The notes below the pieces were generated by a model. The model was not told the origin of the DNA and made no database searches. It saw nothing but the letters and a program-made list of their open reading frames with translations. DNA of 64,000 nucleotides, taken from positions 4,393,231 through 4,457,230 of the forward strand of contig OY787458.1 of the NCBI GenBank assembly GCA_963678915.1. The letters run 5' to 3'. Both the position numbers and the translations under genes were made by a program. Shown piece by piece: positions 1-64,000 of the stretch. The DNA comes from Prolixibacteraceae bacterium. GTDB taxonomy: Bacteria > Bacteroidota > Bacteroidia > Bacteroidales > Prolixibacteraceae. Within the stretch, counting starts at the first letter, position 1; each line of letters opens with the position of its first letter.

Positions 1-515
1 CGTGAAGTGCAGGCATATTTCAGTTCATGCTCAAATACGGGCGAATCGGGTAGGGCAGGGCGGTCGGGCCATATTTCGCTGAGCAAATCTCCGGCTTCAC
101 GGAATTCAATTCCGGCGCTGGTGAGACTGTTTTTCATGGCGGCATACTGGTTTACCGATACGCACCATTCGTCGGTTCCAACAGCGGCACCTTTCCCGAG
201 ATTGGCCTTCAGCCATTGATCAGGCTCCGGATGTCCGGGAGTGCGCATTTTAACCAGATCGATGCCGGTGTCCGCAAGCTGCTCTTCGGCCTGCAGAAAA
301 TAGCGCGAGTCAGTCCAAAGTGCGGCTTTGTCGCGGCTTACCACCACCATTCCGGCCGAACCGGTGAATCCGGAGATAAATGACCTGGTTTGCCAGCGCG
401 GTGGAAGGTATTCGCTCATGTGCGGATCGGTTCCGAAAATGACATAGGCGTCGAGCCCAAGTTTTTTCATCTGGCTGCGCAGGCCTGATAATCTGTTTCT
501 AATAATTTCCTTCAC
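1..515 (-). CDS. Aminopeptidase P (Xaa-Pro, M24) family protein, N-terminal part; runs off the window start
   Basis: Manual translation from a GTG at 515, overlapping the NUDIX stop: VKEIIRNRLSGLRSQMKKLGLDAYVIFGTDPHMSEYLPPRWQTRSFISGFTGSAG...LWTDSRYFLQAEEQL. This is the typical creatinase/APP N-domain. Not in the ORF track. Confidence 0.85.
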   Translation of the reverse strand, partial: MKEIIRNRLSGLRSQMKKLGLDAYVIFGTDPHMSEYLPPRWQTRSFISGFTGSAGMVVVSRDKAALWTDSRYFLQAEEQLADTGIDLVKMRTPGHPEPDQWLKANLGKGAAVGTDEWCVSVNQYAAMKNSLTSAGIEFREAGDLLSEIWPDRPALPDSPVFEHELKYACTS

Positions 516-1038
516 GTTGTTTCAGTTCTTTGATGATGTTTTTCATCGAAATGGAGGGTAATTCGTCCATATCGACATCATGCGGTTTATAAAATTCGAA
601 CGACGAAATATCGTCCATGGCTTTCATGTTGGCAAGACTTTCGGTTTTAGCTAAAAACGCGAGGTCGAGCGTAAAAACCGAGAATCCCGAGAAAATATAT
701 TCGTTGGGGTACGAGCAAAAGTACTTCAGCGAGTGAATCTCGATGCCCAGTTCCTCCTGAATTTCGCGCTGGGCGGCTTGTTCTGCTGTTTCCATCGGAT
801 CGATGAACCCTCCCGGCAAATCGAGTTTCCCCTTATGTGGCTCAATGGCCCGCCGCGTGAGTAAAAGTTCACCTTTGTCGTTAAAAAGCAACACCGCCAC
901 AGCTGCTGAAGCATTCACATAGTAGTTGAACGAGCAATCGGCGCACTGAAACGAACGACTGCCTGTTGCGGGGAAGTTTGGCGATCCGCAGCGCGGACAA
1001 AACTTCAGCACATTAACGGGATGAGTGGGAGAGTACAT
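499..1038 (-). CDS. NUDIX hydrolase with N-terminal zinc ribbon
   Basis: CPRCG...CADC zinc ribbon and Nudix box GGFIDPMETAEQAAQREIQEELG. Confidence 0.9.
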   Translation of the reverse strand: MYSPTHPVNVLKFCPRCGSPNFPATGSRSFQCADCSFNYYVNASAAVAVLLFNDKGELLLTRRAIEPHKGKLDLPGGFIDPMETAEQAAQREIQEELGIEIHSLKYFCSYPNEYIFSGFSVFTLDLAFLAKTESLANMKAMDDISSFEFYKPHDVDMDELPSISMKNIIKELKQREGNY

Positions 1039-1051
1039 GAATAAAAATAAA

Positions 1052-1150
1052 AGTGTCTAAAGTTGAAAAAAAGTTCGGAGTGCCTAGAGTGAACTAGAGT
1101 TCGGAGTTGAAAAAAACTTTAGACACTCCGAACTCTAGCTCACTTCGAAC
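1052..1150. repeat. Intergenic nested inverted repeats
   Basis: agtgtctaaagtt (1052-1064) pairs with aactttagacact (1115-1127); agagttcggagt (1096-1107) pairs with actccgaactct (1125-1136). Confidence 0.6.
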
Positions 1151-1155
1151 TGTTT

Positions 1156-2058
1156 TTATTTGGTAATTCCCTGGGCTTTCATCCACTGTGCAAACAGGTT
1201 GGGCCACTGGTCAACGGGCAGGTTCTTTTTGTTCATGCCAAATCCATGACCGCCATCGCGGAAAATGTGCATCTCAGCCGGAATTTTAAATTTCTTGAGG
1301 GCCATATAGAATTCGATGGAGTTGCGGGGAGGAACGCCGCCATCATCATCGGCCAGAATCAGGAAGGTTGGCGGTGTCTGCGCCGTTACATGCAGTTCGT
1401 TCGAGTATTTTTCAACCAGTTCCCATTTGTTTCCGGTACCAATCAGGTTCGTTCTCGATCCCATGTGCCCGAATTCTTCACTGAATGTAATCACAGGGTA
1501 CAACAACAGCATAAAATCGGGACGGCAGCTGTATTTTTCAAGCGGATCGGTCGATTCTGGTTTACCGAGGTCGAATCGGGTTCCGGCAGTTGAGGCTAAA
1601 TGTCCTCCGGCTGACGAACCTGCAATTCCGATTTTCGATGGATTGATTCCCCATTCAGCAGCTTTTTGCCTGACGATGCGTAAGGCGCGTTGTGCATCTT
1701 CCAGCGGAATCTGGTCGTGTCCGTACGGAAGCCTGTATTTCAGCACAATTCCTGCCACGCCTTGTGTAGCGAGCCATTCAGCCAAATCGTAGCCTTCGTG
1801 GTCCATAGCTTCAATCATGTAACCACCGCCGGGACAAATTACCACTGCAGCCCCGGTGTTGATGCCAATTTTGGGCAGATAAACATACATTTCGGCTTCC
1901 GAAACATTACGCACGCGTTTGCCTTCGTAAGTTTCTTCGGGTAAGGTCATCCCGTTACTGTCGGGAGCGCCGTTTGGCCATACTTTCAGTTTAAAATCTT
2001 GTGCCATGGTGTTAAAACTAATGATGACCAATGCTAAAATTCCTAATTTTTTGTACAT
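1156..2058 (-). CDS. Secreted alpha/beta hydrolase (acetylxylan/feruloyl esterase-like)
   Basis: Signal peptide, CPGGGY oxyanion loop, GSSAGG nucleophile motif, GGHGFG catalytic His. Confidence 0.85.
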   Translation of the reverse strand: MYKKLGILALVIISFNTMAQDFKLKVWPNGAPDSNGMTLPEETYEGKRVRNVSEAEMYVYLPKIGINTGAAVVICPGGGYMIEAMDHEGYDLAEWLATQGVAGIVLKYRLPYGHDQIPLEDAQRALRIVRQKAAEWGINPSKIGIAGSSAGGHLASTAGTRFDLGKPESTDPLEKYSCRPDFMLLLYPVITFSEEFGHMGSRTNLIGTGNKWELVEKYSNELHVTAQTPPTFLILADDDGGVPPRNSIEFYMALKKFKIPAEMHIFRDGGHGFGMNKKNLPVDQWPNLFAQWMKAQGITK

Positions 2059-2062
2059 GGTT

Positions 2063-2593
2063 TTACGATTTAGCGCCTACAAAATACTGGTCTTTGTCGG
2101 CAAAAAGGATATTGAATGTGGTTAGTGATCCGTAGATACGGGTTATGTATTGCTGCATGTTGATTTTCTCTTCGTCAGTCAGCACGGTATGGCTGTTGAT
2201 GTTCTGTTCCAGCACGCGAAGACGGTCGCGAAGCATCACTATTTTATGGAAAAATGCTTCAACCGGAATTTCTTTGGGCTTGAGCGAAGCATTTGCCGGT
2301 TGCAAAATCATGTTTCCGCCCATCCATTTGTCGCCAAGCGGAACAACTTCCAGTAAAGTGCCCTGCTGGTCGAGTACATAGCGAAGCACTTTCTCGATTT
2401 CGGCTAAGGTGAGTGAATTACGGGGTTTGTCGGCCGGCGATTCGAGCACGGTCAGGTCGGCATTGCTTTTGGTAATTTCTATTTTACCTCCGCGTTCAAA
2501 AAATATCTCGTACGAAGTGATTTTATTTTTACTGACAATTCCTTCTCCGTATCGCGGGTGATCGACACGGGTTCCAACTGCAAGTTCTTCCAT
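2063..2593 (-). CDS. Conserved hypothetical protein (Bacteroidetes)
   Basis: 176-aa ORF in the minus-strand operon; N-terminal SH3-like GTRVDHPRYGEG segment. Confidence 0.7.
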   Translation of the reverse strand: MEELAVGTRVDHPRYGEGIVSKNKITSYEIFFERGGKIEITKSNADLTVLESPADKPRNSLTLAEIEKVLRYVLDQQGTLLEVVPLGDKWMGGNMILQPANASLKPKEIPVEAFFHKIVMLRDRLRVLEQNINSHTVLTDEEKINMQQYITRIYGSLTTFNILFADKDQYFVGAKS

Positions 2594-2726
2594 TTTGAGT
2601 AGTTTTTTAGGTTTGTAACGGATTCTAAAAGTACAAATTTATGCTGAACGGGTTTGTCAGATGTTAAAAATTTGTAAGCTTGACCGGTGGTTATTGAGAA
2701 CTGCCAAATTCGGTTATTTTTGCAAT

Positions 2727-3368
2727 ATGTTTTTGACGTTGATTGTAAAAGGGATATTTATTGGATTGCTGGTTTCCATTCCGCTGGGACCAATTGGCGT
2801 GTTAGTCATCCAGCGAACGGTGAATAAGAATCGCATTGCCGGGTTTTTATCGGGCATGGGTGCCGCCTTGTCTGATACACTTTATGCCATCGTTGCCGGA
2901 TTTAGCCTGACATTCATTATTGACTTCATCCGCGTGCACGAAGTTTTCTTTCAGTCGGTTGGTGCTGTGGTGGTTTTGGCCCTCGGAATCAGTATATTTT
3001 TCAAAAATCCGGTAACCGATTTACGCCGAAACCGGCTGCGTGGCAATACTCACTTTCAGGACATTGTTTCAAGCTTCCTGGTAACCATTTCCAATCCGCT
3101 GACTGTATTTGTTTTTCTGGCTGTGTTTACCAGTTCGGGTGTGGCAGTTAATCTTGAAAAGCCTTACCATTCCTTGTTCGTCATTCCCGGTATATTTCTG
3201 GGGGCATCACTCTGGTGGTTTTCACTGTCGGGAATTGTTAGCCTGTTCCGCCACAAAATCAATCTGCGTGTGCTTTGGTGGATCAATAAAACAGCTGGTA
3301 CTGTGATTATTCTTTTCGTAATTGTAACTGTGATTATTGCAGTTCATAAAGGGATGGTTGGTGCCTGA
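2727..3368 (+). CDS. LysE family translocator
   Basis: SIPLGPIG motif and multiple TM helices; start moved to ATG 2727, downstream of a TATTTTTG -7 element. Confidence 0.85.
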   Translation: MFLTLIVKGIFIGLLVSIPLGPIGVLVIQRTVNKNRIAGFLSGMGAALSDTLYAIVAGFSLTFIIDFIRVHEVFFQSVGAVVVLALGISIFFKNPVTDLRRNRLRGNTHFQDIVSSFLVTISNPLTVFVFLAVFTSSGVAVNLEKPYHSLFVIPGIFLGASLWWFSLSGIVSLFRHKINLRVLWWINKTAGTVIILFVIVTVIIAVHKGMVGA

Positions 3369-3453
3369 TTATCTGCTGAACTCAAATCAATACTATCCCG
3401 TTTATTTCTGATTGTTTCCTGACGGTCTTAGCTTCGATATACCAATTGTTTGG

Positions 3454-3867
3454 CTACGACTCATTAAAAATACGGCTTAACTTGTCGGTAAAGAACTTTG
3501 GCGCGGCGCAGGGTTTGTTTGTTTTTGCGTTGAAAAATACCAAAACCACTTCGCCTGAATTTATCAGTTCTCCTTTTTCGTTGTAAATCTCGGTTTTGAT
3601 CGGAAATTTTACTTTAGGCAGGGTGTCAACAATTGTTCTTACAGTCAGCAAATCGTCGTAGTAAGCCGATTTCAGGTAATTAATTTTCAGGCTTCGGGCC
3701 GGAAGCATTATGTCCATTTCTTCCATTTGCCGGTAAGTAAAACCAAGTTCCCGAATCATTTCGGTGCGCCCAATCTCGTAATAACGGGCGTAGTTACCGT
3801 AATAAACCACGCCCATCTGGTCGGTATCTTCGTAATAAACCCTGATTTTAGTTTCGGAAATAATCAT
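3454..3867 (-). CDS. Acyl-CoA thioesterase (YbgC/4HBT family)
   Basis: RVYYEDTDQMGVVYYGNY motif. Confidence 0.9.
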   Translation of the reverse strand: MIISETKIRVYYEDTDQMGVVYYGNYARYYEIGRTEMIRELGFTYRQMEEMDIMLPARSLKINYLKSAYYDDLLTVRTIVDTLPKVKFPIKTEIYNEKGELINSGEVVLVFFNAKTNKPCAAPKFFTDKLSRIFNES

Positions 3868-3888
3868 TATTCAGTTGGTTCTGGTCGG

Positions 3889-4692
3889 CTATTTAAATGG
3901 AGAATTTGGCTCTTTGGCCATGTGGCTGTATGTGAGCTTATCGAGCAGCGAAGGGAAGAATTTTCCCAGAAAAACTGTCAGTTTCCCTTCCACGAAAGTG
4001 AGAATCAATTCACGTTTGCGCTTTTCAACGGCTTTTACAATGTGGCGGGCGCATTCTTCAGCCGACATCATTTTATCTTCGTTTCGAGGCGTTTCTCCCT
4101 GCTGCGATCCATCGTTGGTTAATGCAACTTTACGCACTTCGGAAGCTGTAAAGCCCGGTGCTGCAACCAACACATGCAAGCCTTTTTTCAAATTCTCGAT
4201 CCGGACGGTATCTAAAAATCCGCGAATGGCAAACTTCGACGCCGAATAGCCTGTCCGTCCCGGAAGACCGACATATCCGGCGATTGAGATTACTCCCACC
4301 AGACTTCCTTTGGTTTTTAACAGGTAGGGAAGGGCGTATTTGCTGCAATAAACGGTGCCGTAAAAGTTCACATCCATGAGTTGCCGTATCACATTCATGT
4401 CAACGTCTTCAAAAAGGGCACGCATCGAAATTCCGGCATTGTTTATCAGCACATCAATGCATCCGTAATGTTTAATGGTTTCTTCAATCAGGGCTTTGCA
4501 ATCGGCTTCCTGGCTTACATCTGTTTGTGTAATCAAAATTTCAGTTCCTGTAAGTTCCTGTTTTAACTCTTCCAGAAGTTCGGTTCGGCGTGCTCCCAGC
4601 GAAAGTTTAGCCCCTTTTGCTGCAAATTCTTTAGCCAGCGCCCTTCCTATACCCGACGATGCGCCGGTAATGATTACGACTTTATTTTTCAC
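3889..4692 (-). CDS. Short-chain dehydrogenase/reductase
   Basis: TGASSGIG, NNAG and YSASK motifs. Confidence 0.92.
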   Translation of the reverse strand: MKNKVVIITGASSGIGRALAKEFAAKGAKLSLGARRTELLEELKQELTGTEILITQTDVSQEADCKALIEETIKHYGCIDVLINNAGISMRALFEDVDMNVIRQLMDVNFYGTVYCSKYALPYLLKTKGSLVGVISIAGYVGLPGRTGYSASKFAIRGFLDTVRIENLKKGLHVLVAAPGFTASEVRKVALTNDGSQQGETPRNEDKMMSAEECARHIVKAVEKRKRELILTFVEGKLTVFLGKFFPSLLDKLTYSHMAKEPNSPFK

Positions 4693-4814
4693 GTTGTGTT
4701 TTTGTATGAATTGGTTAGCAAAATTAGCTTAATTTTTGCAGGCAGAATAAGAGAAAACTAACAATTGGTTGTTTATAAAATATTGCTTAAATTCACGATA
4801 AATTGTCCGATTGG

Positions 4815-4845
4815 TTTGTATAAACAAAAATAGCTTTTACCTTTG
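4815..4845 (+). promoter_or_regulatory. Canonical Bacteroidetes sigma70 promoter for the tRNA
   Basis: TTTG (4815-4818), 19-nt spacer, TACCTTTG (4838-4845), matching the -33/-7 consensus. Confidence 0.7.
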
Positions 4846-4879
4846 CAACCGCTTTTGAAAAACAAAAGCAGATAAGGAT

Positions 4880-4952
4880 GACTCAGTAGCTCAGTTGGTA
4901 GAGCACATCCCTTTTAAGGATGGGGTCCTGGGTTCGAATCCCAGCTGGGTCA
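4880..4952 (+). tRNA. trnK: tRNA-Lys (anticodon UUU)
   Basis: Cloverleaf: acceptor gactcag/ctgggtc, D arm gctcagttggtagagc, anticodon stem catcc/ggatg with loop ct-TTT-aa, T loop ggttcgaatcc. Confidence 0.95.
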
Positions 4953-4976
4953 CGAATTTTGATATCAAAATGAACT

Positions 4977-5013
4977 AAAAGCACTTAAATTCAATGATTT
5001 AAGTGCTTTTTTT
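4977..5013 (+). terminator. Intrinsic terminator-like hairpin after the tRNA
   Basis: aaaagcacttaaat-tcaatg-atttaagtgctttt followed by a T run. Confidence 0.7.
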
Positions 5014-5066
5014 ATTGGCACAAAAACCAAATTAAAGCATCTAATATCAAAATAAAAGGGACTATA

Positions 5067-5214
5067 GCGAGACCTATTTCAAAAAATCGACAATAGGTCT
5101 CGCTAAATGATGTAACTCTCTGCATTTCAATTCAATTTGATTCAATTTGACTCGATTTGATGCTTGCAAAATAGCTTCAATCGGGGTATATTTAAAATTG
5201 AATCGAGACCTATT
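5067..5214. repeat. Repeated sites upstream of the integrase (putative arm-type/regulatory sites)
   Basis: gcgagacctatt (5067-5078) inverted to aataggtctcgc (5092-5103); third copy cgagacctatt (5204-5214); three tandem 10-mers ttcaatttga/ttcaatttga/ctcgatttga (5131-5160). Confidence 0.55.
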
Positions 5215-5239
5215 TTTTAACTATTAAATTGAAAAAAAG

Positions 5240-6466
5240 ATGAGAATTGCAGTTTGTTTTCAGTTAAAAAAGTCCAAAATGAGGACTGGTGGAGAGTGCC
5301 CTTTGTATGTTAGGTGTACACTGCATGGTCAACGATTTGAAGTTGCTACGGGTTTTGCATTTGTAACCGATGATTGGAATGAAACCAAACAATTGGTTAA
5401 GGGCAGAACAGAAGAAGTCAAAATTATCAACAACAGGTTGGATAAAATCCGAACACGGATTCAGGATATTTATAACCAGTTGGAATCTCTTGGCGAGTCA
5501 TTTGACGTTATAACCATCAAAGAAAAGTTTCTTGGCAACCGCAAAGAGAAGGGATTGATCGAGGTTTTCGACTTGGTTGTAAAGGATGTCGAAGCTAAAG
5601 TTGGAAAAGACTATTCAACCGGAACATTAAAGCACTATAAAACTTCGAAAAAGCGGCTTCAGGAATTCTTGAAGAGTAAAATCAAAAGCGATGATATTGC
5701 CCTTTCAAAGGTTGATTTTGGTTTCTTGACCGCCTTTGATTTGTATTTGAAAACGGATAAGAAAGTAATGCCCAACACTGCTTTGACTTACCACAAACAT
5801 CTGAAAAAGGTTTACAATATTGCGATTTCGTTGGGACTGGTGCCAAAATGTCCATACGACTCATTTAAACCAACAAGGAATAAAACAAACCGCGAATTTC
5901 TGACTTTGGCAGAACTGGAAGAAATCCGAAATAAACGAATTTCCATTCCCCGAATGGATCTGGTGCGTGATATATTTGTGTTTGCCGGTTACACTGGATT
6001 ATCATTTTGTGAATTGGAAAAGATTAATCAAACCCATATTCAGAAAGGTATTGATGGAAAAGATTGGATATTTATTTATAGGAATAAGACTGAAACAAGA
6101 TGCGCAATTCCATTATTACCCGCTGCATCCGCCGTTCTGAAGAAGTATGAAAATCATCCTGAAGTGTTATCAAAAAATAGTTTGTTACCAATCTATGCCA
6201 ATCAAACGATGAACAGCTATTTGAAAGAATTAGCTGATATTTGTGGAATTCAGAAAAAGCTATCCATGCACGTTGCTCGCCATACGTTTGCTACCTCGGT
6301 TACATTGACAAATGGTGTACCTATAGAAACGGTTTCTAAGATGCTGGGCCATACCTCATTAAAAACCACTCAAATCTATGCGAGGATCGTTGATTCTAAA
6401 ATATCCAGCGAAATGGATCAGTTACAGAAGAAACTTGAGAATGATAGCTTAAGGGTTGCCATTTAA
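5240..6466 (+). CDS. int: Site-specific tyrosine integrase (Bacteroidetes arm-binding + SAM-like + catalytic domains)
   Basis: CPLYVRCT N-terminus, GYTGLS, HVARHTFAT, LGH and TTQIYAR catalytic motifs; directly downstream of a tRNA. Confidence 0.92.
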   Translation: MRIAVCFQLKKSKMRTGGECPLYVRCTLHGQRFEVATGFAFVTDDWNETKQLVKGRTEEVKIINNRLDKIRTRIQDIYNQLESLGESFDVITIKEKFLGNRKEKGLIEVFDLVVKDVEAKVGKDYSTGTLKHYKTSKKRLQEFLKSKIKSDDIALSKVDFGFLTAFDLYLKTDKKVMPNTALTYHKHLKKVYNIAISLGLVPKCPYDSFKPTRNKTNREFLTLAELEEIRNKRISIPRMDLVRDIFVFAGYTGLSFCELEKINQTHIQKGIDGKDWIFIYRNKTETRCAIPLLPAASAVLKKYENHPEVLSKNSLLPIYANQTMNSYLKELADICGIQKKLSMHVARHTFATSVTLTNGVPIETVSKMLGHTSLKTTQIYARIVDSKISSEMDQLQKKLENDSLRVAI

Positions 6467-6684
6467 TGAGTTTGAAGTTCGGAAATCTCAATAAATTTTA
6501 AGCAAACATTTGAGAGTTGATAATGAGAAGTTCTGCGGAGAATTTAGTACTGTTGAAACTTTGGTGGAAAAACATTTTTAACAATAATGAAAAAATTACA
6601 TAGTTTCCCTAACTTGCAAGGTCAATTGCATCTTTTGACCAAATTGCCGATAAAGGCAGGAGTATTCAAATAAATTATTAAACA

Positions 6685-8235
6685 ATGGCTAAAAAGAACG
6701 GGAACGGGACTGAGGAACCGTTGGAAAAACAATTGTGGAAAGCGGCAGATAAGCTTCGGAAAAACATTGATGCTGCCGAATATAAACACGTTGTTTTAGG
6801 ATTAATCTTTTTGAAATATATCTCCGACTCATTTGAAGAGTTATACGCTAAGCTTAAAGCTGAGGAAGCACAGGGAGCCGATCCCGAGGACCGCGATGAA
6901 TACAAGGCAGAAAACGTATTTTTTGTACCTCAGGAAGCACGCTGGACTTACCTACTGTCGAAAGCTAAACAGCCAGAAATAGGAACGTTCGTGGATGATG
7001 CAATGGATGCTATCGAAAAAGAAAATTCTTCGCTAAAAGGTGTTTTGCCCAAAGTTTTTGCCCGACAGAATCTTGACCCAACTAGTTTGGGCGAGTTAAT
7101 CGACTTGATCGGTAACATTGCATTAGGTGATGCTAAAGCCCGGAGCGCCGATGTGCTCGGGCATGTGTTCGAATATTTCCTTGGGGAGTTTGCATTGGCT
7201 GAAGGTAAGCAGGGCGGACAATTCTATACGCCACGCAGTATTGTTGAGTTGCTTGTCAGAATGCTTGAACCATACAAAGGTCGCGTGTTCGATCCTTGTT
7301 GTGGATCGGGTGGTATGTTTGTACAATCCGAAAAATTAGTGCTCGAACATCAGGGACGGGTAAATGACATTTCAATTTATGGGCAAGAAAGTAATCAGAC
7401 GACCTGGCGACTATGCAAAATGAACCTTGCCATCAGGGGAATCGACAGTTCGCAAGTAAAATGGAATAACGAAGGCTCCTTTTTGAACGATGCCCACAAA
7501 GACTTAAAAGCCGATTTTATTATAGCCAATCCGCCCTTTAATGTAAGTGACTGGAGCGGTGATTTAATGCGAAATGACGGACGCTGGCAGTACGGGGTTC
7601 CACCAAGTGGCAATGCCAATTATGCCTGGATTCAACATTTTCTGTATCATTTGAAGCCGGGAGGACTTGCAGGTTTTGTTTTGGCCAAAGGTTCGCTGAC
7701 TTCTAAAACTTCAGGAGAAGGAGAAATTCGAAAATCATTAATTGAGGCTGGCTTAGTGGAATGTATTGTGAATTTACCCGCTAAATTATTTCTGAATACA
7801 CAAATACCGGCGTCATTGTGGTTTATGAGACGTCCGGTAAGCAATGGTAAAGAAACTTCGCATGATATATTATTCATTGATGCCCGTAATCTTGGTTTTT
7901 TGATTAACCGTCGGACCCGGGAATTATCGCCTGAAGATATTGATCAGATTGCTAACACCTACCATAAATGGCGAGGTTTAACACATGCTGACAATGAAAA
8001 ATATGAAGATATTCCGGGATTTTGCGCTTCTGCAACCATTGACCGAGTTCGTGAATTGGATTATGTGCTCACCCCTGGACGCTATGTGGGTTTACCCGAT
8101 GATGAAGATGACTTTAATTTTAATGAAAGGTTTACCGCTCTAAAGGCTGAACTGGAAGAACAGCTTAATGAGGAAGTGATATTGAACCAGAGAATAATGG
8201 ATAATCTTAAGAAAATCAGAATAGAAGAAAAATAA
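6685..8235 (+). CDS. hsdM: Type I restriction-modification methyltransferase subunit M
   Basis: [10 protein letters not shown]-domain, [15 protein letters not shown] (motif I), ANPPFN (motif IV). Confidence 0.95.
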
Positions 8236-8245
8236 ATTAAAATTT

Positions 8246-8278
8246 TATTAACTTTTTTCGTTAATATATTTATATTTG
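8246..8278 (+). promoter_or_regulatory. Putative internal higBA promoter with palindromic operator
   Basis: tattaac-N7-gttaata inverted repeat (8246-8266) and TATATTTG -7 element (8271-8278) just before the higB GTG. Confidence 0.45.
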
Positions 8279-8280
8279 CA

Positions 8281-8613
8281 GTGAAAATATCCTATAAATC
8301 AAATAAATTAGAAAGGAGTTTAACCGAGGCAAAAGAAATGCAGAAGGCATTTGGTACAATGGCAAAAAAGGTAAACCAACGAATGAAAGAGCTTTCGGCA
8401 TCGGCAAATATTGAAGTGCTGAAAACAATACCTGCTGCCAATTGCCACGAATTAAAAGGAGATAAAAAAGGACAGTTTGCTGTTGATATTTCAGCAAATT
8501 TCCGGTTAATATTTGTTCCCGACCACGATCCTCTTCCAGTTAAAGATGACAACAGTATTGACTGTATTAGAATAACCGACATCCAAATTACAAGAACCGA
8601 AGATTATCATTAA
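8281..8613 (+). CDS. higB: HigB-like (RelE/ParE superfamily) toxin
   Basis: 110 aa; CHELKGDKKGQFAVDISANFRLIF segment and C-terminal DYH typical of HigB; toxin precedes antitoxin. Confidence 0.8.
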   Translation: MKISYKSNKLERSLTEAKEMQKAFGTMAKKVNQRMKELSASANIEVLKTIPAANCHELKGDKKGQFAVDISANFRLIFVPDHDPLPVKDDNSIDCIRITDIQITRTEDYH

Positions 8614-8662
8614 ACTATACAGTCAGAGCCTGAACTAAACCGAAATCAAATCACTACAAAAC

Positions 8663-9754
8663 ATGAACTCCGACTTAAAACTGCAAAAGGAATTACTTTC
8701 TCCTCCAGGCGACACTATTCAGGAAACCATTGATGCTATTGGAATGTCGCAGGCCGAGTTAGCCGAACGAATGGGCAGGCCAAAGGAAAAACTAAACGAT
8801 ATTATTAAAGGGAGAGAACCTATTACTTTAAAAACAGCGATTTTGCTTGATCGCGTTTTGGGCATTCCCGCCAATTTCTGGATTGAACGTGAAAGAGAAT
8901 ACCGTCTGGAATTGTCGAAGATTGAACAGCAAGAATTTCTGGAACAAGGAATCGACTGGTTGAAAATGTTTCCGGTTCCGGCATTGAAAAAATTAGGATG
9001 GTTGCCCGATTCGAAAAATGTAACCGAGTTGGTTGATTCATTGCTTCGATTCTTTGGCATTGCCTCTCCACGCCAATGGGAAGAAATATATTTAGAAGAA
9101 GCTGTGGCCGCGGCCTTTAAAATATCATTAGCCAATACTCAAAGTCCACATGCCATCTCGGCCTGGATACGCATTGGAGAGCACAGATCGGCAACACAGA
9201 AACTCCCGGAATTTGATAGAGCAGCATTTGTAAGTGCGCTCGATGAAATAATGGTTTTGGTTATTAACCAACCTGATGATTTTAAAGAAAGGTTGCAGCA
9301 GATTTGTGCTAAATGCGGTGTTGCAGTAATTTATACACCTTGTCTGCCTAAAGCACCAATAAGCGGTGCAACCTGGTGGAAAGGCAAAAATCCAATCATT
9401 CAACTTAGCGGACGATACAAAACCAACGATAGCTTTTGGTTTGCGTTTTTTCACGAAGCTGCGCACATATTAAAACACGGCAAAAAGGAAATATTTCTGG
9501 AAGATTTACAGGGAAGTCCTATGGATGAAGCAAAAGAAGAAGAAGCCAATCAATTTGCCCAGAAATATTTGTTTCCGAAAGTCGCTTTTGATGGGTTAAC
9601 TGAGATATTTGATATTTCAGATGAAGACATTTTGGCTTATGCCAGACATTATAAAACTCACCCGGCCATCATTGTTGGGCAGTTACAACACTCCGGCATT
9701 ATTGGCTATCATGAAGGAAATCACTTTAAAGTTACCATAGACCTTTTTGACTAA
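8663..9754 (+). CDS. higA: HigA antitoxin (XRE HTH) fused to an ImmA/IrrE-type metallopeptidase
   Basis: PPGDTI...MSQAELAERMGRP HTH; FWFAFFHEAAH HExxH followed by EEEANQFA. Confidence 0.85.
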   Translation: MNSDLKLQKELLSPPGDTIQETIDAIGMSQAELAERMGRPKEKLNDIIKGREPITLKTAILLDRVLGIPANFWIEREREYRLELSKIEQQEFLEQGIDWLKMFPVPALKKLGWLPDSKNVTELVDSLLRFFGIASPRQWEEIYLEEAVAAAFKISLANTQSPHAISAWIRIGEHRSATQKLPEFDRAAFVSALDEIMVLVINQPDDFKERLQQICAKCGVAVIYTPCLPKAPISGATWWKGKNPIIQLSGRYKTNDSFWFAFFHEAAHILKHGKKEIFLEDLQGSPMDEAKEEEANQFAQKYLFPKVAFDGLTEIFDISDEDILAYARHYKTHPAIIVGQLQHSGIIGYHEGNHFKVTIDLFD

Positions 9755-9882
9755 ACGGCATCCCTTTCAGCTTTTTTAACCTAGGCTTACTTCCAAGTGG
9801 AACAAGTTCCTGACCCAATAAAATCGTTCTACCAACAACTAAATCAAAGTACTAAAGATAAAACTGACTGAAAAAGACAACC

Positions 9883-10977
9883 ATGAGTGAGTGGAAAGAA
9901 TATAAACTTGGTGATGTAATCAACCTAAAAAGAGGATACGACTTACCTAATTCCAAAAGGAGACCTGGGATATATCCAATAGTCAGTTCCTCAGGGATAA
10001 CTGATTTTCACAAAGAATACATGAAATTGCCTCCGGGTGTTGTTACAGGACGATATGGCACAATAGGTAAGGTTTTTTTTATTGCAGAGCCATACTGGCC
10101 CTTAAATACTGCCCTTTATGTTACAGATTTCAAGGGAAATGATCCTAAATTTATTTTTTACTTTCTTCAATCTTTTGATTTTGAAAAGTTCAGTGATAAA
10201 AGCACAGTACCCGGGATTAATCGGAATCATTTACACACAGAAAATGTAATTATCCCTCAAGTACCAGAGCAACACGCCATTGTCTCGGTCCTTTCCAGTC
10301 TTGACGATAAAATAGACCTGCTACACCGCCAAAATGCCACCCTCGAAAAAATGGCCGAAACGCTTTTTAGGCAGTGGTTTGTGGAGGAAGCAAAGGAGGA
10401 TTGGGCTGAAAAATCGTTGAGTTCAATTGCTGATTTTCTTAATGGATTAGCGTGTCAAAAGTTTCCACCTAAAAATGATCTCGAAAAACTTCCGGTTTTA
10501 AAGATAAAGGATTTAAGTAGCGGAATTACTGAAAATTCAGATTGGGCATCAACTAATGTTAAGCCGGAATATGTTGTAAAAAATGGAGATGTAATTTTTG
10601 CATGGTCAGCTTCATTAATGGTAAAAATTTGGAATGGTGATGATTGCATTTTAAACCAGCATTTATTTAAGGTTACGTCTCCATTTTACCCAAAATGGTT
10701 TTATTACTTGTGGTGCAAATATCATTTGGAAGAATTCATTGCAAAAGCAGCCAGCCACGCAACCACAATGGGACATATTAAAAGGGGAGATTTGGACGAA
10801 GCGATGGTTCAAGTTCCATCTAAGAATGAGTTGAATGAAATGACTTTGACCATTCAACCAATAATGGATAAATTAATATTCAACAACAACCAAATCCGCA
10901 CTCTCACAACACTCCGGGATACTTTATTGCCGAAGTTGATGAGTGGAGAGGTAAGGGTGGAAAGGCCTGAATTATGA
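9883..10977 (+). CDS. hsdS: Type I R-M specificity subunit S
   Basis: Two TRDs, PQVPEQHAIVSVLSSLDDKIDL central helix, LRDTLLPKLMSGE C-terminus. Confidence 0.92.
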   Translation: MSEWKEYKLGDVINLKRGYDLPNSKRRPGIYPIVSSSGITDFHKEYMKLPPGVVTGRYGTIGKVFFIAEPYWPLNTALYVTDFKGNDPKFIFYFLQSFDFEKFSDKSTVPGINRNHLHTENVIIPQVPEQHAIVSVLSSLDDKIDLLHRQNATLEKMAETLFRQWFVEEAKEDWAEKSLSSIADFLNGLACQKFPPKNDLEKLPVLKIKDLSSGITENSDWASTNVKPEYVVKNGDVIFAWSASLMVKIWNGDDCILNQHLFKVTSPFYPKWFYYLWCKYHLEEFIAKAASHATTMGHIKRGDLDEAMVQVPSKNELNEMTLTIQPIMDKLIFNNNQIRTLTTLRDTLLPKLMSGEVRVERPEL

Positions 10978-11090
10978 GATATAGGAATAAAAAAATCAAG
11001 CGTCGTAGGCTTCAGCTTGTAAGAGATAGAAGAAGGCATAAAAGAATAAAAAGCAAGAGGAAAGGAAGACAAGTAGCCGTTATTCATAAA
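10974..11090 (+). pseudogene. 5' fragment of a Lys/Arg-rich gene truncated by IS3
   Basis: ATG overlaps the hsdS stop (ATGA); 39 codons MRYRNKKIKRRRLQLVRDRRRHKRIKSKRKGRQVAVIHK end exactly at the IS left end. Confidence 0.55.
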
Positions 11091-11166
11091 TGTACGTCTT
11101 CAAAACAAAGTGAACTATTTGGGTAAAAAAATAAGAGACACTTTTTTTTCTTGATTCAAGGATAAA

Positions 11167-12240
11167 TTAAAATTTTGAGATTTTGGTTTTAGCGTCGTAA
11201 AATTTATTTCCGACAAGCATTTTCCTGGTTTTTTGATGACCCGAAAATGCGTCAGAATAAATTTTACCGGCGGAGGTTGTTGCATAGTACATTCGCTTTC
11301 TTTCCATGATGGTTTTTTGTTTGATTTTCTTTCGATGCTTTAAAATCCGGTCAGCCCGGCCAAAGTACATATCGGCCGGAGTCACGTTTTTTAATGATTC
11401 GTGGTAGCGTTGGTGGTTGTAATACTCCACGAAGTGTTTCAGTGCATGTTCCAGTTCCATTGGGCTGTAATAAACATCGAGTTTAATCACGTTTTTCATC
11501 GAGCGGTGATAGCGTTCGATTTTGCCCTGTGTTTGCGGATGTCCCGGACGGCCATGAATGGGTTTGATCTTCTGCTTTTCCAGGTACTTTTTAAAGTCAA
11601 GAGCCACGTAGCTGCTTCCATTATCGCTCAATAGTTTAGGCATCTGGTTTTTCGAAAGATTCGATTTGAGCAGTGCTTCTTCGATGGTTTGGGCGGCATC
11701 GGCGGCGGTCATGGTGCTGCAAAGTTTCCAGTGGACGATGAACCGGCTGTAATCGTCCAGTACCGTTGACAGGTAATACCAGCCCCATCCGGGGACCTTA
11801 AAATAAGTAAAATCGGTCTGCCACATTTGATTTGGCCGAATGGTTTTATCCTTAAACTCATCGGAGGCTTTAATTAATTCAAAGGCAGGTTCCTGTATTA
11901 ATCCCTGGGCTTTGAGTATCCGGTATGCCGAACTTTCTGAAACATATTTCCGGTAATTGTCGGTGTACAACCACGCTATTTCGCGCGGAGCTTTCTGCGG
12001 GTGATCCAATGCCAGTTCGGTAATGAGTTGTTTTTCCGATTCCGGAATCTGATTCCAGAACTGCTTTTTGGTGACCGGCTTTTGAGCCAGTCCATCGTAA
12101 CCATCAGCCAGATAAGCATTGTACCAGGAGTAGAATGTGGGTTTGTTAATCCTCAATTCCCTAAGAGTTTTATTGACGCTCGTAGTGCTTTGTTCTACAA
12201 GTCGGATGATTTCAAATTTTTCGGTCTGGGAGAGTCTCAT
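11167..12240 (-). CDS. IS3 transposase OrfB (DDE integrase core)
   Basis: WQTDFTY, VLDDYSR, SDNGSSY, GKIERYH motifs. Confidence 0.92.
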   Translation of the reverse strand: MRLSQTEKFEIIRLVEQSTTSVNKTLRELRINKPTFYSWYNAYLADGYDGLAQKPVTKKQFWNQIPESEKQLITELALDHPQKAPREIAWLYTDNYRKYVSESSAYRILKAQGLIQEPAFELIKASDEFKDKTIRPNQMWQTDFTYFKVPGWGWYYLSTVLDDYSRFIVHWKLCSTMTAADAAQTIEEALLKSNLSKNQMPKLLSDNGSSYVALDFKKYLEKQKIKPIHGRPGHPQTQGKIERYHRSMKNVIKLDVYYSPMELEHALKHFVEYYNHQRYHESLKNVTPADMYFGRADRILKHRKKIKQKTIMERKRMYYATTSAGKIYSDAFSGHQKTRKMLVGNKFYDAKTKISKF

Positions 12241-12260
12241 GTATTTCTTATTTATGGATT

Positions 12261-12641
12261 CTACTCCAAGCCAGTCACACTTTTTTTTAGCAATTCGTTG
12301 TGCAGGTACAAATCGGCCAACGCTTTTTTCAGGTTGTCGTTTTCCCGCCTCAGATGCTCAACTTCAGCCGTATTGGCACTTCGGTCGGTGTCCCCATTTA
12401 AACGTTTTTTACCGGCTTCCAGAAAATCTTTGCTCCACTTGTAGTACAAACTATCGTTAATGCCGTATTTGCGGCATATAGAGGCAACGGTATCTTCTCC
12501 GCGCATTCCCTCGATAACGATCCTGATTTTTTCTTCGGCACTGAATAGTTTCCGGGTTTGTTGCTTGATGTCTTTGATAACACCTTCGGCATGCTTCTTT
12601 TTTACAGTCATTTTGTTACTCTTTTTTGTATTAAACTTCAC
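12261..12641 (-). CDS. IS3 transposase OrfA (HTH); A8G slippery site at 12280-12288 for -1 frameshift into OrfB
   Basis: FSAEEKIRIVIEG...YYKWSKDFLEAG HTH; AAAAAAAAG near the orfA end; the -1 frame reads KKCDWLGVESINKKYMRLSQ into OrfB. Confidence 0.88.
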   Translation of the reverse strand: MKFNTKKSNKMTVKKKHAEGVIKDIKQQTRKLFSAEEKIRIVIEGMRGEDTVASICRKYGINDSLYYKWSKDFLEAGKKRLNGDTDRSANTAEVEHLRRENDNLKKALADLYLHNELLKKSVTGLE

Positions 12642-12696
12642 AAAATGTCTCTTTGTTTTGCAACACTACCAGTTCACTTTTAGCTGAAGATTTACA

Positions 12697-12887
12697 CACT
12701 CGAAAAGTTGACCCGCGATGTGGTAGAACAAAATAGTATTGATGCCACCGTCACCAAAGTCGAGGACATCATGGAAATCATGAAATATGGTGTGATGACT
12801 ACTCCAGCTCTCGTGGTAAACGGAAAAGTAGAAATTAAAGGACGTGTTCCTTCTTCAGACGAAATCAAGCAAGTATTAACACGATAA
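12697..12887 (+). pseudogene. Small thioredoxin-like (MTH895/ArsE-type) gene with 5' end, including the CxxC, removed at the IS boundary
   Basis: Manual translation from the IS end: TLEKLTRDVVEQNSIDATVTKVEDIMEIMKYGVMTTPALVVNGKVEIKGRVPSSDEIKQVLTR*. Confidence 0.8.
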
Positions 12888-12897
12888 AACATTCGGC

Positions 12898-13302
12898 ATG
12901 AAAAAAGTTATTTTCTTAAGTTTTGCCCTGATAATAATGAGCAGTTTGATCTGTAATGCTCAAACCGCAAAAAAGGAAACGGCAGTTTCGGGAAATCAGA
13001 TAGAAGCCTATTATTTTCATAACACCGTACGTTATGAAACATGCAGAACAGTGGAGGCTCAGGCAAAAGCTGATTTATTAAACCTTTATGGTGATCAGGT
13101 TACATTTAAGGCTTTAAATCTTGAAGATGATGCACCCAAACCAATTGCCGAAAAATTAAAGGTTTCAGGTCAAACACTGTTAATTGTAAAAAATGATCAA
13201 AAAATTAACCTTACCAACGAAGGATTTCTGTATGCTGTAACCAACCCTGCGAAATTTAAATCAATTATAAAAGCAAAGGTTGACCCACTGTTAGATTTAT
13301 AA
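12898..13302 (+). CDS. arsF: ArsF-family exported thioredoxin-fold protein with altered redox motif (RYETC)
   Basis: Signal peptide; IEAYYFH..RxxTC..E pattern and SGQTLLIVK; lies between thioredoxin-like and ArsG-like genes. Confidence 0.65.
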   Translation: MKKVIFLSFALIIMSSLICNAQTAKKETAVSGNQIEAYYFHNTVRYETCRTVEAQAKADLLNLYGDQVTFKALNLEDDAPKPIAEKLKVSGQTLLIVKNDQKINLTNEGFLYAVTNPAKFKSIIKAKVDPLLDL

Positions 13303-13306
13303 TTCA

Positions 13307-14059
13307 ATGGATTTTCTGACCAATCTTCTTGAAAACAGCACCATGCCATGGCTTTCGGCATTGGTGCTGGGTTTAATGACAGCCATTAGTCCTTGCCCGC
13401 TGGCCACCAATATCACGGCGGTTGGTTTTATCAGCAAGGACATCGAAAACCGCAACCGTGTTTTCGTTAACGGGTTGCTTTATACGCTTGGACGTGCAAT
13501 TTCTTACACTGCAATTGCCCTAATCATTTATTTTGGAGCAGATCAGTTTAAGTTCTCTGGCTTCTTTCAGTTATATGGTGAAAAAATAATTAGACCATTA
13601 TTGTTTATTATTGGTTTATTTATGCTCGATGTGATTAAAATTAAGTTTCCGGGAATGAGCGGATTGACTTCAAAAATGGAGGCCAAGACCAAATGGGGAT
13701 TTTTTGATGCCATTTTACTTGGGATGATTTTCGCACTGGCTTTTTGTCCCTACAGCGGCGTTCTTTATTTTGGGATGCTCGTCCCAATGACTGTTGCAAG
13801 CGCATCAGGCTTATATCTGCCAATCCTACTGTTGAAACACCAGTTGAGAGATCAAGAAATATCCCAACCTTATTGCTCAGGTGATATTCGGCTCCAATGT
13901 GTAAATCCAGAAATAAAGGATTTCCATCGCTATTATGACCATTATCCCATGATATCTATCGTTCTATTTGTTATTGCCATTTTCATGGTCACGGTAATTG
14001 TTCCTATTTCTGTTTTCTATCATTTCCGCGCCTGCCATTTCCATTATAATCTCGGTTGA
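13307..14059 (+). pseudogene. arsG: ArsG-family (DsbD/CcdA-like) permease; homology appears to end near 13824, followed by an unrelated read-through tail
   Basis: GLMTAISPCPLATNITA and ALAFCPYSGVLYF motifs; after GLYLPI the sequence is hydrophilic and antisense to other coding remnants. Confidence 0.65.
13819..13956 (-). pseudogene. Possible C-terminal remnant of an outer-membrane beta-barrel protein
   Basis: Minus-frame ISWDNGHNSDGNPLFLDLHIGAEYHLSNKVGIFLDLSTGVSTVGL shows alternating beta-strand pattern; no start, preceded by a stop. Confidence 0.4.
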
Positions 14060-14498
14060 CTTTTTGATTATTGCGACCTTTCGAATAGCTTCCTTCTTTG
14101 TAATTTCCTCTTTCAGGTCTTTCACCTATATTATGCTGCTCCTGACCTCGATATCCTCTGGCATATTGCATTTTATGCTGACGAAAATTAGAATATGGCC
14201 GATCTCCACGATAGTCTGACATTGGTACTTTATATCCGTTATACAGATCGTAGTTTCTGTAACGAGTCGGAAGTGATGACCGACGAACCCATGAGTATCC
14301 GTTGTAATAAATAAACACCGACGAGGGAATATCATAATAAGCTTCAACATCGGGCAGGTAGTAATATCTGACATCAGAATATCCAACCGGACCCCATTGT
14401 GGTGGTGTTCCTAGATTGACACGCACTGATATCTGTGCCTGAACTGAACCTGAAAATAGCAGCAGCATTCCTATAACCAGCAATTTTAAAGTTTTCAT
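14004..14498 (-). CDS. Secreted hypothetical protein with low-complexity R/G/N tail
   Basis: Signal peptide MKTLKLL...VQA, conserved-looking VNLGTPPQWGPVGYSDVRYYYLPDVEAYYD; ORF track starts at 14525. Confidence 0.7.
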   Translation of the reverse strand: MKTLKLLVIGMLLLFSGSVQAQISVRVNLGTPPQWGPVGYSDVRYYYLPDVEAYYDIPSSVFIYYNGYSWVRRSSLPTRYRNYDLYNGYKVPMSDYRGDRPYSNFRQHKMQYARGYRGQEQHNIGERPERGNYKEGSYSKGRNNQKVNRDYNGNGRRGNDRKQK

Positions 14499-14521
14499 TT
14501 TATTTGATTTTAATAATGATT

Positions 14522-15319
14522 TCATTCATCTAATAGTTTATAAAGTTCTTTCAGGTTTGGTGATAGAATAACTTCGGTTCTTCGGTTTGCAGCGCGGCCA
14601 TCAACGGTATCGTTCGATTTTACCGGGTGAAATTCGCTTCTGCCAGTCGCTGTAATCCGATTCGAATCAAACCCATTATCAATGGTCAAAATACGTACGA
14701 TAGATGTAGCTCTTGCTGTGCTCAGGTCCCAGTTATCCTGAAATTGTTTTGTCTTGATCGGAACATTATCAGTGTGCCCTTCTATCAGAACGGAGATATC
14801 TTTTGTGCTGTTGAGTACCTGTGCTAACGATTTGAGCGCTTCTTTTCCTTTAGGGTCAACCACATCGCTGCCCGATTTAAACAACAATTTTTCCTGAAGC
14901 GAAACATATACGTTTCCGTCCTTAGTGTATATGGAAAGCTCATCTGTTTTGTAATTCATCAGTGCATTAGCTACAGAATTCTTCAATCCCAACATCATAT
15001 CCTTTTGAGCCTGAATCATATTCTGAAGCAGTTTTAAGCGCGTTGCCTGATCGGCGATTGTCATTTTCGATTCAGAAGAGAGAGCTTTCAGATCTTTTTG
15101 AACCAGAGCATTTGCATCTTGAAGTGAGTTTTTTTCTTCACCCAGTCTTTTTACCAGTTCATTGCAAGCATCCAACTGTTTTTGTTTATCTGCATTAACT
15201 AGTTCTAATTGATCGACCTGGGCTCTTGAACTCACCAGTTTTTTGCCAGGGCCGCAGGATAACAACGGAAGGCTTAGTACCAAGGCTAAAAAAGCGAGCG
15301 AGTGAAATGATTTTTTCAT
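14522..15319 (-). CDS. OmpA/MotB-family lipoprotein with coiled coil
   Basis: Lipobox LLSC; IEGHTDNVP, NWDLSTARA and NRRTEV peptidoglycan-binding motifs. Confidence 0.88.
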   Translation of the reverse strand: MKKSFHSLAFLALVLSLPLLSCGPGKKLVSSRAQVDQLELVNADKQKQLDACNELVKRLGEEKNSLQDANALVQKDLKALSSESKMTIADQATRLKLLQNMIQAQKDMMLGLKNSVANALMNYKTDELSIYTKDGNVYVSLQEKLLFKSGSDVVDPKGKEALKSLAQVLNSTKDISVLIEGHTDNVPIKTKQFQDNWDLSTARATSIVRILTIDNGFDSNRITATGRSEFHPVKSNDTVDGRAANRRTEVILSPNLKELYKLLDE

Positions 15320-15345
15320 TTTGACATTTTAAATGATTAATGACA

Positions 15346-15414
15346 CAAAGTTCACCAACATTCGAACCGAAAGTGTTACATAACTTTAACTATCTATTGT
15401 ATAATTCACACATT
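15346..15414 (-). promoter_or_regulatory. Island motif copy 1 + -7-like element (upstream of ompA/motB)
   Basis: aatgtgtgaattatacaat-N11-gttatgtaac-N21-gaactttg. Confidence 0.75.
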
Positions 15415-15469
15415 ATCAGTTTAGTTTTTGATAAGAGAGATTTTCCGGATCAGTAATGCTATAAAACCA

Positions 15470-15502
15470 AAAGAGGCTGAACTCGATTGAGCCAGCCTCT
15501 TT
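15470..15502 (-). terminator. Intrinsic terminator after the DUF4382 gene
   Basis: aaagaggctg...cagcctcttt hairpin followed by Ts on the minus strand. Confidence 0.7.
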
Positions 15503-15524
15503 ACCTGTTGTTGAAAAATCAAAC

Positions 15525-16322
15525 TTATAATAATATTGTAATTCCCAAATCGGTTGATGCTCCTACAACAACTGTCTTTCCAGTCAGTGTTATCGGAAGT
15601 AAAGGAAGAACAGGAGTGATCGTAATAATGTAGGTGCCTAAAGGCAAACCTGCAATAAGAAAACTACCGTTTGCAGCCGTTACAGTGGTATAGGTAACTC
15701 CATTTGATGTAGCTGATATCAATACATTTCCGGTAAGTGGCGAAACACTTCCTTTTATTGAACCCGAGATTGCAGTATCAATAGTCCGGATAACTGGTTT
15801 CAGCTGATATTCATTATTACCCGTAAGAACAATTGATTGGCTTGCATCAAAATCGAGAAGGATGGTGTATTCAACACCGGCTTCGAAGGTTTGATTAACC
15901 GCAAGTTTTAATCCCGATTGCATAGCGCTTGGTGTAGTTAATGGATATACAACACCTGCGACCTTTACAGAATTATTGGTTCCCAATATCAACCTGATTT
16001 GAGAAACAGTTCCTGCATTCAGACCACCTGTTGCAATCAGGGCGTTTACTCCGTTTGACAATTCAAGAAGATTGTAAACTTTAGCAGTAGTGTTAAGCAT
16101 AACTGCATTTCCTCTATCACCTGTTACTTCCACTCCCTGCACATCAACCATTACTGCATCGAAGTTTGCCGGGGCGTCAGTCATCCGAACTGTGAGTAGT
16201 GCTTGTTTGTCAGTTGTTGAGTCCTTGGTACATGATGTTATCTGCACGACCAGCAAGCCAACGAAGGCTACATAAATTAGCTTTTTCAGGATTGCGCTTT
16301 TGTTTCTTTGTAATGTTTTCAT
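15525..16322 (-). CDS. DUF4382-domain lipoprotein with C-terminal carboxypeptidase-regulatory-like domain
   Basis: Lipobox ITSC; VRMTDAP, VYNLLEL, SQIRLILG, SGLKL, LDFDASQSI, YQLKPVIR motifs. Confidence 0.85.
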   Translation of the reverse strand: MKTLQRNKSAILKKLIYVAFVGLLVVQITSCTKDSTTDKQALLTVRMTDAPANFDAVMVDVQGVEVTGDRGNAVMLNTTAKVYNLLELSNGVNALIATGGLNAGTVSQIRLILGTNNSVKVAGVVYPLTTPSAMQSGLKLAVNQTFEAGVEYTILLDFDASQSIVLTGNNEYQLKPVIRTIDTAISGSIKGSVSPLTGNVLISATSNGVTYTTVTAANGSFLIAGLPLGTYIITITPVLPLLPITLTGKTVVVGASTDLGITILL

Positions 16323-16357
16323 GTTTTCGTTTAAATGATATGTAAAAATTTACTCAA

Positions 16358-16425
16358 CAAAAGTGAAGCTTTAAGAAGGATTAATGTTATACAATATTGT
16401 TTTTGAATTGCATAATTCACACATT
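16358..16425 (-). promoter_or_regulatory. Island motif copy 2 + -7-like element (upstream of DUF4382 gene)
   Basis: aatgtgtgaattatgcaat-N11-attgtataac-N20-cacttttg. Confidence 0.75.
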
Positions 16426-16469
16426 ATCAAAGTGATTATTGGTAGTTAGTTTCAATTGTAAAAAAAGAA

Positions 16470-16499
16470 AGGTCGTCTCATTTATTAGTGAGACGACCT
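16470..16499 (-). terminator. Intrinsic terminator after the giant repeat gene
   Basis: aggtcgtctca-tttattag-tgagacgacct hairpin followed by TTCTTTTTT on the minus strand. Confidence 0.75.
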
Positions 16500-16536
16500 A
16501 CTCTTTATTCAATCAATTCTGAAAGGCTGATTTTCT

Positions 16537-19500
16537 TTATTTTTTGTAAATAAGTCGGCCTGTCTGAACATTTCCATCAAGAATTAACCTGTAGATTAAA
16601 ATGCCAGGAACAACATTTATTGGCTGGTATTCGAGCTGGTTAACTGCTCCCATCTTAACATCTTTATCCATCAGGGTTGTAATCTTCTGGCCAAGAATGT
16701 TATTGATTTCGAGAACTGCATGGCTATCCTTAGCGGAAACAAATTCGAAAGTTACCTTATTCTGGAATGGATTTGGATAAACTTTCAGTGTACTGACTTC
16801 GAAGCCAGCAGGAGTAATTTGGGCAACTTTCGGAGCCTCCGGTGTAGTAGTTGGGCAAACGAGTTTTTGAGCATAGTATCCCATAAACAAACTGCATCCG
16901 TCGAATGCATTGTTAATTTGGTCAACTGCGCTGGCAATTGCTGTTAAGCTTGCACCTACTGTCATACCACCAAGAGCTCTGTTTGCGAGTTCGAATAATC
17001 CGGCAATGGTCTTATCTCCCGGTATTGCATTGATAATAGCCTGGTCAATCTGGAAGTAGCTGTAATTACAACCATCTACATTTGTAGTAGTTGATCCACA
17101 ACCTCCATCAGATTTTGCAGTTGCAATCCACATACCTGGCATTAATTCCAAATTACCCAGATTAATACTCATACCCAGGTTGAGACCTAAGGTAATTGTT
17201 TGAGCCAGTAATTTGTTATTAATCTTGGTCGTTTTACCCGTAGTTCTGGTATACAAGGTTTTAAATGCTGAACTGCTGATTGAGATATTACCGGCACTGA
17301 GTGCACCGATCCCGGCTCCACCAGGCAAATATTCAATAACCTTGCTGATATCGAGTGCAGAACTGGTTATAGAAATTGAATGACCAGCTTTCCCAATAAC
17401 CATAGTTCCACCGTACGAATTAATAGCGTGTTCGATTAATCCTGCGGTTGAGAACTGAGTTACACCATCGCATGACTTTCCTCCAGGATTTCCATAATAT
17501 CCCTGAGTATAAGTACAGATTGCCTGGCACGTTTTAACAGTGACATTTATACAGACTTCAGTAGAATTTCCACATTCGTCAGTAGCTATGAAACAAATCG
17601 GAGTGATGCCAACAGGATATTTATAATTATAAACATCTCCATTAACGCCATTGATTTTTGTGAAACGTTCAACCTGACCATCACAACCATCTATGAATAC
17701 TGGTTCTGGTATAATTACCTTTTCGTAGCATTCAAATACAAGGTCGGCTATTGGCTCTTGTAATTCAGGTCCGGTCAAATCAACTTTCCAGGTTACGGTA
17801 CGTGTTACCGGGGTAGCGGTGTTGCCGCAAAGGTCGGTAGCGTTCCATGTACGGGTCTGTGACTTGATACAGTCGCCTGTTACGGCACCATCGGTAAATG
17901 AAGGAACCAGAGCTCCGTCGCAAATATCCGAGGCAGTGGCTGTTCCCAAAGCGGCATTGATAGCAGCGGCATCAGGGTTACAACCAAGGGCTAAAGTAGT
18001 TCCTGTAGCTGCAATGACTGGTTTAACCAAATCAACTTTCCAGGTTACGGTACGTGTTACCGGGGTTGCGGTGTTGCCGCAAAGGTCGGTAGCGTTCCAT
18101 GTACGGGTCTGTGACTTGATACAGTCGCCTGTTACGGCACCATCGGTAAATGAAGGAACCAGAGCTCCGTCGCAAATATCCGAGGCAGTGGCTGTTCCCA
18201 AAGCGGCATTGATAGCAGCGGCATCAGGGTTACAACCAAGGGCTAAAGTAGTTCCTGTAGCTGCAATGACTGGTTTAACCAAATCAACTTTCCAGGTTAC
18301 GGTACGTGTTACCGGGGTAGCGGTGTTGCCGCAAAGGTCGGTAGCGTTCCATGTACGGGTCTGTGACTTGATACAGTCGCCTGTTACGGCACCATCGGTA
18401 AATGAAGGAACCAGAGCTCCGTCGCAAATATCCGAGGCAGTGGCTGTTCCCAAAGCGGCATTGATAGCAGCGGCATCAGGGTTACAACCAAGGGCTAAAG
18501 TAGTTCCTGTAGCTTCGATCACTGGTTTAACCAAATCAACTTTCCAGGTTACGGTACGTGTTACCGGGGTAGCGGTGTTGCCGCAAAGGTCGGTAGCGTT
18601 CCATGTACGGGTCTGTGACTTGATACAGTCGCCTGTTACGGCACCATCGGTAAATGAAGGAACCAGAGCTCCGTCGCAAATATCCGAGGCAGTGGCTGTT
18701 CCCAAAGCGGCATTGATAGCAGCGGCATCAGGGTTACAACCAAGGGCTAAAGTAGTTCCTGTAGCTGCAATGACTGGTTTAACCAAATCAACTTTCCAGG
18801 TTACGGTACGTGTTACCGGGGTAGCGGTGTTGCCGCAAAGGTCGGTAGCGTTCCATGTACGGGTCTGTGACTTGATACAGTCGCCTGTTACGGCACCATC
18901 GGTAAATGAAGGAACCAGAGCTCCGTCGCAAATATCCGAGGCAGTGGCTGTTCCCAAAGCGGCATTGATAGCAGCGGCATCAGGGTTACAACCAAGGGCT
19001 AAAGTAGTTCCTGTAGCTTCGATCACTGGTTTAACCAAATCAACTTTCCAGGTTACGGTACGTGTTACCGGGGTAGCGGTGTTGCCGCAAAGGTCGGTAG
19101 CGTTCCATGTACGGGTCTGTGACTTGATACAGTCGCCTGTTACGGCACCATCGGTAAATGAAGGAACCAGAGCTCCGTCGCAAATATCCGAGGCAGTGGC
19201 TGTTCCCAAAGCGGCATTGATAGCAGCGGCATCAGGGTTACAACCAAGGGCTAAAGTAGTTCCTGTAGCTTCGATCACTGGTTTAACCAAATCAACTTTC
19301 CAGGTTACGGTACGTGTTACCGGGGTTGCGGTGTTGCCGCAAAGGTCGGTAGCGTTCCATGTACGGGTCTGTGACTTGATACAGTCGCCTGTTACGGCAC
19401 CATCGGTAAATGAAGGAACCAGAGCTCCGTCGCAAATATCCGAGGCAGTGGCTGTTCCCAAAGCGGCATTGATAGCAGCGGCATCAGGGTTACAACCAAG

Positions 19501-22500
19501 GGCTAAAGTAGTTCCTGTAGCTGCAATGACTGGTTTAACCAAATCAACTTTCCAGGTTACGGTACGTGTTACCGGGGTTGCGGTGTTGCCGCAAAGGTCG
19601 GTAGCGTTCCATGTACGGGTCTGTGACTTGATACAGTCGCCTGTTACGGCACCATCGGTAAATGAAGGAACCAGAGCTCCGTCGCAAATATCCGAGGCAG
19701 TGGCTGTTCCCAAAGCGGCATTGATAGCAGCGGCATCAGGGTTACAACCAAGGGCTAAAGTAGTTCCTGTAGCTTCGATCACTGGTTTAACCAAATCAAC
19801 TTTCCAGGTTACGGTACGTGTTACCGGGGTAGCGGTGTTGCCGCAAAGGTCGGTAGCGTTCCATGTACGGGTCTGTGACTTGATACAGTCGCCTGTTACG
19901 GCACCATCGGTAAATGAAGGAACCAGAGCTCCGTCGCAAATATCCGAGGCAGTGGCTGTTCCCAAAGCGGCATTGATAGCAGCGGCATCAGGGTTACAAC
20001 CAAGGGCTAAAGTAGTTCCTGTAGCTGCAATGACTGGTTTAACCAAATCAACTTTCCAGGTTACGGTACGTGTTCCCGGGGTTGCGGTGTTGCCGCAAAG
20101 GTCGGTAGCGTTCCATGTACGGGTCTGTGACTTGATACAGTCGCCTGTTACGGCACCATCGGTAAATGAAGGAACCAGAGCTCCGTCGCAAATATCCGAG
20201 GCAGTGGCTGTTCCCAAAGCGGCATTGATAGCAGCGGCATCAGGGTTACAACCAAGGGCTAAAGTAGTTCCTGTAGCTGCAATGACTGGTTTAACCAAAT
20301 CAACTTTCCAGGTTACGGTACGTGTTACCGGGGTAGCGGTGTTGCCGCAAAGGTCGGTAGCGTTCCATGTACGGGTCTGTGACTTGATACAGTCGCCTGT
20401 TACGGCACCATCGGTAAATGAAGGAACCAGAGCTCCGTCGCAAATATCCGAGGCAGTGGCTGTTCCCAAAGCGGCATTGATAGCAGCGGCATCAGGGTTA
20501 CAACCAAGGGCTAAAGTAGTTCCTGTAGCTTCGATCACTGGTTTAACCAAATCAACTTTCCAGGTTACGGTACGTGTTACCGGGGTAGCGGTGTTGCCGC
20601 AAAGGTCGGTAGCGTTCCATGTACGGGTCTGTGACTTGATACAGTCGCCTGTTACGGCACCATCGGTAAATGAAGGAACCAGAGCTCCGTCGCAAATATC
20701 CGAGGCAGTGGCTGTTCCCAAAGCGGCATTGATAGCAGCGGCATCAGGGTTACAACCAAGGGCTAAAGTAGTTCCTGTAGCTTCGATCACTGGTTTAACC
20801 AAATCAACTTTCCAGGTTACGGTACGTGTTACCGGGGTTGCGGTGTTGCCGCAAAGGTCGGTAGCGTTCCATGTACGGGTCTGTGACTTGATACAGTCGC
20901 CTGTTACGGCACCATCGGTAAATGAAGGAACCAGAGCTCCGTCGCAAATATCCGAGGCAGTGGCTGTTCCCAAAGCGGCATTGATAGCAGCGGCATCAGG
21001 GTTACAACCAAGGGCTAAAGTAGTTCCTGTAGCTGCAATGACTGGTTTAACCAAATCAACTTTCCAGGTTACGGTACGTGTTACCGGGGTAGCGGTGTTG
21101 CCGCAAAGGTCGGTAGCGTTCCATGTACGGGTCTGTGACTTGATACAGTCGCCTGTTACGGCACCATCGGTAAATGAAGGAACCAGAGCTCCGTCGCAAA
21201 TATCCGAGGCAGTGGCTGTTCCCAAAGCGGCATTGATAGCAGCGGCATCAGGGTTACAACCAAGGGCTAAAGTAGTTCCTGTAGCTGCAATGACTGGTTT
21301 AACCAAATCAACTTTCCAGGTTACGGTACGTGTTACCGGGGTTGCGGTGTTGCCGCAAAGGTCGGTAGCGTTCCATGTACGGGTCTGTGACTTGATACAG
21401 TCGCCTGTTACGGCACCATCGGTAAATGAAGGAACCAGAGCTCCGTCGCAAATATCCGAGGCAGTGGCTGTTCCCAAAGCGGCATTGATAGCAGCGGCAT
21501 CAGGGTTACAACCAAGGGCTAAAGTAGTTCCTGTAGCTTCGATCACTGGTTTAACCAAATCAACTTTCCAGGTTACGGTACGTGTTACCGGGGTAGCGGT
21601 GTTGCCGCAAAGGTCGGTAGCGTTCCATGTACGGGTCTGTGACTTGATACAGTCGCCTGTTACGGCACCATCGGTAAATGAAGGAACCAGAGCTCCGTCG
21701 CAAATATCCGAGGCAGTGGCTGTTCCCAAAGCGGCATTGATAGCAGCGGCATCAGGGTTACAACCAAGGGCTAAAGTAGTTCCTGTAGCTGCAATGACTG
21801 GTTTAACCAAATCAACTTTCCAGGTTACGGTACGTGTTCCCGGGGTAGCGGTGTTGCCGCAAAGGTCGGTAGCGTTCCATGTACGGGTCTGTGACTTGAT
21901 ACAGTCGCCTGTTACGGCACCATCGGTAAATGAAGGAACCAGAGCTCCGTCGCAAATATCCGAGGCAGTGGCTGTTCCCAAAGCGGCATTGATAGCAGCG
22001 GCATCAGGGTTACAACCAAGGGCTAAAGTAGTTCCTGTAGCTTCGATCACTGGTTTAACCAAATCAACTTTCCAGGTTACGGTACGTGTTACCGGGGTAG
22101 CGGTGTTGCCGCAAAGGTCGGTAGCGTTCCATGTACGGGTCTGTGACTTGATACAGTCGCCTGTTACGGCACCATCGGTAAATGAAGGAACCAGAGCTCC
22201 GTCGCAAATATCCGAGGCAGTGGCTGTTCCCAAAGCGGCATTGATAGCAGCGGCATCAGGGTTACAACCAAGGGCTAAAGTAGTTCCTGTAGCTGCGATG
22301 ACTGGTTTAACCAAATCAACTTTCCAGGTTACGGTACGTGTTACCGGGGTAGCGGTGTTGCCGCAAAGGTCGGTAGCGTTCCATGTACGGGTCTGTGACT
22401 TGATACAGTCGCCTGTTACGGCACCATCGGTAAATGAAGGAACCAGAGCTCCGTCGCAAATATCCGAGGCAGTGGCTGTTCCCAAAGCGGCATTGATAGC

Positions 22501-25500
22501 AGCGGCATCAGGGTTACAACCAAGGGCTAAAGTAGTTCCTGTAGCTGCGATGACTGGTTTAACCAAATCAACTTTCCAGGTTACGGTACGTGTTACCGGG
22601 GTAGCGGTGTTGCCGCAAAGGTCGGTAGCGTTCCATGTACGGGTCTGTGACTTGATACAGTCGCCTGTTACGGCACCATCGGTAAATGAAGGAACCAGAG
22701 CTCCGTCGCAAATATCCGAGGCAGTGGCTGTTCCCAAAGCGGCATTGATAGCAGCGGCATCAGGGTTACAACCAAGGGCTAAAGTAGTTCCTGTAGCTTC
22801 GATCACTGGTTTAACCAAATCAACTTTCCAGGTTACGGTACGTGTTACCGGGGTAGCGGTGTTGCCGCAAAGGTCGGTAGCGTTCCATGTACGGGTCTGT
22901 GACTTGATACAGTCGCCTGTTACGGCACCATCGGTAAATGAAGGAACCAGAGCTCCGTCGCAAATATCCGAGGCAGTGGCTGTTCCCAAAGCGGCATTGA
23001 TAGCAGCGGCATCAGGGTTACAACCAAGGGCTAAAGTAGTTCCTGTAGCTTCGATCACTGGTTTAACCAAATCAACTTTCCAGGTTACGGTACGTGTTAC
23101 CGGGGTTGCGGTGTTGCCGCAAAGGTCGGTAGCGTTCCATGTACGGGTCTGTGACTTGATACAGTCGCCTGTTACGGCACCATCGGTAAATGAAGGAACC
23201 AGAGCTCCGTCGCAAATATCCGAGGCAGTGGCTGTTCCCAAAGCGGCATTGATAGCAGCGGCATCAGGGTTACAACCAAGGGCTAAAGTAGTTCCTGTAG
23301 CTTCGATCACTGGTTTAACCAAATCAACTTTCCAGGTTACGGTACGTGTTACCGGGGTAGCGGTGTTGCCGCAAAGGTCGGTAGCGTTCCATGTACGGGT
23401 CTGTGACTTGATACAGTCGCCTGTTACGGCACCATCGGTAAATGAAGGAACCAGAGCTCCGTCGCAAATATCCGAGGCAGTGGCTGTTCCCAAAGCGGCA
23501 TTGATAGCAGCGGCATCAGGGTTACAACCAAGGGCTAAAGTAGTTCCTGTAGCTGCAATGACTGGTTTAACCAAATCAACTTTCCAGGTTACGGTACGTG
23601 TTACCGGGGTAGCGGTGTTGCCGCAAAGGTCGGTAGCGTTCCATGTACGGGTCTGTGACTTGATACAGTCGCCTGTTACGGCACCATCGGTAAATGAAGG
23701 AACCAGAGCTCCGTCGCAAATATCCGAGGCAGTGGCTGTTCCCAAAGCGGCATTGATAGCAGCGGCATCAGGGTTACAACCAAGGGCTAAAGTAGTTCCT
23801 GTAGCTTCGATCACTGGTTTAACCAAATCAACTTTCCAGGTTACGGTACGTGTTACCGGGGTAGCGGTGTTGCCGCAAAGGTCGGTAGCGTTCCATGTAC
23901 GGGTCTGTGACTTGATACAGTCGCCTGTTACGGCACCATCGGTAAATGAAGGAACCAGAGCTCCGTCGCAAATATCCGAGGCAGTGGCTGTTCCCAAAGC
24001 GGCATTGATAGCAGCGGCATCAGGGTTACAACCAAGGGCTAAAGTAGTTCCTGTAGCTTCGATCACTGGTTTAACCAAATCAACTTTCCAGGTTACGGTA
24101 CGTGTTACCGGGGTTGCGGTGTTGCCGCAAAGGTCGGTAGCGTTCCATGTACGGGTCTGTGACTTGATACAGTCGCCTGTTACGGCACCATCGGTAAATG
24201 AAGGAACCAGAGCTCCGTCGCAAATATCCGAGGCAGTGGCTGTTCCCAAAGCGGCATTGATAGCAGCGGCATCAGGGTTACAACCAAGGGCTAAAGTAGT
24301 TCCTGTAGCTGCAATGACTGGTTTAACCAAATCAACTTTCCAGGTTACGGTACGTGTTACCGGGGTTGCGGTGTTGCCGCAAAGGTCGGTAGCGTTCCAT
24401 GTACGGGTCTGTGACTTGATACAGTCGCCTGTTACGGCACCATCGGTAAATGAAGGAACCAGAGCTCCGTCGCAAATATCCGAGGCAGTGGCTGTTCCCA
24501 AAGCGGCATTGATAGCAGCGGCATCAGGGTTACAACCAAGGGCTAAAGTAGTTCCTGTAGCTGCAATGACTGGTTTAACCAAATCAACTTTCCAGGTTAC
24601 GGTACGTGTTACCGGGGTAGCGGTGTTGCCGCAAAGGTCGGTAGCGTTCCATGTACGGGTCTGTGACTTGATACAGTCGCCTGTTACGGCACCATCGGTA
24701 AATGAAGGAACCAGAGCTCCGTCGCAAATATCCGAGGCAGTGGCTGTTCCCAAAGCGGCATTGATAGCAGCGGCATCAGGGTTACAACCAAGGGCTAAAG
24801 TAGTTCCTGTAGCTGCAATGACTGGTTTAACCAAATCAACTTTCCAGGTTACGGTACGTGTTCCCGGGGTTGCGGTGTTGCCGCAAAGGTCGGTAGCGTT
24901 CCATGTACGGGTCTGTGACTTGATACAGTCGCCTGTTACGGCACCATCGGTAAATGAAGGAACCAGAGCTCCGTCGCAAATATCCGAGGCAGTGGCTGTT
25001 CCCAAAGCGGCATTGATAGCAGCGGCATCAGGGTTACAACCAAGGGCTAAAGTAGTTCCTGTAGCTGCAATGACTGGTTTAACCAAATCAACTTTCCAGG
25101 TTACGGTACGTGTTACCGGGGTAGCGGTGTTGCCGCAAAGGTCGGTAGCGTTCCATGTACGGGTCTGTGACTTGATACAGTCGCCTGTTACGGCACCATC
25201 GGTAAATGAAGGAACCAGAGCTCCGTCGCAAATATCCGAGGCAGTGGCTGTTCCCAAAGCGGCATTGATAGCAGCGGCATCAGGGTTACAACCAAGGGCT
25301 AAAGTAGTTCCTGTAGCTTCGATCACTGGTTTAACCAAATCAACTTTCCAGGTGATGGTTACCGTTTTTGAAACAGTAATGCCACAATTGTCGGTAGCAA
25401 CGAATGTTGCAATTTGAGACTTATTACAATCTGTTCCGGTTACACCACTTATTGAAGTTGTTACTGAAATGGACGTGCCAGTATTATCTACTGCAGTTGC

Positions 25501-26823
25501 CGTTCCAAATGATGTATTAATTGCAGATTCTGACGGATTACATCCGAGATTAACATTTGTCCCTGTTGTTGTTATTATAGGTGCTGTATTACTCTTTACG
25601 TTAAAAATGTTGGCACAACTTGTTGTACCTCCACTATTAGTCACTGTAGCGATTAGCGTAAAACTTGAACCAACAGATAAACCAGATCCAGCGTTTACAT
25701 GTACAGAAGAAAGAGTTAAGTTTTCTCCGGGTGGGAAAAAGGCTCCGGAGCTATTTCCAACTGACTGAGAAGGAAAAAGAGACCATACGATGGTTTCTCC
25801 AACATCTACAGTTGTGCTATAAGTGCCCACTTGATTTGGACATAAATTAGGTCCGGTTGGGGGATTACATGCTGGAGGTGCAATAAAGATACTGGATCCC
25901 TGTAATTGGTTATCCAGGTTACCAATACTTCCTTCACCCGTTGTAAACCCAATGGTACTTACGTGATACGGACCACCACTGATATCGGCAGCACCTTGAC
26001 CGGTGCCATAGCCAATTAATGAGGGCTGAGGATTAACTCCGGCTGCTATATGTGCAGCAAATTCAATGATGACATTGGAAGAAGTTGAACACCAGGTAAT
26101 ATTATAAAAGATATATCCGGCTTCATATTTTACAAAGTCAACATGATTGAGTGCTGTGCCTCCGGTGAATGGATCACTTCCATACATTTTGATCTCCCTG
26201 CCCTGGAAGGCAGCAAGATAACTTGCTACTACCTGTTCCACGGTATTGATATCACCGGGAAGAGAGTAATTAGCTTCCATGGTAACAACCGGAAGATAGG
26301 CAATATTCCCTGCACTGTGCAAATTGGCACAAATTGTGGCGATTGCATTCTGAAGATCACCACAAACATTTAGTTTAGGGTCGGTATAACTTGTTGGGTA
26401 TAATGCTGTGTTTATAAGAGCAGGCTCCTGAAAAGCATTATCCCATGAAGTCATAAAATCATAGGCATGATGCCCTGATTTTTCAGCCTGCATCCGAATC
26501 TGGAATGTATGTATATTCCCTGTTGTTGTAGGAATATCCATTAGGATAAGCCTTTGCAGGGTTGACATTCCTTCATAGATTTTGGAATTATTGGCATTTA
26601 AAATTGAGCCAATCCAGGTGATTTCACCAAGAGGTGTTTTATTAAGGTTTGATCCCTGCTTAAAGTCCGCAGATTGGGAATAGGCAGAAAAATTCATCAG
26701 GAACATTACCACGAGAAGGGATGGTAATAAAAGCCATCGACGCCAACAACAGGGGCGGGGCTTTGTTCGCAAAGCGAATAACCGTTGATCGTTATCCGCT
26801 GATCCATTGTATTCATTTTCCAT
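16537..26823 (-). CDS. Giant T9SS-secreted surface protein/adhesin with 30 tandem 84-aa Cys-containing HYR-like repeats
   Basis: Long signal peptide (likely start MENEY at 26823; ORF track starts at 26904); repeats with four Cys each; CTYTQGYYGN domain; T9SS C-terminal domain LKVYPNPFQNKVTFEF...GILIYRLILDGNVQTGRLIYKK. Confidence 0.88.
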   Translation of the reverse strand: MENEYNGSADNDQRLFALRTKPRPCCWRRWLLLPSLLVVMFLMNFSAYSQSADFKQGSNLNKTPLGEITWIGSILNANNSKIYEGMSTLQRLILMDIPTTTGNIHTFQIRMQAEKSGHHAYDFMTSWDNAFQEPALINTALYPTSYTDPKLNVCGDLQNAIATICANLHSAGNIAYLPVVTMEANYSLPGDINTVEQVVASYLAAFQGREIKMYGSDPFTGGTALNHVDFVKYEAGYIFYNITWCSTSSNVIIEFAAHIAAGVNPQPSLIGYGTGQGAADISGGPYHVSTIGFTTGEGSIGNLDNQLQGSSIFIAPPACNPPTGPNLCPNQVGTYSTTVDVGETIVWSLFPSQSVGNSSGAFFPPGENLTLSSVHVNAGSGLSVGSSFTLIATVTNSGGTTSCANIFNVKSNTAPIITTTGTNVNLGCNPSESAINTSFGTATAVDNTGTSISVTTSISGVTGTDCNKSQIATFVATDNCGITVSKTVTITWKVDLVKPVIEATGTTLALGCNPDAAAINAALGTATASDICDGALVPSFTDGAVTGDCIKSQTRTWNATDLCGNTATPVTRTVTWKVDLVKPVIAATGTTLALGCNPDAAAINAALGTATASDICDGALVPSFTDGAVTGDCIKSQTRTWNATDLCGNTATPGTRTVTWKVDLVKPVIAATGTTLALGCNPDAAAINAALGTATASDICDGALVPSFTDGAVTGDCIKSQTRTWNATDLCGNTATPVTRTVTWKVDLVKPVIAATGTTLALGCNPDAAAINAALGTATASDICDGALVPSFTDGAVTGDCIKSQTRTWNATDLCGNTATPVTRTVTWKVDLVKPVIAATGTTLALGCNPDAAAINAALGTATASDICDGALVPSFTDGAVTGDCIKSQTRTWNATDLCGNTATPVTRTVTWKVDLVKPVIEATGTTLALGCNPDAAAINAALGTATASDICDGALVPSFTDGAVTGDCIKSQTRTWNATDLCGNTATPVTRTVTWKVDLVKPVIEATGTTLALGCNPDAAAINAALGTATASDICDGALVPSFTDGAVTGDCIKSQTRTWNATDLCGNTATPVTRTVTWKVDLVKPVIAATGTTLALGCNPDAAAINAALGTATASDICDGALVPSFTDGAVTGDCIKSQTRTWNATDLCGNTATPVTRTVTWKVDLVKPVIEATGTTLALGCNPDAAAINAALGTATASDICDGALVPSFTDGAVTGDCIKSQTRTWNATDLCGNTATPVTRTVTWKVDLVKPVIEATGTTLALGCNPDAAAINAALGTATASDICDGALVPSFTDGAVTGDCIKSQTRTWNATDLCGNTATPVTRTVTWKVDLVKPVIEATGTTLALGCNPDAAAINAALGTATASDICDGALVPSFTDGAVTGDCIKSQTRTWNATDLCGNTATPVTRTVTWKVDLVKPVIAATGTTLALGCNPDAAAINAALGTATASDICDGALVPSFTDGAVTGDCIKSQTRTWNATDLCGNTATPVTRTVTWKVDLVKPVIAATGTTLALGCNPDAAAINAALGTATASDICDGALVPSFTDGAVTGDCIKSQTRTWNATDLCGNTATPVTRTVTWKVDLVKPVIEATGTTLALGCNPDAAAINAALGTATASDICDGALVPSFTDGAVTGDCIKSQTRTWNATDLCGNTATPGTRTVTWKVDLVKPVIAATGTTLALGCNPDAAAINAALGTATASDICDGALVPSFTDGAVTGDCIKSQTRTWNATDLCGNTATPVTRTVTWKVDLVKPVIEATGTTLALGCNPDAAAINAALGTATASDICDGALVPSFTDGAVTGDCIKSQTRTWNATDLCGNTATPVTRTVTWKVDLVKPVIAATGTTLALGCNPDAAAINAALGTATASDICDGALVPSFTDGAVTGDCIKSQTRTWNATDLCGNTATPVTRTVTWKVDLVKPVIAATGTTLALGCNPDAAAINAALGTATASDICDGALVPSFTDGAVTGDCIKSQTRTWNATDLCGNTATPVTRTVTWKVDLVKPVIEATGTTLALGCNPDAAAINAALGTATASDICDGALVPSFTDGAVTGDCIKSQTRTWNATDLCGNTATPVTRTVTWKVDLVKPVIEATGTTLALGCNPDAAAINAALGTATASDICDGALVPSFTDGAVTGDCIKSQTRTWNATDLCGNTATPVTRTVTWKVDLVKPVIAATGTTLALGCNPDAAAINAALGTATASDICDGALVPSFTDGAVTGDCIKSQTRTWNATDLCGNTATPGTRTVTWKVDLVKPVIAATGTTLALGCNPDAAAINAALGTATASDICDGALVPSFTDGAVTGDCIKSQTRTWNATDLCGNTATPVTRTVTWKVDLVKPVIEATGTTLALGCNPDAAAINAALGTATASDICDGALVPSFTDGAVTGDCIKSQTRTWNATDLCGNTATPVTRTVTWKVDLVKPVIAATGTTLALGCNPDAAAINAALGTATASDICDGALVPSFTDGAVTGDCIKSQTRTWNATDLCGNTATPVTRTVTWKVDLVKPVIEATGTTLALGCNPDAAAINAALGTATASDICDGALVPSFTDGAVTGDCIKSQTRTWNATDLCGNTATPVTRTVTWKVDLVKPVIEATGTTLALGCNPDAAAINAALGTATASDICDGALVPSFTDGAVTGDCIKSQTRTWNATDLCGNTATPVTRTVTWKVDLVKPVIAATGTTLALGCNPDAAAINAALGTATASDICDGALVPSFTDGAVTGDCIKSQTRTWNATDLCGNTATPVTRTVTWKVDLVKPVIEATGTTLALGCNPDAAAINAALGTATASDICDGALVPSFTDGAVTGDCIKSQTRTWNATDLCGNTATPVTRTVTWKVDLVKPVIAATGTTLALGCNPDAAAINAALGTATASDICDGALVPSFTDGAVTGDCIKSQTRTWNATDLCGNTATPVTRTVTWKVDLVKPVIAATGTTLALGCNPDAAAINAALGTATASDICDGALVPSFTDGAVTGDCIKSQTRTWNATDLCGNTATPVTRTVTWKVDLTGPELQEPIADLVFECYEKVIIPEPVFIDGCDGQVERFTKINGVNGDVYNYKYPVGITPICFIATDECGNSTEVCINVTVKTCQAICTYTQGYYGNPGGKSCDGVTQFSTAGLIEHAINSYGGTMVIGKAGHSISITSSALDISKVIEYLPGGAGIGALSAGNISISSSAFKTLYTRTTGKTTKINNKLLAQTITLGLNLGMSINLGNLELMPGMWIATAKSDGGCGSTTTNVDGCNYSYFQIDQAIINAIPGDKTIAGLFELANRALGGMTVGASLTAIASAVDQINNAFDGCSLFMGYYAQKLVCPTTTPEAPKVAQITPAGFEVSTLKVYPNPFQNKVTFEFVSAKDSHAVLEINNILGQKITTLMDKDVKMGAVNQLEYQPINVVPGILIYRLILDGNVQTGRLIYKK
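17781..25340. repeat. Tandem array of 30 x 252-bp near-identical coding repeats, plus a diverged unit at about 25341-25590
   Basis: caactttccagg anchor at 17781, 18033 ... 25341 (7560/252 = 30); units differ at only three short sites. Confidence 0.95.
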
Positions 26824-27750
26824 AGTTACAAATTTTATATTCTTTGTTCTATTAGATTCTATGCTGTTGTAGTTCAGAATAGAATACACAGGTGCAGAAT
26901 ACACTTCTGTTTGTTTGTGTATTGTTCTGATTTGTAGAATTTTGTAATGGATGAAGATTCAAAATTGAATCGCAATCATGTGGAATTTACCAGAATCGAT
27001 AAATTCAATGATCTTCAATTTACACAGTAAGTTTGGTTGACTGAATTTTCAATTCAGTATTTTATAAAGCACATCTGCCATTGAAGATTGAAAGCCTGAG
27101 TTTTGATTTTTACTCGTATTGTCTTTCTTTTAGAGGATGCTCGAAGGGATTTTGATGTGAATCCTTTCAATATTTTACTCTGAGACGAATTTCACTAAAT
27201 CTTATTGGCTATTGTCTTTTCCTAATAAAACAGTGATTTGGTAATTAATTATCGAAGCGGTCCTGTCAAAACTAATGATTTTGTTGCTGCCAAAATAAAG
27301 GGGCACGAAAAGCATTGCAGTAGATGTACAGGAAACTTTCAGGTAGTTGCAAAAAGCAAATAATTAACGCAAAATCGTTGGTTAATAATTTGTTTCGTAA
27401 AAGAGAAGAATAACCTGACAGAAAACTCAGTTTCCTGTCTATTCACGGGTTCAGTAACTTAATCGTAATGTCCTAAATCAATAGAACTTTTACTTCATCA
27501 GAATTATAAATCACAAATCTCCTATATGCCAAAGGCTTTCTGGAAATTTGTGAATTAAGGGTAGCAAATATTAAATTGGTAAATACTTTTTTTAAATACA
27601 TTGTAGTAAGCTTTTGCTGGCTTTTTTAAAGGCTGAATAGTGTCGTATTTATTCATAAAAGTTGACGATTACTTAGGTTTTAAAACATAAATATCTGAAA
27701 CGCAATACTATATTGATTCTTGGAAAAGAGATTCCACTTCAACTTACTAT

Positions 27751-27819
27751 CAAAAATACCACCTCCTCCTTTTGAAAATGTTACACAATTCTCGTTTTAA
27801 GTTACAAGATTCACACTTT
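27751..27819 (-). promoter_or_regulatory. Island motif copy 3a + perfect -7 element, facing the giant adhesin gene
   Basis: aaagtgtgaatcttgtaac-N11-attgtgtaac-N21-TATTTTTG. Confidence 0.75.
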
Positions 27820-27823
27820 TCGA

Positions 27824-27892
27824 AAAGTGTGAATCTTGTAACTTATTGCCAAAGTTATATAACACATTAGCAGATATATAAGACTACGTTTG
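27824..27892 (+). promoter_or_regulatory. Island motif copy 3b + perfect -7 element, facing the mla operon
   Basis: aaagtgtgaatcttgtaac-N11-gttatataac-N21-TACGTTTG; forms a perfect 42-bp palindrome (27801-27842) with copy 3a. Confidence 0.8.
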
Positions 27893-27920
27893 CTATACAT
27901 CAAACTAATTTGAATACTTA

Positions 27921-28775
27921 ATGGGGAAATTTGATCCTGTAGTTAAAGTAATTCCGAAGGTTCGTGAGGCAACGAAGCAGACCATGACGAAGCTTAGCGA
28001 AAAAACACTGGAGAAAACCAATGTAGTGAGCAACCTTTTAGCTGATATTGCCGATGTTGCATTATTTATAACTCGTTTGACTAAAGAGATGTTTTCCGGA
28101 CACTTCGAATGGAAAGAGTTTTTCCGTCAATGTTTTCATATCGGATATAAAACGTTACCGCTTATTTCAATCACCGGTGCCATTATGGGCTTGGTTTTAA
28201 CCATTCAATCGCGCCCGGTTCTTGTCGATTTTGGCGCAGTGACCATGCTTCCCGGAATGGTTGCCGTTTCGCTGATCAGGGAAATGGGGCCGGTTATTAC
28301 AGCACTGATTTGTGCCGGCAAAATTGGTTCAGGAATGGGGGCGGAGTTGGGGGCAATGAAAGTGACCGAGCAGATTGAAGCGATGGAAGTTTCGTCGACC
28401 AATCCGATGCGGTTTTTAGTGGCAACAAGAGTTTTAGCAGCTACGCTAATGATCCCCCTGTTGATTTTATATGCTGATTTATTGGGCATTGCAGGGAGTT
28501 GGGCAGGTGCAAATATAAAAGGCGACGTATCGTTTTCTTTATTCTTTGCACAGGCATTCAGCCATATCGACTTTATCGATTTTTTACCTGCTGTTGTAAA
28601 ATCGTTCTTTTTTGGAGCAGTTATCGGGCTGGTGGGTTGCTATAAAGGATACAATGCAGGGCGGGGAACCGAAAGCGTTGGTATAGCCGCAAATTCAGCT
28701 GTGGTGCTGGCTTCACTCCTGGTTATAATTACCGATATGATTGCCGTACAAATTACCGATATGCTAATATTATGA
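27921..28775 (+). CDS. mlaE: MlaE-family ABC permease
   Basis: REMGPVITALICAGKIGSGMGAELGAMKVTEQIEAMEV motif. Confidence 0.92.
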   Translation: MGKFDPVVKVIPKVREATKQTMTKLSEKTLEKTNVVSNLLADIADVALFITRLTKEMFSGHFEWKEFFRQCFHIGYKTLPLISITGAIMGLVLTIQSRPVLVDFGAVTMLPGMVAVSLIREMGPVITALICAGKIGSGMGAELGAMKVTEQIEAMEVSSTNPMRFLVATRVLAATLMIPLLILYADLLGIAGSWAGANIKGDVSFSLFFAQAFSHIDFIDFLPAVVKSFFFGAVIGLVGCYKGYNAGRGTESVGIAANSAVVLASLLVIITDMIAVQITDMLIL

Positions 28776-29554
28776 ACATAGCTCAACCAGATACAACAAC
28801 GAAAATGTCACTACGAAAGGCAGGTGGTGAAACGGTTATTGAAATTAGTAACCTAAAGAAATCATTTGGCAGTCAGGAGGTATTGAAAGACCTTTCGCTA
28901 AAGCTTTTTAACGGCGAAAACCTGACAATATTGGGCAAATCAGGCTCCGGAAAATCGGTTCTGATCAAATGTATTGTTCGCTTATTAAATCCTGACCAAG
29001 GAACAATTCAAGTGCTTGGGGAGGATGTAAGCACACTCAACAGTAATCGGTTGGGAGAACTGAGACAGAAAATTGGATTTCTCTTTCAAAGCGGCGCCTT
29101 GTACGATTCAATGACTGTCAGGGAAAATCTGGAATTCCCTTTGCGCAGAATTAGGAAGAACCTTACGGAAAAGGAAATTTCAGAAAAAATTATGGAGGTT
29201 CTGGAAAATGTTGGGTTGGCCAATGCATTGAATAAAATGCCGTCACAACTTTCAGGAGGAATGCGGAAACGGATCAGCCTGGCACGAACGATTGTGGTCG
29301 ATCCCATGATCATGCTTTACGACGAACCAACTACCGGACTCGACCCGGTGACATCAGATGAGATAAGCGGGCTCATCAACGATGTTCAGAAAAGATATAA
29401 AACCTCATCCATCATTATTACACATGATATAGAATGCGCCCGCAACACCGCCAACCGGATAATCATGTTACAAGATGGCGAAGTTTATAAGGAAGGTAAG
29501 CTCGAAGAATTCGAAAAATCATCGGATCCAATTATCAAATCATTCTTTAAATAA
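28772..29554 (+). CDS. mlaF: MlaF-family ABC ATPase
   Basis: GKSGSGKS Walker A, FQSGALYDS, LSGGMRKR, DEPTTGLDP. Confidence 0.93.
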   Translation: MNIAQPDTTTKMSLRKAGGETVIEISNLKKSFGSQEVLKDLSLKLFNGENLTILGKSGSGKSVLIKCIVRLLNPDQGTIQVLGEDVSTLNSNRLGELRQKIGFLFQSGALYDSMTVRENLEFPLRRIRKNLTEKEISEKIMEVLENVGLANALNKMPSQLSGGMRKRISLARTIVVDPMIMLYDEPTTGLDPVTSDEISGLINDVQKRYKTSSIIITHDIECARNTANRIIMLQDGEVYKEGKLEEFEKSSDPIIKSFFK

Positions 29555-29573
29555 ACATCAAAAACATACCATT

Positions 29574-30293
29574 ATGGAAACACATACACCGCAATTTAAA
29601 GTACGTTTAGGACTGTTTGTTGCCGGAGGCCTGGCACTTTTTATACTGGCCATATTCATCATCGGGAAACAAAAGAACCTGTTTAATCCGGTTTTTAAGC
29701 TGACAACCACTTTTTACAACGTGAGTGGCTTGCAGGTCGGAAACAATATTCGCTTCTCCGGAATTAGCGTAGGCACGGTTGACGACATCAACATTATTAA
29801 CGATTCTACCGTGAGGGTAAATATGTTAATCCGGAAAGAGGTTAAACAGTTTATCAAATCAGATAGTGAAGTGGCCATCGGTTCAGAAGGACTGATTGGC
29901 GACCGGCTTTTAATCATTACGCAGGGAAGTTTTGACGCCCCATTGGCCAGGGTTGGGCAACAACTCGAATCGGTTGAACCGGTTGAAACTGATGCCATCA
30001 TGCTAAGTCTGAAGATCACCGCCGAGAATGCTGAAATAATCACTCGTGAACTAGCTGAGATCATGCTTAAAGTTAATAGTGGAGAAGGAACGCTTGGACG
30101 GTTGATTCAGGATACAACCATAGCCCGGAATATCGATCAGACGATTATGAACCTAAAAGAAAGCAGTAAAGGGCTAAATGAAAATATGGAAGCTGCCAAG
30201 CATAATTTTTTATTGAAAGGGTATTTTAATAAAAGAGCCAAAGCTACTGAAAAGAAGGCCGCGGAAAAGAAAGCAGCAGAGGGAAAAAAATAG
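29574..30293 (+). CDS. mlaD: MlaD/MCE family protein
   Basis: N-terminal TM helix, VSGLQVGNNIRFSGISVGTV, SEGLIGD; start moved to METHT at 29574. Confidence 0.9.
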   Translation: METHTPQFKVRLGLFVAGGLALFILAIFIIGKQKNLFNPVFKLTTTFYNVSGLQVGNNIRFSGISVGTVDDINIINDSTVRVNMLIRKEVKQFIKSDSEVAIGSEGLIGDRLLIITQGSFDAPLARVGQQLESVEPVETDAIMLSLKITAENAEIITRELAEIMLKVNSGEGTLGRLIQDTTIARNIDQTIMNLKESSKGLNENMEAAKHNFLLKGYFNKRAKATEKKAAEKKAAEGKK

Positions 30294-30318
30294 AAATAAA
30301 TCCGGAACAAAATGGCAA

Positions 30319-32166
30319 ATGCAAATGTATTTCAAAATAATTTTCATATTATTTTTTGGTCTGACCATCGCCAGCGATTTTACTTATGCTCAGCAAAAGC
30401 CAGTCGCGAAAGATTCGACCCAAATTTACTCTGATATTGAATCTTTTTCGAAGCGAGGTAAATTTACACGGTTTATCTATTCGTTAATCTTCAAACCGGT
30501 TGCTCACAAATCAGCTCAAAAGAAAGGTAAAAAGAAAGTTTATAAAAAGCTGATTCAAAAGCCGTACAACACTTTTGAAGGAAAAATCATCAGGAATATT
30601 AACATTGAAACACTCGACCCGTTTGGATATTCCATTGGAGACACCATTTTTAGGCCACCAAATTTCCTGTCAAGAGTTGGAAACGGACTGCATGTCAAAT
30701 CTCAAGGAATAACCATTCGCAACTTATTGCTCATCCATCAAAACCAGGTTTTCGATTCGTTGCTTGTTAAAGAATCGGAGCGTTTGGTACGAAGCCAAAG
30801 GTATGTACGCGATGTTTCATTCTTCGTCAAAGCTGTTGCAAAAGGGTCCGATTCGGTCGATATTTTCATTCGCGAACTGGATATCTGGAGCATTATTCCC
30901 AAAGGTTCGGTATCTACATCGAAAAGTACCATCAATTTAGCTGATAAGAATTTTCTGGGCCTGGGGCACGAATTACAGGGTGATTTTACCCGAAACTACT
31001 CGGAAGGAATCAATTCTTTTCATACCAATTATTCGATCCCGAACATCAAAAATAGCTACGTCAGGGGGACGGTGCATCTTGGAAAAGAAGGAAATAAAAA
31101 CTTCAACCGGAGTTTCACTATCGATCGCCCATTCTTTTCGCCTTTTGCCAAATGGGCAGCCGGAGTGAATTTTACTCAACAGTTTTTAAACGATTCGGTA
31201 CCTACCGACAACCTGAATCTTGGAATATTAAGGTATAAGTATAATGCTCAGGATTATTGGGCGGGTAATGCCATCCAACTTTTCAAGGGGAACAGCGAAT
31301 ACAACCGAACCACCAATTTCATTTCTACCATTCGTTTCTTGCGGGTTCGCTACCTAGAAAAACCAGGAGAATTGTTTGACACACTAAATCGGTTTTCAGA
31401 CGAAAATTTTTATCTGGCAAGTATGGGCGTTTCAACCCGAAGGTACGTTCAGGATAAATATATTTTTAAGTTTGGCATTCCTGAAGATGTGCCTGTTGGT
31501 AAGGTCTTCAGCCTGACAGGCGGTTATCAGGAGAAAAGTCATACTGGCCGGGCATATTTGGGAGCACGCGTTTCAATGGGAAGTTATTATCCGTGGGGAT
31601 ACCTGAGTTCTAATTTCGAATACGGAACCTTTATTCGTGCTTCCCGCTTTGAAGAAGGTGTTTTTACAGCAGGAGCGAATTATTTTACCGGGTTAATCGA
31701 AATGGGAAAATGGAAATTCAGGCAATTTGTAAAACCAGAGATCACCATTGGGTTCAACCGTTTTGCATCTGATAGTTTAACACTTAACGATGGCTATGGA
31801 TTGGACGGGTTTCATACCACCGCGCTCAAGGGTACTAGTCGGTTGCTGGTCACTGTTCAGTCCCAGCTTTATGCACCCTGGAACTTTATTGGTTTCCGTT
31901 TTGGCCCTTACCTGAATTGTACATTGGGCATGCTTAGTGATGGTGTAACCGGATTTAGAAAGAGCAGAGTGTATTCGCAGATTGGGGTAGGGGTTTTAAT
32001 TAAAAATGAAAACCTGATTCTGAATACGTTCCAGCTATCGCTTTCGTTTTATCCTATTATTCCTGGTAAGGGGCATAACATATTCAAAATAAACTCGTTT
32101 GGCTCGGCCGATTTCGGATTCCGGGATTTTGAAATCGGGAAACCTGCGCCAGTTGTTTACCGATGA
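30319..32166 (+). CDS. Outer-membrane protein, POTRA/Omp85-like
   Basis: Signal peptide, POTRA-like KESERLVRSQRYVRDV segment, beta-rich C-terminus. Confidence 0.65.
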   Translation: MQMYFKIIFILFFGLTIASDFTYAQQKPVAKDSTQIYSDIESFSKRGKFTRFIYSLIFKPVAHKSAQKKGKKKVYKKLIQKPYNTFEGKIIRNINIETLDPFGYSIGDTIFRPPNFLSRVGNGLHVKSQGITIRNLLLIHQNQVFDSLLVKESERLVRSQRYVRDVSFFVKAVAKGSDSVDIFIRELDIWSIIPKGSVSTSKSTINLADKNFLGLGHELQGDFTRNYSEGINSFHTNYSIPNIKNSYVRGTVHLGKEGNKNFNRSFTIDRPFFSPFAKWAAGVNFTQQFLNDSVPTDNLNLGILRYKYNAQDYWAGNAIQLFKGNSEYNRTTNFISTIRFLRVRYLEKPGELFDTLNRFSDENFYLASMGVSTRRYVQDKYIFKFGIPEDVPVGKVFSLTGGYQEKSHTGRAYLGARVSMGSYYPWGYLSSNFEYGTFIRASRFEEGVFTAGANYFTGLIEMGKWKFRQFVKPEITIGFNRFASDSLTLNDGYGLDGFHTTALKGTSRLLVTVQSQLYAPWNFIGFRFGPYLNCTLGMLSDGVTGFRKSRVYSQIGVGVLIKNENLILNTFQLSLSFYPIIPGKGHNIFKINSFGSADFGFRDFEIGKPAPVVYR

Positions 32167-32184
32167 AAATTCTGCAACACAAAA

Positions 32185-32216
32185 AAAGCCGACCTCAATT
32201 GAATGGAGTCGGCTTT
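32185..32216. terminator. Bidirectional terminator between convergent genes
   Basis: aaagccgac...gtcggcttt hairpin with flanking A/T runs. Confidence 0.7.
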
Positions 32217-32244
32217 AAGTAAGAAATGTCTTGTATATTATAAA

Positions 32245-32436
32245 CTAAGCAAGTCTAACATTTACTGCATTTAATCCTTTGCGGCCATCCTGAAGATCGA
32301 ATGTTACTTCGTCATTTTCTCTTACCTGATCGTTTAAACCAGATACGTGAACGAAATATTCAACACTTGATGCTCCGTCTGTGATAAATCCAAAACCTTT
32401 GGATTCGTTGAAAAATTTTACTGTTCCTTTATTCAT
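32245..32436 (-). CDS. cspA: Cold-shock protein
   Basis: GTVKFFNESKGFGFI (RNP1) and YFVHVS (RNP2). Confidence 0.93.
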   Translation of the reverse strand: MNKGTVKFFNESKGFGFITDGASSVEYFVHVSGLNDQVRENDEVTFDLQDGRKGLNAVNVRLA

Positions 32437-32591
32437 AATAATTTTAATAAAAATAAATATTCGTGCAAGCTACACATTAAAACCGAATAAACTATTTATT
32501 TTCAATATTTTAATTTGCTTATTTTCTAGTGACAATAATCTTTAAAATCATTGGATTTGTTTTTTTTATATTTTAGGGTACATTTGCCTGA

Positions 32592-33272
32592 ATGCGAAAG
32601 TTGATGCTTTATCTGATATTAATTCTGGTTCCAGTAGTAAACAATGCCCGAATCACAACGGCCGATCCGGGCGAAGTTAGTGCTGGAGACATTTACACAG
32701 CATTGAAACTAGCCGATACAGGCTTGGTCAGAACTGCATTTGATTTGGCTATTAAAGGTTTAAAGAAGCTCGATGCTGAAGGAAAATTGAATAACCACAA
32801 TATTGTTACCATTGCCGATTATTCACAATCGAGCAATAAGAAACGCCTATATGTTATTGATTTGAAGGACAGAAAGCTCTTGTTTAATACCTACGTGGCA
32901 CATGGCCGGAACACAGGTGAAGAGTATGCCCGGTCGTTTTCGAACGAGGAAGGCTCATTGAAAAGTAGTCTGGGTTTTTATATCACTGAAAATCCCATTG
33001 TTGGATCTCACACCGGATTTGCATTGCTGATTAACGGCGTTGAAAAAGGGTTTAACGACCATGCCATCAAACGGGCAATTATCATTCATGCTGCAGATTA
33101 TGCTTCTGAGAATTTCATTAAAAAATATGGCCGGCTTGGTCGTAGCTTAGGTTGCCCGGCTCTTCCTCCCGATATGAATAAACCGATTATTGAAAAGATT
33201 AAAGGTGGAACCTGCCTGTTTATTTATAATCCCGACAACAAATACATTTGCAGTTCATCGTTACTGAATTAA
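32592..33272 (+). CDS. Murein L,D-transpeptidase catalytic-domain family protein (YkuD_2-type)
   Basis: ADYSQSSNKKRLYVID, VAHGRNTG, SSLGFY, RAIIIH, GRSLGCPA. Confidence 0.85.
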   Translation: MRKLMLYLILILVPVVNNARITTADPGEVSAGDIYTALKLADTGLVRTAFDLAIKGLKKLDAEGKLNNHNIVTIADYSQSSNKKRLYVIDLKDRKLLFNTYVAHGRNTGEEYARSFSNEEGSLKSSLGFYITENPIVGSHTGFALLINGVEKGFNDHAIKRAIIIHAADYASENFIKKYGRLGRSLGCPALPPDMNKPIIEKIKGGTCLFIYNPDNKYICSSSLLN

Positions 33273-34550
33273 CCCGTAAACATCTTTCAGGAAAGTAACT
33301 TTTTCGTCCTTAACAACTACGGGCATATAAATGATAAACACCGGTATCTTCTGATCCAATTTGAGGATCTTTGATTCGGTATCTTTCTGACCGGTTTTTA
33401 ATTCCCACACATTAACCTTTCCGCGGGTCAGCAAATCAGCCAGTTCAATTGGTTTTTCCAAGCGAATGCAACCATGACTTAAAAACCGGGAATCTTTAGC
33501 AAAGCCACTTTTCGAATTGGTATCGTGCAAATAGATGCTGAACGGATTTCCAAGGTTAAACTTTAATACGCCCAGCGAATTATTTGGGCCGGTTGACTCA
33601 CGAAAGAAATACGGAAAGTTCTTCTCTGTATAGCTGTCCCAGTTCAGGTCCGAATCGTCAATCACGTTTCCCTTTCCGTCAACTACCTCAAAATTATTTC
33701 GTTCCAGGTAACTCTCGTCTTTTTGAACTTTGGGCAATAGTTCTTTTGAGGCGATTGAAAACGGCACATTCCAGAATGGGAAAGTGACAATATTGGTGAT
33801 GTGTGATGCAATGGTGGGAGTGGGGTTTTTCTTCTTGCCAACCACCGATTTCATTTGTAATTTCAGCTTACCATCTTGGTAATACCTCACTTCGGTTTCA
33901 GGAATGTTTGCCACGATATATTCCAAGTGGTTGTTCATTGCAAAATACTTCAAATAATTCATGGATTGAACCACTGATTTGTATTTCAATGAGTTCTTAT
34001 CGGTGATGGAATCCTTCAGAAATTTTTTCAGAACCTGGTAATCCGGATGCTGACAATCGAGTTTTGAAATGATTTGCGACACCGGTCCTTTATCTTTTGA
34101 ATTCATCAGTTGATAAATGTAAACGGAATCTGGTCGGGAAGCGCTAACTTCATCATAATCGAAATGAACTTTGACTTCCTGAAGTTCTTTAATGAAATTT
34201 AGAACCAGACCAGTAATCTGCTTATCGGTATTTGCTTTTAAAACCTTGTTCCTGATGTTTTTGGGAAGCATCGCGGTACGGATTTGACCAGTCATGAGTT
34301 TTCTCGAAACCAGGCCTGATTCTTTGGCGGTCTCAATCGCGGTAAGCCATTCGGTTGCTCTTTTAGTGTCTTTGCGTGTCGAAAACCAATACAGAGGCTC
34401 GTGGTTAATGGCGTAGAACTTCTGCACCAAAGAGTCTGCTTTTACCTCAGTATCTACTTTTTTAACTGGCTTTTGTGCAAAGCTGCCTACCACAAAACAA
34501 CTGACTATAAAAAGAGATAATATTTTACTGATATTCTTCATTGAACGCAT
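33261..34550 (-). CDS. L,D-transpeptidase (YcbB/YkuD family)
   Basis: NIP, PFWNVP, NSLGVLKF, IYLHDT...SHGCIRL catalytic motif. Confidence 0.88.
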   Translation of the reverse strand: MRSMKNISKILSLFIVSCFVVGSFAQKPVKKVDTEVKADSLVQKFYAINHEPLYWFSTRKDTKRATEWLTAIETAKESGLVSRKLMTGQIRTAMLPKNIRNKVLKANTDKQITGLVLNFIKELQEVKVHFDYDEVSASRPDSVYIYQLMNSKDKGPVSQIISKLDCQHPDYQVLKKFLKDSITDKNSLKYKSVVQSMNYLKYFAMNNHLEYIVANIPETEVRYYQDGKLKLQMKSVVGKKKNPTPTIASHITNIVTFPFWNVPFSIASKELLPKVQKDESYLERNNFEVVDGKGNVIDDSDLNWDSYTEKNFPYFFRESTGPNNSLGVLKFNLGNPFSIYLHDTNSKSGFAKDSRFLSHGCIRLEKPIELADLLTRGKVNVWELKTGQKDTESKILKLDQKIPVFIIYMPVVVKDEKVTFLKDVYGLIQ

Positions 34551-34571
34551 ATTGAAGTGTATTATTTATAA

Positions 34572-34640
34572 CAAAGATGAGCGTGTTAATCCCTGAATAG
34601 TTTACACAATTTCAGCAAAAAGTTACATGATTCACAGGTT
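34572..34640 (-). promoter_or_regulatory. Island motif copy 4 + -7-like element (upstream of L,D-transpeptidase)
   Basis: aacctgtgaatcatgtaac-N11-attgtgtaaa-N21-catctttg. Confidence 0.7.
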
Positions 34641-34645
34641 TAATT

Positions 34646-37285
34646 TTAGAACGGATACCCGATGGCCACATTCAAAACCAGGTTGTCGATTCGCCAGGCC
34701 GAACTCCCGAAGTTGATCTCATTGGTTACCCACCTGAAATTTTCGCCGGTCTTTGGGATCTTCCGCAATGGCATGGCCAGATCGAACCGCAGAATGAAGA
34801 ATGAAACATCGATCCGTAATCCCACACCTGCTCCAACAGCTAAATCATTCAGAAATTGTGATGCAACAAACGGAGTTCCGGTTTCGGAAGGATTTGATTT
34901 AAGCAGCCACACATTCCCCGCATCAACAAATAAAGCTCCTTTAAAATAGCGGTAAATGCCAAAGCGATACTCCGCATTTGTTTCCAGTTTTACGTCGCCG
35001 CCCAATTGAAGGAAACCTGCCAGCTTGGTATTTTGGTAATACGTACCCGGCCCAACCGAATTAATCTGAAAAGCGCGGATGCTGTTTGGTCCGCCACTGA
35101 AAAACTGTTTGGTATAAGGCATAACAGACGAATTTCCGTAGGGTTTGGCTACTCCGGCAAAAAATCGTAAAGCAAGTTTATTTTTATCCCTGAAATTGAA
35201 AAAACCACGAGCGTCGATGCTTGCTTTGGCATATTGCGAATAGATTGAACCCGCTACTTTCGACGGATTGGTGGCTGATACTTTTTCGCCTGCAATGGCT
35301 TTGGCCAATGAAAAAACGGTTCCGGCAAGCTCTGATGTAAAATGGGCGTAATACTGCATCTTCTTCCCGGGCGTGACCTGCTCGTTGTAATTAAACGAGT
35401 AGCTTCCTCCGGCAATAAATCGCTCCTCGTAGCTTTTCGCCAGGTAAGAGTTCGATTCGAGCAAATCAGCAAATGTCGCGGATTTGTTGCCGATAGACGT
35501 ATAACTTACATCGATTGGATTCAGTTCGTGTTCTTTCCGGATATTCTCTTTCCACTTATAGCCATAAATAAACTGAAAGGTGCGCATATCGAAATAATCA
35601 ACGCGCTTCATGTAATTGTACGAAAGCAGAAGGCGTGTTTTGGGGATGTAGATACTGCTCGTTTTCCGGATGTTAAATGGAACCAGAAAACGTGGAAATG
35701 TCAGTTCCAACTGTGGATTATAGGAATAGGAGAATTGATTTTTGTTGTTTCCACTCAACTGCGTTTCAAAAGATCCCGCCAGGTTAAGCTTCAGCAATTC
35801 GGCTCCGCCAAGGGCGTTTCTGTTCAGAACACTTAAATTCATTCGCGGTCCGGTGTAATTGTTCGATTTGGAAACCACATCCATTTCGGCCCTGAAAGTG
35901 TGTTTCGGCATGGGTGTCATCAAAATAGTAACATCCAATAATCCCGGGCCTTCTTTGCTGTTAGAGAAGTTGATTTGCACCAGTTTGAAATTACCCATCG
36001 ACATCAACCGGTTTAAGGTGATGACGTGATTTTGCCGTGAGAAGATTTCGCTTTTCCGCAGATAAATTGATTTTGAAAGTACTTTGGGCCGGATGCCCAT
36101 CCGTGCTTCTTTCCCCAGAAACACAATGTTTTCAAAAATAAGCGTGTCTCTTGTAGAGTCTATGCGCCTTTCGGTTAGTGAATAATTCTGATTGATATAC
36201 ACCTTGTTGATTCGAAAAACGGTTAAGGCATTGTTCGGAATACTGTCTTTTAAAGTGAGTTTGAACGAAACTGTGCGATTGATGTTTGACGTGTCGGCTT
36301 TAAAAAGCAAATAATCGGGATTGAAATAGAAGTATCCGTTGTTTTTCAGCAATCCGTCAATCCTGATTCGTTCATTCTTGAGCATATCCAGGTTATATTC
36401 TTCGCCTGATTTAATCAGCGATTTGTCTTTTTCAGCCATGATTATGCGACTTATACTATCATTTGAAATCGCATAAGCCAGATCTTTAACCAAGTATGGT
36501 TTATGGATATGACTGGTATAAATGACCTTGGCCGTACGTTTCTTTTCAACGATTTTTGATTCGGTAAAACTTTTGAAAATGCCAATATTAAAGAGTTTGG
36601 CATCAATGATTGCCGAAGTGGCACCGGGTTTCACACTGCTCAGTAGTACCGGTGGTTCGCCTGTTCGTTGCAGCCATTTTTTGAATTTCGATTGAGGATT
36701 TTTCCCAGCCATATTATACCTCCACAATTTTGGGCGAATACCTAAATAACCTTTATTTGGCTTTGGTTGCACGGCCTCCTGCACAACAGATTTGACAAAT
36801 CGCTGATTTATTTTCTCTGCCGATTCCAGTTTAATTTCAGCGCCGGTATAAAGCTTTTCGCCATTTGGTAAATGCCTTGTACCGGTACATGCTGCTAAAA
36901 ACAGAGAAATCAGGATCAGAAATAAAATATTGGTAGTAGAAGTATAATTTTTACAAAAGGTGGCACTCCTTTTTTTCGGCCTGAAAGGCCGGTATACTTT
37001 AGCCCAGGGCAACGCCCTGGGTGATGGATCCGCAGGTAAACCCGTCCGTGAGATCCTGTTTTTCAAAATGGGAACAATCATTCGGACGGAATCGGGCAAA
37101 TTTTCATCCGACAACCAGGCATGTTCCATTTCGTCCGAGAATTTGGATTGTTCATTAACGAACATTTTTTCACGGACGACTTTTCTATCCATTTGATTAC
37201 CCAAGGCGACACTCCTTTGTCGTTTGCCTTGGGCTAGATTATATATGCCTTTCAGGCCATTCCCAATATTTTGGATTTCTATCAT
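34646..37285 (-). CDS. tamA: TamA/BamA-family outer-membrane lipoprotein; N-terminus contains an in-frame palindromic insertion
   Basis: Lipobox LAAC after a long atypical N-terminus; POTRA segments; FFSGGPNSIRAF and C-terminal AIGYPF Omp85 signature; follows tamB. Confidence 0.85.
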   Translation of the reverse strand: MIEIQNIGNGLKGIYNLAQGKRQRSVALGNQMDRKVVREKMFVNEQSKFSDEMEHAWLSDENLPDSVRMIVPILKNRISRTGLPADPSPRALPWAKVYRPFRPKKRSATFCKNYTSTTNILFLILISLFLAACTGTRHLPNGEKLYTGAEIKLESAEKINQRFVKSVVQEAVQPKPNKGYLGIRPKLWRYNMAGKNPQSKFKKWLQRTGEPPVLLSSVKPGATSAIIDAKLFNIGIFKSFTESKIVEKKRTAKVIYTSHIHKPYLVKDLAYAISNDSISRIIMAEKDKSLIKSGEEYNLDMLKNERIRIDGLLKNNGYFYFNPDYLLFKADTSNINRTVSFKLTLKDSIPNNALTVFRINKVYINQNYSLTERRIDSTRDTLIFENIVFLGKEARMGIRPKVLSKSIYLRKSEIFSRQNHVITLNRLMSMGNFKLVQINFSNSKEGPGLLDVTILMTPMPKHTFRAEMDVVSKSNNYTGPRMNLSVLNRNALGGAELLKLNLAGSFETQLSGNNKNQFSYSYNPQLELTFPRFLVPFNIRKTSSIYIPKTRLLLSYNYMKRVDYFDMRTFQFIYGYKWKENIRKEHELNPIDVSYTSIGNKSATFADLLESNSYLAKSYEERFIAGGSYSFNYNEQVTPGKKMQYYAHFTSELAGTVFSLAKAIAGEKVSATNPSKVAGSIYSQYAKASIDARGFFNFRDKNKLALRFFAGVAKPYGNSSVMPYTKQFFSGGPNSIRAFQINSVGPGTYYQNTKLAGFLQLGGDVKLETNAEYRFGIYRYFKGALFVDAGNVWLLKSNPSETGTPFVASQFLNDLAVGAGVGLRIDVSFFILRFDLAMPLRKIPKTGENFRWVTNEINFGSSAWRIDNLVLNVAIGYPF
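36978..37258. repeat. REP/REPIN-like ~281-bp imperfect palindromic element
   Basis: Ends ggcctgaaaggc...agcccagggcaacgccctggg and the inverted copy ggcctgaaaggc...agcccaaggcaaacgacaaaggagtgtcgccttggg; inner inverted pairs cgtccgtga/tcacggacg and tcggacg/cgtccga. Confidence 0.75.
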
Positions 37286-37348
37286 ATAAGGATATTCAAA
37301 TGCGACTGTATTTCATTCTTATTTCTTTAGGTGCTGAGCACCGGAATA

Positions 37349-40300
37349 TTATTTCTTAATCGTGCCCTTTAGTTGTCCCGATTCCGGTAATTTCGCTGGC
37401 TTTTCTTTCCTTTTATATGGATGAAACAATCTCTTCCACCGATTGAAATCGCGCACAAACACAATACCGGCGCCTGTTTCAACCAATTGCCCTTCAATTG
37501 CACCTTCATATTGGTTATGCCTGAACCCTTTCATCCGGAAACGGCCATCTGGGGTCAGTTTATATTCCACGGTAACATCGCCCGTAATATCGCTTGCCGA
37601 ATTTTGCCGGGCGCGGTCTCCTTCAACATCAACCGAACCACCCAATTGAACCGACAACCGTTCGTTAAAGAGTTGCTTTTTTACCCCAATCTCAACCTGG
37701 GTGCGTCCTTTGGCCTGTCCGGTCTGGTAATCGTCGTACGATTGAATATCGAAATTCAGGTCAATTCCGGGCAATACTTTATTGCTCAACCGATTGATTT
37801 GAGAGGATAAAAATTTGCTTACCGTTGACCGAATGATGGTCGAAGTTCCCCCCGTCTCGGTTTCAAAAGGATTTTCCTGAATAAACCGGTTTAGAACCAA
37901 TAAGGCGAAAACCTGCTTGTTCAGGGCCGACGGATCTTCGTTTAACATGCTCAGCTTCTGGTTCACTGCTCCGCCCAAAATTCCTTTGTCTTCAGGAGCC
38001 AGTTGTATTTCGAAACTAATTTCAGGATTTAGAAGTTTTCCACGCAGTTTCAGCATAACCAGAAACGGATAGCGCTGTTTGTACCCGCCTTTGTCAATAT
38101 CGCTTAAGCCCGACATCTGATCGGCCACCAAATCATATGGCGATGCACGGACCGAATATCGGGCATTGATGGATATTTCAGCATCCAGCGGATCGCCGTT
38201 CCAAATGATTGTGCTTCCTTCATCGATGTCGAATTTTTTCTTGATGATGGATTCCAGCGAAACAAGGTAGCTGCCTTCGTTCAGGTTATATGCGCCGGTA
38301 AGGCTCATCTTTCCGCTTCGGTCCATAGTAAAGCTTAAGGCCGCTTCGCCGCGAACAACCAACGAGTCGGTCGAGGCCGGATCGATTAATAAACGAAGTG
38401 TGGCTTGTTTGTCTATCTCAATAATCGAAGCCAGTTCGAAGCCCATTATGCCTGAATTCTGATTTCCTTTTTTGATCGCGTTCGTTAAAATCGGATTGAG
38501 TTGAACCCGATCTTCAAATTCAACCACATCTTCACCTTTATCGGTAGATAGCCGGTCTTCAGGAACTGAAAAGGTAAAGTTGGAACCTTTTTTCATTTTC
38601 ACCTTTCCATTTACCACCGGAAGTTTCAAAGGCCCGCTTACATTTAGCTTGCTGTCAATAACCATCCGTCCAAAAAATTCCTTGTTGTTCTTGGCCGTGG
38701 TGTTGAAAAGTAAAAAGTCTTTCGTATTGGCCTGTAAGTCGAAGCTGAAATCGGAGAATTGTTTCATTTGAACCGAACCATCCAGAATGGCAGCGTTCTG
38801 CTTTGAATCTAAAACCGTAAACGTTTTAAAATAGATTCCGTCGTTTTTAAATTGTATGGTTTCGTGTTTCAATTCCAACCGGTTATTCAAAAAAGCAGGT
38901 TTCAGGAACGCATTATTGAAAACCAGTTCTCCGGAAATAGTGGGTGCTCCGGTATTTCCTTCAACCAAAATATTTCCGGTAAGCATTCCGGCTGCTTCTC
39001 TGATTTGACCCATCGAAAAAGCTTCGACGGTTTTCATCGAAAGCGACTGAATCACTGTTTTTATGCTGATCGAATTTTCGCCGCCATTCGGAATATAATA
39101 ACCACTCGCAGTCAGGTTGTTATCTGTTCCAGATAAATTCAGGTCAATGTTAAATTTTTCATTGCTGGGATGTGATGCTTTCAACGTTACATTCCCGATT
39201 GGAACTTCGTGCACATAAAGGTTACTGATTTTAGCATCAGCAATTAAGCCATAGGCATTGTTGACCCGCTTAAGCAATAGGTTTCCATCCAGATTTCCTT
39301 TCACCAGGCTGGTATCTTTTTCAATAATCCGCGAAATGTCGTCGAGCCTGAAGTTTTTAATGGCAATGTTTAGGTCGTCGTTGAACTTGTCATTTACAGA
39401 AGCGATGTTGATCTGACTTCCGGCGTGATTCATAAACAGATGGTGAATCTTCAGTCCTGGCTTGCCGAATTCAATAAAGTTATCGACGGCAATGTTCCAG
39501 GAGTTATTCATCAGGTAGAATTCTTTCGGGTCGAAGGCCAGCTTATAATTTCCATTCACTTTGGTAATCAGCGAGCGGATGAGCAGTTTCTTATTTTTGC
39601 CGTCGGTTGAAGAGATATTCGCTGCTATTTTGTTGTCGGCCAGTTTACCTTCCAGCAGAAAATTGTCGAGATTAACCTGTGAGTTCGAAATTTCCCGGCT
39701 CGAAATCTGGTAATTCAGCGCCGATTGATCCGAATTCACATGGATCGCAAAGTCCTTGATTTCAGTCGATCCGTAAACGATTTTGTTGATGGTGGCATTC
39801 AGTTTCAAATCGTTTTTCTCACTGTCGAAACTTCCGGTAATGATTCCCGGCTCGAATTCAGTAAGTTGCGGGAACAGCACTTCAGACAGAATGGGATGAT
39901 TATGCAATTGGATTTCGAAATTAAAATTGGACGCAGCGTTTTTCCTGACTGCCTGATTTGAACCGGAAACCGGAAAGTAATGATTTACGAATTGATTTAG
40001 CAAGGCAGGCAAGGCCGCAGGAGAAGCCGTTCCGGCATATTTGATATCAATTAGCGCACTGTTAACGCTGAGTTCAGTTTTGTTGGGCAGATTTACCGAA
40101 GCGGTTAAAAACGAATCTAGTTGATATCTTTTCCCCTGATGGACAATCGTAATATTGGTGATTCCGACGGTCCCATTCATTTGGTTAACCGATCCGCCTT
40201 TTAAATCGGCGGCCACAACAAACGCTATCCGCACATCTTCTTTGGTTAAACGAAGCTTTTGAAGATCGGCTCCCAACATATTCAGCTTGAATTTATAGCG

Positions 40301-42337
40301 TTCCTGATTGGGGTTTAAGCTGACTAATCCATCCAGATCGAATTTCGCGTTTTCATCGTTTCCGCTTATTTTTCCTTCGAATTGTTTGCCCGAAACTATT
40401 CCATCCAGCTTCAGGTCGTGATATGTGTATTGATTCAGGTCAAGTTCAGAAGCATCAGCTTTGATTTTTGCCTGGATCGTTTTCATATCCAATCCTTTTC
40501 CGTTAGCTTCCGCGATCAAAGTTACCGGGCCATATAGCACGGTATCTTTCATGAAACGACCTACATCCAACTTGCTCAGGCTTATTTTGCTGCTGAAATT
40601 TTCATTTGGATCAACGGATGCAACCAGATCGACATCTCCAAAACTGCTGACCATGTTTGCCGTTGATTCAAAGGACTTCTTTTTGCCTTTAAAAGTAATC
40701 AGCATATTGATGTTTTCGGGAATATCTATGCTGTCCGGAAGATAGGTGCCGACCAGCATAACCATATCTTTTTTTCCTGAAATGATGCTCAGGTTGGGGA
40801 AATCGTAATAAGCAGTTTCGTAATCAGGCAATCCTTTGATGACAAAATCGGATTTCAGGATCGTATTGCTCCCGGTTTTTATATCCAGATTTTTACCGAT
40901 CAGATTATTCATTGGTCCGTTCACATTTCCTGAAGCAGTGGTTACATTCAGGCTATTCCCGAAGAACGGTTGTGCCGCGAGTTCGGGTCTGAAATAAAGA
41001 ACATCAGAGTTTTTGAAGTTCATATTTCGCAGGTCTAAATTCAGGGTATTGAATTGCATCGAATCCAGCAAAGTGGTCAGTGACGGATATTGGATGTTGA
41101 AATCGGCATCGAGGGTAGAGTAGATGGCGCTGGCTTTCAGTTTATTGGTGGTAATGGAATGTTCATCCATTTTTAAATCGCCCTCAATGTGAGTGATTTC
41201 AAAGTTGTTTTGATCGGTTGCACTAAAGTTTTTGACTGAAGCTTTGGTCAGATCGGATGAATACTGAAAGTCGGTTGCTTCAAGATTTAATTGGCTGTAT
41301 GTTTGATTATCCGGATCAAACAAGCCTTTCAATTCAGGCTGATTCCCGATTTGGAAAGTAAAAGTGTTATCCGTCGTTTGAACGCTGTTCACGGTAACTT
41401 TCCAGTTGTTTTTTGAGGATGTAATCGCAGCGTCTAAAGGTATTTCAGTCGTGAAGTCGTGATATCGGATTTTGCTTTTCGACAGGTTTAAATCATTGGA
41501 AGACAACAGCTGGATTTGCATATCGAGATAAGCATCTTTCAGCCGGCTACGATCGATAACCGCAGAGACTGACCGATAACCAACAGAATCAGTATAATTG
41601 ATTGTGGAATTACGTAGTTCCAGATTTTTTGCCGAGATCTTTGGCGAAACGCTTCCGGATTGGTTTTTCGATGTGTTTGCAGATTTCGTTACCAAAACAT
41701 TACCCATCAGTCCATCAAGCAGCAATTCATCGATTCGGTAAACTGATTTTTGGAAATCAATACCATCCATGCTGAATTCCGAATTTTGGAGAGCCGCGGA
41801 AACATTCATTCCGGAGTATTCGTCGTTGTATGAAAACCTGACGTTCTCTAAAGATACATTGTCAAGGGTGAATGTCCATTTCGATTGTGCTGAAGAGTCT
41901 GCAACAACCCGACTGGTTGTATCGCTGAAGGCCGTCAACAGAAAATTGTAATTGAACTGCGGATCGGTTTTAGTGCTGTGAAGCTTAACAGTTGCGTTTT
42001 CCAGAGCAAGTGAACCGACGTTGATCTTATTGGATAATAAGCTGTAAAGTGCAATATTGATTTTTGCTTTTCCGGCGAAGAGTAAGGTGTCGTTGTTGAG
42101 GTCTTCCATATAAAGATCCTCGACGACAATGGATTTTGGGAATGAAATGCTGACATGTCTGATTTCGACTTTGGTGTGGGTTTTAGAACTGACCAGAGAT
42201 GTGACATAACCAACGATCTTGTTTTGAACGGCAGGAACTTGAATGACCAGAAAGACCAGTATAAAAAGAAGCGCACCGATGCCGACCATCCAGATGAAAG
42301 TCTTTAAAAACCTTTTAAAAACAGCGGGCACCTTCAT
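37349..42337 (-). CDS. tamB: Translocation and assembly module TamB (DUF490)
   Basis: 1662 aa, N-terminal TM anchor, beta-taco repeats, C-terminal KQLFNERLSVQLGG...VEYKLTPDGRFR. Confidence 0.9.
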   Translation of the reverse strand: MKVPAVFKRFLKTFIWMVGIGALLFILVFLVIQVPAVQNKIVGYVTSLVSSKTHTKVEIRHVSISFPKSIVVEDLYMEDLNNDTLLFAGKAKINIALYSLLSNKINVGSLALENATVKLHSTKTDPQFNYNFLLTAFSDTTSRVVADSSAQSKWTFTLDNVSLENVRFSYNDEYSGMNVSAALQNSEFSMDGIDFQKSVYRIDELLLDGLMGNVLVTKSANTSKNQSGSVSPKISAKNLELRNSTINYTDSVGYRSVSAVIDRSRLKDAYLDMQIQLLSSNDLNLSKSKIRYHDFTTEIPLDAAITSSKNNWKVTVNSVQTTDNTFTFQIGNQPELKGLFDPDNQTYSQLNLEATDFQYSSDLTKASVKNFSATDQNNFEITHIEGDLKMDEHSITTNKLKASAIYSTLDADFNIQYPSLTTLLDSMQFNTLNLDLRNMNFKNSDVLYFRPELAAQPFFGNSLNVTTASGNVNGPMNNLIGKNLDIKTGSNTILKSDFVIKGLPDYETAYYDFPNLSIISGKKDMVMLVGTYLPDSIDIPENINMLITFKGKKKSFESTANMVSSFGDVDLVASVDPNENFSSKISLSKLDVGRFMKDTVLYGPVTLIAEANGKGLDMKTIQAKIKADASELDLNQYTYHDLKLDGIVSGKQFEGKISGNDENAKFDLDGLVSLNPNQERYKFKLNMLGADLQKLRLTKEDVRIAFVVAADLKGGSVNQMNGTVGITNITIVHQGKRYQLDSFLTASVNLPNKTELSVNSALIDIKYAGTASPAALPALLNQFVNHYFPVSGSNQAVRKNAASNFNFEIQLHNHPILSEVLFPQLTEFEPGIITGSFDSEKNDLKLNATINKIVYGSTEIKDFAIHVNSDQSALNYQISSREISNSQVNLDNFLLEGKLADNKIAANISSTDGKNKKLLIRSLITKVNGNYKLAFDPKEFYLMNNSWNIAVDNFIEFGKPGLKIHHLFMNHAGSQINIASVNDKFNDDLNIAIKNFRLDDISRIIEKDTSLVKGNLDGNLLLKRVNNAYGLIADAKISNLYVHEVPIGNVTLKASHPSNEKFNIDLNLSGTDNNLTASGYYIPNGGENSISIKTVIQSLSMKTVEAFSMGQIREAAGMLTGNILVEGNTGAPTISGELVFNNAFLKPAFLNNRLELKHETIQFKNDGIYFKTFTVLDSKQNAAILDGSVQMKQFSDFSFDLQANTKDFLLFNTTAKNNKEFFGRMVIDSKLNVSGPLKLPVVNGKVKMKKGSNFTFSVPEDRLSTDKGEDVVEFEDRVQLNPILTNAIKKGNQNSGIMGFELASIIEIDKQATLRLLIDPASTDSLVVRGEAALSFTMDRSGKMSLTGAYNLNEGSYLVSLESIIKKKFDIDEGSTIIWNGDPLDAEISINARYSVRASPYDLVADQMSGLSDIDKGGYKQRYPFLVMLKLRGKLLNPEISFEIQLAPEDKGILGGAVNQKLSMLNEDPSALNKQVFALLVLNRFIQENPFETETGGTSTIIRSTVSKFLSSQINRLSNKVLPGIDLNFDIQSYDDYQTGQAKGRTQVEIGVKKQLFNERLSVQLGGSVDVEGDRARQNSASDITGDVTVEYKLTPDGRFRMKGFRHNQYEGAIEGQLVETGAGIVFVRDFNRWKRLFHPYKRKEKPAKLPESGQLKGTIKK

Positions 42338-42419
42338 CGTTTTATTTATTCGTTCAAGAGTTGTTAAGACACAATAGAAACAAAAACTATGTGATCTATA
42401 TGTCTATGTGGTTTTCATC

Positions 42420-42971
42420 CTATTTGTTTCCCTCTGGATGGCTCGTTTCTATTAGTCCTGCTTGTTTCTTCATTCGCTCCAGCACATTGTATGCGGCTGG
42501 TGAAATGCTTTCAGGAACAGAACCCAACTCAAGCGACGTCCGGAGTATATCCAGCAAATCGTTGTACCCTTCCACTTTTTGTTTCCGCAGGATATGATGG
42601 GCTCCATGTTGCAACGATACCGATTTCGATCCGTGGTCGACCAACGCCCGCAACAGTACAGGCCATGCTGCTTTCCTGAATTTCTCCAGGGTTTTGGCTG
42701 CCAGCCAGGCCACGTCGCTTTCCGGATCTTCCAGCGCTTTAACCAATGTGGATATCGATTTCAGATCGCCAATTTCGTTGAGTGCTTTGGCGGCTTCCCA
42801 ACGGGCTTTGTATATTTTAGAATTTTCCAGTACCGGCAACAAGTACGGAACTGCTTGTTTTCCTATGGTTACTAAGGATTTTCTGGCCCTGGTGCGTACC
42901 TTTTCATCTTCACTTTCCAAGAGATTGACTAATGATTGCGTGCTTATTCGCGTTTGTTTTTGTTCGTACAT
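42420..42971 (-). CDS. HEAT-repeat protein
   Basis: ARWEAAKALNEIGD, LVKALEDPESDVAWLAAKTL. Confidence 0.8.
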   Translation of the reverse strand: MYEQKQTRISTQSLVNLLESEDEKVRTRARKSLVTIGKQAVPYLLPVLENSKIYKARWEAAKALNEIGDLKSISTLVKALEDPESDVAWLAAKTLEKFRKAAWPVLLRALVDHGSKSVSLQHGAHHILRKQKVEGYNDLLDILRTSLELGSVPESISPAAYNVLERMKKQAGLIETSHPEGNK

Positions 42972-43000
42972 CGATTCGGCTTTTTATCTGTAATGTTCTC

Positions 43001-43069
43001 TAAATGTGCGATAAATGAAATCAATTTGTATTATACAATTCCCGATTTTGTTTGCATAATTCACACATT
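43001..43069 (-). promoter_or_regulatory. Island motif copy 5 + -7-like element (upstream of HEAT gene/tamBA)
   Basis: aatgtgtgaattatgcaaa-N11-attgtataat-N21-cacattta. Confidence 0.7.
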
Positions 43070-43108
43070 TAGATTTTGCCTGAAATTCAGATCTTTGGTT
43101 GCAAATGA

Positions 43109-46100
43109 TCACTTGATTTCGAAACCGACTCCGGAATTCAATTTGATTTGACCGAATGTATCGAGCTTAAAAACCAGCCGAATCCGGTCGTTGAATGATC
43201 CGGCAACGGAACTAATGTTTCCGGAGACTACCAGAGGAATATAAATCTCGAAGAAGTTCCACAATCCTGCCTTCAGGCCAGCTTCGAAAAAGACCGGCGA
43301 ATTGTATCCGGTTCCCATTCCATGATCGTTTAACAGCACATTGACAAAGGGTTTTATGGGAATTCGACTGATTTTTCCGGGTAAGTTGCTGGTGAAAGAC
43401 AATGAAACAAGCCAATTGCTGTATCCAAGCTGTCCGTTAACCGGCGATACCAAACCTCCTTCTGAAAAACTCATTTGCCTTGACCAGAAAGTGTTTGGAA
43501 AAACGCTGAACCGATCGGGAAAAGTGCCTTCGTAAAGGTATTGCTCCGATCCGCCTCGTCCACTGGCTGAGAGTGAATAAAATGGAACGGTCGGATCATT
43601 TTTGAGCATGGTTCCGGCAAACAAGCGGATATCCAGGCCTTTTTTCTTTCCGTAATAACTTATCCGGTAATTGAATTCAACCGATGTTTTCAGGAACGAA
43701 TTACCTGATTCGGAAGAAACCAGCAGGTTGAATGGATTTATATTGCCGGGCTTTTCCAACTCGTATCCAACCTGAAGGAAATTACGCATCGCAGCTTTCT
43801 CCTGATGGATAATCCGGAGAAGATTAGACGCCGCAATGAAGTTCGCATAAGCACTCTGTATTAAGGAGTTATTTTGCTGGCTCGACCTGAAAAAGATATC
43901 CAGTCCCGCTTTTATTTTGTGATAGTTCTGATTACCCGGAGCTCCAAATTGGGTTCCTTCCAGCGAAATTTTAGCCTTTCTGATCAGTTTGTCATAAGGG
44001 GTGATGTTGTATGAAATTCTCCCGAATCCGGCCAGTTCGGAATTGCGAAACGCATAAAAAGGCATGACAAAATATTCCAACGGTTTCGGTGTAAGAAATC
44101 CGTTGTGGACAACTACTCCAGCCATAAAACCATTTTCGCGCGTCCAGTTAATTGCCGGAACATACATGAGGTATCTTTTCTCCGGATCTTCCAGCGAAAA
44201 ATAAAGCTGGGTAGCCAAAGGGTCGGCTTTGCGAAAGATTCCACTAGTACGGATGTTATTATTCAACCTGAATATTTCAGGGGTAACATGCCGGAGATCG
44301 ATTTTAAGTTCAGAATAATTACCAGATGGAATATCAATCCATTGTTGTCCTTCAAAACCATCGATCCATTTTTCAAAGCAAATTGAATCGCCAGTCATTC
44401 CTGAGATAACCAGGGGTGAAATTAGTTCGCCATTGTTTCTGACGAGCACTTTCTGATTTGCGAAGCCCACTACTTTATAATTCATTTGCTTGGTCGTCGC
44501 AATGAAATCACCAAAGAACCAACTTAATTTTTTACTTGTATTAAGTTCTAATATCCGTTGAAGGTCATTTGGTTGTGGATGTCTGAATTTCCACAACCGG
44601 TAGTAGTCGTGCATGGCCGAATCATAAACCGAATCGCCCAAATAAGCACGCAGGTAATTGAACCCTGTTCCGGCTTTGTTGTAAATCATCAGGCTATAAT
44701 TCAACGTATTGTAGTCGTCAGCGTGAAGATTAATGGGCTGTTCGAGGTTATCGCGAGCCTGTGAAAGCCATTCGAGTTCGCGCATCAGCTTAACCGGCAT
44801 TTGGTCGATGTGAAAGAACTTGGCCAGTTTCAGGTTCCGGACATTGGTTTCCCAAAGCTTTTTATCCGGATATCGTTCGTGCATATACCGCACCTCGTTG
44901 GTGCTGGTAATGCCTTCGTCCATAAATGGGTAGCGACGCTCATTCGACCCCAGTGCACTGTAAAACCAACTGTGTGCAATCTCGTGTGCAATTACTTCGT
45001 CAAGCCCATAGGCATCCTTTGCCAATCCGATAACCGTAATCCCGGGGTATTCCATTCCATCGCCGGCGCTTAAAGCACTTTGAACTGCCGTAAAACTTTG
45101 ATAAGGATAATCGCCATTCCATTTCGAAAAATACCAGATCGCATGATTCGCATAGGGTATAGCATCTTTCCAAAGTTCGGCCTGCTTATTGGTAAACATC
45201 ACCCAGGTAGTCACTTCCCGGCCTGATTCGGGCAGTTTCACATTTCCTTTTAGCACATGAAACCGTTTGTCGGCAAACCAGGCGAAATCGTGGATTTGGT
45301 TTTCGGTATATCGGAGCGTTTTCATCTGCGCAGATGAAGGCGGAAAGCTATCTTTTTCAGAATCCAGGTTGGCTGTCCATGTGGTGTCGGCAGCAAGCCG
45401 GTCGAGCATTTGGGCCTCTTCTGTATTTTGCAGGTTTCCAGTGGCTCCAACGATGTAATTTGATGGGAGTGTTATGCTTACATCAAAGTCTCCAAATTCG
45501 GAATAAAATTCACCCTGATCCTGATTCGACATCGGGTGCCAGCCCGATTGGTCGTAAACCGCCGGTTTGGGATACCACTGCGAAATCTGGTACGATTCGC
45601 CGATGTGTCCCAATCGGGAAGTTATTCCCTTGGGAATTTTGACATGAAAAGGTGTGGTTATGGTAATGGATTTGCCGGGTAGGAGCGACCCGTTCAATAT
45701 AATTTGGCAAATATCGGACTGTTTGGATAATAAGCTCCATTTAACCAGCTGTTTATCAACTTCAAAGCGTAACGAGTCTATATATCCTCTCAGCTCCGGG
45801 TCGTCGAACAGCTTTTGCTTTCCTTTAATGCTGAACAGCTGCTTAGCCAATTCGGTGTGGTTGTTGGAGTAGCCGTTAGGCCAAAGATGAAAATACAGCG
45901 ATTGAAGTGTATCAGGAGAGTTGTTTGTGTATTCAATAGTTTCGAAGGCATTTAATTCATGAAGCTTGTTGTTAAGTGTGACATTAATCTGGTAATTAAC
46001 CTCTTGCTGAAAATATCCCTGGGCAGAGATTTCCGGAAAAGACATGAATGGCAGGAGGCAGATGAAAAGCACCCGATATATCAATGTTTTGTGGAGATAA

Positions 46101-46180
46101 ACTTTACAATTAATTACACATGAGTATTTTGTTTGCATGTTGGGTAGTGAAAATATTTGAACTCGCCAGTCCAGATTCAC
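43109..46180 (-). CDS. M1-family metallo-aminopeptidase with C-terminal extension
   Basis: GMEYPG, HEIAHSWF...DEG (HExxH-18-E); start codon uncertain. Confidence 0.85.
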   Translation of the reverse strand: MNLDWRVQIFSLPNMQTKYSCVINCKVYLHKTLIYRVLFICLLPFMSFPEISAQGYFQQEVNYQINVTLNNKLHELNAFETIEYTNNSPDTLQSLYFHLWPNGYSNNHTELAKQLFSIKGKQKLFDDPELRGYIDSLRFEVDKQLVKWSLLSKQSDICQIILNGSLLPGKSITITTPFHVKIPKGITSRLGHIGESYQISQWYPKPAVYDQSGWHPMSNQDQGEFYSEFGDFDVSITLPSNYIVGATGNLQNTEEAQMLDRLAADTTWTANLDSEKDSFPPSSAQMKTLRYTENQIHDFAWFADKRFHVLKGNVKLPESGREVTTWVMFTNKQAELWKDAIPYANHAIWYFSKWNGDYPYQSFTAVQSALSAGDGMEYPGITVIGLAKDAYGLDEVIAHEIAHSWFYSALGSNERRYPFMDEGITSTNEVRYMHERYPDKKLWETNVRNLKLAKFFHIDQMPVKLMRELEWLSQARDNLEQPINLHADDYNTLNYSLMIYNKAGTGFNYLRAYLGDSVYDSAMHDYYRLWKFRHPQPNDLQRILELNTSKKLSWFFGDFIATTKQMNYKVVGFANQKVLVRNNGELISPLVISGMTGDSICFEKWIDGFEGQQWIDIPSGNYSELKIDLRHVTPEIFRLNNNIRTSGIFRKADPLATQLYFSLEDPEKRYLMYVPAINWTRENGFMAGVVVHNGFLTPKPLEYFVMPFYAFRNSELAGFGRISYNITPYDKLIRKAKISLEGTQFGAPGNQNYHKIKAGLDIFFRSSQQNNSLIQSAYANFIAASNLLRIIHQEKAAMRNFLQVGYELEKPGNINPFNLLVSSESGNSFLKTSVEFNYRISYYGKKKGLDIRLFAGTMLKNDPTVPFYSLSASGRGGSEQYLYEGTFPDRFSVFPNTFWSRQMSFSEGGLVSPVNGQLGYSNWLVSLSFTSNLPGKISRIPIKPFVNVLLNDHGMGTGYNSPVFFEAGLKAGLWNFFEIYIPLVVSGNISSVAGSFNDRIRLVFKLDTFGQIKLNSGVGFEIK

Positions 46181-46340
46181 CAGTTTATCTTAATTTGCGC
46201 CAGTGTTTAAATAAATATGCAATGCTTTTGGCATCGCATATTTTCAAAAAAGTGTAATACCGAATATCTATCCTGAATGAATATCTATGCCATTAAATTC
46301 TGCATGAATATTATCCCCGGTAAAATCTTGGGAAAAATGA

Positions 46341-46658
46341 TCAGATTAAAAGGATGATAATAATAATCAATAGAAGTGTTCCACCACCAATGTAAATAAC
46401 CTCTCCGCTTTTGCGTACATTTTCTTTAATCCCTTTTAGTTCTTTTCTTAGTTCACGCTTTTCGGTAACCGTCATCTCCGACTTATCCATTTTGCGAATT
46501 TCTTCAACCCGATTAGTTAAACGGCTTACTTCTTCGGCCGATAATTTATTCTCTGTTGCGGCTGGAGTAATTGATTTCGAATCAGATTTACCTGCAAATG
46601 CTGTTGATGCACCCAATGAGAAAATCATTAATAGTGCAATAAAAATTGTCTTTTTCAT
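46341..46658 (-). CDS. Small secreted/membrane-anchored hypothetical protein
   Basis: Signal peptide MKKTIFIALL..., charged helix, C-terminal TM IYIGGGTLLLIIIIILLI; ORF track starts at 46682. Confidence 0.7.
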   Translation of the reverse strand: MKKTIFIALLMIFSLGASTAFAGKSDSKSITPAATENKLSAEEVSRLTNRVEEIRKMDKSEMTVTEKRELRKELKGIKENVRKSGEVIYIGGGTLLLIIIIILLI

Positions 46659-46687
46659 TTTGTGATTTTTAAATTTATACATGTAAT

Positions 46688-46756
46688 TAAAAGTAATGAT
46701 TAATGCCTGGTAACTAGTTACATAATTCTGTAAATAAGTTACATGATTAACACATT
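46688..46756 (-). promoter_or_regulatory. Island motif copy 6 + -7-like element
   Basis: aatgtgttaatcatgtaac-N11-attatgtaac-N21-tactttta. Confidence 0.75.
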
Positions 46757-46803
46757 TTGACGAAGATTTGAGTTCTTCAGTATTAAGTAGAACGGATTAA
46801 TCT

Positions 46804-47289
46804 TTAGCTTTTTTTGTTTTTTGTTGGAATGATAAAGAGCGGTATTGGTGTGCTATTGAGCACATCCTTAGCAACACTTCCCATCGTAATATTTTCAAGC
46901 CATTTTTGGCTGTGCGAGCCCAAAACAATCAGATCTGCATGGGTCTCTTTTGCCGTTTTCAAGATTGAATCAGAAATATCACCGTCAGCTACAATTGTTT
47001 CTATTGTTTCATCGCCCAGATGAAGTTTCGCTTTTTCAAGAAAATGCAGAGAGGCTGTTTTAAAATTCTCAAGAGTAGGCTGAAATTTATCTATATCCAC
47101 AAAGCCGCCATATCCCATTATCGGAGAAAAATTGACCGAAGTATAATATGTTGGATCGGCGATTACATGCAACAACATTATTTCGGCTTTCATTACCTTG
47201 GCAAGCGAATATCCTTCTTCGGCTACTTTTTGTGCCGTTGGATTGTAATCCAATGCAATAAGTACTTTTTTAAATTGTGTTGTTTTCAT
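46804..47289 (-). CDS. Universal stress protein (UspA family)
   Basis: VLIALDY, LLHVI, ADLIVLGSH...MGSVAKDVL; start moved to MKTTQF at 47289. Confidence 0.9.
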   Translation of the reverse strand: MKTTQFKKVLIALDYNPTAQKVAEEGYSLAKVMKAEIMLLHVIADPTYYTSVNFSPIMGYGGFVDIDKFQPTLENFKTASLHFLEKAKLHLGDETIETIVADGDISDSILKTAKETHADLIVLGSHSQKWLENITMGSVAKDVLNSTPIPLFIIPTKNKKS

Positions 47290-47362
47290 AGTTATGGCCT
47301 TTAAAACAAATAAAGTTTTCATGAATAGGATTGGAAACCAGGCCATAAAGCTATAATTGTTG

Positions 47363-47710
47363 CTATTCGCTCTGATCTTCTTCCAGATCGTTATGGTCAT
47401 CTCCACCTAAACTGTAATAGTTGTTTTCTTCGTCTTCACTTCCAATATTTTCCTGAATGTCATCCAGCTCAGATCCAGGAACATCTAAATTGCTGAAATA
47501 CTCAGGGTTGCTTAATTTTTTTTGTTTATTAGGGTCGACGATATTCACTTCGACAGGCGCTTTTTTCGCCGAAGTGTCTTCCGGATCAATGTCTTTTTCT
47601 TCCGTGTATTGATTGTAAATATCATCGCAAGCAGAATATTCAGGATATCCAGGCAGAATATTTTCAGCCGTGCTGTTTCCCTGATTTGTATTGCTGCTCT
47701 TGTCTTTCAT
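47363..47710 (-). CDS. Small acidic hypothetical protein
   Basis: LPGYPEY...DIY and LDVPGSELDDIQENIGSEDEENNYYSLGGD; typical of Bacteroidetes stress islands. Confidence 0.65.
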   Translation of the reverse strand: MKDKSSNTNQGNSTAENILPGYPEYSACDDIYNQYTEEKDIDPEDTSAKKAPVEVNIVDPNKQKKLSNPEYFSNLDVPGSELDDIQENIGSEDEENNYYSLGGDDHNDLEEDQSE

Positions 47711-47731
47711 TTATAATAAATCTTGAAAGAA

Positions 47732-47800
47732 CTAAGTTAAGCACTTGAATAAGGGAAACTGTTACACAACTTTTGGAAAGAGTTACATGATTCACACATT
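47732..47800 (-). promoter_or_regulatory. Island motif copy 7 + -7-like element; overlaps the AraC-1 stop codon
   Basis: aatgtgTGAatcatgtaac-N11-gttgtgtaac-N21-taacttag. Confidence 0.8.
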
Positions 47801-48352
47801 CTCGAGTGAAGTACGTCGGTTAAGCTTGAGACGTTTGTAGGTAGAAGGTGTTAACCCGGTCAATTTTTTGAATTGGTTCGACAGATGAGCGGTGCTGCTG
47901 AAATGTAATGTGTAGGCAATCTCGCTAATGTTCATTTCATCGTAAAGCAGCAATTCTTTCACTTTTTCAATTCGGTGAGTGAGTAGAAAATGTTCGATGC
48001 TTATACCCTGATTTTCTGAAAAAATGTTGGCCAGGTAAGTATAGTCGTACTTTAGTTTTTCGCTTAAATAAACGGAGAAGTTAATTTTTATTTGTTTTTC
48101 GGTATAGTGTACCAGTTCAATGATTGTATTTTTTATTTGCTCGATCAGGATGCTGTTATGGTCGCTGATAATTGAAAGACCTGATTTTAAAAGTTCATCA
48201 TTTAGTTGGGTTAGTTGCTCAGGTGATGGGGTTTCCATAATCTCCACTTCGCCCAAAGCCACCAAAATGTAATGGAGCTCAAGCTTTTCAATCTCTGATT
48301 TTACGAGCATTTTGCAGCGATCACTTACCATATTTTTGATGTGGAGTTTCAT
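47792..48352 (-). CDS. AraC-family regulator 1 with N-terminal HMA-like domain (MVSDRC)
   Basis: MKLHIKNMVSDRC N-terminus; YLANIFS, ISEIAYTLHFSSTAHLSNQFKKLTGLTPS double HTH; ORF track starts at 48361. Confidence 0.9.
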   Translation of the reverse strand: MKLHIKNMVSDRCKMLVKSEIEKLELHYILVALGEVEIMETPSPEQLTQLNDELLKSGLSIISDHNSILIEQIKNTIIELVHYTEKQIKINFSVYLSEKLKYDYTYLANIFSENQGISIEHFLLTHRIEKVKELLLYDEMNISEIAYTLHFSSTAHLSNQFKKLTGLTPSTYKRLKLNRRTSLENV

Positions 48353-48471
48353 ACTGCCCAAAATTTGGAATTAGTTATATTCTTATTTTGCTAAAAGTCC
48401 TATCGAATATTAAATATACTGATTTTCAATAACTAAATTGGTAGATCCTAATAATTAAAGACTCATCGCTT

Positions 48472-49017
48472 TTAAAAGTTCGAAATATCGATTACCGACA
48501 AAAGGCATTTCTGATCATCATCGGTAACAATACCTTCCATATAAACATGACAAAGTGGTTTATTGTCGTACCCCAACTTTACCTTACACGATTCTTTGCC
48601 GGGGACGGCATACACTTTCCTGAAAAATTCATTAAAAACAGTCCGCGATTCTTCAGAAACGAACAATTTAAAATTGCTGTTGATCAGGCTGAAACGCTTT
48701 CCGCCCAATAAATCAGCGCCGGTAAAATTCAACTCGCAAATACTTCCGTTGCTATCAAGTGTAAAATAGCCCATAGGAGCCAGATCGTATAACATGGTGT
48801 ATTTTCGAAGGGCTGTTTCTGCTGTTTCATAGGCTTTCCTTAATTCTTCGTTTTGCATTTCCAACTCAATTTGATGAACCTGTAATTCGTGCAGAAGTCT
48901 TGCTTCATCTCCCTTCAAATACGAAGGTGTCGCTTTTTTTTGTTCCGCCAGCAAAAGTTTTTCTTCGGCTTTTTGGCGTAACAATTGAGCATCAGTTAAA
49001 TCATTTTCGTCGTACAT
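48472..49017 (-). CDS. Stand-alone coiled-coil + PAS protein
   Basis: LHELQVHQIELEMQNEELR coiled coil, then YDLAPMGYFTLD...NFTGADLLG PAS; ends without a kinase domain. Confidence 0.8.
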   Translation of the reverse strand: MYDENDLTDAQLLRQKAEEKLLLAEQKKATPSYLKGDEARLLHELQVHQIELEMQNEELRKAYETAETALRKYTMLYDLAPMGYFTLDSNGSICELNFTGADLLGGKRFSLINSNFKLFVSEESRTVFNEFFRKVYAVPGKESCKVKLGYDNKPLCHVYMEGIVTDDDQKCLLSVIDISNF

Positions 49018-49021
49018 GGCT

Positions 49022-51934
49022 TTATTGTTTATTGGTTAAAATCATTCCAAAAGGTAGTTTTTCGTGGTTGCGCAGTATGTTTATCGACCATTTAATGGTT
49101 GGATTTGTTCCATCAGCTGTTACGACCGGTATTTTAAATTGGTTATCCTGACCTTCGCCAAGCAGTTTTTTCAACTCTTTTTCAACCCTTTTTTGCTCCG
49201 GTTCCGGAACAAATGCCTTGATAAAATATTGTTCCAGTGCACTTTCTCTTTTCTTCCCCAGAAACCTTTCAGCTTTGTTGTTCAGTTCAACAATTTTCAG
49301 TTCCGACGAAAGTTTAATGATAACATCTGATACTGAATCTAAAAGAATGCGATTCAACTGCTCTGCCTCAATTAATTTGACTTCCATCTGCTTGAGATCG
49401 GAAATGTTGATAAACGTAATAACCAGTCCATCAATACGATCGTCGAAAGTACGATAGGGCATAATGCGGATGGAAAACCATCGTCCATCGTTGGTTGAAA
49501 TTTGTTTTTGAATAAATACCAGGGTACGCAACACTTCGAGGGCATCTTCGGCCAGGTTGGGGTAATTCAAATCAGAAACCTGGTCGGTAAAAGGCCTGCC
49601 AATGTCGCTTTTGATGAGTTTGAAAATTTGGGTGGTTTGGTTGGTGTAGCGGCGTATATTTAATTCTTTGTCGAGGAACAGAGTGGCAATGTCGGTGCTG
49701 TTTAGCAAGTTCTTCATGTCGTTGTTCACTCTCGAGAAATCGTCAACTTTCGATTGTAATTCAGCATTTACAGTCTGAAGTTCTTCATTCAGACTTTGCA
49801 TTTCTTCTTTCGAAGTGGTCAGTTCTTCATTGGTCGATTGCAGCTCTTCGTTGGTTGATTGCAATTCCTCATTGGCCGATTTTAGTTCTTCCTGCGAAGT
49901 CTGCATTTCTTCCAGCGTGCTCTGCATGGTTTCGCGAGCGTGCTCTAATTCTTTTTCCAACTCCGATTGCTTAATACTACTGACCGTTCTTCGGTAGGCT
50001 TCTGGTTTATCACTGTATGCTTCGTGAACATCAGAAAAAACCACCAGAATCATACCTCTCAACGTTTCAGGCTTGTCAATCCACTGAATGGTCACATCAA
50101 GGGTTTGTGAACTTCCATTTGTACCAACCCTCAGGTGATGTAACACTTCTTTTCCTTTAGTTGTCAGCGCTTTGCGAAAAGCAAATGGAAATTCATTCCG
50201 TAAACCGTCGCGTAGCATGGCAAAGATGTTCAGGTTAGCTTTCCCCGTAGCCGGCTCCAGGTATTTCCCGGTTCGTCCGCTGATGTAAATGATATCGCCA
50301 TTTTCGTTAACTAAAACGGCAGGAGGCGAAAAGTGCTGCAACAACAATTGTTCGGCAGGCGATTGAATATTTGCAGGTAGTTTGCTTGGCATTTGAATTT
50401 CGGGATTGGTCAATTTAGCTCGTGAAAATGAGGAGGGAAAATCGAATAGTTCAGGAATTAAGTTGGTAGTTGAACGTTTATACAATTTTAATTTTGAATC
50501 GATGGTAGTGAAAAGCGGAGCCTGAGACCCCAACGTTTCGGAACTACCCAGCAGCATAATTCCATCAGGATTAAGGCTATAGTAAAATAATCCAATCAGT
50601 TTCTTCTGTAGCTCAGTATCCATGTATATTAGCAGGTTACGGCAAGTCAGAATATCTATTTTGGTGAATGGGGGGTGCATAATGATGTTGTGCTGTGCAA
50701 ACACAATCATTTCGCGTATTTCAGTATTGATTCTGTAGCCATCTTCTGTTTTGATGAAAAAGCGATTCAATCGGGCAGGAGAGACGTCGGAAATTATATT
50801 TGCTGGAAAGTGTCCTTTCCTGGCTGTTTCTATGGCATCGCTATCCAGATCGGTTGCAAATATTTGCAGGGTAATCCCTCCTTGCGGATTCACTTTTTCA
50901 ATCACTTCCTTTACCACAATGGCCAGTGAATATGCTTCTTCGCCGGTTGAGCATCCCGGCACCCAGGCTCTTATTACTGTACCTTCTTTTAAGTTGGTTA
51001 GAATGATTGGCAATACCTGCTCTTTCAGTTTTTCCCAAACCGGGGCATCGCGAAAGAAGTTGGTAACACCAATCAGTAATTCTTTGAAAAGTATATCTAC
51101 TTCTACCTGATTTTCCTGCAGGAAATGGACATACGAAATGATCTTATCAATTTTATGAATGCCCATGCGCCTTTCTATACGGCGGTATAAAGTGTTTTTT
51201 TTATAAAGCGAAAAATCATTCCCGGTATGAGCACGTAGCAGGATAATAATTTTTTCGAGGGCATTTTTTTCTTTGGTGTCTGTATCTACATCGGATTTAA
51301 GTGCTGGAGTCTGTTTAATCAAATCGATAAGCCTGGCAGGCAGTTCGTTGGCTGGAGCGATAATGTCGGCCAATACCGAGTCGATGGCATTACGGGGCAT
51401 ACTGTCGAATTTTGCCGATTCAGGAGTTTGTACCATCACAATTCCATTGCTCTCTTTTATGGCATGTAAGCCAATGCTGCCATCGGAACCCATTCCTGAA
51501 AGAATGATTCCGACACTTTGTTCTTTTTGGTCGATAGCCAGCGAACGCAGAAAGAAATCAATTGGTAGCCGAAGGCCCCTGATTTCCAATGGATCAAACA
51601 GGTATAATACACGTTTTAAAATCGACATGCTTTTGTTGGGCGGAATAACATATACACAGTTGGACTTTACAACCATATGATCTGTTACCTGAAAAACCTG
51701 CATTTTGGATACCCTCTGAAGCAATTCGGGTAGCATCCCTTTTTGGGTTGGATCGAGATGCTGAATGACAATATATGCCATACCGCTGTTTTCGGGCACA
51801 TTAGCCAGAAATTGTTCCAATGCTTCGAGCCCGCCGGCCGAAGCGCCAATACCAACTATGGGAAACGAACCAATATCCGATTCTGTATTCTTATCGTTTA
51901 AAGGAATCGCCGATTTTTGCTTTTCAGGTTTCAC
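49022..51934 (-). CDS. CheB methylesterase-CheR methyltransferase fusion with coiled coil and PAS domains
   Basis: CheB triad GASAGG/QHLDP/GMGSDG; CheR motifs CSTGEEAYS, ATDLD, CRNLLIY; NEELQS heptads; C-terminal PAS; no kinase domain. Confidence 0.92.
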   Translation of the reverse strand: MKPEKQKSAIPLNDKNTESDIGSFPIVGIGASAGGLEALEQFLANVPENSGMAYIVIQHLDPTQKGMLPELLQRVSKMQVFQVTDHMVVKSNCVYVIPPNKSMSILKRVLYLFDPLEIRGLRLPIDFFLRSLAIDQKEQSVGIILSGMGSDGSIGLHAIKESNGIVMVQTPESAKFDSMPRNAIDSVLADIIAPANELPARLIDLIKQTPALKSDVDTDTKEKNALEKIIILLRAHTGNDFSLYKKNTLYRRIERRMGIHKIDKIISYVHFLQENQVEVDILFKELLIGVTNFFRDAPVWEKLKEQVLPIILTNLKEGTVIRAWVPGCSTGEEAYSLAIVVKEVIEKVNPQGGITLQIFATDLDSDAIETARKGHFPANIISDVSPARLNRFFIKTEDGYRINTEIREMIVFAQHNIIMHPPFTKIDILTCRNLLIYMDTELQKKLIGLFYYSLNPDGIMLLGSSETLGSQAPLFTTIDSKLKLYKRSTTNLIPELFDFPSSFSRAKLTNPEIQMPSKLPANIQSPAEQLLLQHFSPPAVLVNENGDIIYISGRTGKYLEPATGKANLNIFAMLRDGLRNEFPFAFRKALTTKGKEVLHHLRVGTNGSSQTLDVTIQWIDKPETLRGMILVVFSDVHEAYSDKPEAYRRTVSSIKQSELEKELEHARETMQSTLEEMQTSQEELKSANEELQSTNEELQSTNEELTTSKEEMQSLNEELQTVNAELQSKVDDFSRVNNDMKNLLNSTDIATLFLDKELNIRRYTNQTTQIFKLIKSDIGRPFTDQVSDLNYPNLAEDALEVLRTLVFIQKQISTNDGRWFSIRIMPYRTFDDRIDGLVITFINISDLKQMEVKLIEAEQLNRILLDSVSDVIIKLSSELKIVELNNKAERFLGKKRESALEQYFIKAFVPEPEQKRVEKELKKLLGEGQDNQFKIPVVTADGTNPTIKWSINILRNHEKLPFGMILTNKQ

Positions 51935-52205
51935 GTTTTAGTGTTTATTTTTTGCGGAAATGCCAGAGGTGTATATTCCCGTTAGGTCTTATACAAATTA
52001 ACTGAAATAATATCACATTTTTACAGCAAACGAGAGCGATCTGTTTAACTATACCTGCCAATATTCAGACTTGCCTTTTCAAAGTAATATCCTATTTCTT
52101 ACGAAGACGAATATTGTTTTCATTTCAGATTTATTTAGGTGATACTTTTATTATCCGCTTGGTCCAAATTTTACTGTTTAACTCGTAACCCTGGCGAAAT
52201 ACCGA

Positions 52206-53114
52206 TTAAATATAATGTGGCAGGGTAAATTTAAATTTGCTCCCTTTACCAGGTTCGCTCTCTACCCAGATATTTCCGCCATGCATATCAATAAATTCCT
52301 TGCAAAACAAAAGACCTAACCCAGTACCCTGTTCATTACAAGTACCAGATATTGAATTAAATTCATCAATTTTAAAGAGCTTTTCTTTAGTGCTTTGCGA
52401 CATTCCAATGCCATTATCCCTGACTTCTATTTTCACAAACTTTTTACCTTCGGTTGCTACAATATGTATATGGCCACCTGTATTAGTATATTTAATGGCA
52501 TTGCTAATCAGATTTCTGAGTATGGTTTTTACCATTTCATAGTCGGCAGTTACATGTATATTGAGGGCAATCGATTGATCGATATCGATTTGTTTAAGGG
52601 CTGCAGAGGTATTAAAACATACAATTTCGTTGATTACTAATTCGCGCAGGTTAATCTTAATAGGGTTGAAGGTTTTCTCTATATTTTGTGCCATCGACCA
52701 TGTTAAAAGGTTTTCAAGAAGATTTAATGCTTTAATTGCTGAATTTGTTGCAGTATTTAGGAGTTGCTTAATTTCTGTTTTATTCCAATCATCAAAACTT
52801 TCGTTTAATAAACCAAGTATAGTTATGGTTGTGGCGAATGGATTTCTCAAGTCGTGCGCCACAATCCTCAGGAATCTGGTATTTGAAGCAATGGCTTCAG
52901 TCAGTTTCTTTCTTGCATCTTCTAAAAGTTCTTCCAGATGAGCATTTTTTTCTTCCATCTTTTGTAAACTCAACAACAATGGTTTATACTGCTCGGTCAT
53001 TAGGCGGGTATTCTTTGCCGAAGTCACTGCTGGATTAGCTTTACCATTGATACTACGAACAGGTTTGCTTTCAGACCCCACATTGTTTAAAATATCGTGT
53101 TGTTTAGTGTTCAT
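52206..53114 (-). CDS. Cytoplasmic histidine kinase lacking an obvious sensor domain
   Basis: AHDLRNP H-box, NLISNAIKY, DNGIG, GTGLGL. Confidence 0.9.
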   Translation of the reverse strand: MNTKQHDILNNVGSESKPVRSINGKANPAVTSAKNTRLMTEQYKPLLLSLQKMEEKNAHLEELLEDARKKLTEAIASNTRFLRIVAHDLRNPFATTITILGLLNESFDDWNKTEIKQLLNTATNSAIKALNLLENLLTWSMAQNIEKTFNPIKINLRELVINEIVCFNTSAALKQIDIDQSIALNIHVTADYEMVKTILRNLISNAIKYTNTGGHIHIVATEGKKFVKIEVRDNGIGMSQSTKEKLFKIDEFNSISGTCNEQGTGLGLLFCKEFIDMHGGNIWVESEPGKGSKFKFTLPHYI

Positions 53115-53125
53115 AGTGTTGAATA

Positions 53126-53686
53126 TTAATTGCTTATCGGAATACTATTCCGGAGGTTGCGGAGTTGCCTGAAATACGACGGAGACAAACCTGTTTCACG
53201 TTGAAACTGGTTCAACAATGATGCAGTGCTACTGTAATGCATCATTAGGGCAATTTCGTTTAAGCTCATATCCCCGTAAACCAGCATCTCCTTTATCCGT
53301 TCAATTTTCTGTTTAATGATGTACTTCTCGATTGTAATACCTTCTATTTCAGTGAATAATTTATTAAGAGAAATAATGTTGTCGTCAACATTTAACTGAA
53401 TGAAATCGGAAAAACTGGTTTTTAAATTCTCATCCGAATAATGCTCTAAATCATTAACTGACTTTTTGAGTTTCTCGATTAGCTCATATTTAGAGTCATC
53501 AATAAGCTCAAATCCGCATAACTGTAAGGCGGCAGAAAACTGTAACCGCTGACCAATGGAAATTTCATCTTTTGTATTCACCTCTCCAATTTTTACTGTA
53601 TCATACTGAATACCAATTTTATCGAGTTCAGATTTTACAGTTGCTTTACAACGATTGCAAACCATATATTTAACATAGAGCTTCAT
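53126..53686 (-). CDS. AraC-family regulator 2 with N-terminal HMA-like CxxC (MVCNRC)
   Basis: MKLYVKYMVCNRC; EGITIEKY, LNEIALMMHYSS...QFQRETGLSPS. Confidence 0.88.
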   Translation of the reverse strand: MKLYVKYMVCNRCKATVKSELDKIGIQYDTVKIGEVNTKDEISIGQRLQFSAALQLCGFELIDDSKYELIEKLKKSVNDLEHYSDENLKTSFSDFIQLNVDDNIISLNKLFTEIEGITIEKYIIKQKIERIKEMLVYGDMSLNEIALMMHYSSTASLLNQFQRETGLSPSYFRQLRNLRNSIPISN

Positions 53687-53735
53687 ATTGAGATTTTAAG
53701 GTGACAGATTTTTCCACACTGTAAAAAAACAGGTG

Positions 53736-55196
53736 TTATTCTTTTTGTTTTTTATTTTCTTTTTCTTGTCTAATCCTATTGTTTTTTTCTTGACGGTTAA
53801 TTTGTCTCTGTTCCCTTAAAGTATTTTGTGGTGCGTTAACTTTTTGTAGCTGAGCAGGCTGAGCATTGTTTTTTTCAATATTCTGCTGCTGTTTTTGTTG
53901 TTGCTGCTGTCTGTTATTTTCAGATTGATTTATTTTTTGCTGCTGTTCGCGCTGGGCGTTACCTTTATCAATATTTTGCTGATTGATAGTGTTTTGTCGC
54001 TGTTGCTGTTGTTGCTGCTGCCTGATACTTTCAGCTTGATTTACCTTTTGCTGTTGCTCACGCTGGGCATTACCTTTATCAATATTTTGCTGATCGACAG
54101 TGTTTTGTCGCTGTTGCTGTTGTTGCTGCTGCCTGATACTTTCAGCTTGATTTACCTTTTGTTGTTGCTCACGCTGGACATTACGTCTATCAATATTTTG
54201 CTGATTGATATTGTTTTGCTGTTGCTGTTCCAATTTTCTATTTGCAGGAGAATTAACATTTCGTTGTTGTGAAGGCTGATCAACTTTAATGTTGTTTTGT
54301 TGCCTTACATTATTTTGCTGCCGTTCCAGTCGGTTATTATTGGTTGGGCTAGCCTCCCGCCGTTGGTTTACTGCATTTCGTTCTGACGGACGTTTTACAT
54401 CCTCTCTGCTTGAAATCCGGCTTGGAGCGGGTTTCCTTCCTGTATCGCTATTATTTCTTACTTGTGGTCGGTATATCTGTAACTGGCCATTTCTCAGAAC
54501 TTGTCCGGGCGTATTATTTTCCCGAATAGCAACAGAACTGACAGATCTGCCGGTAGACCGTTGTACATCTTCTCTGGCTGGTCCCGTAACGTAAGTGGTG
54601 TTGCGACTATTATCAATGTAAGTATTGTTAATCACGGTAGAATTTCTAATTATCCTGTCGCGACTTGTCTGACTGACGTAGTAACGGCTAATGTTTGGCC
54701 TTAGAAAATCTCTGTCACTTACAAACATCCAGTAATCGTTATAATTATTGTAGTAGTCGTTGCCAAAACTTAAGCTGATGCTAATTCCCGGACGCATTGG
54801 CTGCCATCCATAATACCCTCGGGCACTTCGCCACGTAACCCACGAAGGTCCCCATTCATAATCGGGAACCCAGATCCAACCGTAATAATTGTCGTAATCC
54901 CAACGCCCGTAATGGAAAGGAGCCCAGCCCCATTCGTAATCTGATACCCAGGTCCAACCGTAGTCAGTTAATACCCATTGTCCTGCAGTTGAATATGGCA
55001 TAAAATCTGGTCCGGCGTCCGGAATCCATACATACCCATATTGTGGATAGTCAACCCATTGGCCATAAGGACTTAATTCATCGTAGAAAATTTGCAGACT
55101 GACATAATCTTGTTGTGCCACAACTGTTTTTGGAAGCAGTACAGAAGATATCATCAATACAAGTAATACTCCCAATGTTTTAAAATTAGTTTTCAT
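53736..55196 (-). CDS. DUF6600-type secreted protein with Gln-rich repetitive C-terminus
   Basis: Signal peptide; FYDELSPYGQWV, WGWAPFHYGRW, WGPSWVTWR; Q/R/N tail. Confidence 0.8.
   Translation of the reverse strand: MKTNFKTLGVLLVLMISSVLLPKTVVAQQDYVSLQIFYDELSPYGQWVDYPQYGYVWIPDAGPDFMPYSTAGQWVLTDYGWTWVSDYEWGWAPFHYGRWDYDNYYGWIWVPDYEWGPSWVTWRSARGYYGWQPMRPGISISLSFGNDYYNNYNDYWMFVSDRDFLRPNISRYYVSQTSRDRIIRNSTVINNTYIDNSRNTTYVTGPAREDVQRSTGRSVSSVAIRENNTPGQVLRNGQLQIYRPQVRNNSDTGRKPAPSRISSREDVKRPSERNAVNQRREASPTNNNRLERQQNNVRQQNNIKVDQPSQQRNVNSPANRKLEQQQQNNINQQNIDRRNVQREQQQKVNQAESIRQQQQQQQRQNTVDQQNIDKGNAQREQQQKVNQAESIRQQQQQQQRQNTINQQNIDKGNAQREQQQKINQSENNRQQQQQKQQQNIEKNNAQPAQLQKVNAPQNTLREQRQINRQEKNNRIRQEKENKKQKE
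53900..54230. repeat. Three ~111-bp (37-aa) direct repeats in the Gln-rich tail
   Basis: atattttgctga anchor at 53971, 54082 and 54193. Confidence 0.8.
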
Positions 55197-55321
55197 GATA
55201 TTGTTATATTTTTTCCATTTTTGATGTATAATGCAGTCTATTAATCATTAGATATTCAATGAACTAAGGATTAATTTGTGATGGTAAGAATCCTTTTCAT
55301 TTAGAAGGATTACTTTGATTA

Positions 55322-55666
55322 TCAATATCTGTTGTGGCGGTTTTCTTCCCGCTCTCTTTTCTGCCAATGACCCTTTGACCAATATTTTCCTTTTGGCGTG
55401 GTTTGCCATTGCCCCGAAACATAAATGCGGTTCGGACTTGGTTTTTCCCAATAACCTCGTTGTTGTATGTAGTTGCGAGTCTGATGATTATAAAACCAAT
55501 CTCCGTCTATCCAGATATGGAGATTACTTGGACGTTCTGGTCTTGAGTATTCGATATACGAAGGTTGAGTGGCAACGTAACCAGTAGAGCAGGAGTTCAG
55601 TAATATTCCTGTTCCGAAAAGACTGGCTATGATATAGAATTTTTTGAGCACATCTTTATTTTTCAT
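55322..55666 (-). CDS. Lipoprotein with YXWGXW-type repeats
   Basis: Lipobox LNSC; IWIDGDW, GYWE, IYVSGQW, YWSKGHW. Confidence 0.75.
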   Translation of the reverse strand: MKNKDVLKKFYIIASLFGTGILLNSCSTGYVATQPSYIEYSRPERPSNLHIWIDGDWFYNHQTRNYIQQRGYWEKPSPNRIYVSGQWQTTPKGKYWSKGHWQKREREENRHNRY

Positions 55667-55706
55667 GGCGTTTCTGTTATGTTGCGAATGAATTATCGCA
55701 CGAGTA

Positions 55707-55775
55707 TAAATTTGAGCACTTAAAATTCAGAAAGTGTTACACAATTGTGTTAAAGAATTGCATCATTCACACATT
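55707..55775 (-). promoter_or_regulatory. Island motif copy 8 + -7-like element
   Basis: aatgtgtgaatgatgcaat-N11-attgtgtaac-N21-caaattta. Confidence 0.75.
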
Positions 55776-55835
55776 GAAAACAGAAACATATAGAATTGAA
55801 ATTATGACTCCAGGTACAATTTAAGTTAGTCATAA

Positions 55836-56018
55836 TTAAAGCGATTCGATTATTTTAGCCAGCTCCAGTTTTGTTATTCCGAGCTTGTACTCAAGCATTT
55901 CAATCATTTCTTTTTCCTTCCCTTCCTGAAAGCTTAAATCCTGATCATTTAAGGATGGAAATCTTTGCTTGATTTTATCTTTTTTGCTGTCCCAATATCC
56001 TAAAACAGTCGTTTCCAT
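55836..56018 (-). CDS. csbD: CsbD-like general stress protein
   Basis: GYWDSKKDKIKQRFPSLNDQDLSFQEGKEKEMIEMLEYKLG. Confidence 0.75.
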   Translation of the reverse strand: METTVLGYWDSKKDKIKQRFPSLNDQDLSFQEGKEKEMIEMLEYKLGITKLELAKIIESL

Positions 56019-56056
56019 TTCTCTTTTTTTTGAGTTTTAAGCGTCATTTAAATTCA

Positions 56057-56125
56057 TGAAATTAGGGGATTTACTTTTCATTCAGGTTATATAATTCTGC
56101 GAAAAAATTACATATTTCACACATT
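56057..56125 (-). promoter_or_regulatory. Island motif copy 9 + -7-like element (upstream of csbD; touches the GH stop codon)
   Basis: aatgtgtgaaatatgtaat-N11-attatataac-N21-taatttca. Confidence 0.72.
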
Positions 56126-57333
56126 TAAAAGTTCTTAAATTCAGATTCTTCGGGCTCCGGCAATGTGCGTCGCATTTCATCAAAAAAAGGAGTTCTTCTT
56201 TCTTCAACACATTTTGCTGCATACAGGTAAAGTGCTGCGCTCCAGGTTTGCCAGTCTTGTCCCATAGGCTTCCCATTTTGTGCTTTTATCCATTCGTTAA
56301 ATCCGTACGAAACCGTTCCTGTATTCGATTGCTCAATACAAAGGGTTAGCGCTACGAGCTTTTCGCGGGCAAGCGTGTATCTTTTGGCAGCCACTAATGC
56401 CGCCACATATAAGCCACATATAAATGGCCAAACACCGCCATTGTGATATTCACCCGGATTATTAAATATGGAATACCGTGGAAGCCAGTCGGGGTCGTGT
56501 GTTTTTATGTAGGAAAAAAAATTAGGAGGTAAATCAATGGCGAGTTCACCTTTTTCACGCATGACTGCGCACTCTTCTTCAATCCATGAAACCATGTCGT
56601 CGGCCCTTGATGGCGATGCGATTCCGGAGAGAATGGCCAGGCAGTTTCCAAGTAAATCGAAACGCTCGCTACTGTAGATTTTATACGACCAGAAAGCATA
56701 ATAGGGCTTGTGTTTTACAACCAAACCTTCGTGAATATGATGGTGGTTTGATCCGGCAGCAATGGTAAACCGCCCCATTTCTTGTTTAACCTTATCAGCA
56801 CGATCGTGCTTACCTAAAATACGAAGATAGCTATAAACCAAAGTGTTTACAAACAAACCATAACCGGTTACCCATTGTTCATCGCGCCAGTCGCTGGTAG
56901 GTTGCTGGGCTACTAAGTATCGATCAGAAGGACTTTGATATTCCATCCATGTCAGCGATTTCTCAACCGCTTCATGTAGAAAATAGGTTTCACCGGTTAT
57001 CCTTCGGAATATGCCAACTGCAAGTAAAAACAGGGGAGTAGTGTCGCTTGCGCCCCGGTCGTCTTTATCGTGAACGAGGGAAGGAATATGACCTCGTTCG
57101 GTTTGATTCTGCGCCAGCGTCTCTAAAACGTATCGGATACTTTCCAATAGTTTTTGATTTCCTGACACAGCAATTCCCAAAATCGAAAACATCAAATCGC
57201 GCGTATAGGGTTCAGGATAACCCCAGCCGGCGGTGCGTGGAAGTCCATGAACAGGTCCGTGAGCATTGTGAAGCAATACTTCAAGTGCAGCCTTCTTGGC
57301 TTCTTCTATCTTATTTTCATTGGTAAAGTGCAT
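56125..57333 (-). CDS. (alpha/alpha)6 glycoside hydrolase, GH100/neutral-invertase or amylo-1,6-glucosidase-like
   Basis: YTRD, YHNGGVWPF, FNEW and QTWSAA motifs. Confidence 0.75.
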   Translation of the reverse strand: MHFTNENKIEEAKKAALEVLLHNAHGPVHGLPRTAGWGYPEPYTRDLMFSILGIAVSGNQKLLESIRYVLETLAQNQTERGHIPSLVHDKDDRGASDTTPLFLLAVGIFRRITGETYFLHEAVEKSLTWMEYQSPSDRYLVAQQPTSDWRDEQWVTGYGLFVNTLVYSYLRILGKHDRADKVKQEMGRFTIAAGSNHHHIHEGLVVKHKPYYAFWSYKIYSSERFDLLGNCLAILSGIASPSRADDMVSWIEEECAVMREKGELAIDLPPNFFSYIKTHDPDWLPRYSIFNNPGEYHNGGVWPFICGLYVAALVAAKRYTLAREKLVALTLCIEQSNTGTVSYGFNEWIKAQNGKPMGQDWQTWSAALYLYAAKCVEERRTPFFDEMRRTLPEPEESEFKNF

Positions 57334-57474
57334 GGCGTTGAGTTTGAAAATTTAATAATTTGAAGATTTGAGAATGAAAAGGATATGAGAATATTTCTTG
57401 ATTAGAGTGATTTAGATTTCAGTTTATGAGTCTTACCACTCATCTCCAAAACATTTCATCTTCAAATTTTCAAA

Positions 57475-58617
57475 TTAGTGTATTCCCAGTTTTTCGTTTA
57501 TAATTTTGATAAACTTTTCGGCAACAATCCGATAGTCAAAGTTTGCTACAACCCTTTCCCTACCAGCAATACCCATCTTTTGACGCAAGTCAGGATCTGT
57601 CATTAAAGTCATTAGGTATTTGGCAATATCGTGTACACTAGCCCGGTAATCAACGGTTCGTGGCATTTTAAAATGAACCAGGTGCTGATCTTCAAAACCC
57701 GATTCTCCTCCAAGCATCACTTCATTTATTTCAATCTTCTTTGCAATTCCGGCTAGGAAAGCGGTCTCTCCATGAATAAGTGTATCGAGCATTCCCATGG
57801 CTTTAATACTCACAACTGGTTTTCCGCAGGCTCCGGCTTCCACCTGAGGCATTCCAAATCCTTCGAGCCGCGATGGGGCTGCATAAATATCGCAGGCACC
57901 AACCAGATAGGGCATAAAATTCCGCGAAATGGTATTGGTTTCATACATCACATTCTTGTCGATGCCGAGGTCGGAGGCCAACAGTAAATCTGCCAGGTTT
58001 TGTTTTTTTGTGCGTGGTTGCGGCCACACTTTGCAAACATATTTCCAGTCGGGAGCTTTGGCATCAATAATGGCCAATGCCTGCATTACTTCCTGTGCGC
58101 CTTTCGAAGCGGCATCTCCACCAACTGTGAGAATCATTAACTGATCGGGCGAAATACCCAATGCTTCGCGCACCGCTAGTATTTTAGGATCATTCTTGTC
58201 AAATGGAATAAACGAATCGGTATCGCATCCAACTGGTAAAACTTCAATTTTATCGCCGTTAATGCCATCGCGAACGTACATCTTTTTTACCCAATTTGAT
58301 GTGACAAGAATGAGTGGCAGATCATTTAGTATTTCCTGATAATTGGCAATGTAACCGTCGGCCACCAGCCACGGTACGGGTTGAATGCCATATCGTTGCG
58401 GGTGAAGTACAAGTTGTGGCGTGTGCCCCCAGTAACCTACACCAACAACAACATCCGGCTCGAACCAGCGGTAGTACCATTCTTTTTCCTGTGCTGATTC
58501 GAAATGAACGGCATGTGCATCAACTCCCATTCCGAGGAGTCCCTTATAGAGAAGGTCACCCTGCGTTGCAAGCCCCCCAGGAGATGGTGGATAATCATAC
58601 ATTACCAGTACTTTCAT
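57475..58617 (-). CDS. GT4 glycosyltransferase
   Basis: PVGCD, KGAQE, PSRLEGFGMPQVEAGACGKPVV (ExxxxxxxE). Confidence 0.88.
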   Translation of the reverse strand: MKVLVMYDYPPSPGGLATQGDLLYKGLLGMGVDAHAVHFESAQEKEWYYRWFEPDVVVGVGYWGHTPQLVLHPQRYGIQPVPWLVADGYIANYQEILNDLPLILVTSNWVKKMYVRDGINGDKIEVLPVGCDTDSFIPFDKNDPKILAVREALGISPDQLMILTVGGDAASKGAQEVMQALAIIDAKAPDWKYVCKVWPQPRTKKQNLADLLLASDLGIDKNVMYETNTISRNFMPYLVGACDIYAAPSRLEGFGMPQVEAGACGKPVVSIKAMGMLDTLIHGETAFLAGIAKKIEINEVMLGGESGFEDQHLVHFKMPRTVDYRASVHDIAKYLMTLMTDPDLRQKMGIAGRERVVANFDYRIVAEKFIKIINEKLGIH

Positions 58618-58747
58618 TTGTGCAAATTTTTGTAATATTTCTTAAAATCAGCGTATTAATATATCCTCATTATCTGACTGTTGCAACAGGATGGAATAGC
58701 CATTTATTTACTTCCGGTTGGTGCGGACTTTGGCACACATGGCTATT

Positions 58748-59392
58748 TCATAGAATGGCTCCTTTTTTATTAATTCTTCGTTTTATTTCTGTAGGATCAG
58801 TAAATTTCCAGAAAGCTTCAGCTTTGGGTGTGGTTTTGGCCTCCCAGCCATCTTCATCAAATCCATAGGTTTCGGTTATCAGTTTGTATTTTTGTTGCCA
58901 GGTTGTTTTTGAAAGTATAATGCAAACCGATGCATTTTTAACAGCTAATGGGAAATACTTCTTGTGTCCATCTTCATAAGCAAAGAACCAAAGTTCGCTG
59001 GTCGATAATTTTCCCGATTTCCAAAGTTCTGTAACAGCTCTGCTTATCTCTTCGTGACGAAGATGCCGGGTATATTCTCCGTCAGGACTATGTGTAATTA
59101 CCAGGTCGAAATGCGCTGAAGGCAATAATTTTACGATCAGCACTTCAAGCTCTTTTTCATTGAGAGGCGTCTGTTCTGGGCCGTCATCCAGATCGCCCAT
59201 GATTCCTTCAGCATTTAATATTTTCATTGCGTTGTAAAACTTTGGAGCGCGCTCGGTATCGCTTCCGCGACAAAGGCAAACAACACAGAACTTCCACGAT
59301 GGATTGTTTAATATTGTTCCTCCGGCCCATAAGGTTTCGTCGTCAGGATGTGCCACGATAACAGCAACGTTTTTTGTCTCGCGTTTGTCCAT
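58748..59392 (-). CDS. PIG-L/LmbE family deacetylase
   Basis: VAHPDDETLWAGG metal motif; THSPDGEYTRHLRH. Confidence 0.85.
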   Translation of the reverse strand: MDKRETKNVAVIVAHPDDETLWAGGTILNNPSWKFCVVCLCRGSDTERAPKFYNAMKILNAEGIMGDLDDGPEQTPLNEKELEVLIVKLLPSAHFDLVITHSPDGEYTRHLRHEEISRAVTELWKSGKLSTSELWFFAYEDGHKKYFPLAVKNASVCIILSKTTWQQKYKLITETYGFDEDGWEAKTTPKAEAFWKFTDPTEIKRRINKKGAIL

Positions 59393-59405
59393 TTTATTTG
59401 ACTGC

Positions 59406-59804
59406 TTACAGATGGTATTCTGATGGATTAAAAAACTCTTTTAAAAATTCATGTTGTTCGTTTTCTGTCATTTTATCAGCTGGTTTAACCACAATATTTA
59501 TTTTTTCGAAGAGGTGATTCTCTTTCAGTATGTTAGCTAATTCATTTTTTGCTTCGGTTGGCCCAAAAAGAATCACTTCTTCATAACCTAAACTGGCGTC
59601 GCTCAATTTTTTGTAATATGCAGAAAGCTGGCCTTGTTCTTTGCTAAGCAGGTGACTATCGTCCTTATAATGCAAATCTCCGGCATTCATCGGAATAACC
59701 AGTTTCGATTCGATTACCCTTGTAGCAAAGGCTCCTCCATGCAATTCGGTCAAATGTGCAACGGAATGATCCATCCATATCCCCAATATTTTTCTTGTTT
59801 TCAT
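59406..59804 (-). CDS. Host-attachment / bacterial archaeo-eukaryotic release-factor-like protein
   Basis: MKTRKILGIWMDHSVAH...EVILFGPTEAKNEL...MTENE; start moved from 59945, which overlaps the upstream gene. Confidence 0.7.
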   Translation of the reverse strand: MKTRKILGIWMDHSVAHLTELHGGAFATRVIESKLVIPMNAGDLHYKDDSHLLSKEQGQLSAYYKKLSDASLGYEEVILFGPTEAKNELANILKENHLFEKINIVVKPADKMTENEQHEFLKEFFNPSEYHL

Positions 59805-59818
59805 CTCGAGTGTATTTA

Positions 59819-61318
59819 TTATTGATTCTTGGTTGAATTTGTAAGTCCATATACTGTTCGGAAATGGTAGCCATACACGGCAAAGGTTAAAGCATCGGTT
59901 AAAAGAGTCGGGCGCCTGAAAAGCGTCCATATCAGAAGTTTCCAATATTCGCTCCGTCCTTTATTCACAATACCGATAATTATGACCGATTTGATAAACC
60001 CAATAAGGAATGGAAAATCGCGTGTTTGCCGCCCTGCATGTAGTTTTTTATAGTTGAGTAAAAATTGACGAATTCTTTTGTAATAGGGTTTTGCCGAATA
60101 GATGTTTTGTATAATCTTTTTATACCCCTGCAACAGCTCTGATGAATCCATTTTGGGAACAAAATTCATGGAAGAATCGGTGTTGTTTCCCGATGATTCG
60201 TTCGTTAAACGGTTTTCGGCTTTTAGCCGTTTGTAAAGCACTGTGTTTTTAGGCGCATTTAACAGGCCAACCATGGCCGAAACAATTCCGCTCTGCTGAA
60301 TAAAATCGATTTGCTTTTGAAAGACCGAGGGCGTATCCGTATCAAAACCTACAATAAATCCGCCGGAAACCTGTAACCCGGCATTTTGTATTTTTTTCAC
60401 GCTGTGAAGCAGGTCCCTGTTTTTGTTTTGAGCCTTATTACATTCCTGGAGTGAATCTTCATCAGGGGTTTCGATGCCCACAAATGTTGAGGTAAATCCG
60501 GTTTCTGCCATCATTGCCATCAATTCCTCATCGTCGGCCAGGTTAATCGAGGATTGAATATTGAAAGTGAACGGATATTTGTGGCTCTGCATCCATTGCC
60601 TCATGGCCGGTAGTAAGTATTTCTTGACTTCAAACTTATTCCCTATAAAATTATCGTCAACAATGAGTATAGGGCCGCGCCAGTTCAAACTATAAAGAAC
60701 TTCAAGCTCAGCGATAATCTGGCTGGTATTTTTCATGCGGACCTTATGCCCTAAAAGCGACGTTATTTCGCAAAAATCGCAGGAGAAAGGGCATCCGCGC
60801 GAAACCTGAAGATTCATCACCACATAATCTTTTGCAGAAAGCAGGTGGTAGTCGGGAACCGGCGATTTTGTTACATCAGCAAATGCATCTGTTCGATAAA
60901 CTCTTTCAGGAATTTTTTGCGTTGCCAAATCATTCAGAAACAAAGGCATTGTAATTTCAGCCTCGTTTAGTATAAAATGGTCAACTTGAGGATAGCTCTC
61001 AAAATCCTGGGTAAACAAAGGTCCGCCGGCAATAATTTTGGTCTCATATTTCAGGCACTCTTCAATAACATGATCAACCGATTCTTTTTGAATATACATG
61101 GCGCTAATAAATACATAATCAGCCCAGAGAATGTCAATTTTCTGCAAAGCTGAAACATTAAGGTCAACCAGTTTCTTTTTCCACATTTTTGGAAGCATGG
61201 CTGAAACGGTAATTAATCCAAGAGGAGGTACCGTTGCTTTTTTTGCGATGAACTGCATGGCATGCTTAAAACTCCAGAACGAATCGGGGTATTGAGGATA
61301 TACTAATAAGATATTCAT
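59819..61318 (-). CDS. B12-binding radical SAM protein (DUF4070 C-terminus)
   Basis: PPLGLITV B12 domain; SRGCPFSCDFC; DDNFIGN; FIVGFDTD. Confidence 0.9.
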   Translation of the reverse strand: MNILLVYPQYPDSFWSFKHAMQFIAKKATVPPLGLITVSAMLPKMWKKKLVDLNVSALQKIDILWADYVFISAMYIQKESVDHVIEECLKYETKIIAGGPLFTQDFESYPQVDHFILNEAEITMPLFLNDLATQKIPERVYRTDAFADVTKSPVPDYHLLSAKDYVVMNLQVSRGCPFSCDFCEITSLLGHKVRMKNTSQIIAELEVLYSLNWRGPILIVDDNFIGNKFEVKKYLLPAMRQWMQSHKYPFTFNIQSSINLADDEELMAMMAETGFTSTFVGIETPDEDSLQECNKAQNKNRDLLHSVKKIQNAGLQVSGGFIVGFDTDTPSVFQKQIDFIQQSGIVSAMVGLLNAPKNTVLYKRLKAENRLTNESSGNNTDSSMNFVPKMDSSELLQGYKKIIQNIYSAKPYYKRIRQFLLNYKKLHAGRQTRDFPFLIGFIKSVIIIGIVNKGRSEYWKLLIWTLFRRPTLLTDALTFAVYGYHFRTVYGLTNSTKNQ

Positions 61319-61461
61319 AATTAGTGTTTTTATCTATTGCATAACAGCATCCTTTGTAAATGAGAATTAATCAACTACAGAAGGAGGCTCATATTGCAAG
61401 TATTGAGAATGCTTGTAAAAAGAGAAAGTTCCCTTAGGGAATTGTGGGATAAATCATGTTG

Positions 61462-61530
61462 AAAAGATAAAAAGACACCGTCTGAAAAGTATTACACAAT
61501 TATTTGAAAAACTTATATAATTCACACATT
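61462..61530 (-). promoter_or_regulatory. Island motif copy 10 + -7-like element (upstream of the radical SAM operon)
   Basis: aatgtgtgaattatataag-N11-attgtgtaat-N21-tatctttt. Confidence 0.72.
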
Positions 61531-61553
61531 AAGGTTGTTTTCAAGGCCAGGCT

Positions 61554-63926
61554 TTAATCCAGTAAGTCGTTGAATGAGATATAGGTATAATTGTCGTATT
61601 GATTTTCAAAAATGTCTAAATTAATGGTTCGTTTCTGAACGGAGCGCACACTGCTTTTGTTTTGAAATTGCCTTTTAACAGGGATATCCAACTTGTTATA
61701 TTTTTCGATGGTCAATCGAGCCATCAGGTAACTTATGGTTGATTCGGCACCCTGATTCATGTTTACATTCCACTCTTCCAACCCATCGTAGCAGCCTCCT
61801 GTACATGGATTATAGATAATCTGATGTAATCGGTTGTTGCCCAAAAACCAGTTAAATGCACTTGTCATTTTTTGATAATATTCTTCGTCTTTAAAAATGT
61901 CGTAAAATTTGCTCAAAGCAATAATGGTGTAGGCTACATCAATGGGTTGCTCTCCGTATCGGTCGGGCCTTTGTCCCTTTTTAAACCAGCTTTTGTTTGA
62001 AATTACTTCAATGCCATTTTCATTAAACGTATGCGACAATAAAAAATTAAATGACGAAATGGCAATGTCTTTATATATTTTTTCGCCGGTTGCAAGCCAG
62101 GCATACAGCATCGCTTCGGGCAGAATACTGTTGGCGTAGGTTAGGTAATCTTCAAACCATTCCCATTTTTTGTCCGATTCATGCTTATACATCTGAACCA
62201 TACGGTTTGCAAATGATTTTATGAGGACTATATTTTCAGGAGAATTAATAGTGGTATGATAATAACAGATTCCTTTTATTGCGAAGGCCATAGCCCGTGT
62301 CGAATTCATTGCAGATAAATGAATTAGTGACTTTTCAATAATCTTGTCTGCTGTCAGAATAATTTCTGAAGGCAGCACCCCAATTAATGAGATAAGATAA
62401 CCCAATGCCCACAAAGCCCTTCCGTTAGAATCATCCAGATTAACATCCTGGTTTTGGCCTGTAAAATGGTTGTTTTTATCAACGTAATTAATAAAATTAC
62501 CTTCGGGTAGCTGACAGCGTTTAATGAATCGAAGGTATTTCTTTATGTAAGGCAAGCTCTTTTTATCGCCGGTTGATTTGTAATACATACACATAGCAAT
62601 CAATGCTCTCGCATTGTCATCCAGAGTATAGCCGGATTCAATATCCGGTTGATTGATTTTTGAAAACTGAATAATCCCGGTATCTGTGGTCATTTGCTTC
62701 AAGTGATCGAGATTAATTTCAGGCAGATTATATTTTAATTTGATTTGATCCCCGGCAATTTTAGAAAACAGGTTAGCATGATCGATAGCCGAATTCTCCC
62801 ATGCTGTTGCAATAATCTTCTGAAGCGTATAGGTGCTCATGTTATGGCGTAGGTCATCGTTGTTGAACAAATTGATAACTGCATCGGCCAATTGTTGCGA
62901 GTTGCGGAAATCGAAAATAATTCCGGTATCACCGGTAAGCACTTCTTTTGCATGCGGAATTGGCGTGGAAATAATGGGGCACGAACAGCTCATGGCGTAG
63001 GCAAAGGTGCCAGATACGGCCTGATTCGGATCGTTGGTGGTAAATAAATAAATGTCGGTAAGTTGTAAATATTCAAGCAATTCGGGTAGAGCAAGATATT
63101 TGTTGATGAACCGCACATGATTTTCCAATGAAAGCTGTCTTACCTTTTGTTCGAGCATTTCCCTGTACTTTTCGCCTTCTTGTTTTACTACTTCCGGGTG
63201 GGTTTTTCCCATCACCAGAAACACCACTTCGGGGCATTGCTTCACAATGGCAGGCAAGGCATCGATGGTTGTTTCAATGCTTTTTCCTGAACTTAGTAAA
63301 CCGAATGTGGTAAGTACCTTCCGGCCCTCCAGACCATACTTTTCTTTCAGAAATTTCGCACTTAAATGAGGTACCAAATGGGTTCCGTGAGGTATCACAG
63401 TTATTTTTTGTGGTGATAAATCATAGTCGGCCACAAGTATATTAGCCGAAGTATGAGTCATTACAACAATTGAATTGCAAGCAGATACCATTTGCCTGAC
63501 TTTTGATTTGAGTTTGTCGTCGGGATGGGGAAGAACGGTATGAAACACAATAACAACCGGCTTTGAAAGCATAAAAAGGAATTGTTCGAATTCTTGTTGC
63601 CGATTGTGATAAAAACCAAATTCGTGTTGAATCAAAACGAATTTAATGCGATCATCGGTGTTGATATCTAAAGCTAACCGTTCATACTCATCAGCAATAG
63701 ATGTCTTCAGAATATATTTTACTTCTTCAGGATAAGAGTAGCCGGTATCGCTGGATTCCAGCGCACAAACTTTGAGGGACATGGAATCGTTGAATTTATT
63801 ATTCAGCGCTTTAACCAAATCCTGAGAATAGGTTGCAATTCCGCACTCTCTGGGTGGATAGGAAGTAATGATCAGTATTTCAGGAAGGTCGTTGGAGTTA
63901 TTCCGGTTGAATATTTGTTTTGGCAT
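61554..63926 (-). CDS. GT4 glycosyltransferase fused to a C-terminal (alpha/alpha)6 glycosidase-like domain
   Basis: SYPPRECGIATYS, IQHEFG, PHGT, GLLSSGKSIE, SGTFAYA; GYTLDDNARAL, GEQPIDV, NQGAESTISYL. Confidence 0.85.
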   Translation of the reverse strand: MPKQIFNRNNSNDLPEILIITSYPPRECGIATYSQDLVKALNNKFNDSMSLKVCALESSDTGYSYPEEVKYILKTSIADEYERLALDINTDDRIKFVLIQHEFGFYHNRQQEFEQFLFMLSKPVVIVFHTVLPHPDDKLKSKVRQMVSACNSIVVMTHTSANILVADYDLSPQKITVIPHGTHLVPHLSAKFLKEKYGLEGRKVLTTFGLLSSGKSIETTIDALPAIVKQCPEVVFLVMGKTHPEVVKQEGEKYREMLEQKVRQLSLENHVRFINKYLALPELLEYLQLTDIYLFTTNDPNQAVSGTFAYAMSCSCPIISTPIPHAKEVLTGDTGIIFDFRNSQQLADAVINLFNNDDLRHNMSTYTLQKIIATAWENSAIDHANLFSKIAGDQIKLKYNLPEINLDHLKQMTTDTGIIQFSKINQPDIESGYTLDDNARALIAMCMYYKSTGDKKSLPYIKKYLRFIKRCQLPEGNFINYVDKNNHFTGQNQDVNLDDSNGRALWALGYLISLIGVLPSEIILTADKIIEKSLIHLSAMNSTRAMAFAIKGICYYHTTINSPENIVLIKSFANRMVQMYKHESDKKWEWFEDYLTYANSILPEAMLYAWLATGEKIYKDIAISSFNFLLSHTFNENGIEVISNKSWFKKGQRPDRYGEQPIDVAYTIIALSKFYDIFKDEEYYQKMTSAFNWFLGNNRLHQIIYNPCTGGCYDGLEEWNVNMNQGAESTISYLMARLTIEKYNKLDIPVKRQFQNKSSVRSVQKRTINLDIFENQYDNYTYISFNDLLD

Positions 63927-64000
63927 AGCGTTTATTTTAGAATTTTATTGATTAACGGCTTTATCTTCAATATGGGCGGCATTGTGTCTCCCAATAAAAA

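Follow-up and report, generated by a model that had tools for sequence, protein, structure and literature searches.

An 11-copy bipartite promoter element that recurs across Bacteroidota and its probable activator, a small AraC-type protein

The 64-kb stretch of DNA analysed here (the window) carries a 42-nt bipartite motif, AATGTGTGAATnATGTAAC-N10-AATTGTGTAAC, in 11 copies, which raises the question of whether these copies control the promoters of the genes that they precede and, if so, which protein recognises them. A first-pass annotation had listed 11 copies with two hexamers a constant 21 bp apart. All of these were recovered at the listed coordinates, and a gapless alignment of the full set placed the TGTAAC-like hexamers exactly 21 bp apart in 11/11. 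With up to three mismatches allowed, the distal half of the motif (AATGTGTGAATYATRYAAY) matched the window exactly 11 times (10 on the minus strand and one on the plus strand, at 27824), compared to a mean of 0.30 and a maximum of 3 matches in shuffled sequence. The copies scored 29.5–49.9 bits against a 42-nt PWM in leave-one-out analysis. When both strands of the full 64 kb were scanned, the next-best position scored -11 bits, degenerate copies were not found and the region 1–14 kb held no copies, as had been claimed.

An octamer corresponding to the -7 promoter box occupies motif positions 62–69, 21 nt after the proximal TGTAAC, and it was correctly described beforehand as perfect in two copies, both of which are at 27.8 kb, where they are arranged back to back (TATTTTTG and TACGTTTG). 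The tRNA-Lys promoter of the window, which had been cited for comparison, does read GGTTTG-N19-TACCTTTG. As was also proposed, each of the 11 copies points at a gene downstream of it. The predicted leaders of nine copies measure 17–36 nt, while those of the radical-SAM gene and the adhesin are longer, at 139 and 842 nt, respectively (Table 1).

Table 1. Predicted operators (motif positions 1-42 with the -7 box), their genes, and candidate regulatory genes in the window.
Feature	Coordinates	Strand	-7 box	Predicted TSS	Downstream genes or description
Operator	15346..15414	-	GAACTTTG	~15341	OmpA-family gene 14522-15319 (Pfam OmpA), probably also 14004-14525
Operator	16357..16425	-	CACTTTTG, i.e. 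(C)ACTTTTG, offset -1	~16352	DUF4382 lipoprotein gene 15525-16322
Operator	27751..27819	-	TATTTTTG (perfect)	~27746	3455-aa repeat adhesin 16537-26904, after the 842-nt leader
Operator	27824..27892	+	TACGTTTG (perfect)	~27897	MlaE/MlaF/MlaD and 615-aa gene (27921-32166)
Operator	34572..34640	-	CATCTTTG	~34567	YkuD L,D-transpeptidase gene 33261-34550
Operator	43001..43069	-	CACATTTA	~42996	HEAT-repeat gene 42420-42971, TamB 37349-42337, TamA/Omp85 (ORF to 34646)
Operator	46688..46756	-	TACTTTTA	~46683	Small secreted protein (46341-46658/46682), possibly M1 peptidase 43109-46180
Operator	47732..47800	-	TAACTTAG	~47727	115-aa gene (47363-47710) and Usp (46804-47406)
Operator	55707..55775	-	CAAATTTA	~55702	Co-directional gene array, 55666 down to 47792: 114-aa gene, DUF6600, AraC2, HisKA-HATPase kinase, CheB-CheR-PAS, PAS, AraC1
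Operator	56057..56125	-	TAATTTCA	~56052	60-aa CsbD/YjbJ-like gene (55836-56018)
Operator	61462..61530	-	TATCTTTT	~61457	B12-radical-SAM/DUF4070 gene 59819-61318, 179-aa ORF, PIG-L, GT1, GH (to 56125)
AraC1	47792..48352	-			Candidate activator; 186 aa from MKLHIK
AraC2	53126..53686	-			AraC1 paralog (38% identity); N-domain with full CxxC
Candidate signalling genes	48472..53114	-			Between AraC1 and AraC2: PAS 48472-49017; CheB-CheR-PAS-PAS 49022-51934; HisKA-HATPase kinase 52206-53114

With 11 near-identical 42-mers within 47 kb, adjoining a segment with an integrase, IS3 and restriction-modification genes, the copies could be imagined to be what is left of a MITE-like repeat or a mobile promoter cassette that spread within a single island, without shared regulation. 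Beyond the motif and the -7 box, however, the alignment shows no conservation among the 11 copies, so they are not a dispersed repeat element; terminal repeats are absent, and the same element precedes the same gene families in more than 100 genomes of different orders. Recognisably mobile genes end at approximately 12.6 kb, outside the adhesin repeats composition stays flat between 4 and 64 kb, and the 3' end of tRNA-Lys is not repeated in the window as an attR. The unconserved flanks and the spread of motif and AraC across loci effectively refute this reading, which is almost certainly wrong. The description of the system as "island-wide" and "portable" has likewise to be dropped, as motif and regulator are conserved across many Bacteroidota orders.

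The architecture was found at 120 loci at least, and approximately 113 of the 120 pattern matches listed are labelled Bacteroidota, from many orders. In total, 409 motif sites were collected. The -7 box, which has the form nAnnTTTG and was left out of both the search pattern and the PWM, is present in 365 sites (89%) at a rigid offset (0 in 125/163 sites and -1 in 22/163, thus within ±1 bp in 147/163). Position 63 is A in 197/219 sites and positions 66–68 are T in 214, 213, and 189 of 219, with the start codon mostly 50–80 nt beyond the motif. With the σA box placed at -12 to -5 (PMC9723704), conservation reaches 40 nt upstream, to about -73, giving an operator that spans -73 to -33. The 42-bp element is comprised of direct repeats of (A/G)TGTAAC, each after AAT, with a period of 21 bp and of a further TGTGAA block distally; the centres of its two 21-bp units fall near -63 and -42. 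A -33 TTG was found in 0/409 sites and the proximal repeat takes its place. This supports the first-pass annotation both in its promoter-linked operator with the proximal box on the -33 position and in its likening of the 21-bp-period direct repeat to AraC/XylS-type class II promoters. As many Bacteroidota promoters function although no -33 element can be recognised in them, the lack of one does not by itself prove activator dependence. Judged on these sequence features, the 11 repeats are genuine promoter control sites of a kind occurring throughout Bacteroidota. In related strains (run X1), substitutions in the OmpA promoter fall only at the low-information motif positions 27, 45, 48, 49, and 62. 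Metatranscriptome contigs are only weakly consistent with the predicted start sites: contigs end at 55681 and approximately 55683 without entering the 55707..55775 operator, and one stops approximately 6 nt before the TSS predicted for the 56057..56125 copy. Against the predictions, one contig overshoots the expected OmpA start by 43 nt.

To identify the protein that may read this element, genes near the motif were compared between loci. Among the 120 motif-selected loci listed, 27 have an AraC1 ortholog (22 full-length with 38–64% identity and 5 cut by a contig end), and de novo clustering of all ORFs in the motif-selected loci returned AraC as the only enriched DNA-binding family. In the reverse direction, the motif is present in 70/80 loci picked solely for AraC homology (158 sites, compared to 0.1 in shuffles) and was not found in the other 10, several of which are very short. 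In 35 of the AraC-selected loci, motif and AraC stop codon overlap, with an identical offset in 34; in 15, the motif lies 40–200 nt upstream of AraC. Four additional AraC loci show the same linkage. The co-occurrence check proposed in advance is thus strongly positive in both directions, and the small AraC paralogs with an MKLxxKxMV(C/S)xRC N-terminus, which had been put forward as regulators, are the best candidates on these genomic grounds. A single small AraC-type regulator, as yet uncharacterised, shows tight linkage to the motif and probably switches the motif's targets on.

Such linkage would also be expected if AraC were merely the best-conserved member, autoregulated in appearance, of a regulon under another, unlinked factor, for example a Crp/Fnr protein or a response regulator of the LytTR or another type. 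Sites of LytTR regulators are likewise direct repeats with a 21–22-bp period overlapping the -35 region, the distal block contains TGTGA, which is half of a CRP site, and genes for sensor kinases often neighbour the motif, which is followed by single-domain receivers in a few loci. A tandem LytTR, CRP or FNR site, however, is fitted by 0/409 sites, and the distal unit is non-palindromic with a highly conserved centre where a CRP site would have its spacer. LytTR, Crp/Fnr and other DNA-binding families are not recurrent in the 120 motif-selected loci, compared to AraC in 24–27, and in 34 independent metagenome loci motif and AraC stop codon are physically joined, always with the same offset. 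An unlinked factor is for these reasons unlikely.

The proposal that TGTAAC is the -35-like element of a dedicated alternative sigma factor appears very improbable. AAC is a typical component of ECF -35 elements, and ECF sigmas are numerous in Bacteroidota, with a gene for one located after the motif at three loci. The downstream box, however, is of the σA type, A..TTT(G), and its conserved A is 22 nt away from the C of TGTAAC, which is the spacing of σA and not of ECF promoters; AAC-N16/17-CGT occurs in only 2/409 sites, conservation extends far past any sigma footprint, and sigma genes are not enriched near the motif.

It is also conceivable that the same protein binds and represses or silences these promoters, given that Bacteroidota promoters can function from a -7 box alone, which might suffice for basal transcription, and that some AraC-family proteins are dual regulators. 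The operator, however, lies wholly upstream of the -7 box, and its rigid phasing to that box is expected of a protein-RNA polymerase contact and unnecessary for repression. The -7 boxes are also off consensus, with the -12 T present in only about one-quarter to one-third of sites, fitting weak promoters that need help. We regard repression as distinctly improbable.

It is likely that each copy represents the upstream half of a σA promoter that depends on an activator, with the conserved AraC1-type protein as its most likely binder. AraC1 possesses an HMA-like βαββαβ N-domain (residues 1–62) with a near-invariant Cys13, after which come a linker helix and an AraC DNA-binding domain with two HTHs, matched by HTH_18 and HTH_AraC. 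Its AF2 model has a pLDDT of 90; the DNA-binding domain matches MarA, SoxS, AraC, AdpA and GadX, and the N-domain matches HMA chaperones. The 42-bp element would be bound by this 186-aa protein, possibly together with AraC2, a candidate second regulator or partner. Two DNA-binding domains would sit in tandem, head to tail, on the two 21-bp units, with the proximal one contacting RNA polymerase as a class II activator, by analogy with XylS at Pm and AraC at araI1-I2. With just one conserved block in the proximal unit, the sequence does not compel a two-protomer model. The N-domain, with its single near-invariant Cys in the former metal-binding loop, is likely a sensing or dimerisation module, and its signal may be redox state or a metal. 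The first 9 nt of the 47732..47800 operator are the last two codons (Asn-Val) and stop of AraC1, an arrangement that recurs in other genomes, and the disordered C-terminal 'LENV*' is co-encoded with operator block A. The array that contains AraC1 and AraC2 is itself headed by an operator, so the regulators would be autoregulated.

The targets of the motif include genes for CsbD, YtxH, BON, Dps/ferritin, Usp, OmpA, Mla, small membrane and HPF-like proteins, β-barrel outer membrane proteins, TamAB, L,D-transpeptidases and a glycosyltransferase/radical-SAM cluster. This content supports the general-stress and envelope programme suggested earlier, and the regulon would be a phylum-wide one with the regulator's own gene among its targets. 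There is a striking overlap with the regulons of σB (Firmicutes), σS (Gammaproteobacteria) and PhyR-NepR-σEcfG (Alphaproteobacteria), which share CsbD/YjbJ, YtxH, BON/OsmY-like, Dps/ferritin, Usp, HPF/RaiA-like, CbpA/CbpM-like and OmpA-like members. An alternative sigma defines each of those regulons, whereas here there is a housekeeping σA -7 box and apparently a transcription activator. No published description of this motif-regulator system was found. An alternative promoter class in Bacteroidota, PM2 of Bacteroides thetaiotaomicron, has been linked to stationary-phase and oxidative-stress genes (PMC7366714); by that description it has boxes with centres at -10 and -30 and is ascribed to an alternative sigma, whereas the present element lies at -73 to -33 and keeps the σA -7 box.

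In its geometry the system is similar to AraC at araI1-araI2 and XylS at Pm, with two direct-repeat half-sites of 21-bp period, the proximal over the -35 (here -33) position, and a candidate regulator with a two-HTH AraC-type DNA-binding domain. It differs in having an unrelated operator sequence, a Bacteroidota-type σA with a -7 rather than a -10 box, and an HMA-like βαββαβ domain instead of a cupin ligand-binding/dimerisation domain. The operator is also unusually information-rich (30–50 bits) and serves dozens of promoters, not one operon. MarA, SoxS and Rob of Enterobacteria are, as is proposed here, small AraC-family activators of dispersed stress-defence regulons; they act from both class I and class II sites. 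The AraC1 DNA-binding domain is structurally closest to MarA (1bl0/1xs9), SoxS (7w5w) and Rob (1d5y). MarA and SoxS, however, consist of the DNA-binding domain only and bind as monomers to one degenerate 20-bp marbox, in contrast to the two units and extra N-domain here, and the marbox consensus is fitted by 0/409 sites.

The PAS, CheB-CheR and kinase genes between AraC1 and AraC2 may belong to the same pathway. The first-pass annotation had tied the motif to CheBR genes, a link that is weaker than was implied, with a CheB-CheR fusion near AraC in 2/40 AraC-selected loci of at least 5 kb. PAS/HK genes occur near AraC in 15 of the same 40 loci.

The repeated pattern described in the first-pass annotation is present in the sequence exactly as claimed, in 11 copies. 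A search with the distal 19-mer allowing up to 3 mismatches returned 11 matches in the window, where dinucleotide-preserving shuffles gave 0.30 on average and 3 at most, and in gene orientation all 11 copies could be aligned without gaps over 42 nt, giving the consensus AAtGTGTGAATnATGtAAyTt-N8-aAaTTgTgTAACa. Using a position weight matrix (PWM) built from these copies, leave-one-out scores ranged from 29.5 to 49.9 bits whereas the second-ranked position on either strand of the window scored −11 bits, so that there are exactly eleven copies without a halo of weaker sites; none lies in the 1–14 kb part, as had also been noted. Comparison of the flanks found no conservation between copies outside the motif, so the copies are not a mobile repeat, and a dispersed repeat or MITE is thereby ruled out. 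An RNA element was ruled out as well, as scanning the entire window with Rfam at gathering thresholds gave no match at any operator copy and the element sits upstream of the −7 box, and so would not be transcribed from its own promoter. The −7-like octamer follows the proximal TGTAAC by 21 nt (20 nt in one copy) and matches TAnnTTTG perfectly in both copies at 27.8 kb. From the predicted start to the start codon the distance is 17–36 nt in nine copies, the exceptions being the radical-SAM gene (139 nt) and the giant adhesin (842 nt).

To place the motif in a wider context, a collection of species-representative genomes was scanned with a degenerate form matching 10 of the 11 window copies. At least 120 loci were recovered, and approximately 113 of the 120 among the matches listed are labelled Bacteroidota, from Bacteroidales, Marinilabiliales-type families, Chitinophagales, Saprospirales, Cytophagales, Flavobacteriales and Lentimicrobiaceae. 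Three Clostridia-type records among these matches look like chance hits, and one "Polyangiaceae" contig is probably mis-binned, since it carries the AraC gene together with three motif copies. Cultivable strains that carry the system include Flavobacterium micromati DSM 17659, Dysgonomonas sp. ZJ279, Carboxylicivirga sp. RSCT41, Ferruginibacter sp. SUN106 and Galbibacter sp. EGI 63066. When the window PWM was applied to the 120 listed loci, 219 sites of at least 25 bits were found in 114 of them; 409 sites were collected in all and used for the tests of consensus models. With the motif found across the phylum, the idea of an island-wide or island-specific regulon has to be rejected.

The geometry of these sites resembles that of a σA promoter with one element exchanged. 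Motif position 63 is A in 197/219 sites and positions 66–68 are T in 214, 213 and 189 of 219, all of these columns lying outside both the search pattern and the PWM. Among sites of a second set, obtained independently of the pattern search, the −7 box occurs at the identical offset in 125/163 and one base closer in 22/163; overall an A..TTT box stands at the fixed offset in 365/409 sites. The first T of TAnnTTTG is weakly conserved (74/219 and 41/163 sites), and the box is otherwise the −7 box of Bacteroidota σA promoters. The −33 element (TTTG/TTG, 19–21 nt 5′ of the −7 box) was found in 0/409 sites, its expected position being taken by the TAAC of the proximal repeat. Start codons in the collected loci mostly lie 50–80 nt 3′ of the motif. 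The RTGTAAC direct repeats occupy motif positions 13–19 and 34–40, free of gaps in the 11 window copies and in the 219 + 163 others. In the start-site atlas of F. psychrophilum the σA box TAnnTTTG spans −12 to −5 (PMC9723704), and in this register transcription is predicted to start at motif position 74. On such predicted starts, the centres of the two 21-bp units would lie near −63 and −42, with the proximal repeat covering about −44 to −34. The arrangement matches that of an AraC/XylS-type class II tandem operator in having two direct-repeat half-sites ~21 bp apart, the proximal one overlapping the −35 (here −33) region of the predicted promoters.

Transcript data of relatives are weakly consistent with these predictions. 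Among Logan contigs of metatranscriptomes from soil, wastewater and groundwater, three or four end 6–21 nt inside predicted starts (see table) and none of these enters the operator; one contig extends across the OmpA promoter as far as 15384. The sequencing run in which the window is found at 100% also contains contigs of several relatives at 85–95% identity (window 14300–15600), so the sample is a mixture or enrichment. Five substitutions of the OmpA promoter were found in related strains of this run, all at low-information motif positions, which amounts to a small footprint-like signal.

A number of other operator models were tried against the 409 sites. The marbox of MarA/SoxS/Rob is a single asymmetric 20-bp box, and its consensus (AYnGCACnnWnnRYYAAAY) matched 0/409 sites on either strand. 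A tandem LytTR operator consists of two 9-bp direct repeats, [TA][AC][CA]GTTN[AG][TG], with a 12–13-bp spacer; the period fits but this consensus matched 0/409 sites, and no LytTR family recurred near the motif in the clustering of ORFs from the 120 listed loci. The Crp/Fnr palindromes TGTGA-N6-TCACA and TTGAT-N4-ATCAA matched 0/409 sites, and the motif unit, unlike these, is asymmetric with a conserved centre. No site of the 409 fitted a σ54 model, and an ECF-sigma promoter (−35 AAC, 16–17-nt spacer, −10 CGT) fitted 2/409, the downstream box being of σA type. The geometry also differs from that of the B. thetaiotaomicron PM2 promoter class. AraC/XylS activators on tandem direct repeats are a kind already well known, and the present system is a mechanistic variant of it, in which, as the best explanation, AraC protomers bound in tandem would activate σA promoters in class II fashion. 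Activation is favoured over repression by the rigid (±1 bp) phasing of operator and −7 box, by the replacement of the −33 element and by the sub-consensus −7 boxes.

The co-occurrence of motif and AraC gene, proposed earlier as a check, held both from motif to gene and from gene to motif. Orthologs of AraC1, one of the two paralogous candidate regulators of the window, were present in 27 of the 120 listed loci that had been selected by motif only (845 kb in total); 22 of the 27 are full-length with 38–64% identity across all 186 residues, and the remaining 5 are cut by a contig end. De novo clustering of all ORFs of these 120 loci gave AraC as the sole recurring DNA-binding family (24 loci), the next candidate being an ECF sigma factor (3 loci). 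In the opposite direction, the motif was found in 4/4 loci fetched via AraC1 homologs and in 70/80 metagenome loci picked by AraC homology alone, the latter with 158 sites scoring 20 bits or more over 467 kb, where composition-preserving shuffles gave 0.1. Motif and AraC stop codon overlap in 35 of these 80 loci, at an identical offset in 34/35, although the next gene differs (a 115-aa protein in the window, a cupin or radical-SAM gene elsewhere). The final codons of AraC1 in the window, GAG-AAT-GTG-TGA (E-N-V-stop), are likewise the start of an operator, and this DNA element in the same bases accounts for a C-terminal "LENV" that is conserved in the family but disordered. In 15 other AraC-selected loci the motif lies 40–200 nt 5′ of the AraC start, which suggests that AraC is autoregulated. 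Set beside this linkage, the alternative that the operator is bound by a regulator unlinked to it appears quite improbable.

Both AraC1 and AraC2 have a complete two-HTH DNA-binding domain (Pfam HTH_18, E 2.7e-18; HTH_AraC, E 9.7e-10), and residues 75–177 gave PDB profile matches to YesN, XylR, AraC and SoxS. An AlphaFold2 model (mean pLDDT 90, pTM 0.82) consists of a βαββαβ domain (1–62), a long helix (65–83) and a seven-helix AraC domain. Foldseek matched the C-terminal domain to AraT, YesN, AdpA, MarA, GadX, AraC, SoxS and Rob, with target TM 0.71–0.83 to MarA, AdpA, GadX and AraC, which places the proteins in the AraC/XylS family with its two-HTH C-terminal domain of ~100 aa. The N-terminal cupin-type ligand-binding/dimerisation domain, typical of AraC, XylS and RhaS and not obligatory for the family, was not found in AraC1, in which residues 1–62 form the βαββαβ domain. 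For this N-terminal domain the best structural matches, weaker than those of the C-terminal domain, were the HMA metallochaperones GolB, CopZ and Atx1. The ancestral metal-binding loop reads M-V-(S/C)-x-R-C, with the second cysteine near-invariant and the first present in AraC2 and some others; we infer that the domain could be a sensing or dimerising module, possibly thiol- or metal-based. A protein search with AraC1 gave at least 8,000 matches, the best 120 clusters having at least 63% identity and mostly equal length. The family thus comprises thousands of homologs with 60–70% identity across orders; its named members, all with generic names, are from Prolixibacteraceae, Sunxiuqinia, Puia and Galbibacter.

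Between the two AraC genes of the window are found a PAS protein, a CheB-CheR-PAS-PAS protein and a HisKA-HATPase kinase. Among 40 loci no shorter than 5 kb, 15 have PAS/HK genes near AraC. The CheBR association suggested by the first-pass annotation did not generalise: a CheB-CheR fusion is near AraC in only 2 of these 40 AraC-selected loci, and a 34-locus cluster proved to have arisen by single-linkage joining of PAS with HK proteins, so that CheB-CheR was rejected as an obligatory partner. No receiver domain is present in AraC, and any kinase link to it is putative. The most frequent gene behind an AraC-linked promoter encodes a stand-alone 116-aa Cupin_2 protein (L122/L123, fetched via AraC1 homologs, and ~30 other loci), weakly similar to the AraC ligand-binding domain (PF02311, E 0.008) and not found in the window. 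As a lead only, this protein may be a trans-acting partner supplying the cupin that AraC is missing.

The eleven predicted promoters cover essentially the entire co-directional gene array from 14 to 62 kb (see table). Families of these window targets recur beside the motif at other loci, where further members identified by Pfam/NCBIfam are lmo0937/DUF5670 and Thivi_2564 membrane proteins, YtxH, BON, ferritin/Dps, S30AE/HPF-like and CbpM-like MerR proteins, β-barrel OMPs, ice-binding-like surface proteins and the small cupin. The general-stress character ascribed earlier to these genes is borne out by generic protectants, counted as CsbD/YjbJ-like, YtxH, BON, ferritin/Dps, Usp, S30AE/HPF-like, CbpM-like, lmo0937, Thivi_2564 and OmpA proteins. 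In other phyla a comparable gene set is controlled by σB, σS or σEcfG.

Features of the window and of related loci, with predicted promoter targets
Feature	Position (nt)	Strand	Remark
tRNA-Lys	4880–4953
tRNA-Lys/integrase	4.9–6.5 kb		tyrosine integrase
Type I R-M system	6685–12641		HigB-like toxin and IrrE/HTH (M78) gene separate hsdM and hsdS
IS3-family transposase			two ORFs, directly after R-M system
Predicted start	15341		contig of relative ends at 15325
Predicted start	55702		contigs of relatives end at 55681 and ~55683
Predicted start	56052		contig of relative ends at ~56046
OmpA-family protein			predicted target
DUF4382			predicted target
Repeat adhesin, 3455 aa	16537–26904		predicted target; ~40 near-identical ~75-aa tandem repeats, C-terminal sorting-type domain
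Spurious long ORF	17819–25417		opposite adhesin
AT-rich stretch, 842 nt	26905–27746	−	predicted start site to adhesin start codon
Back-to-back operators	27779–27864		0 bases between arms; 43-nt inverted repeat, 81% complementary, distal halves identical; predicted to drive adhesin leftward, mlaEFD rightward
MlaEFD			predicted target
YkuD L,D-transpeptidase			predicted target
HEAT protein, TamB, TamA			predicted target
Acido-Lenti-1 (RF01687)	36977–37021	−	44.2 bits (gathering score 37), two clean hairpins
Small secreted proteins			predicted target
Usp			predicted target
CsbD/YjbJ-like protein			predicted target
Regulatory cluster			predicted target
AraC1	47792–48352	−	candidate regulator
AraC1 stop codon/operator	47792–47800		operator starts at 47800
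AraC2	53126–53686	−	candidate regulator
B12-radical-SAM, PIG-L, glycosyltransferase, glycosidase cluster			predicted target
AraC stop codon/operator, L121–L123	10553–10561		same fusion at other loci
Stand-alone Cupin_2, L122/L123	12244–12594

The wording "portable" of the first-pass annotation was also considered. After a tRNA-Lys gene come a tyrosine integrase, a type I R-M system without an hsdR in the window, and an IS3 element. There are no mobility genes in the window past 12.6 kb, no direct repeat of the tRNA-Lys 3′ end (attR) in the window and no compositional step between 4 and 64 kb, GC being flat; together with the phylum-wide conservation, these leave a portable programme unsupported. 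An integrative element longer than the window is formally still conceivable.

Bacteroidota are dominant members of soil, water, sediment and gut communities and to our knowledge have neither σS nor σB, and in the literature searched no definition was found of how they mount a general stress response. It is plausible, though we stop short of calling it probable, that the HMA-AraC and its 42-bp operator form the general-stress master switch of most free-living Bacteroidota, in which the part of σB/σS/σEcfG would be taken by a class II activator acting together with the housekeeping sigma factor, a degenerate metal- or redox-binding HMA fold would sense the signal, perhaps with the cupin in trans, and the operator is hard-wired into the regulator's own stop codon. 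A single regulator family would thus be a concrete, testable candidate for general stress control in the phylum. The sharpness of the operator makes the regulon predictable from sequence alone in any Bacteroidota genome or MAG, with exact prediction of transcription starts. Standard promoters fail in Bacteroidota, and the system, if real, would offer genetic tools a tightly specified and probably inducible promoter module; it would also provide a regulatory context for DUF4382, DUF6600, DUF5670, Thivi_2564, the B12-rSAM/DUF4070 glycosyl cluster and the small cupin, whose functions are unassigned. No published description of the motif, the regulator or such a Bacteroidota general-stress regulon was found in full-text searches of a largely open-access literature, and neither motif nor regulator is described in two Bacteroidota start-site atlases; an earlier description may exist. 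Four things appear new: the way the domains are combined, how large and sharp the operator is, its fusion with the stop codon of the regulator gene, and the apparent role as a general-stress switch of the phylum.

Some additional features of the window were observed. The adhesin repeats have a GC of 0.52 compared to 0.40 in their surroundings. The 842-nt stretch before the adhesin contains no ORF of more than 42 aa and no Rfam match; it may represent a long leader or an unannotated RNA, or result from a mis-called start. The Acido-Lenti-1 match, of a family originally described in Acidobacteria and Lentisphaerae, lies less than ~100 codons into the long "TamA" ORF; the true tamA start is therefore probably further downstream and the RF01687 motif between tamB and tamA.

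Outside the window, from which it is absent, a palindrome GTGAAAAT-nn-ATTCAC (motif positions 74–92) begins exactly at the predicted +1 in 16/220 sites (~1 expected). It is often followed by AATTAAA, stands mostly before canonical csbD, and was seen in the motif-selected loci L001, L002, L004, L005, L039, L049, L051, L058, L071, L087, L106 and others. As RNA it would form a weak 5′-terminal hairpin (−4.2 to −6.2 kcal/mol), and at the DNA level it consists of two inverted copies of the distal TGTGAA of the operator.
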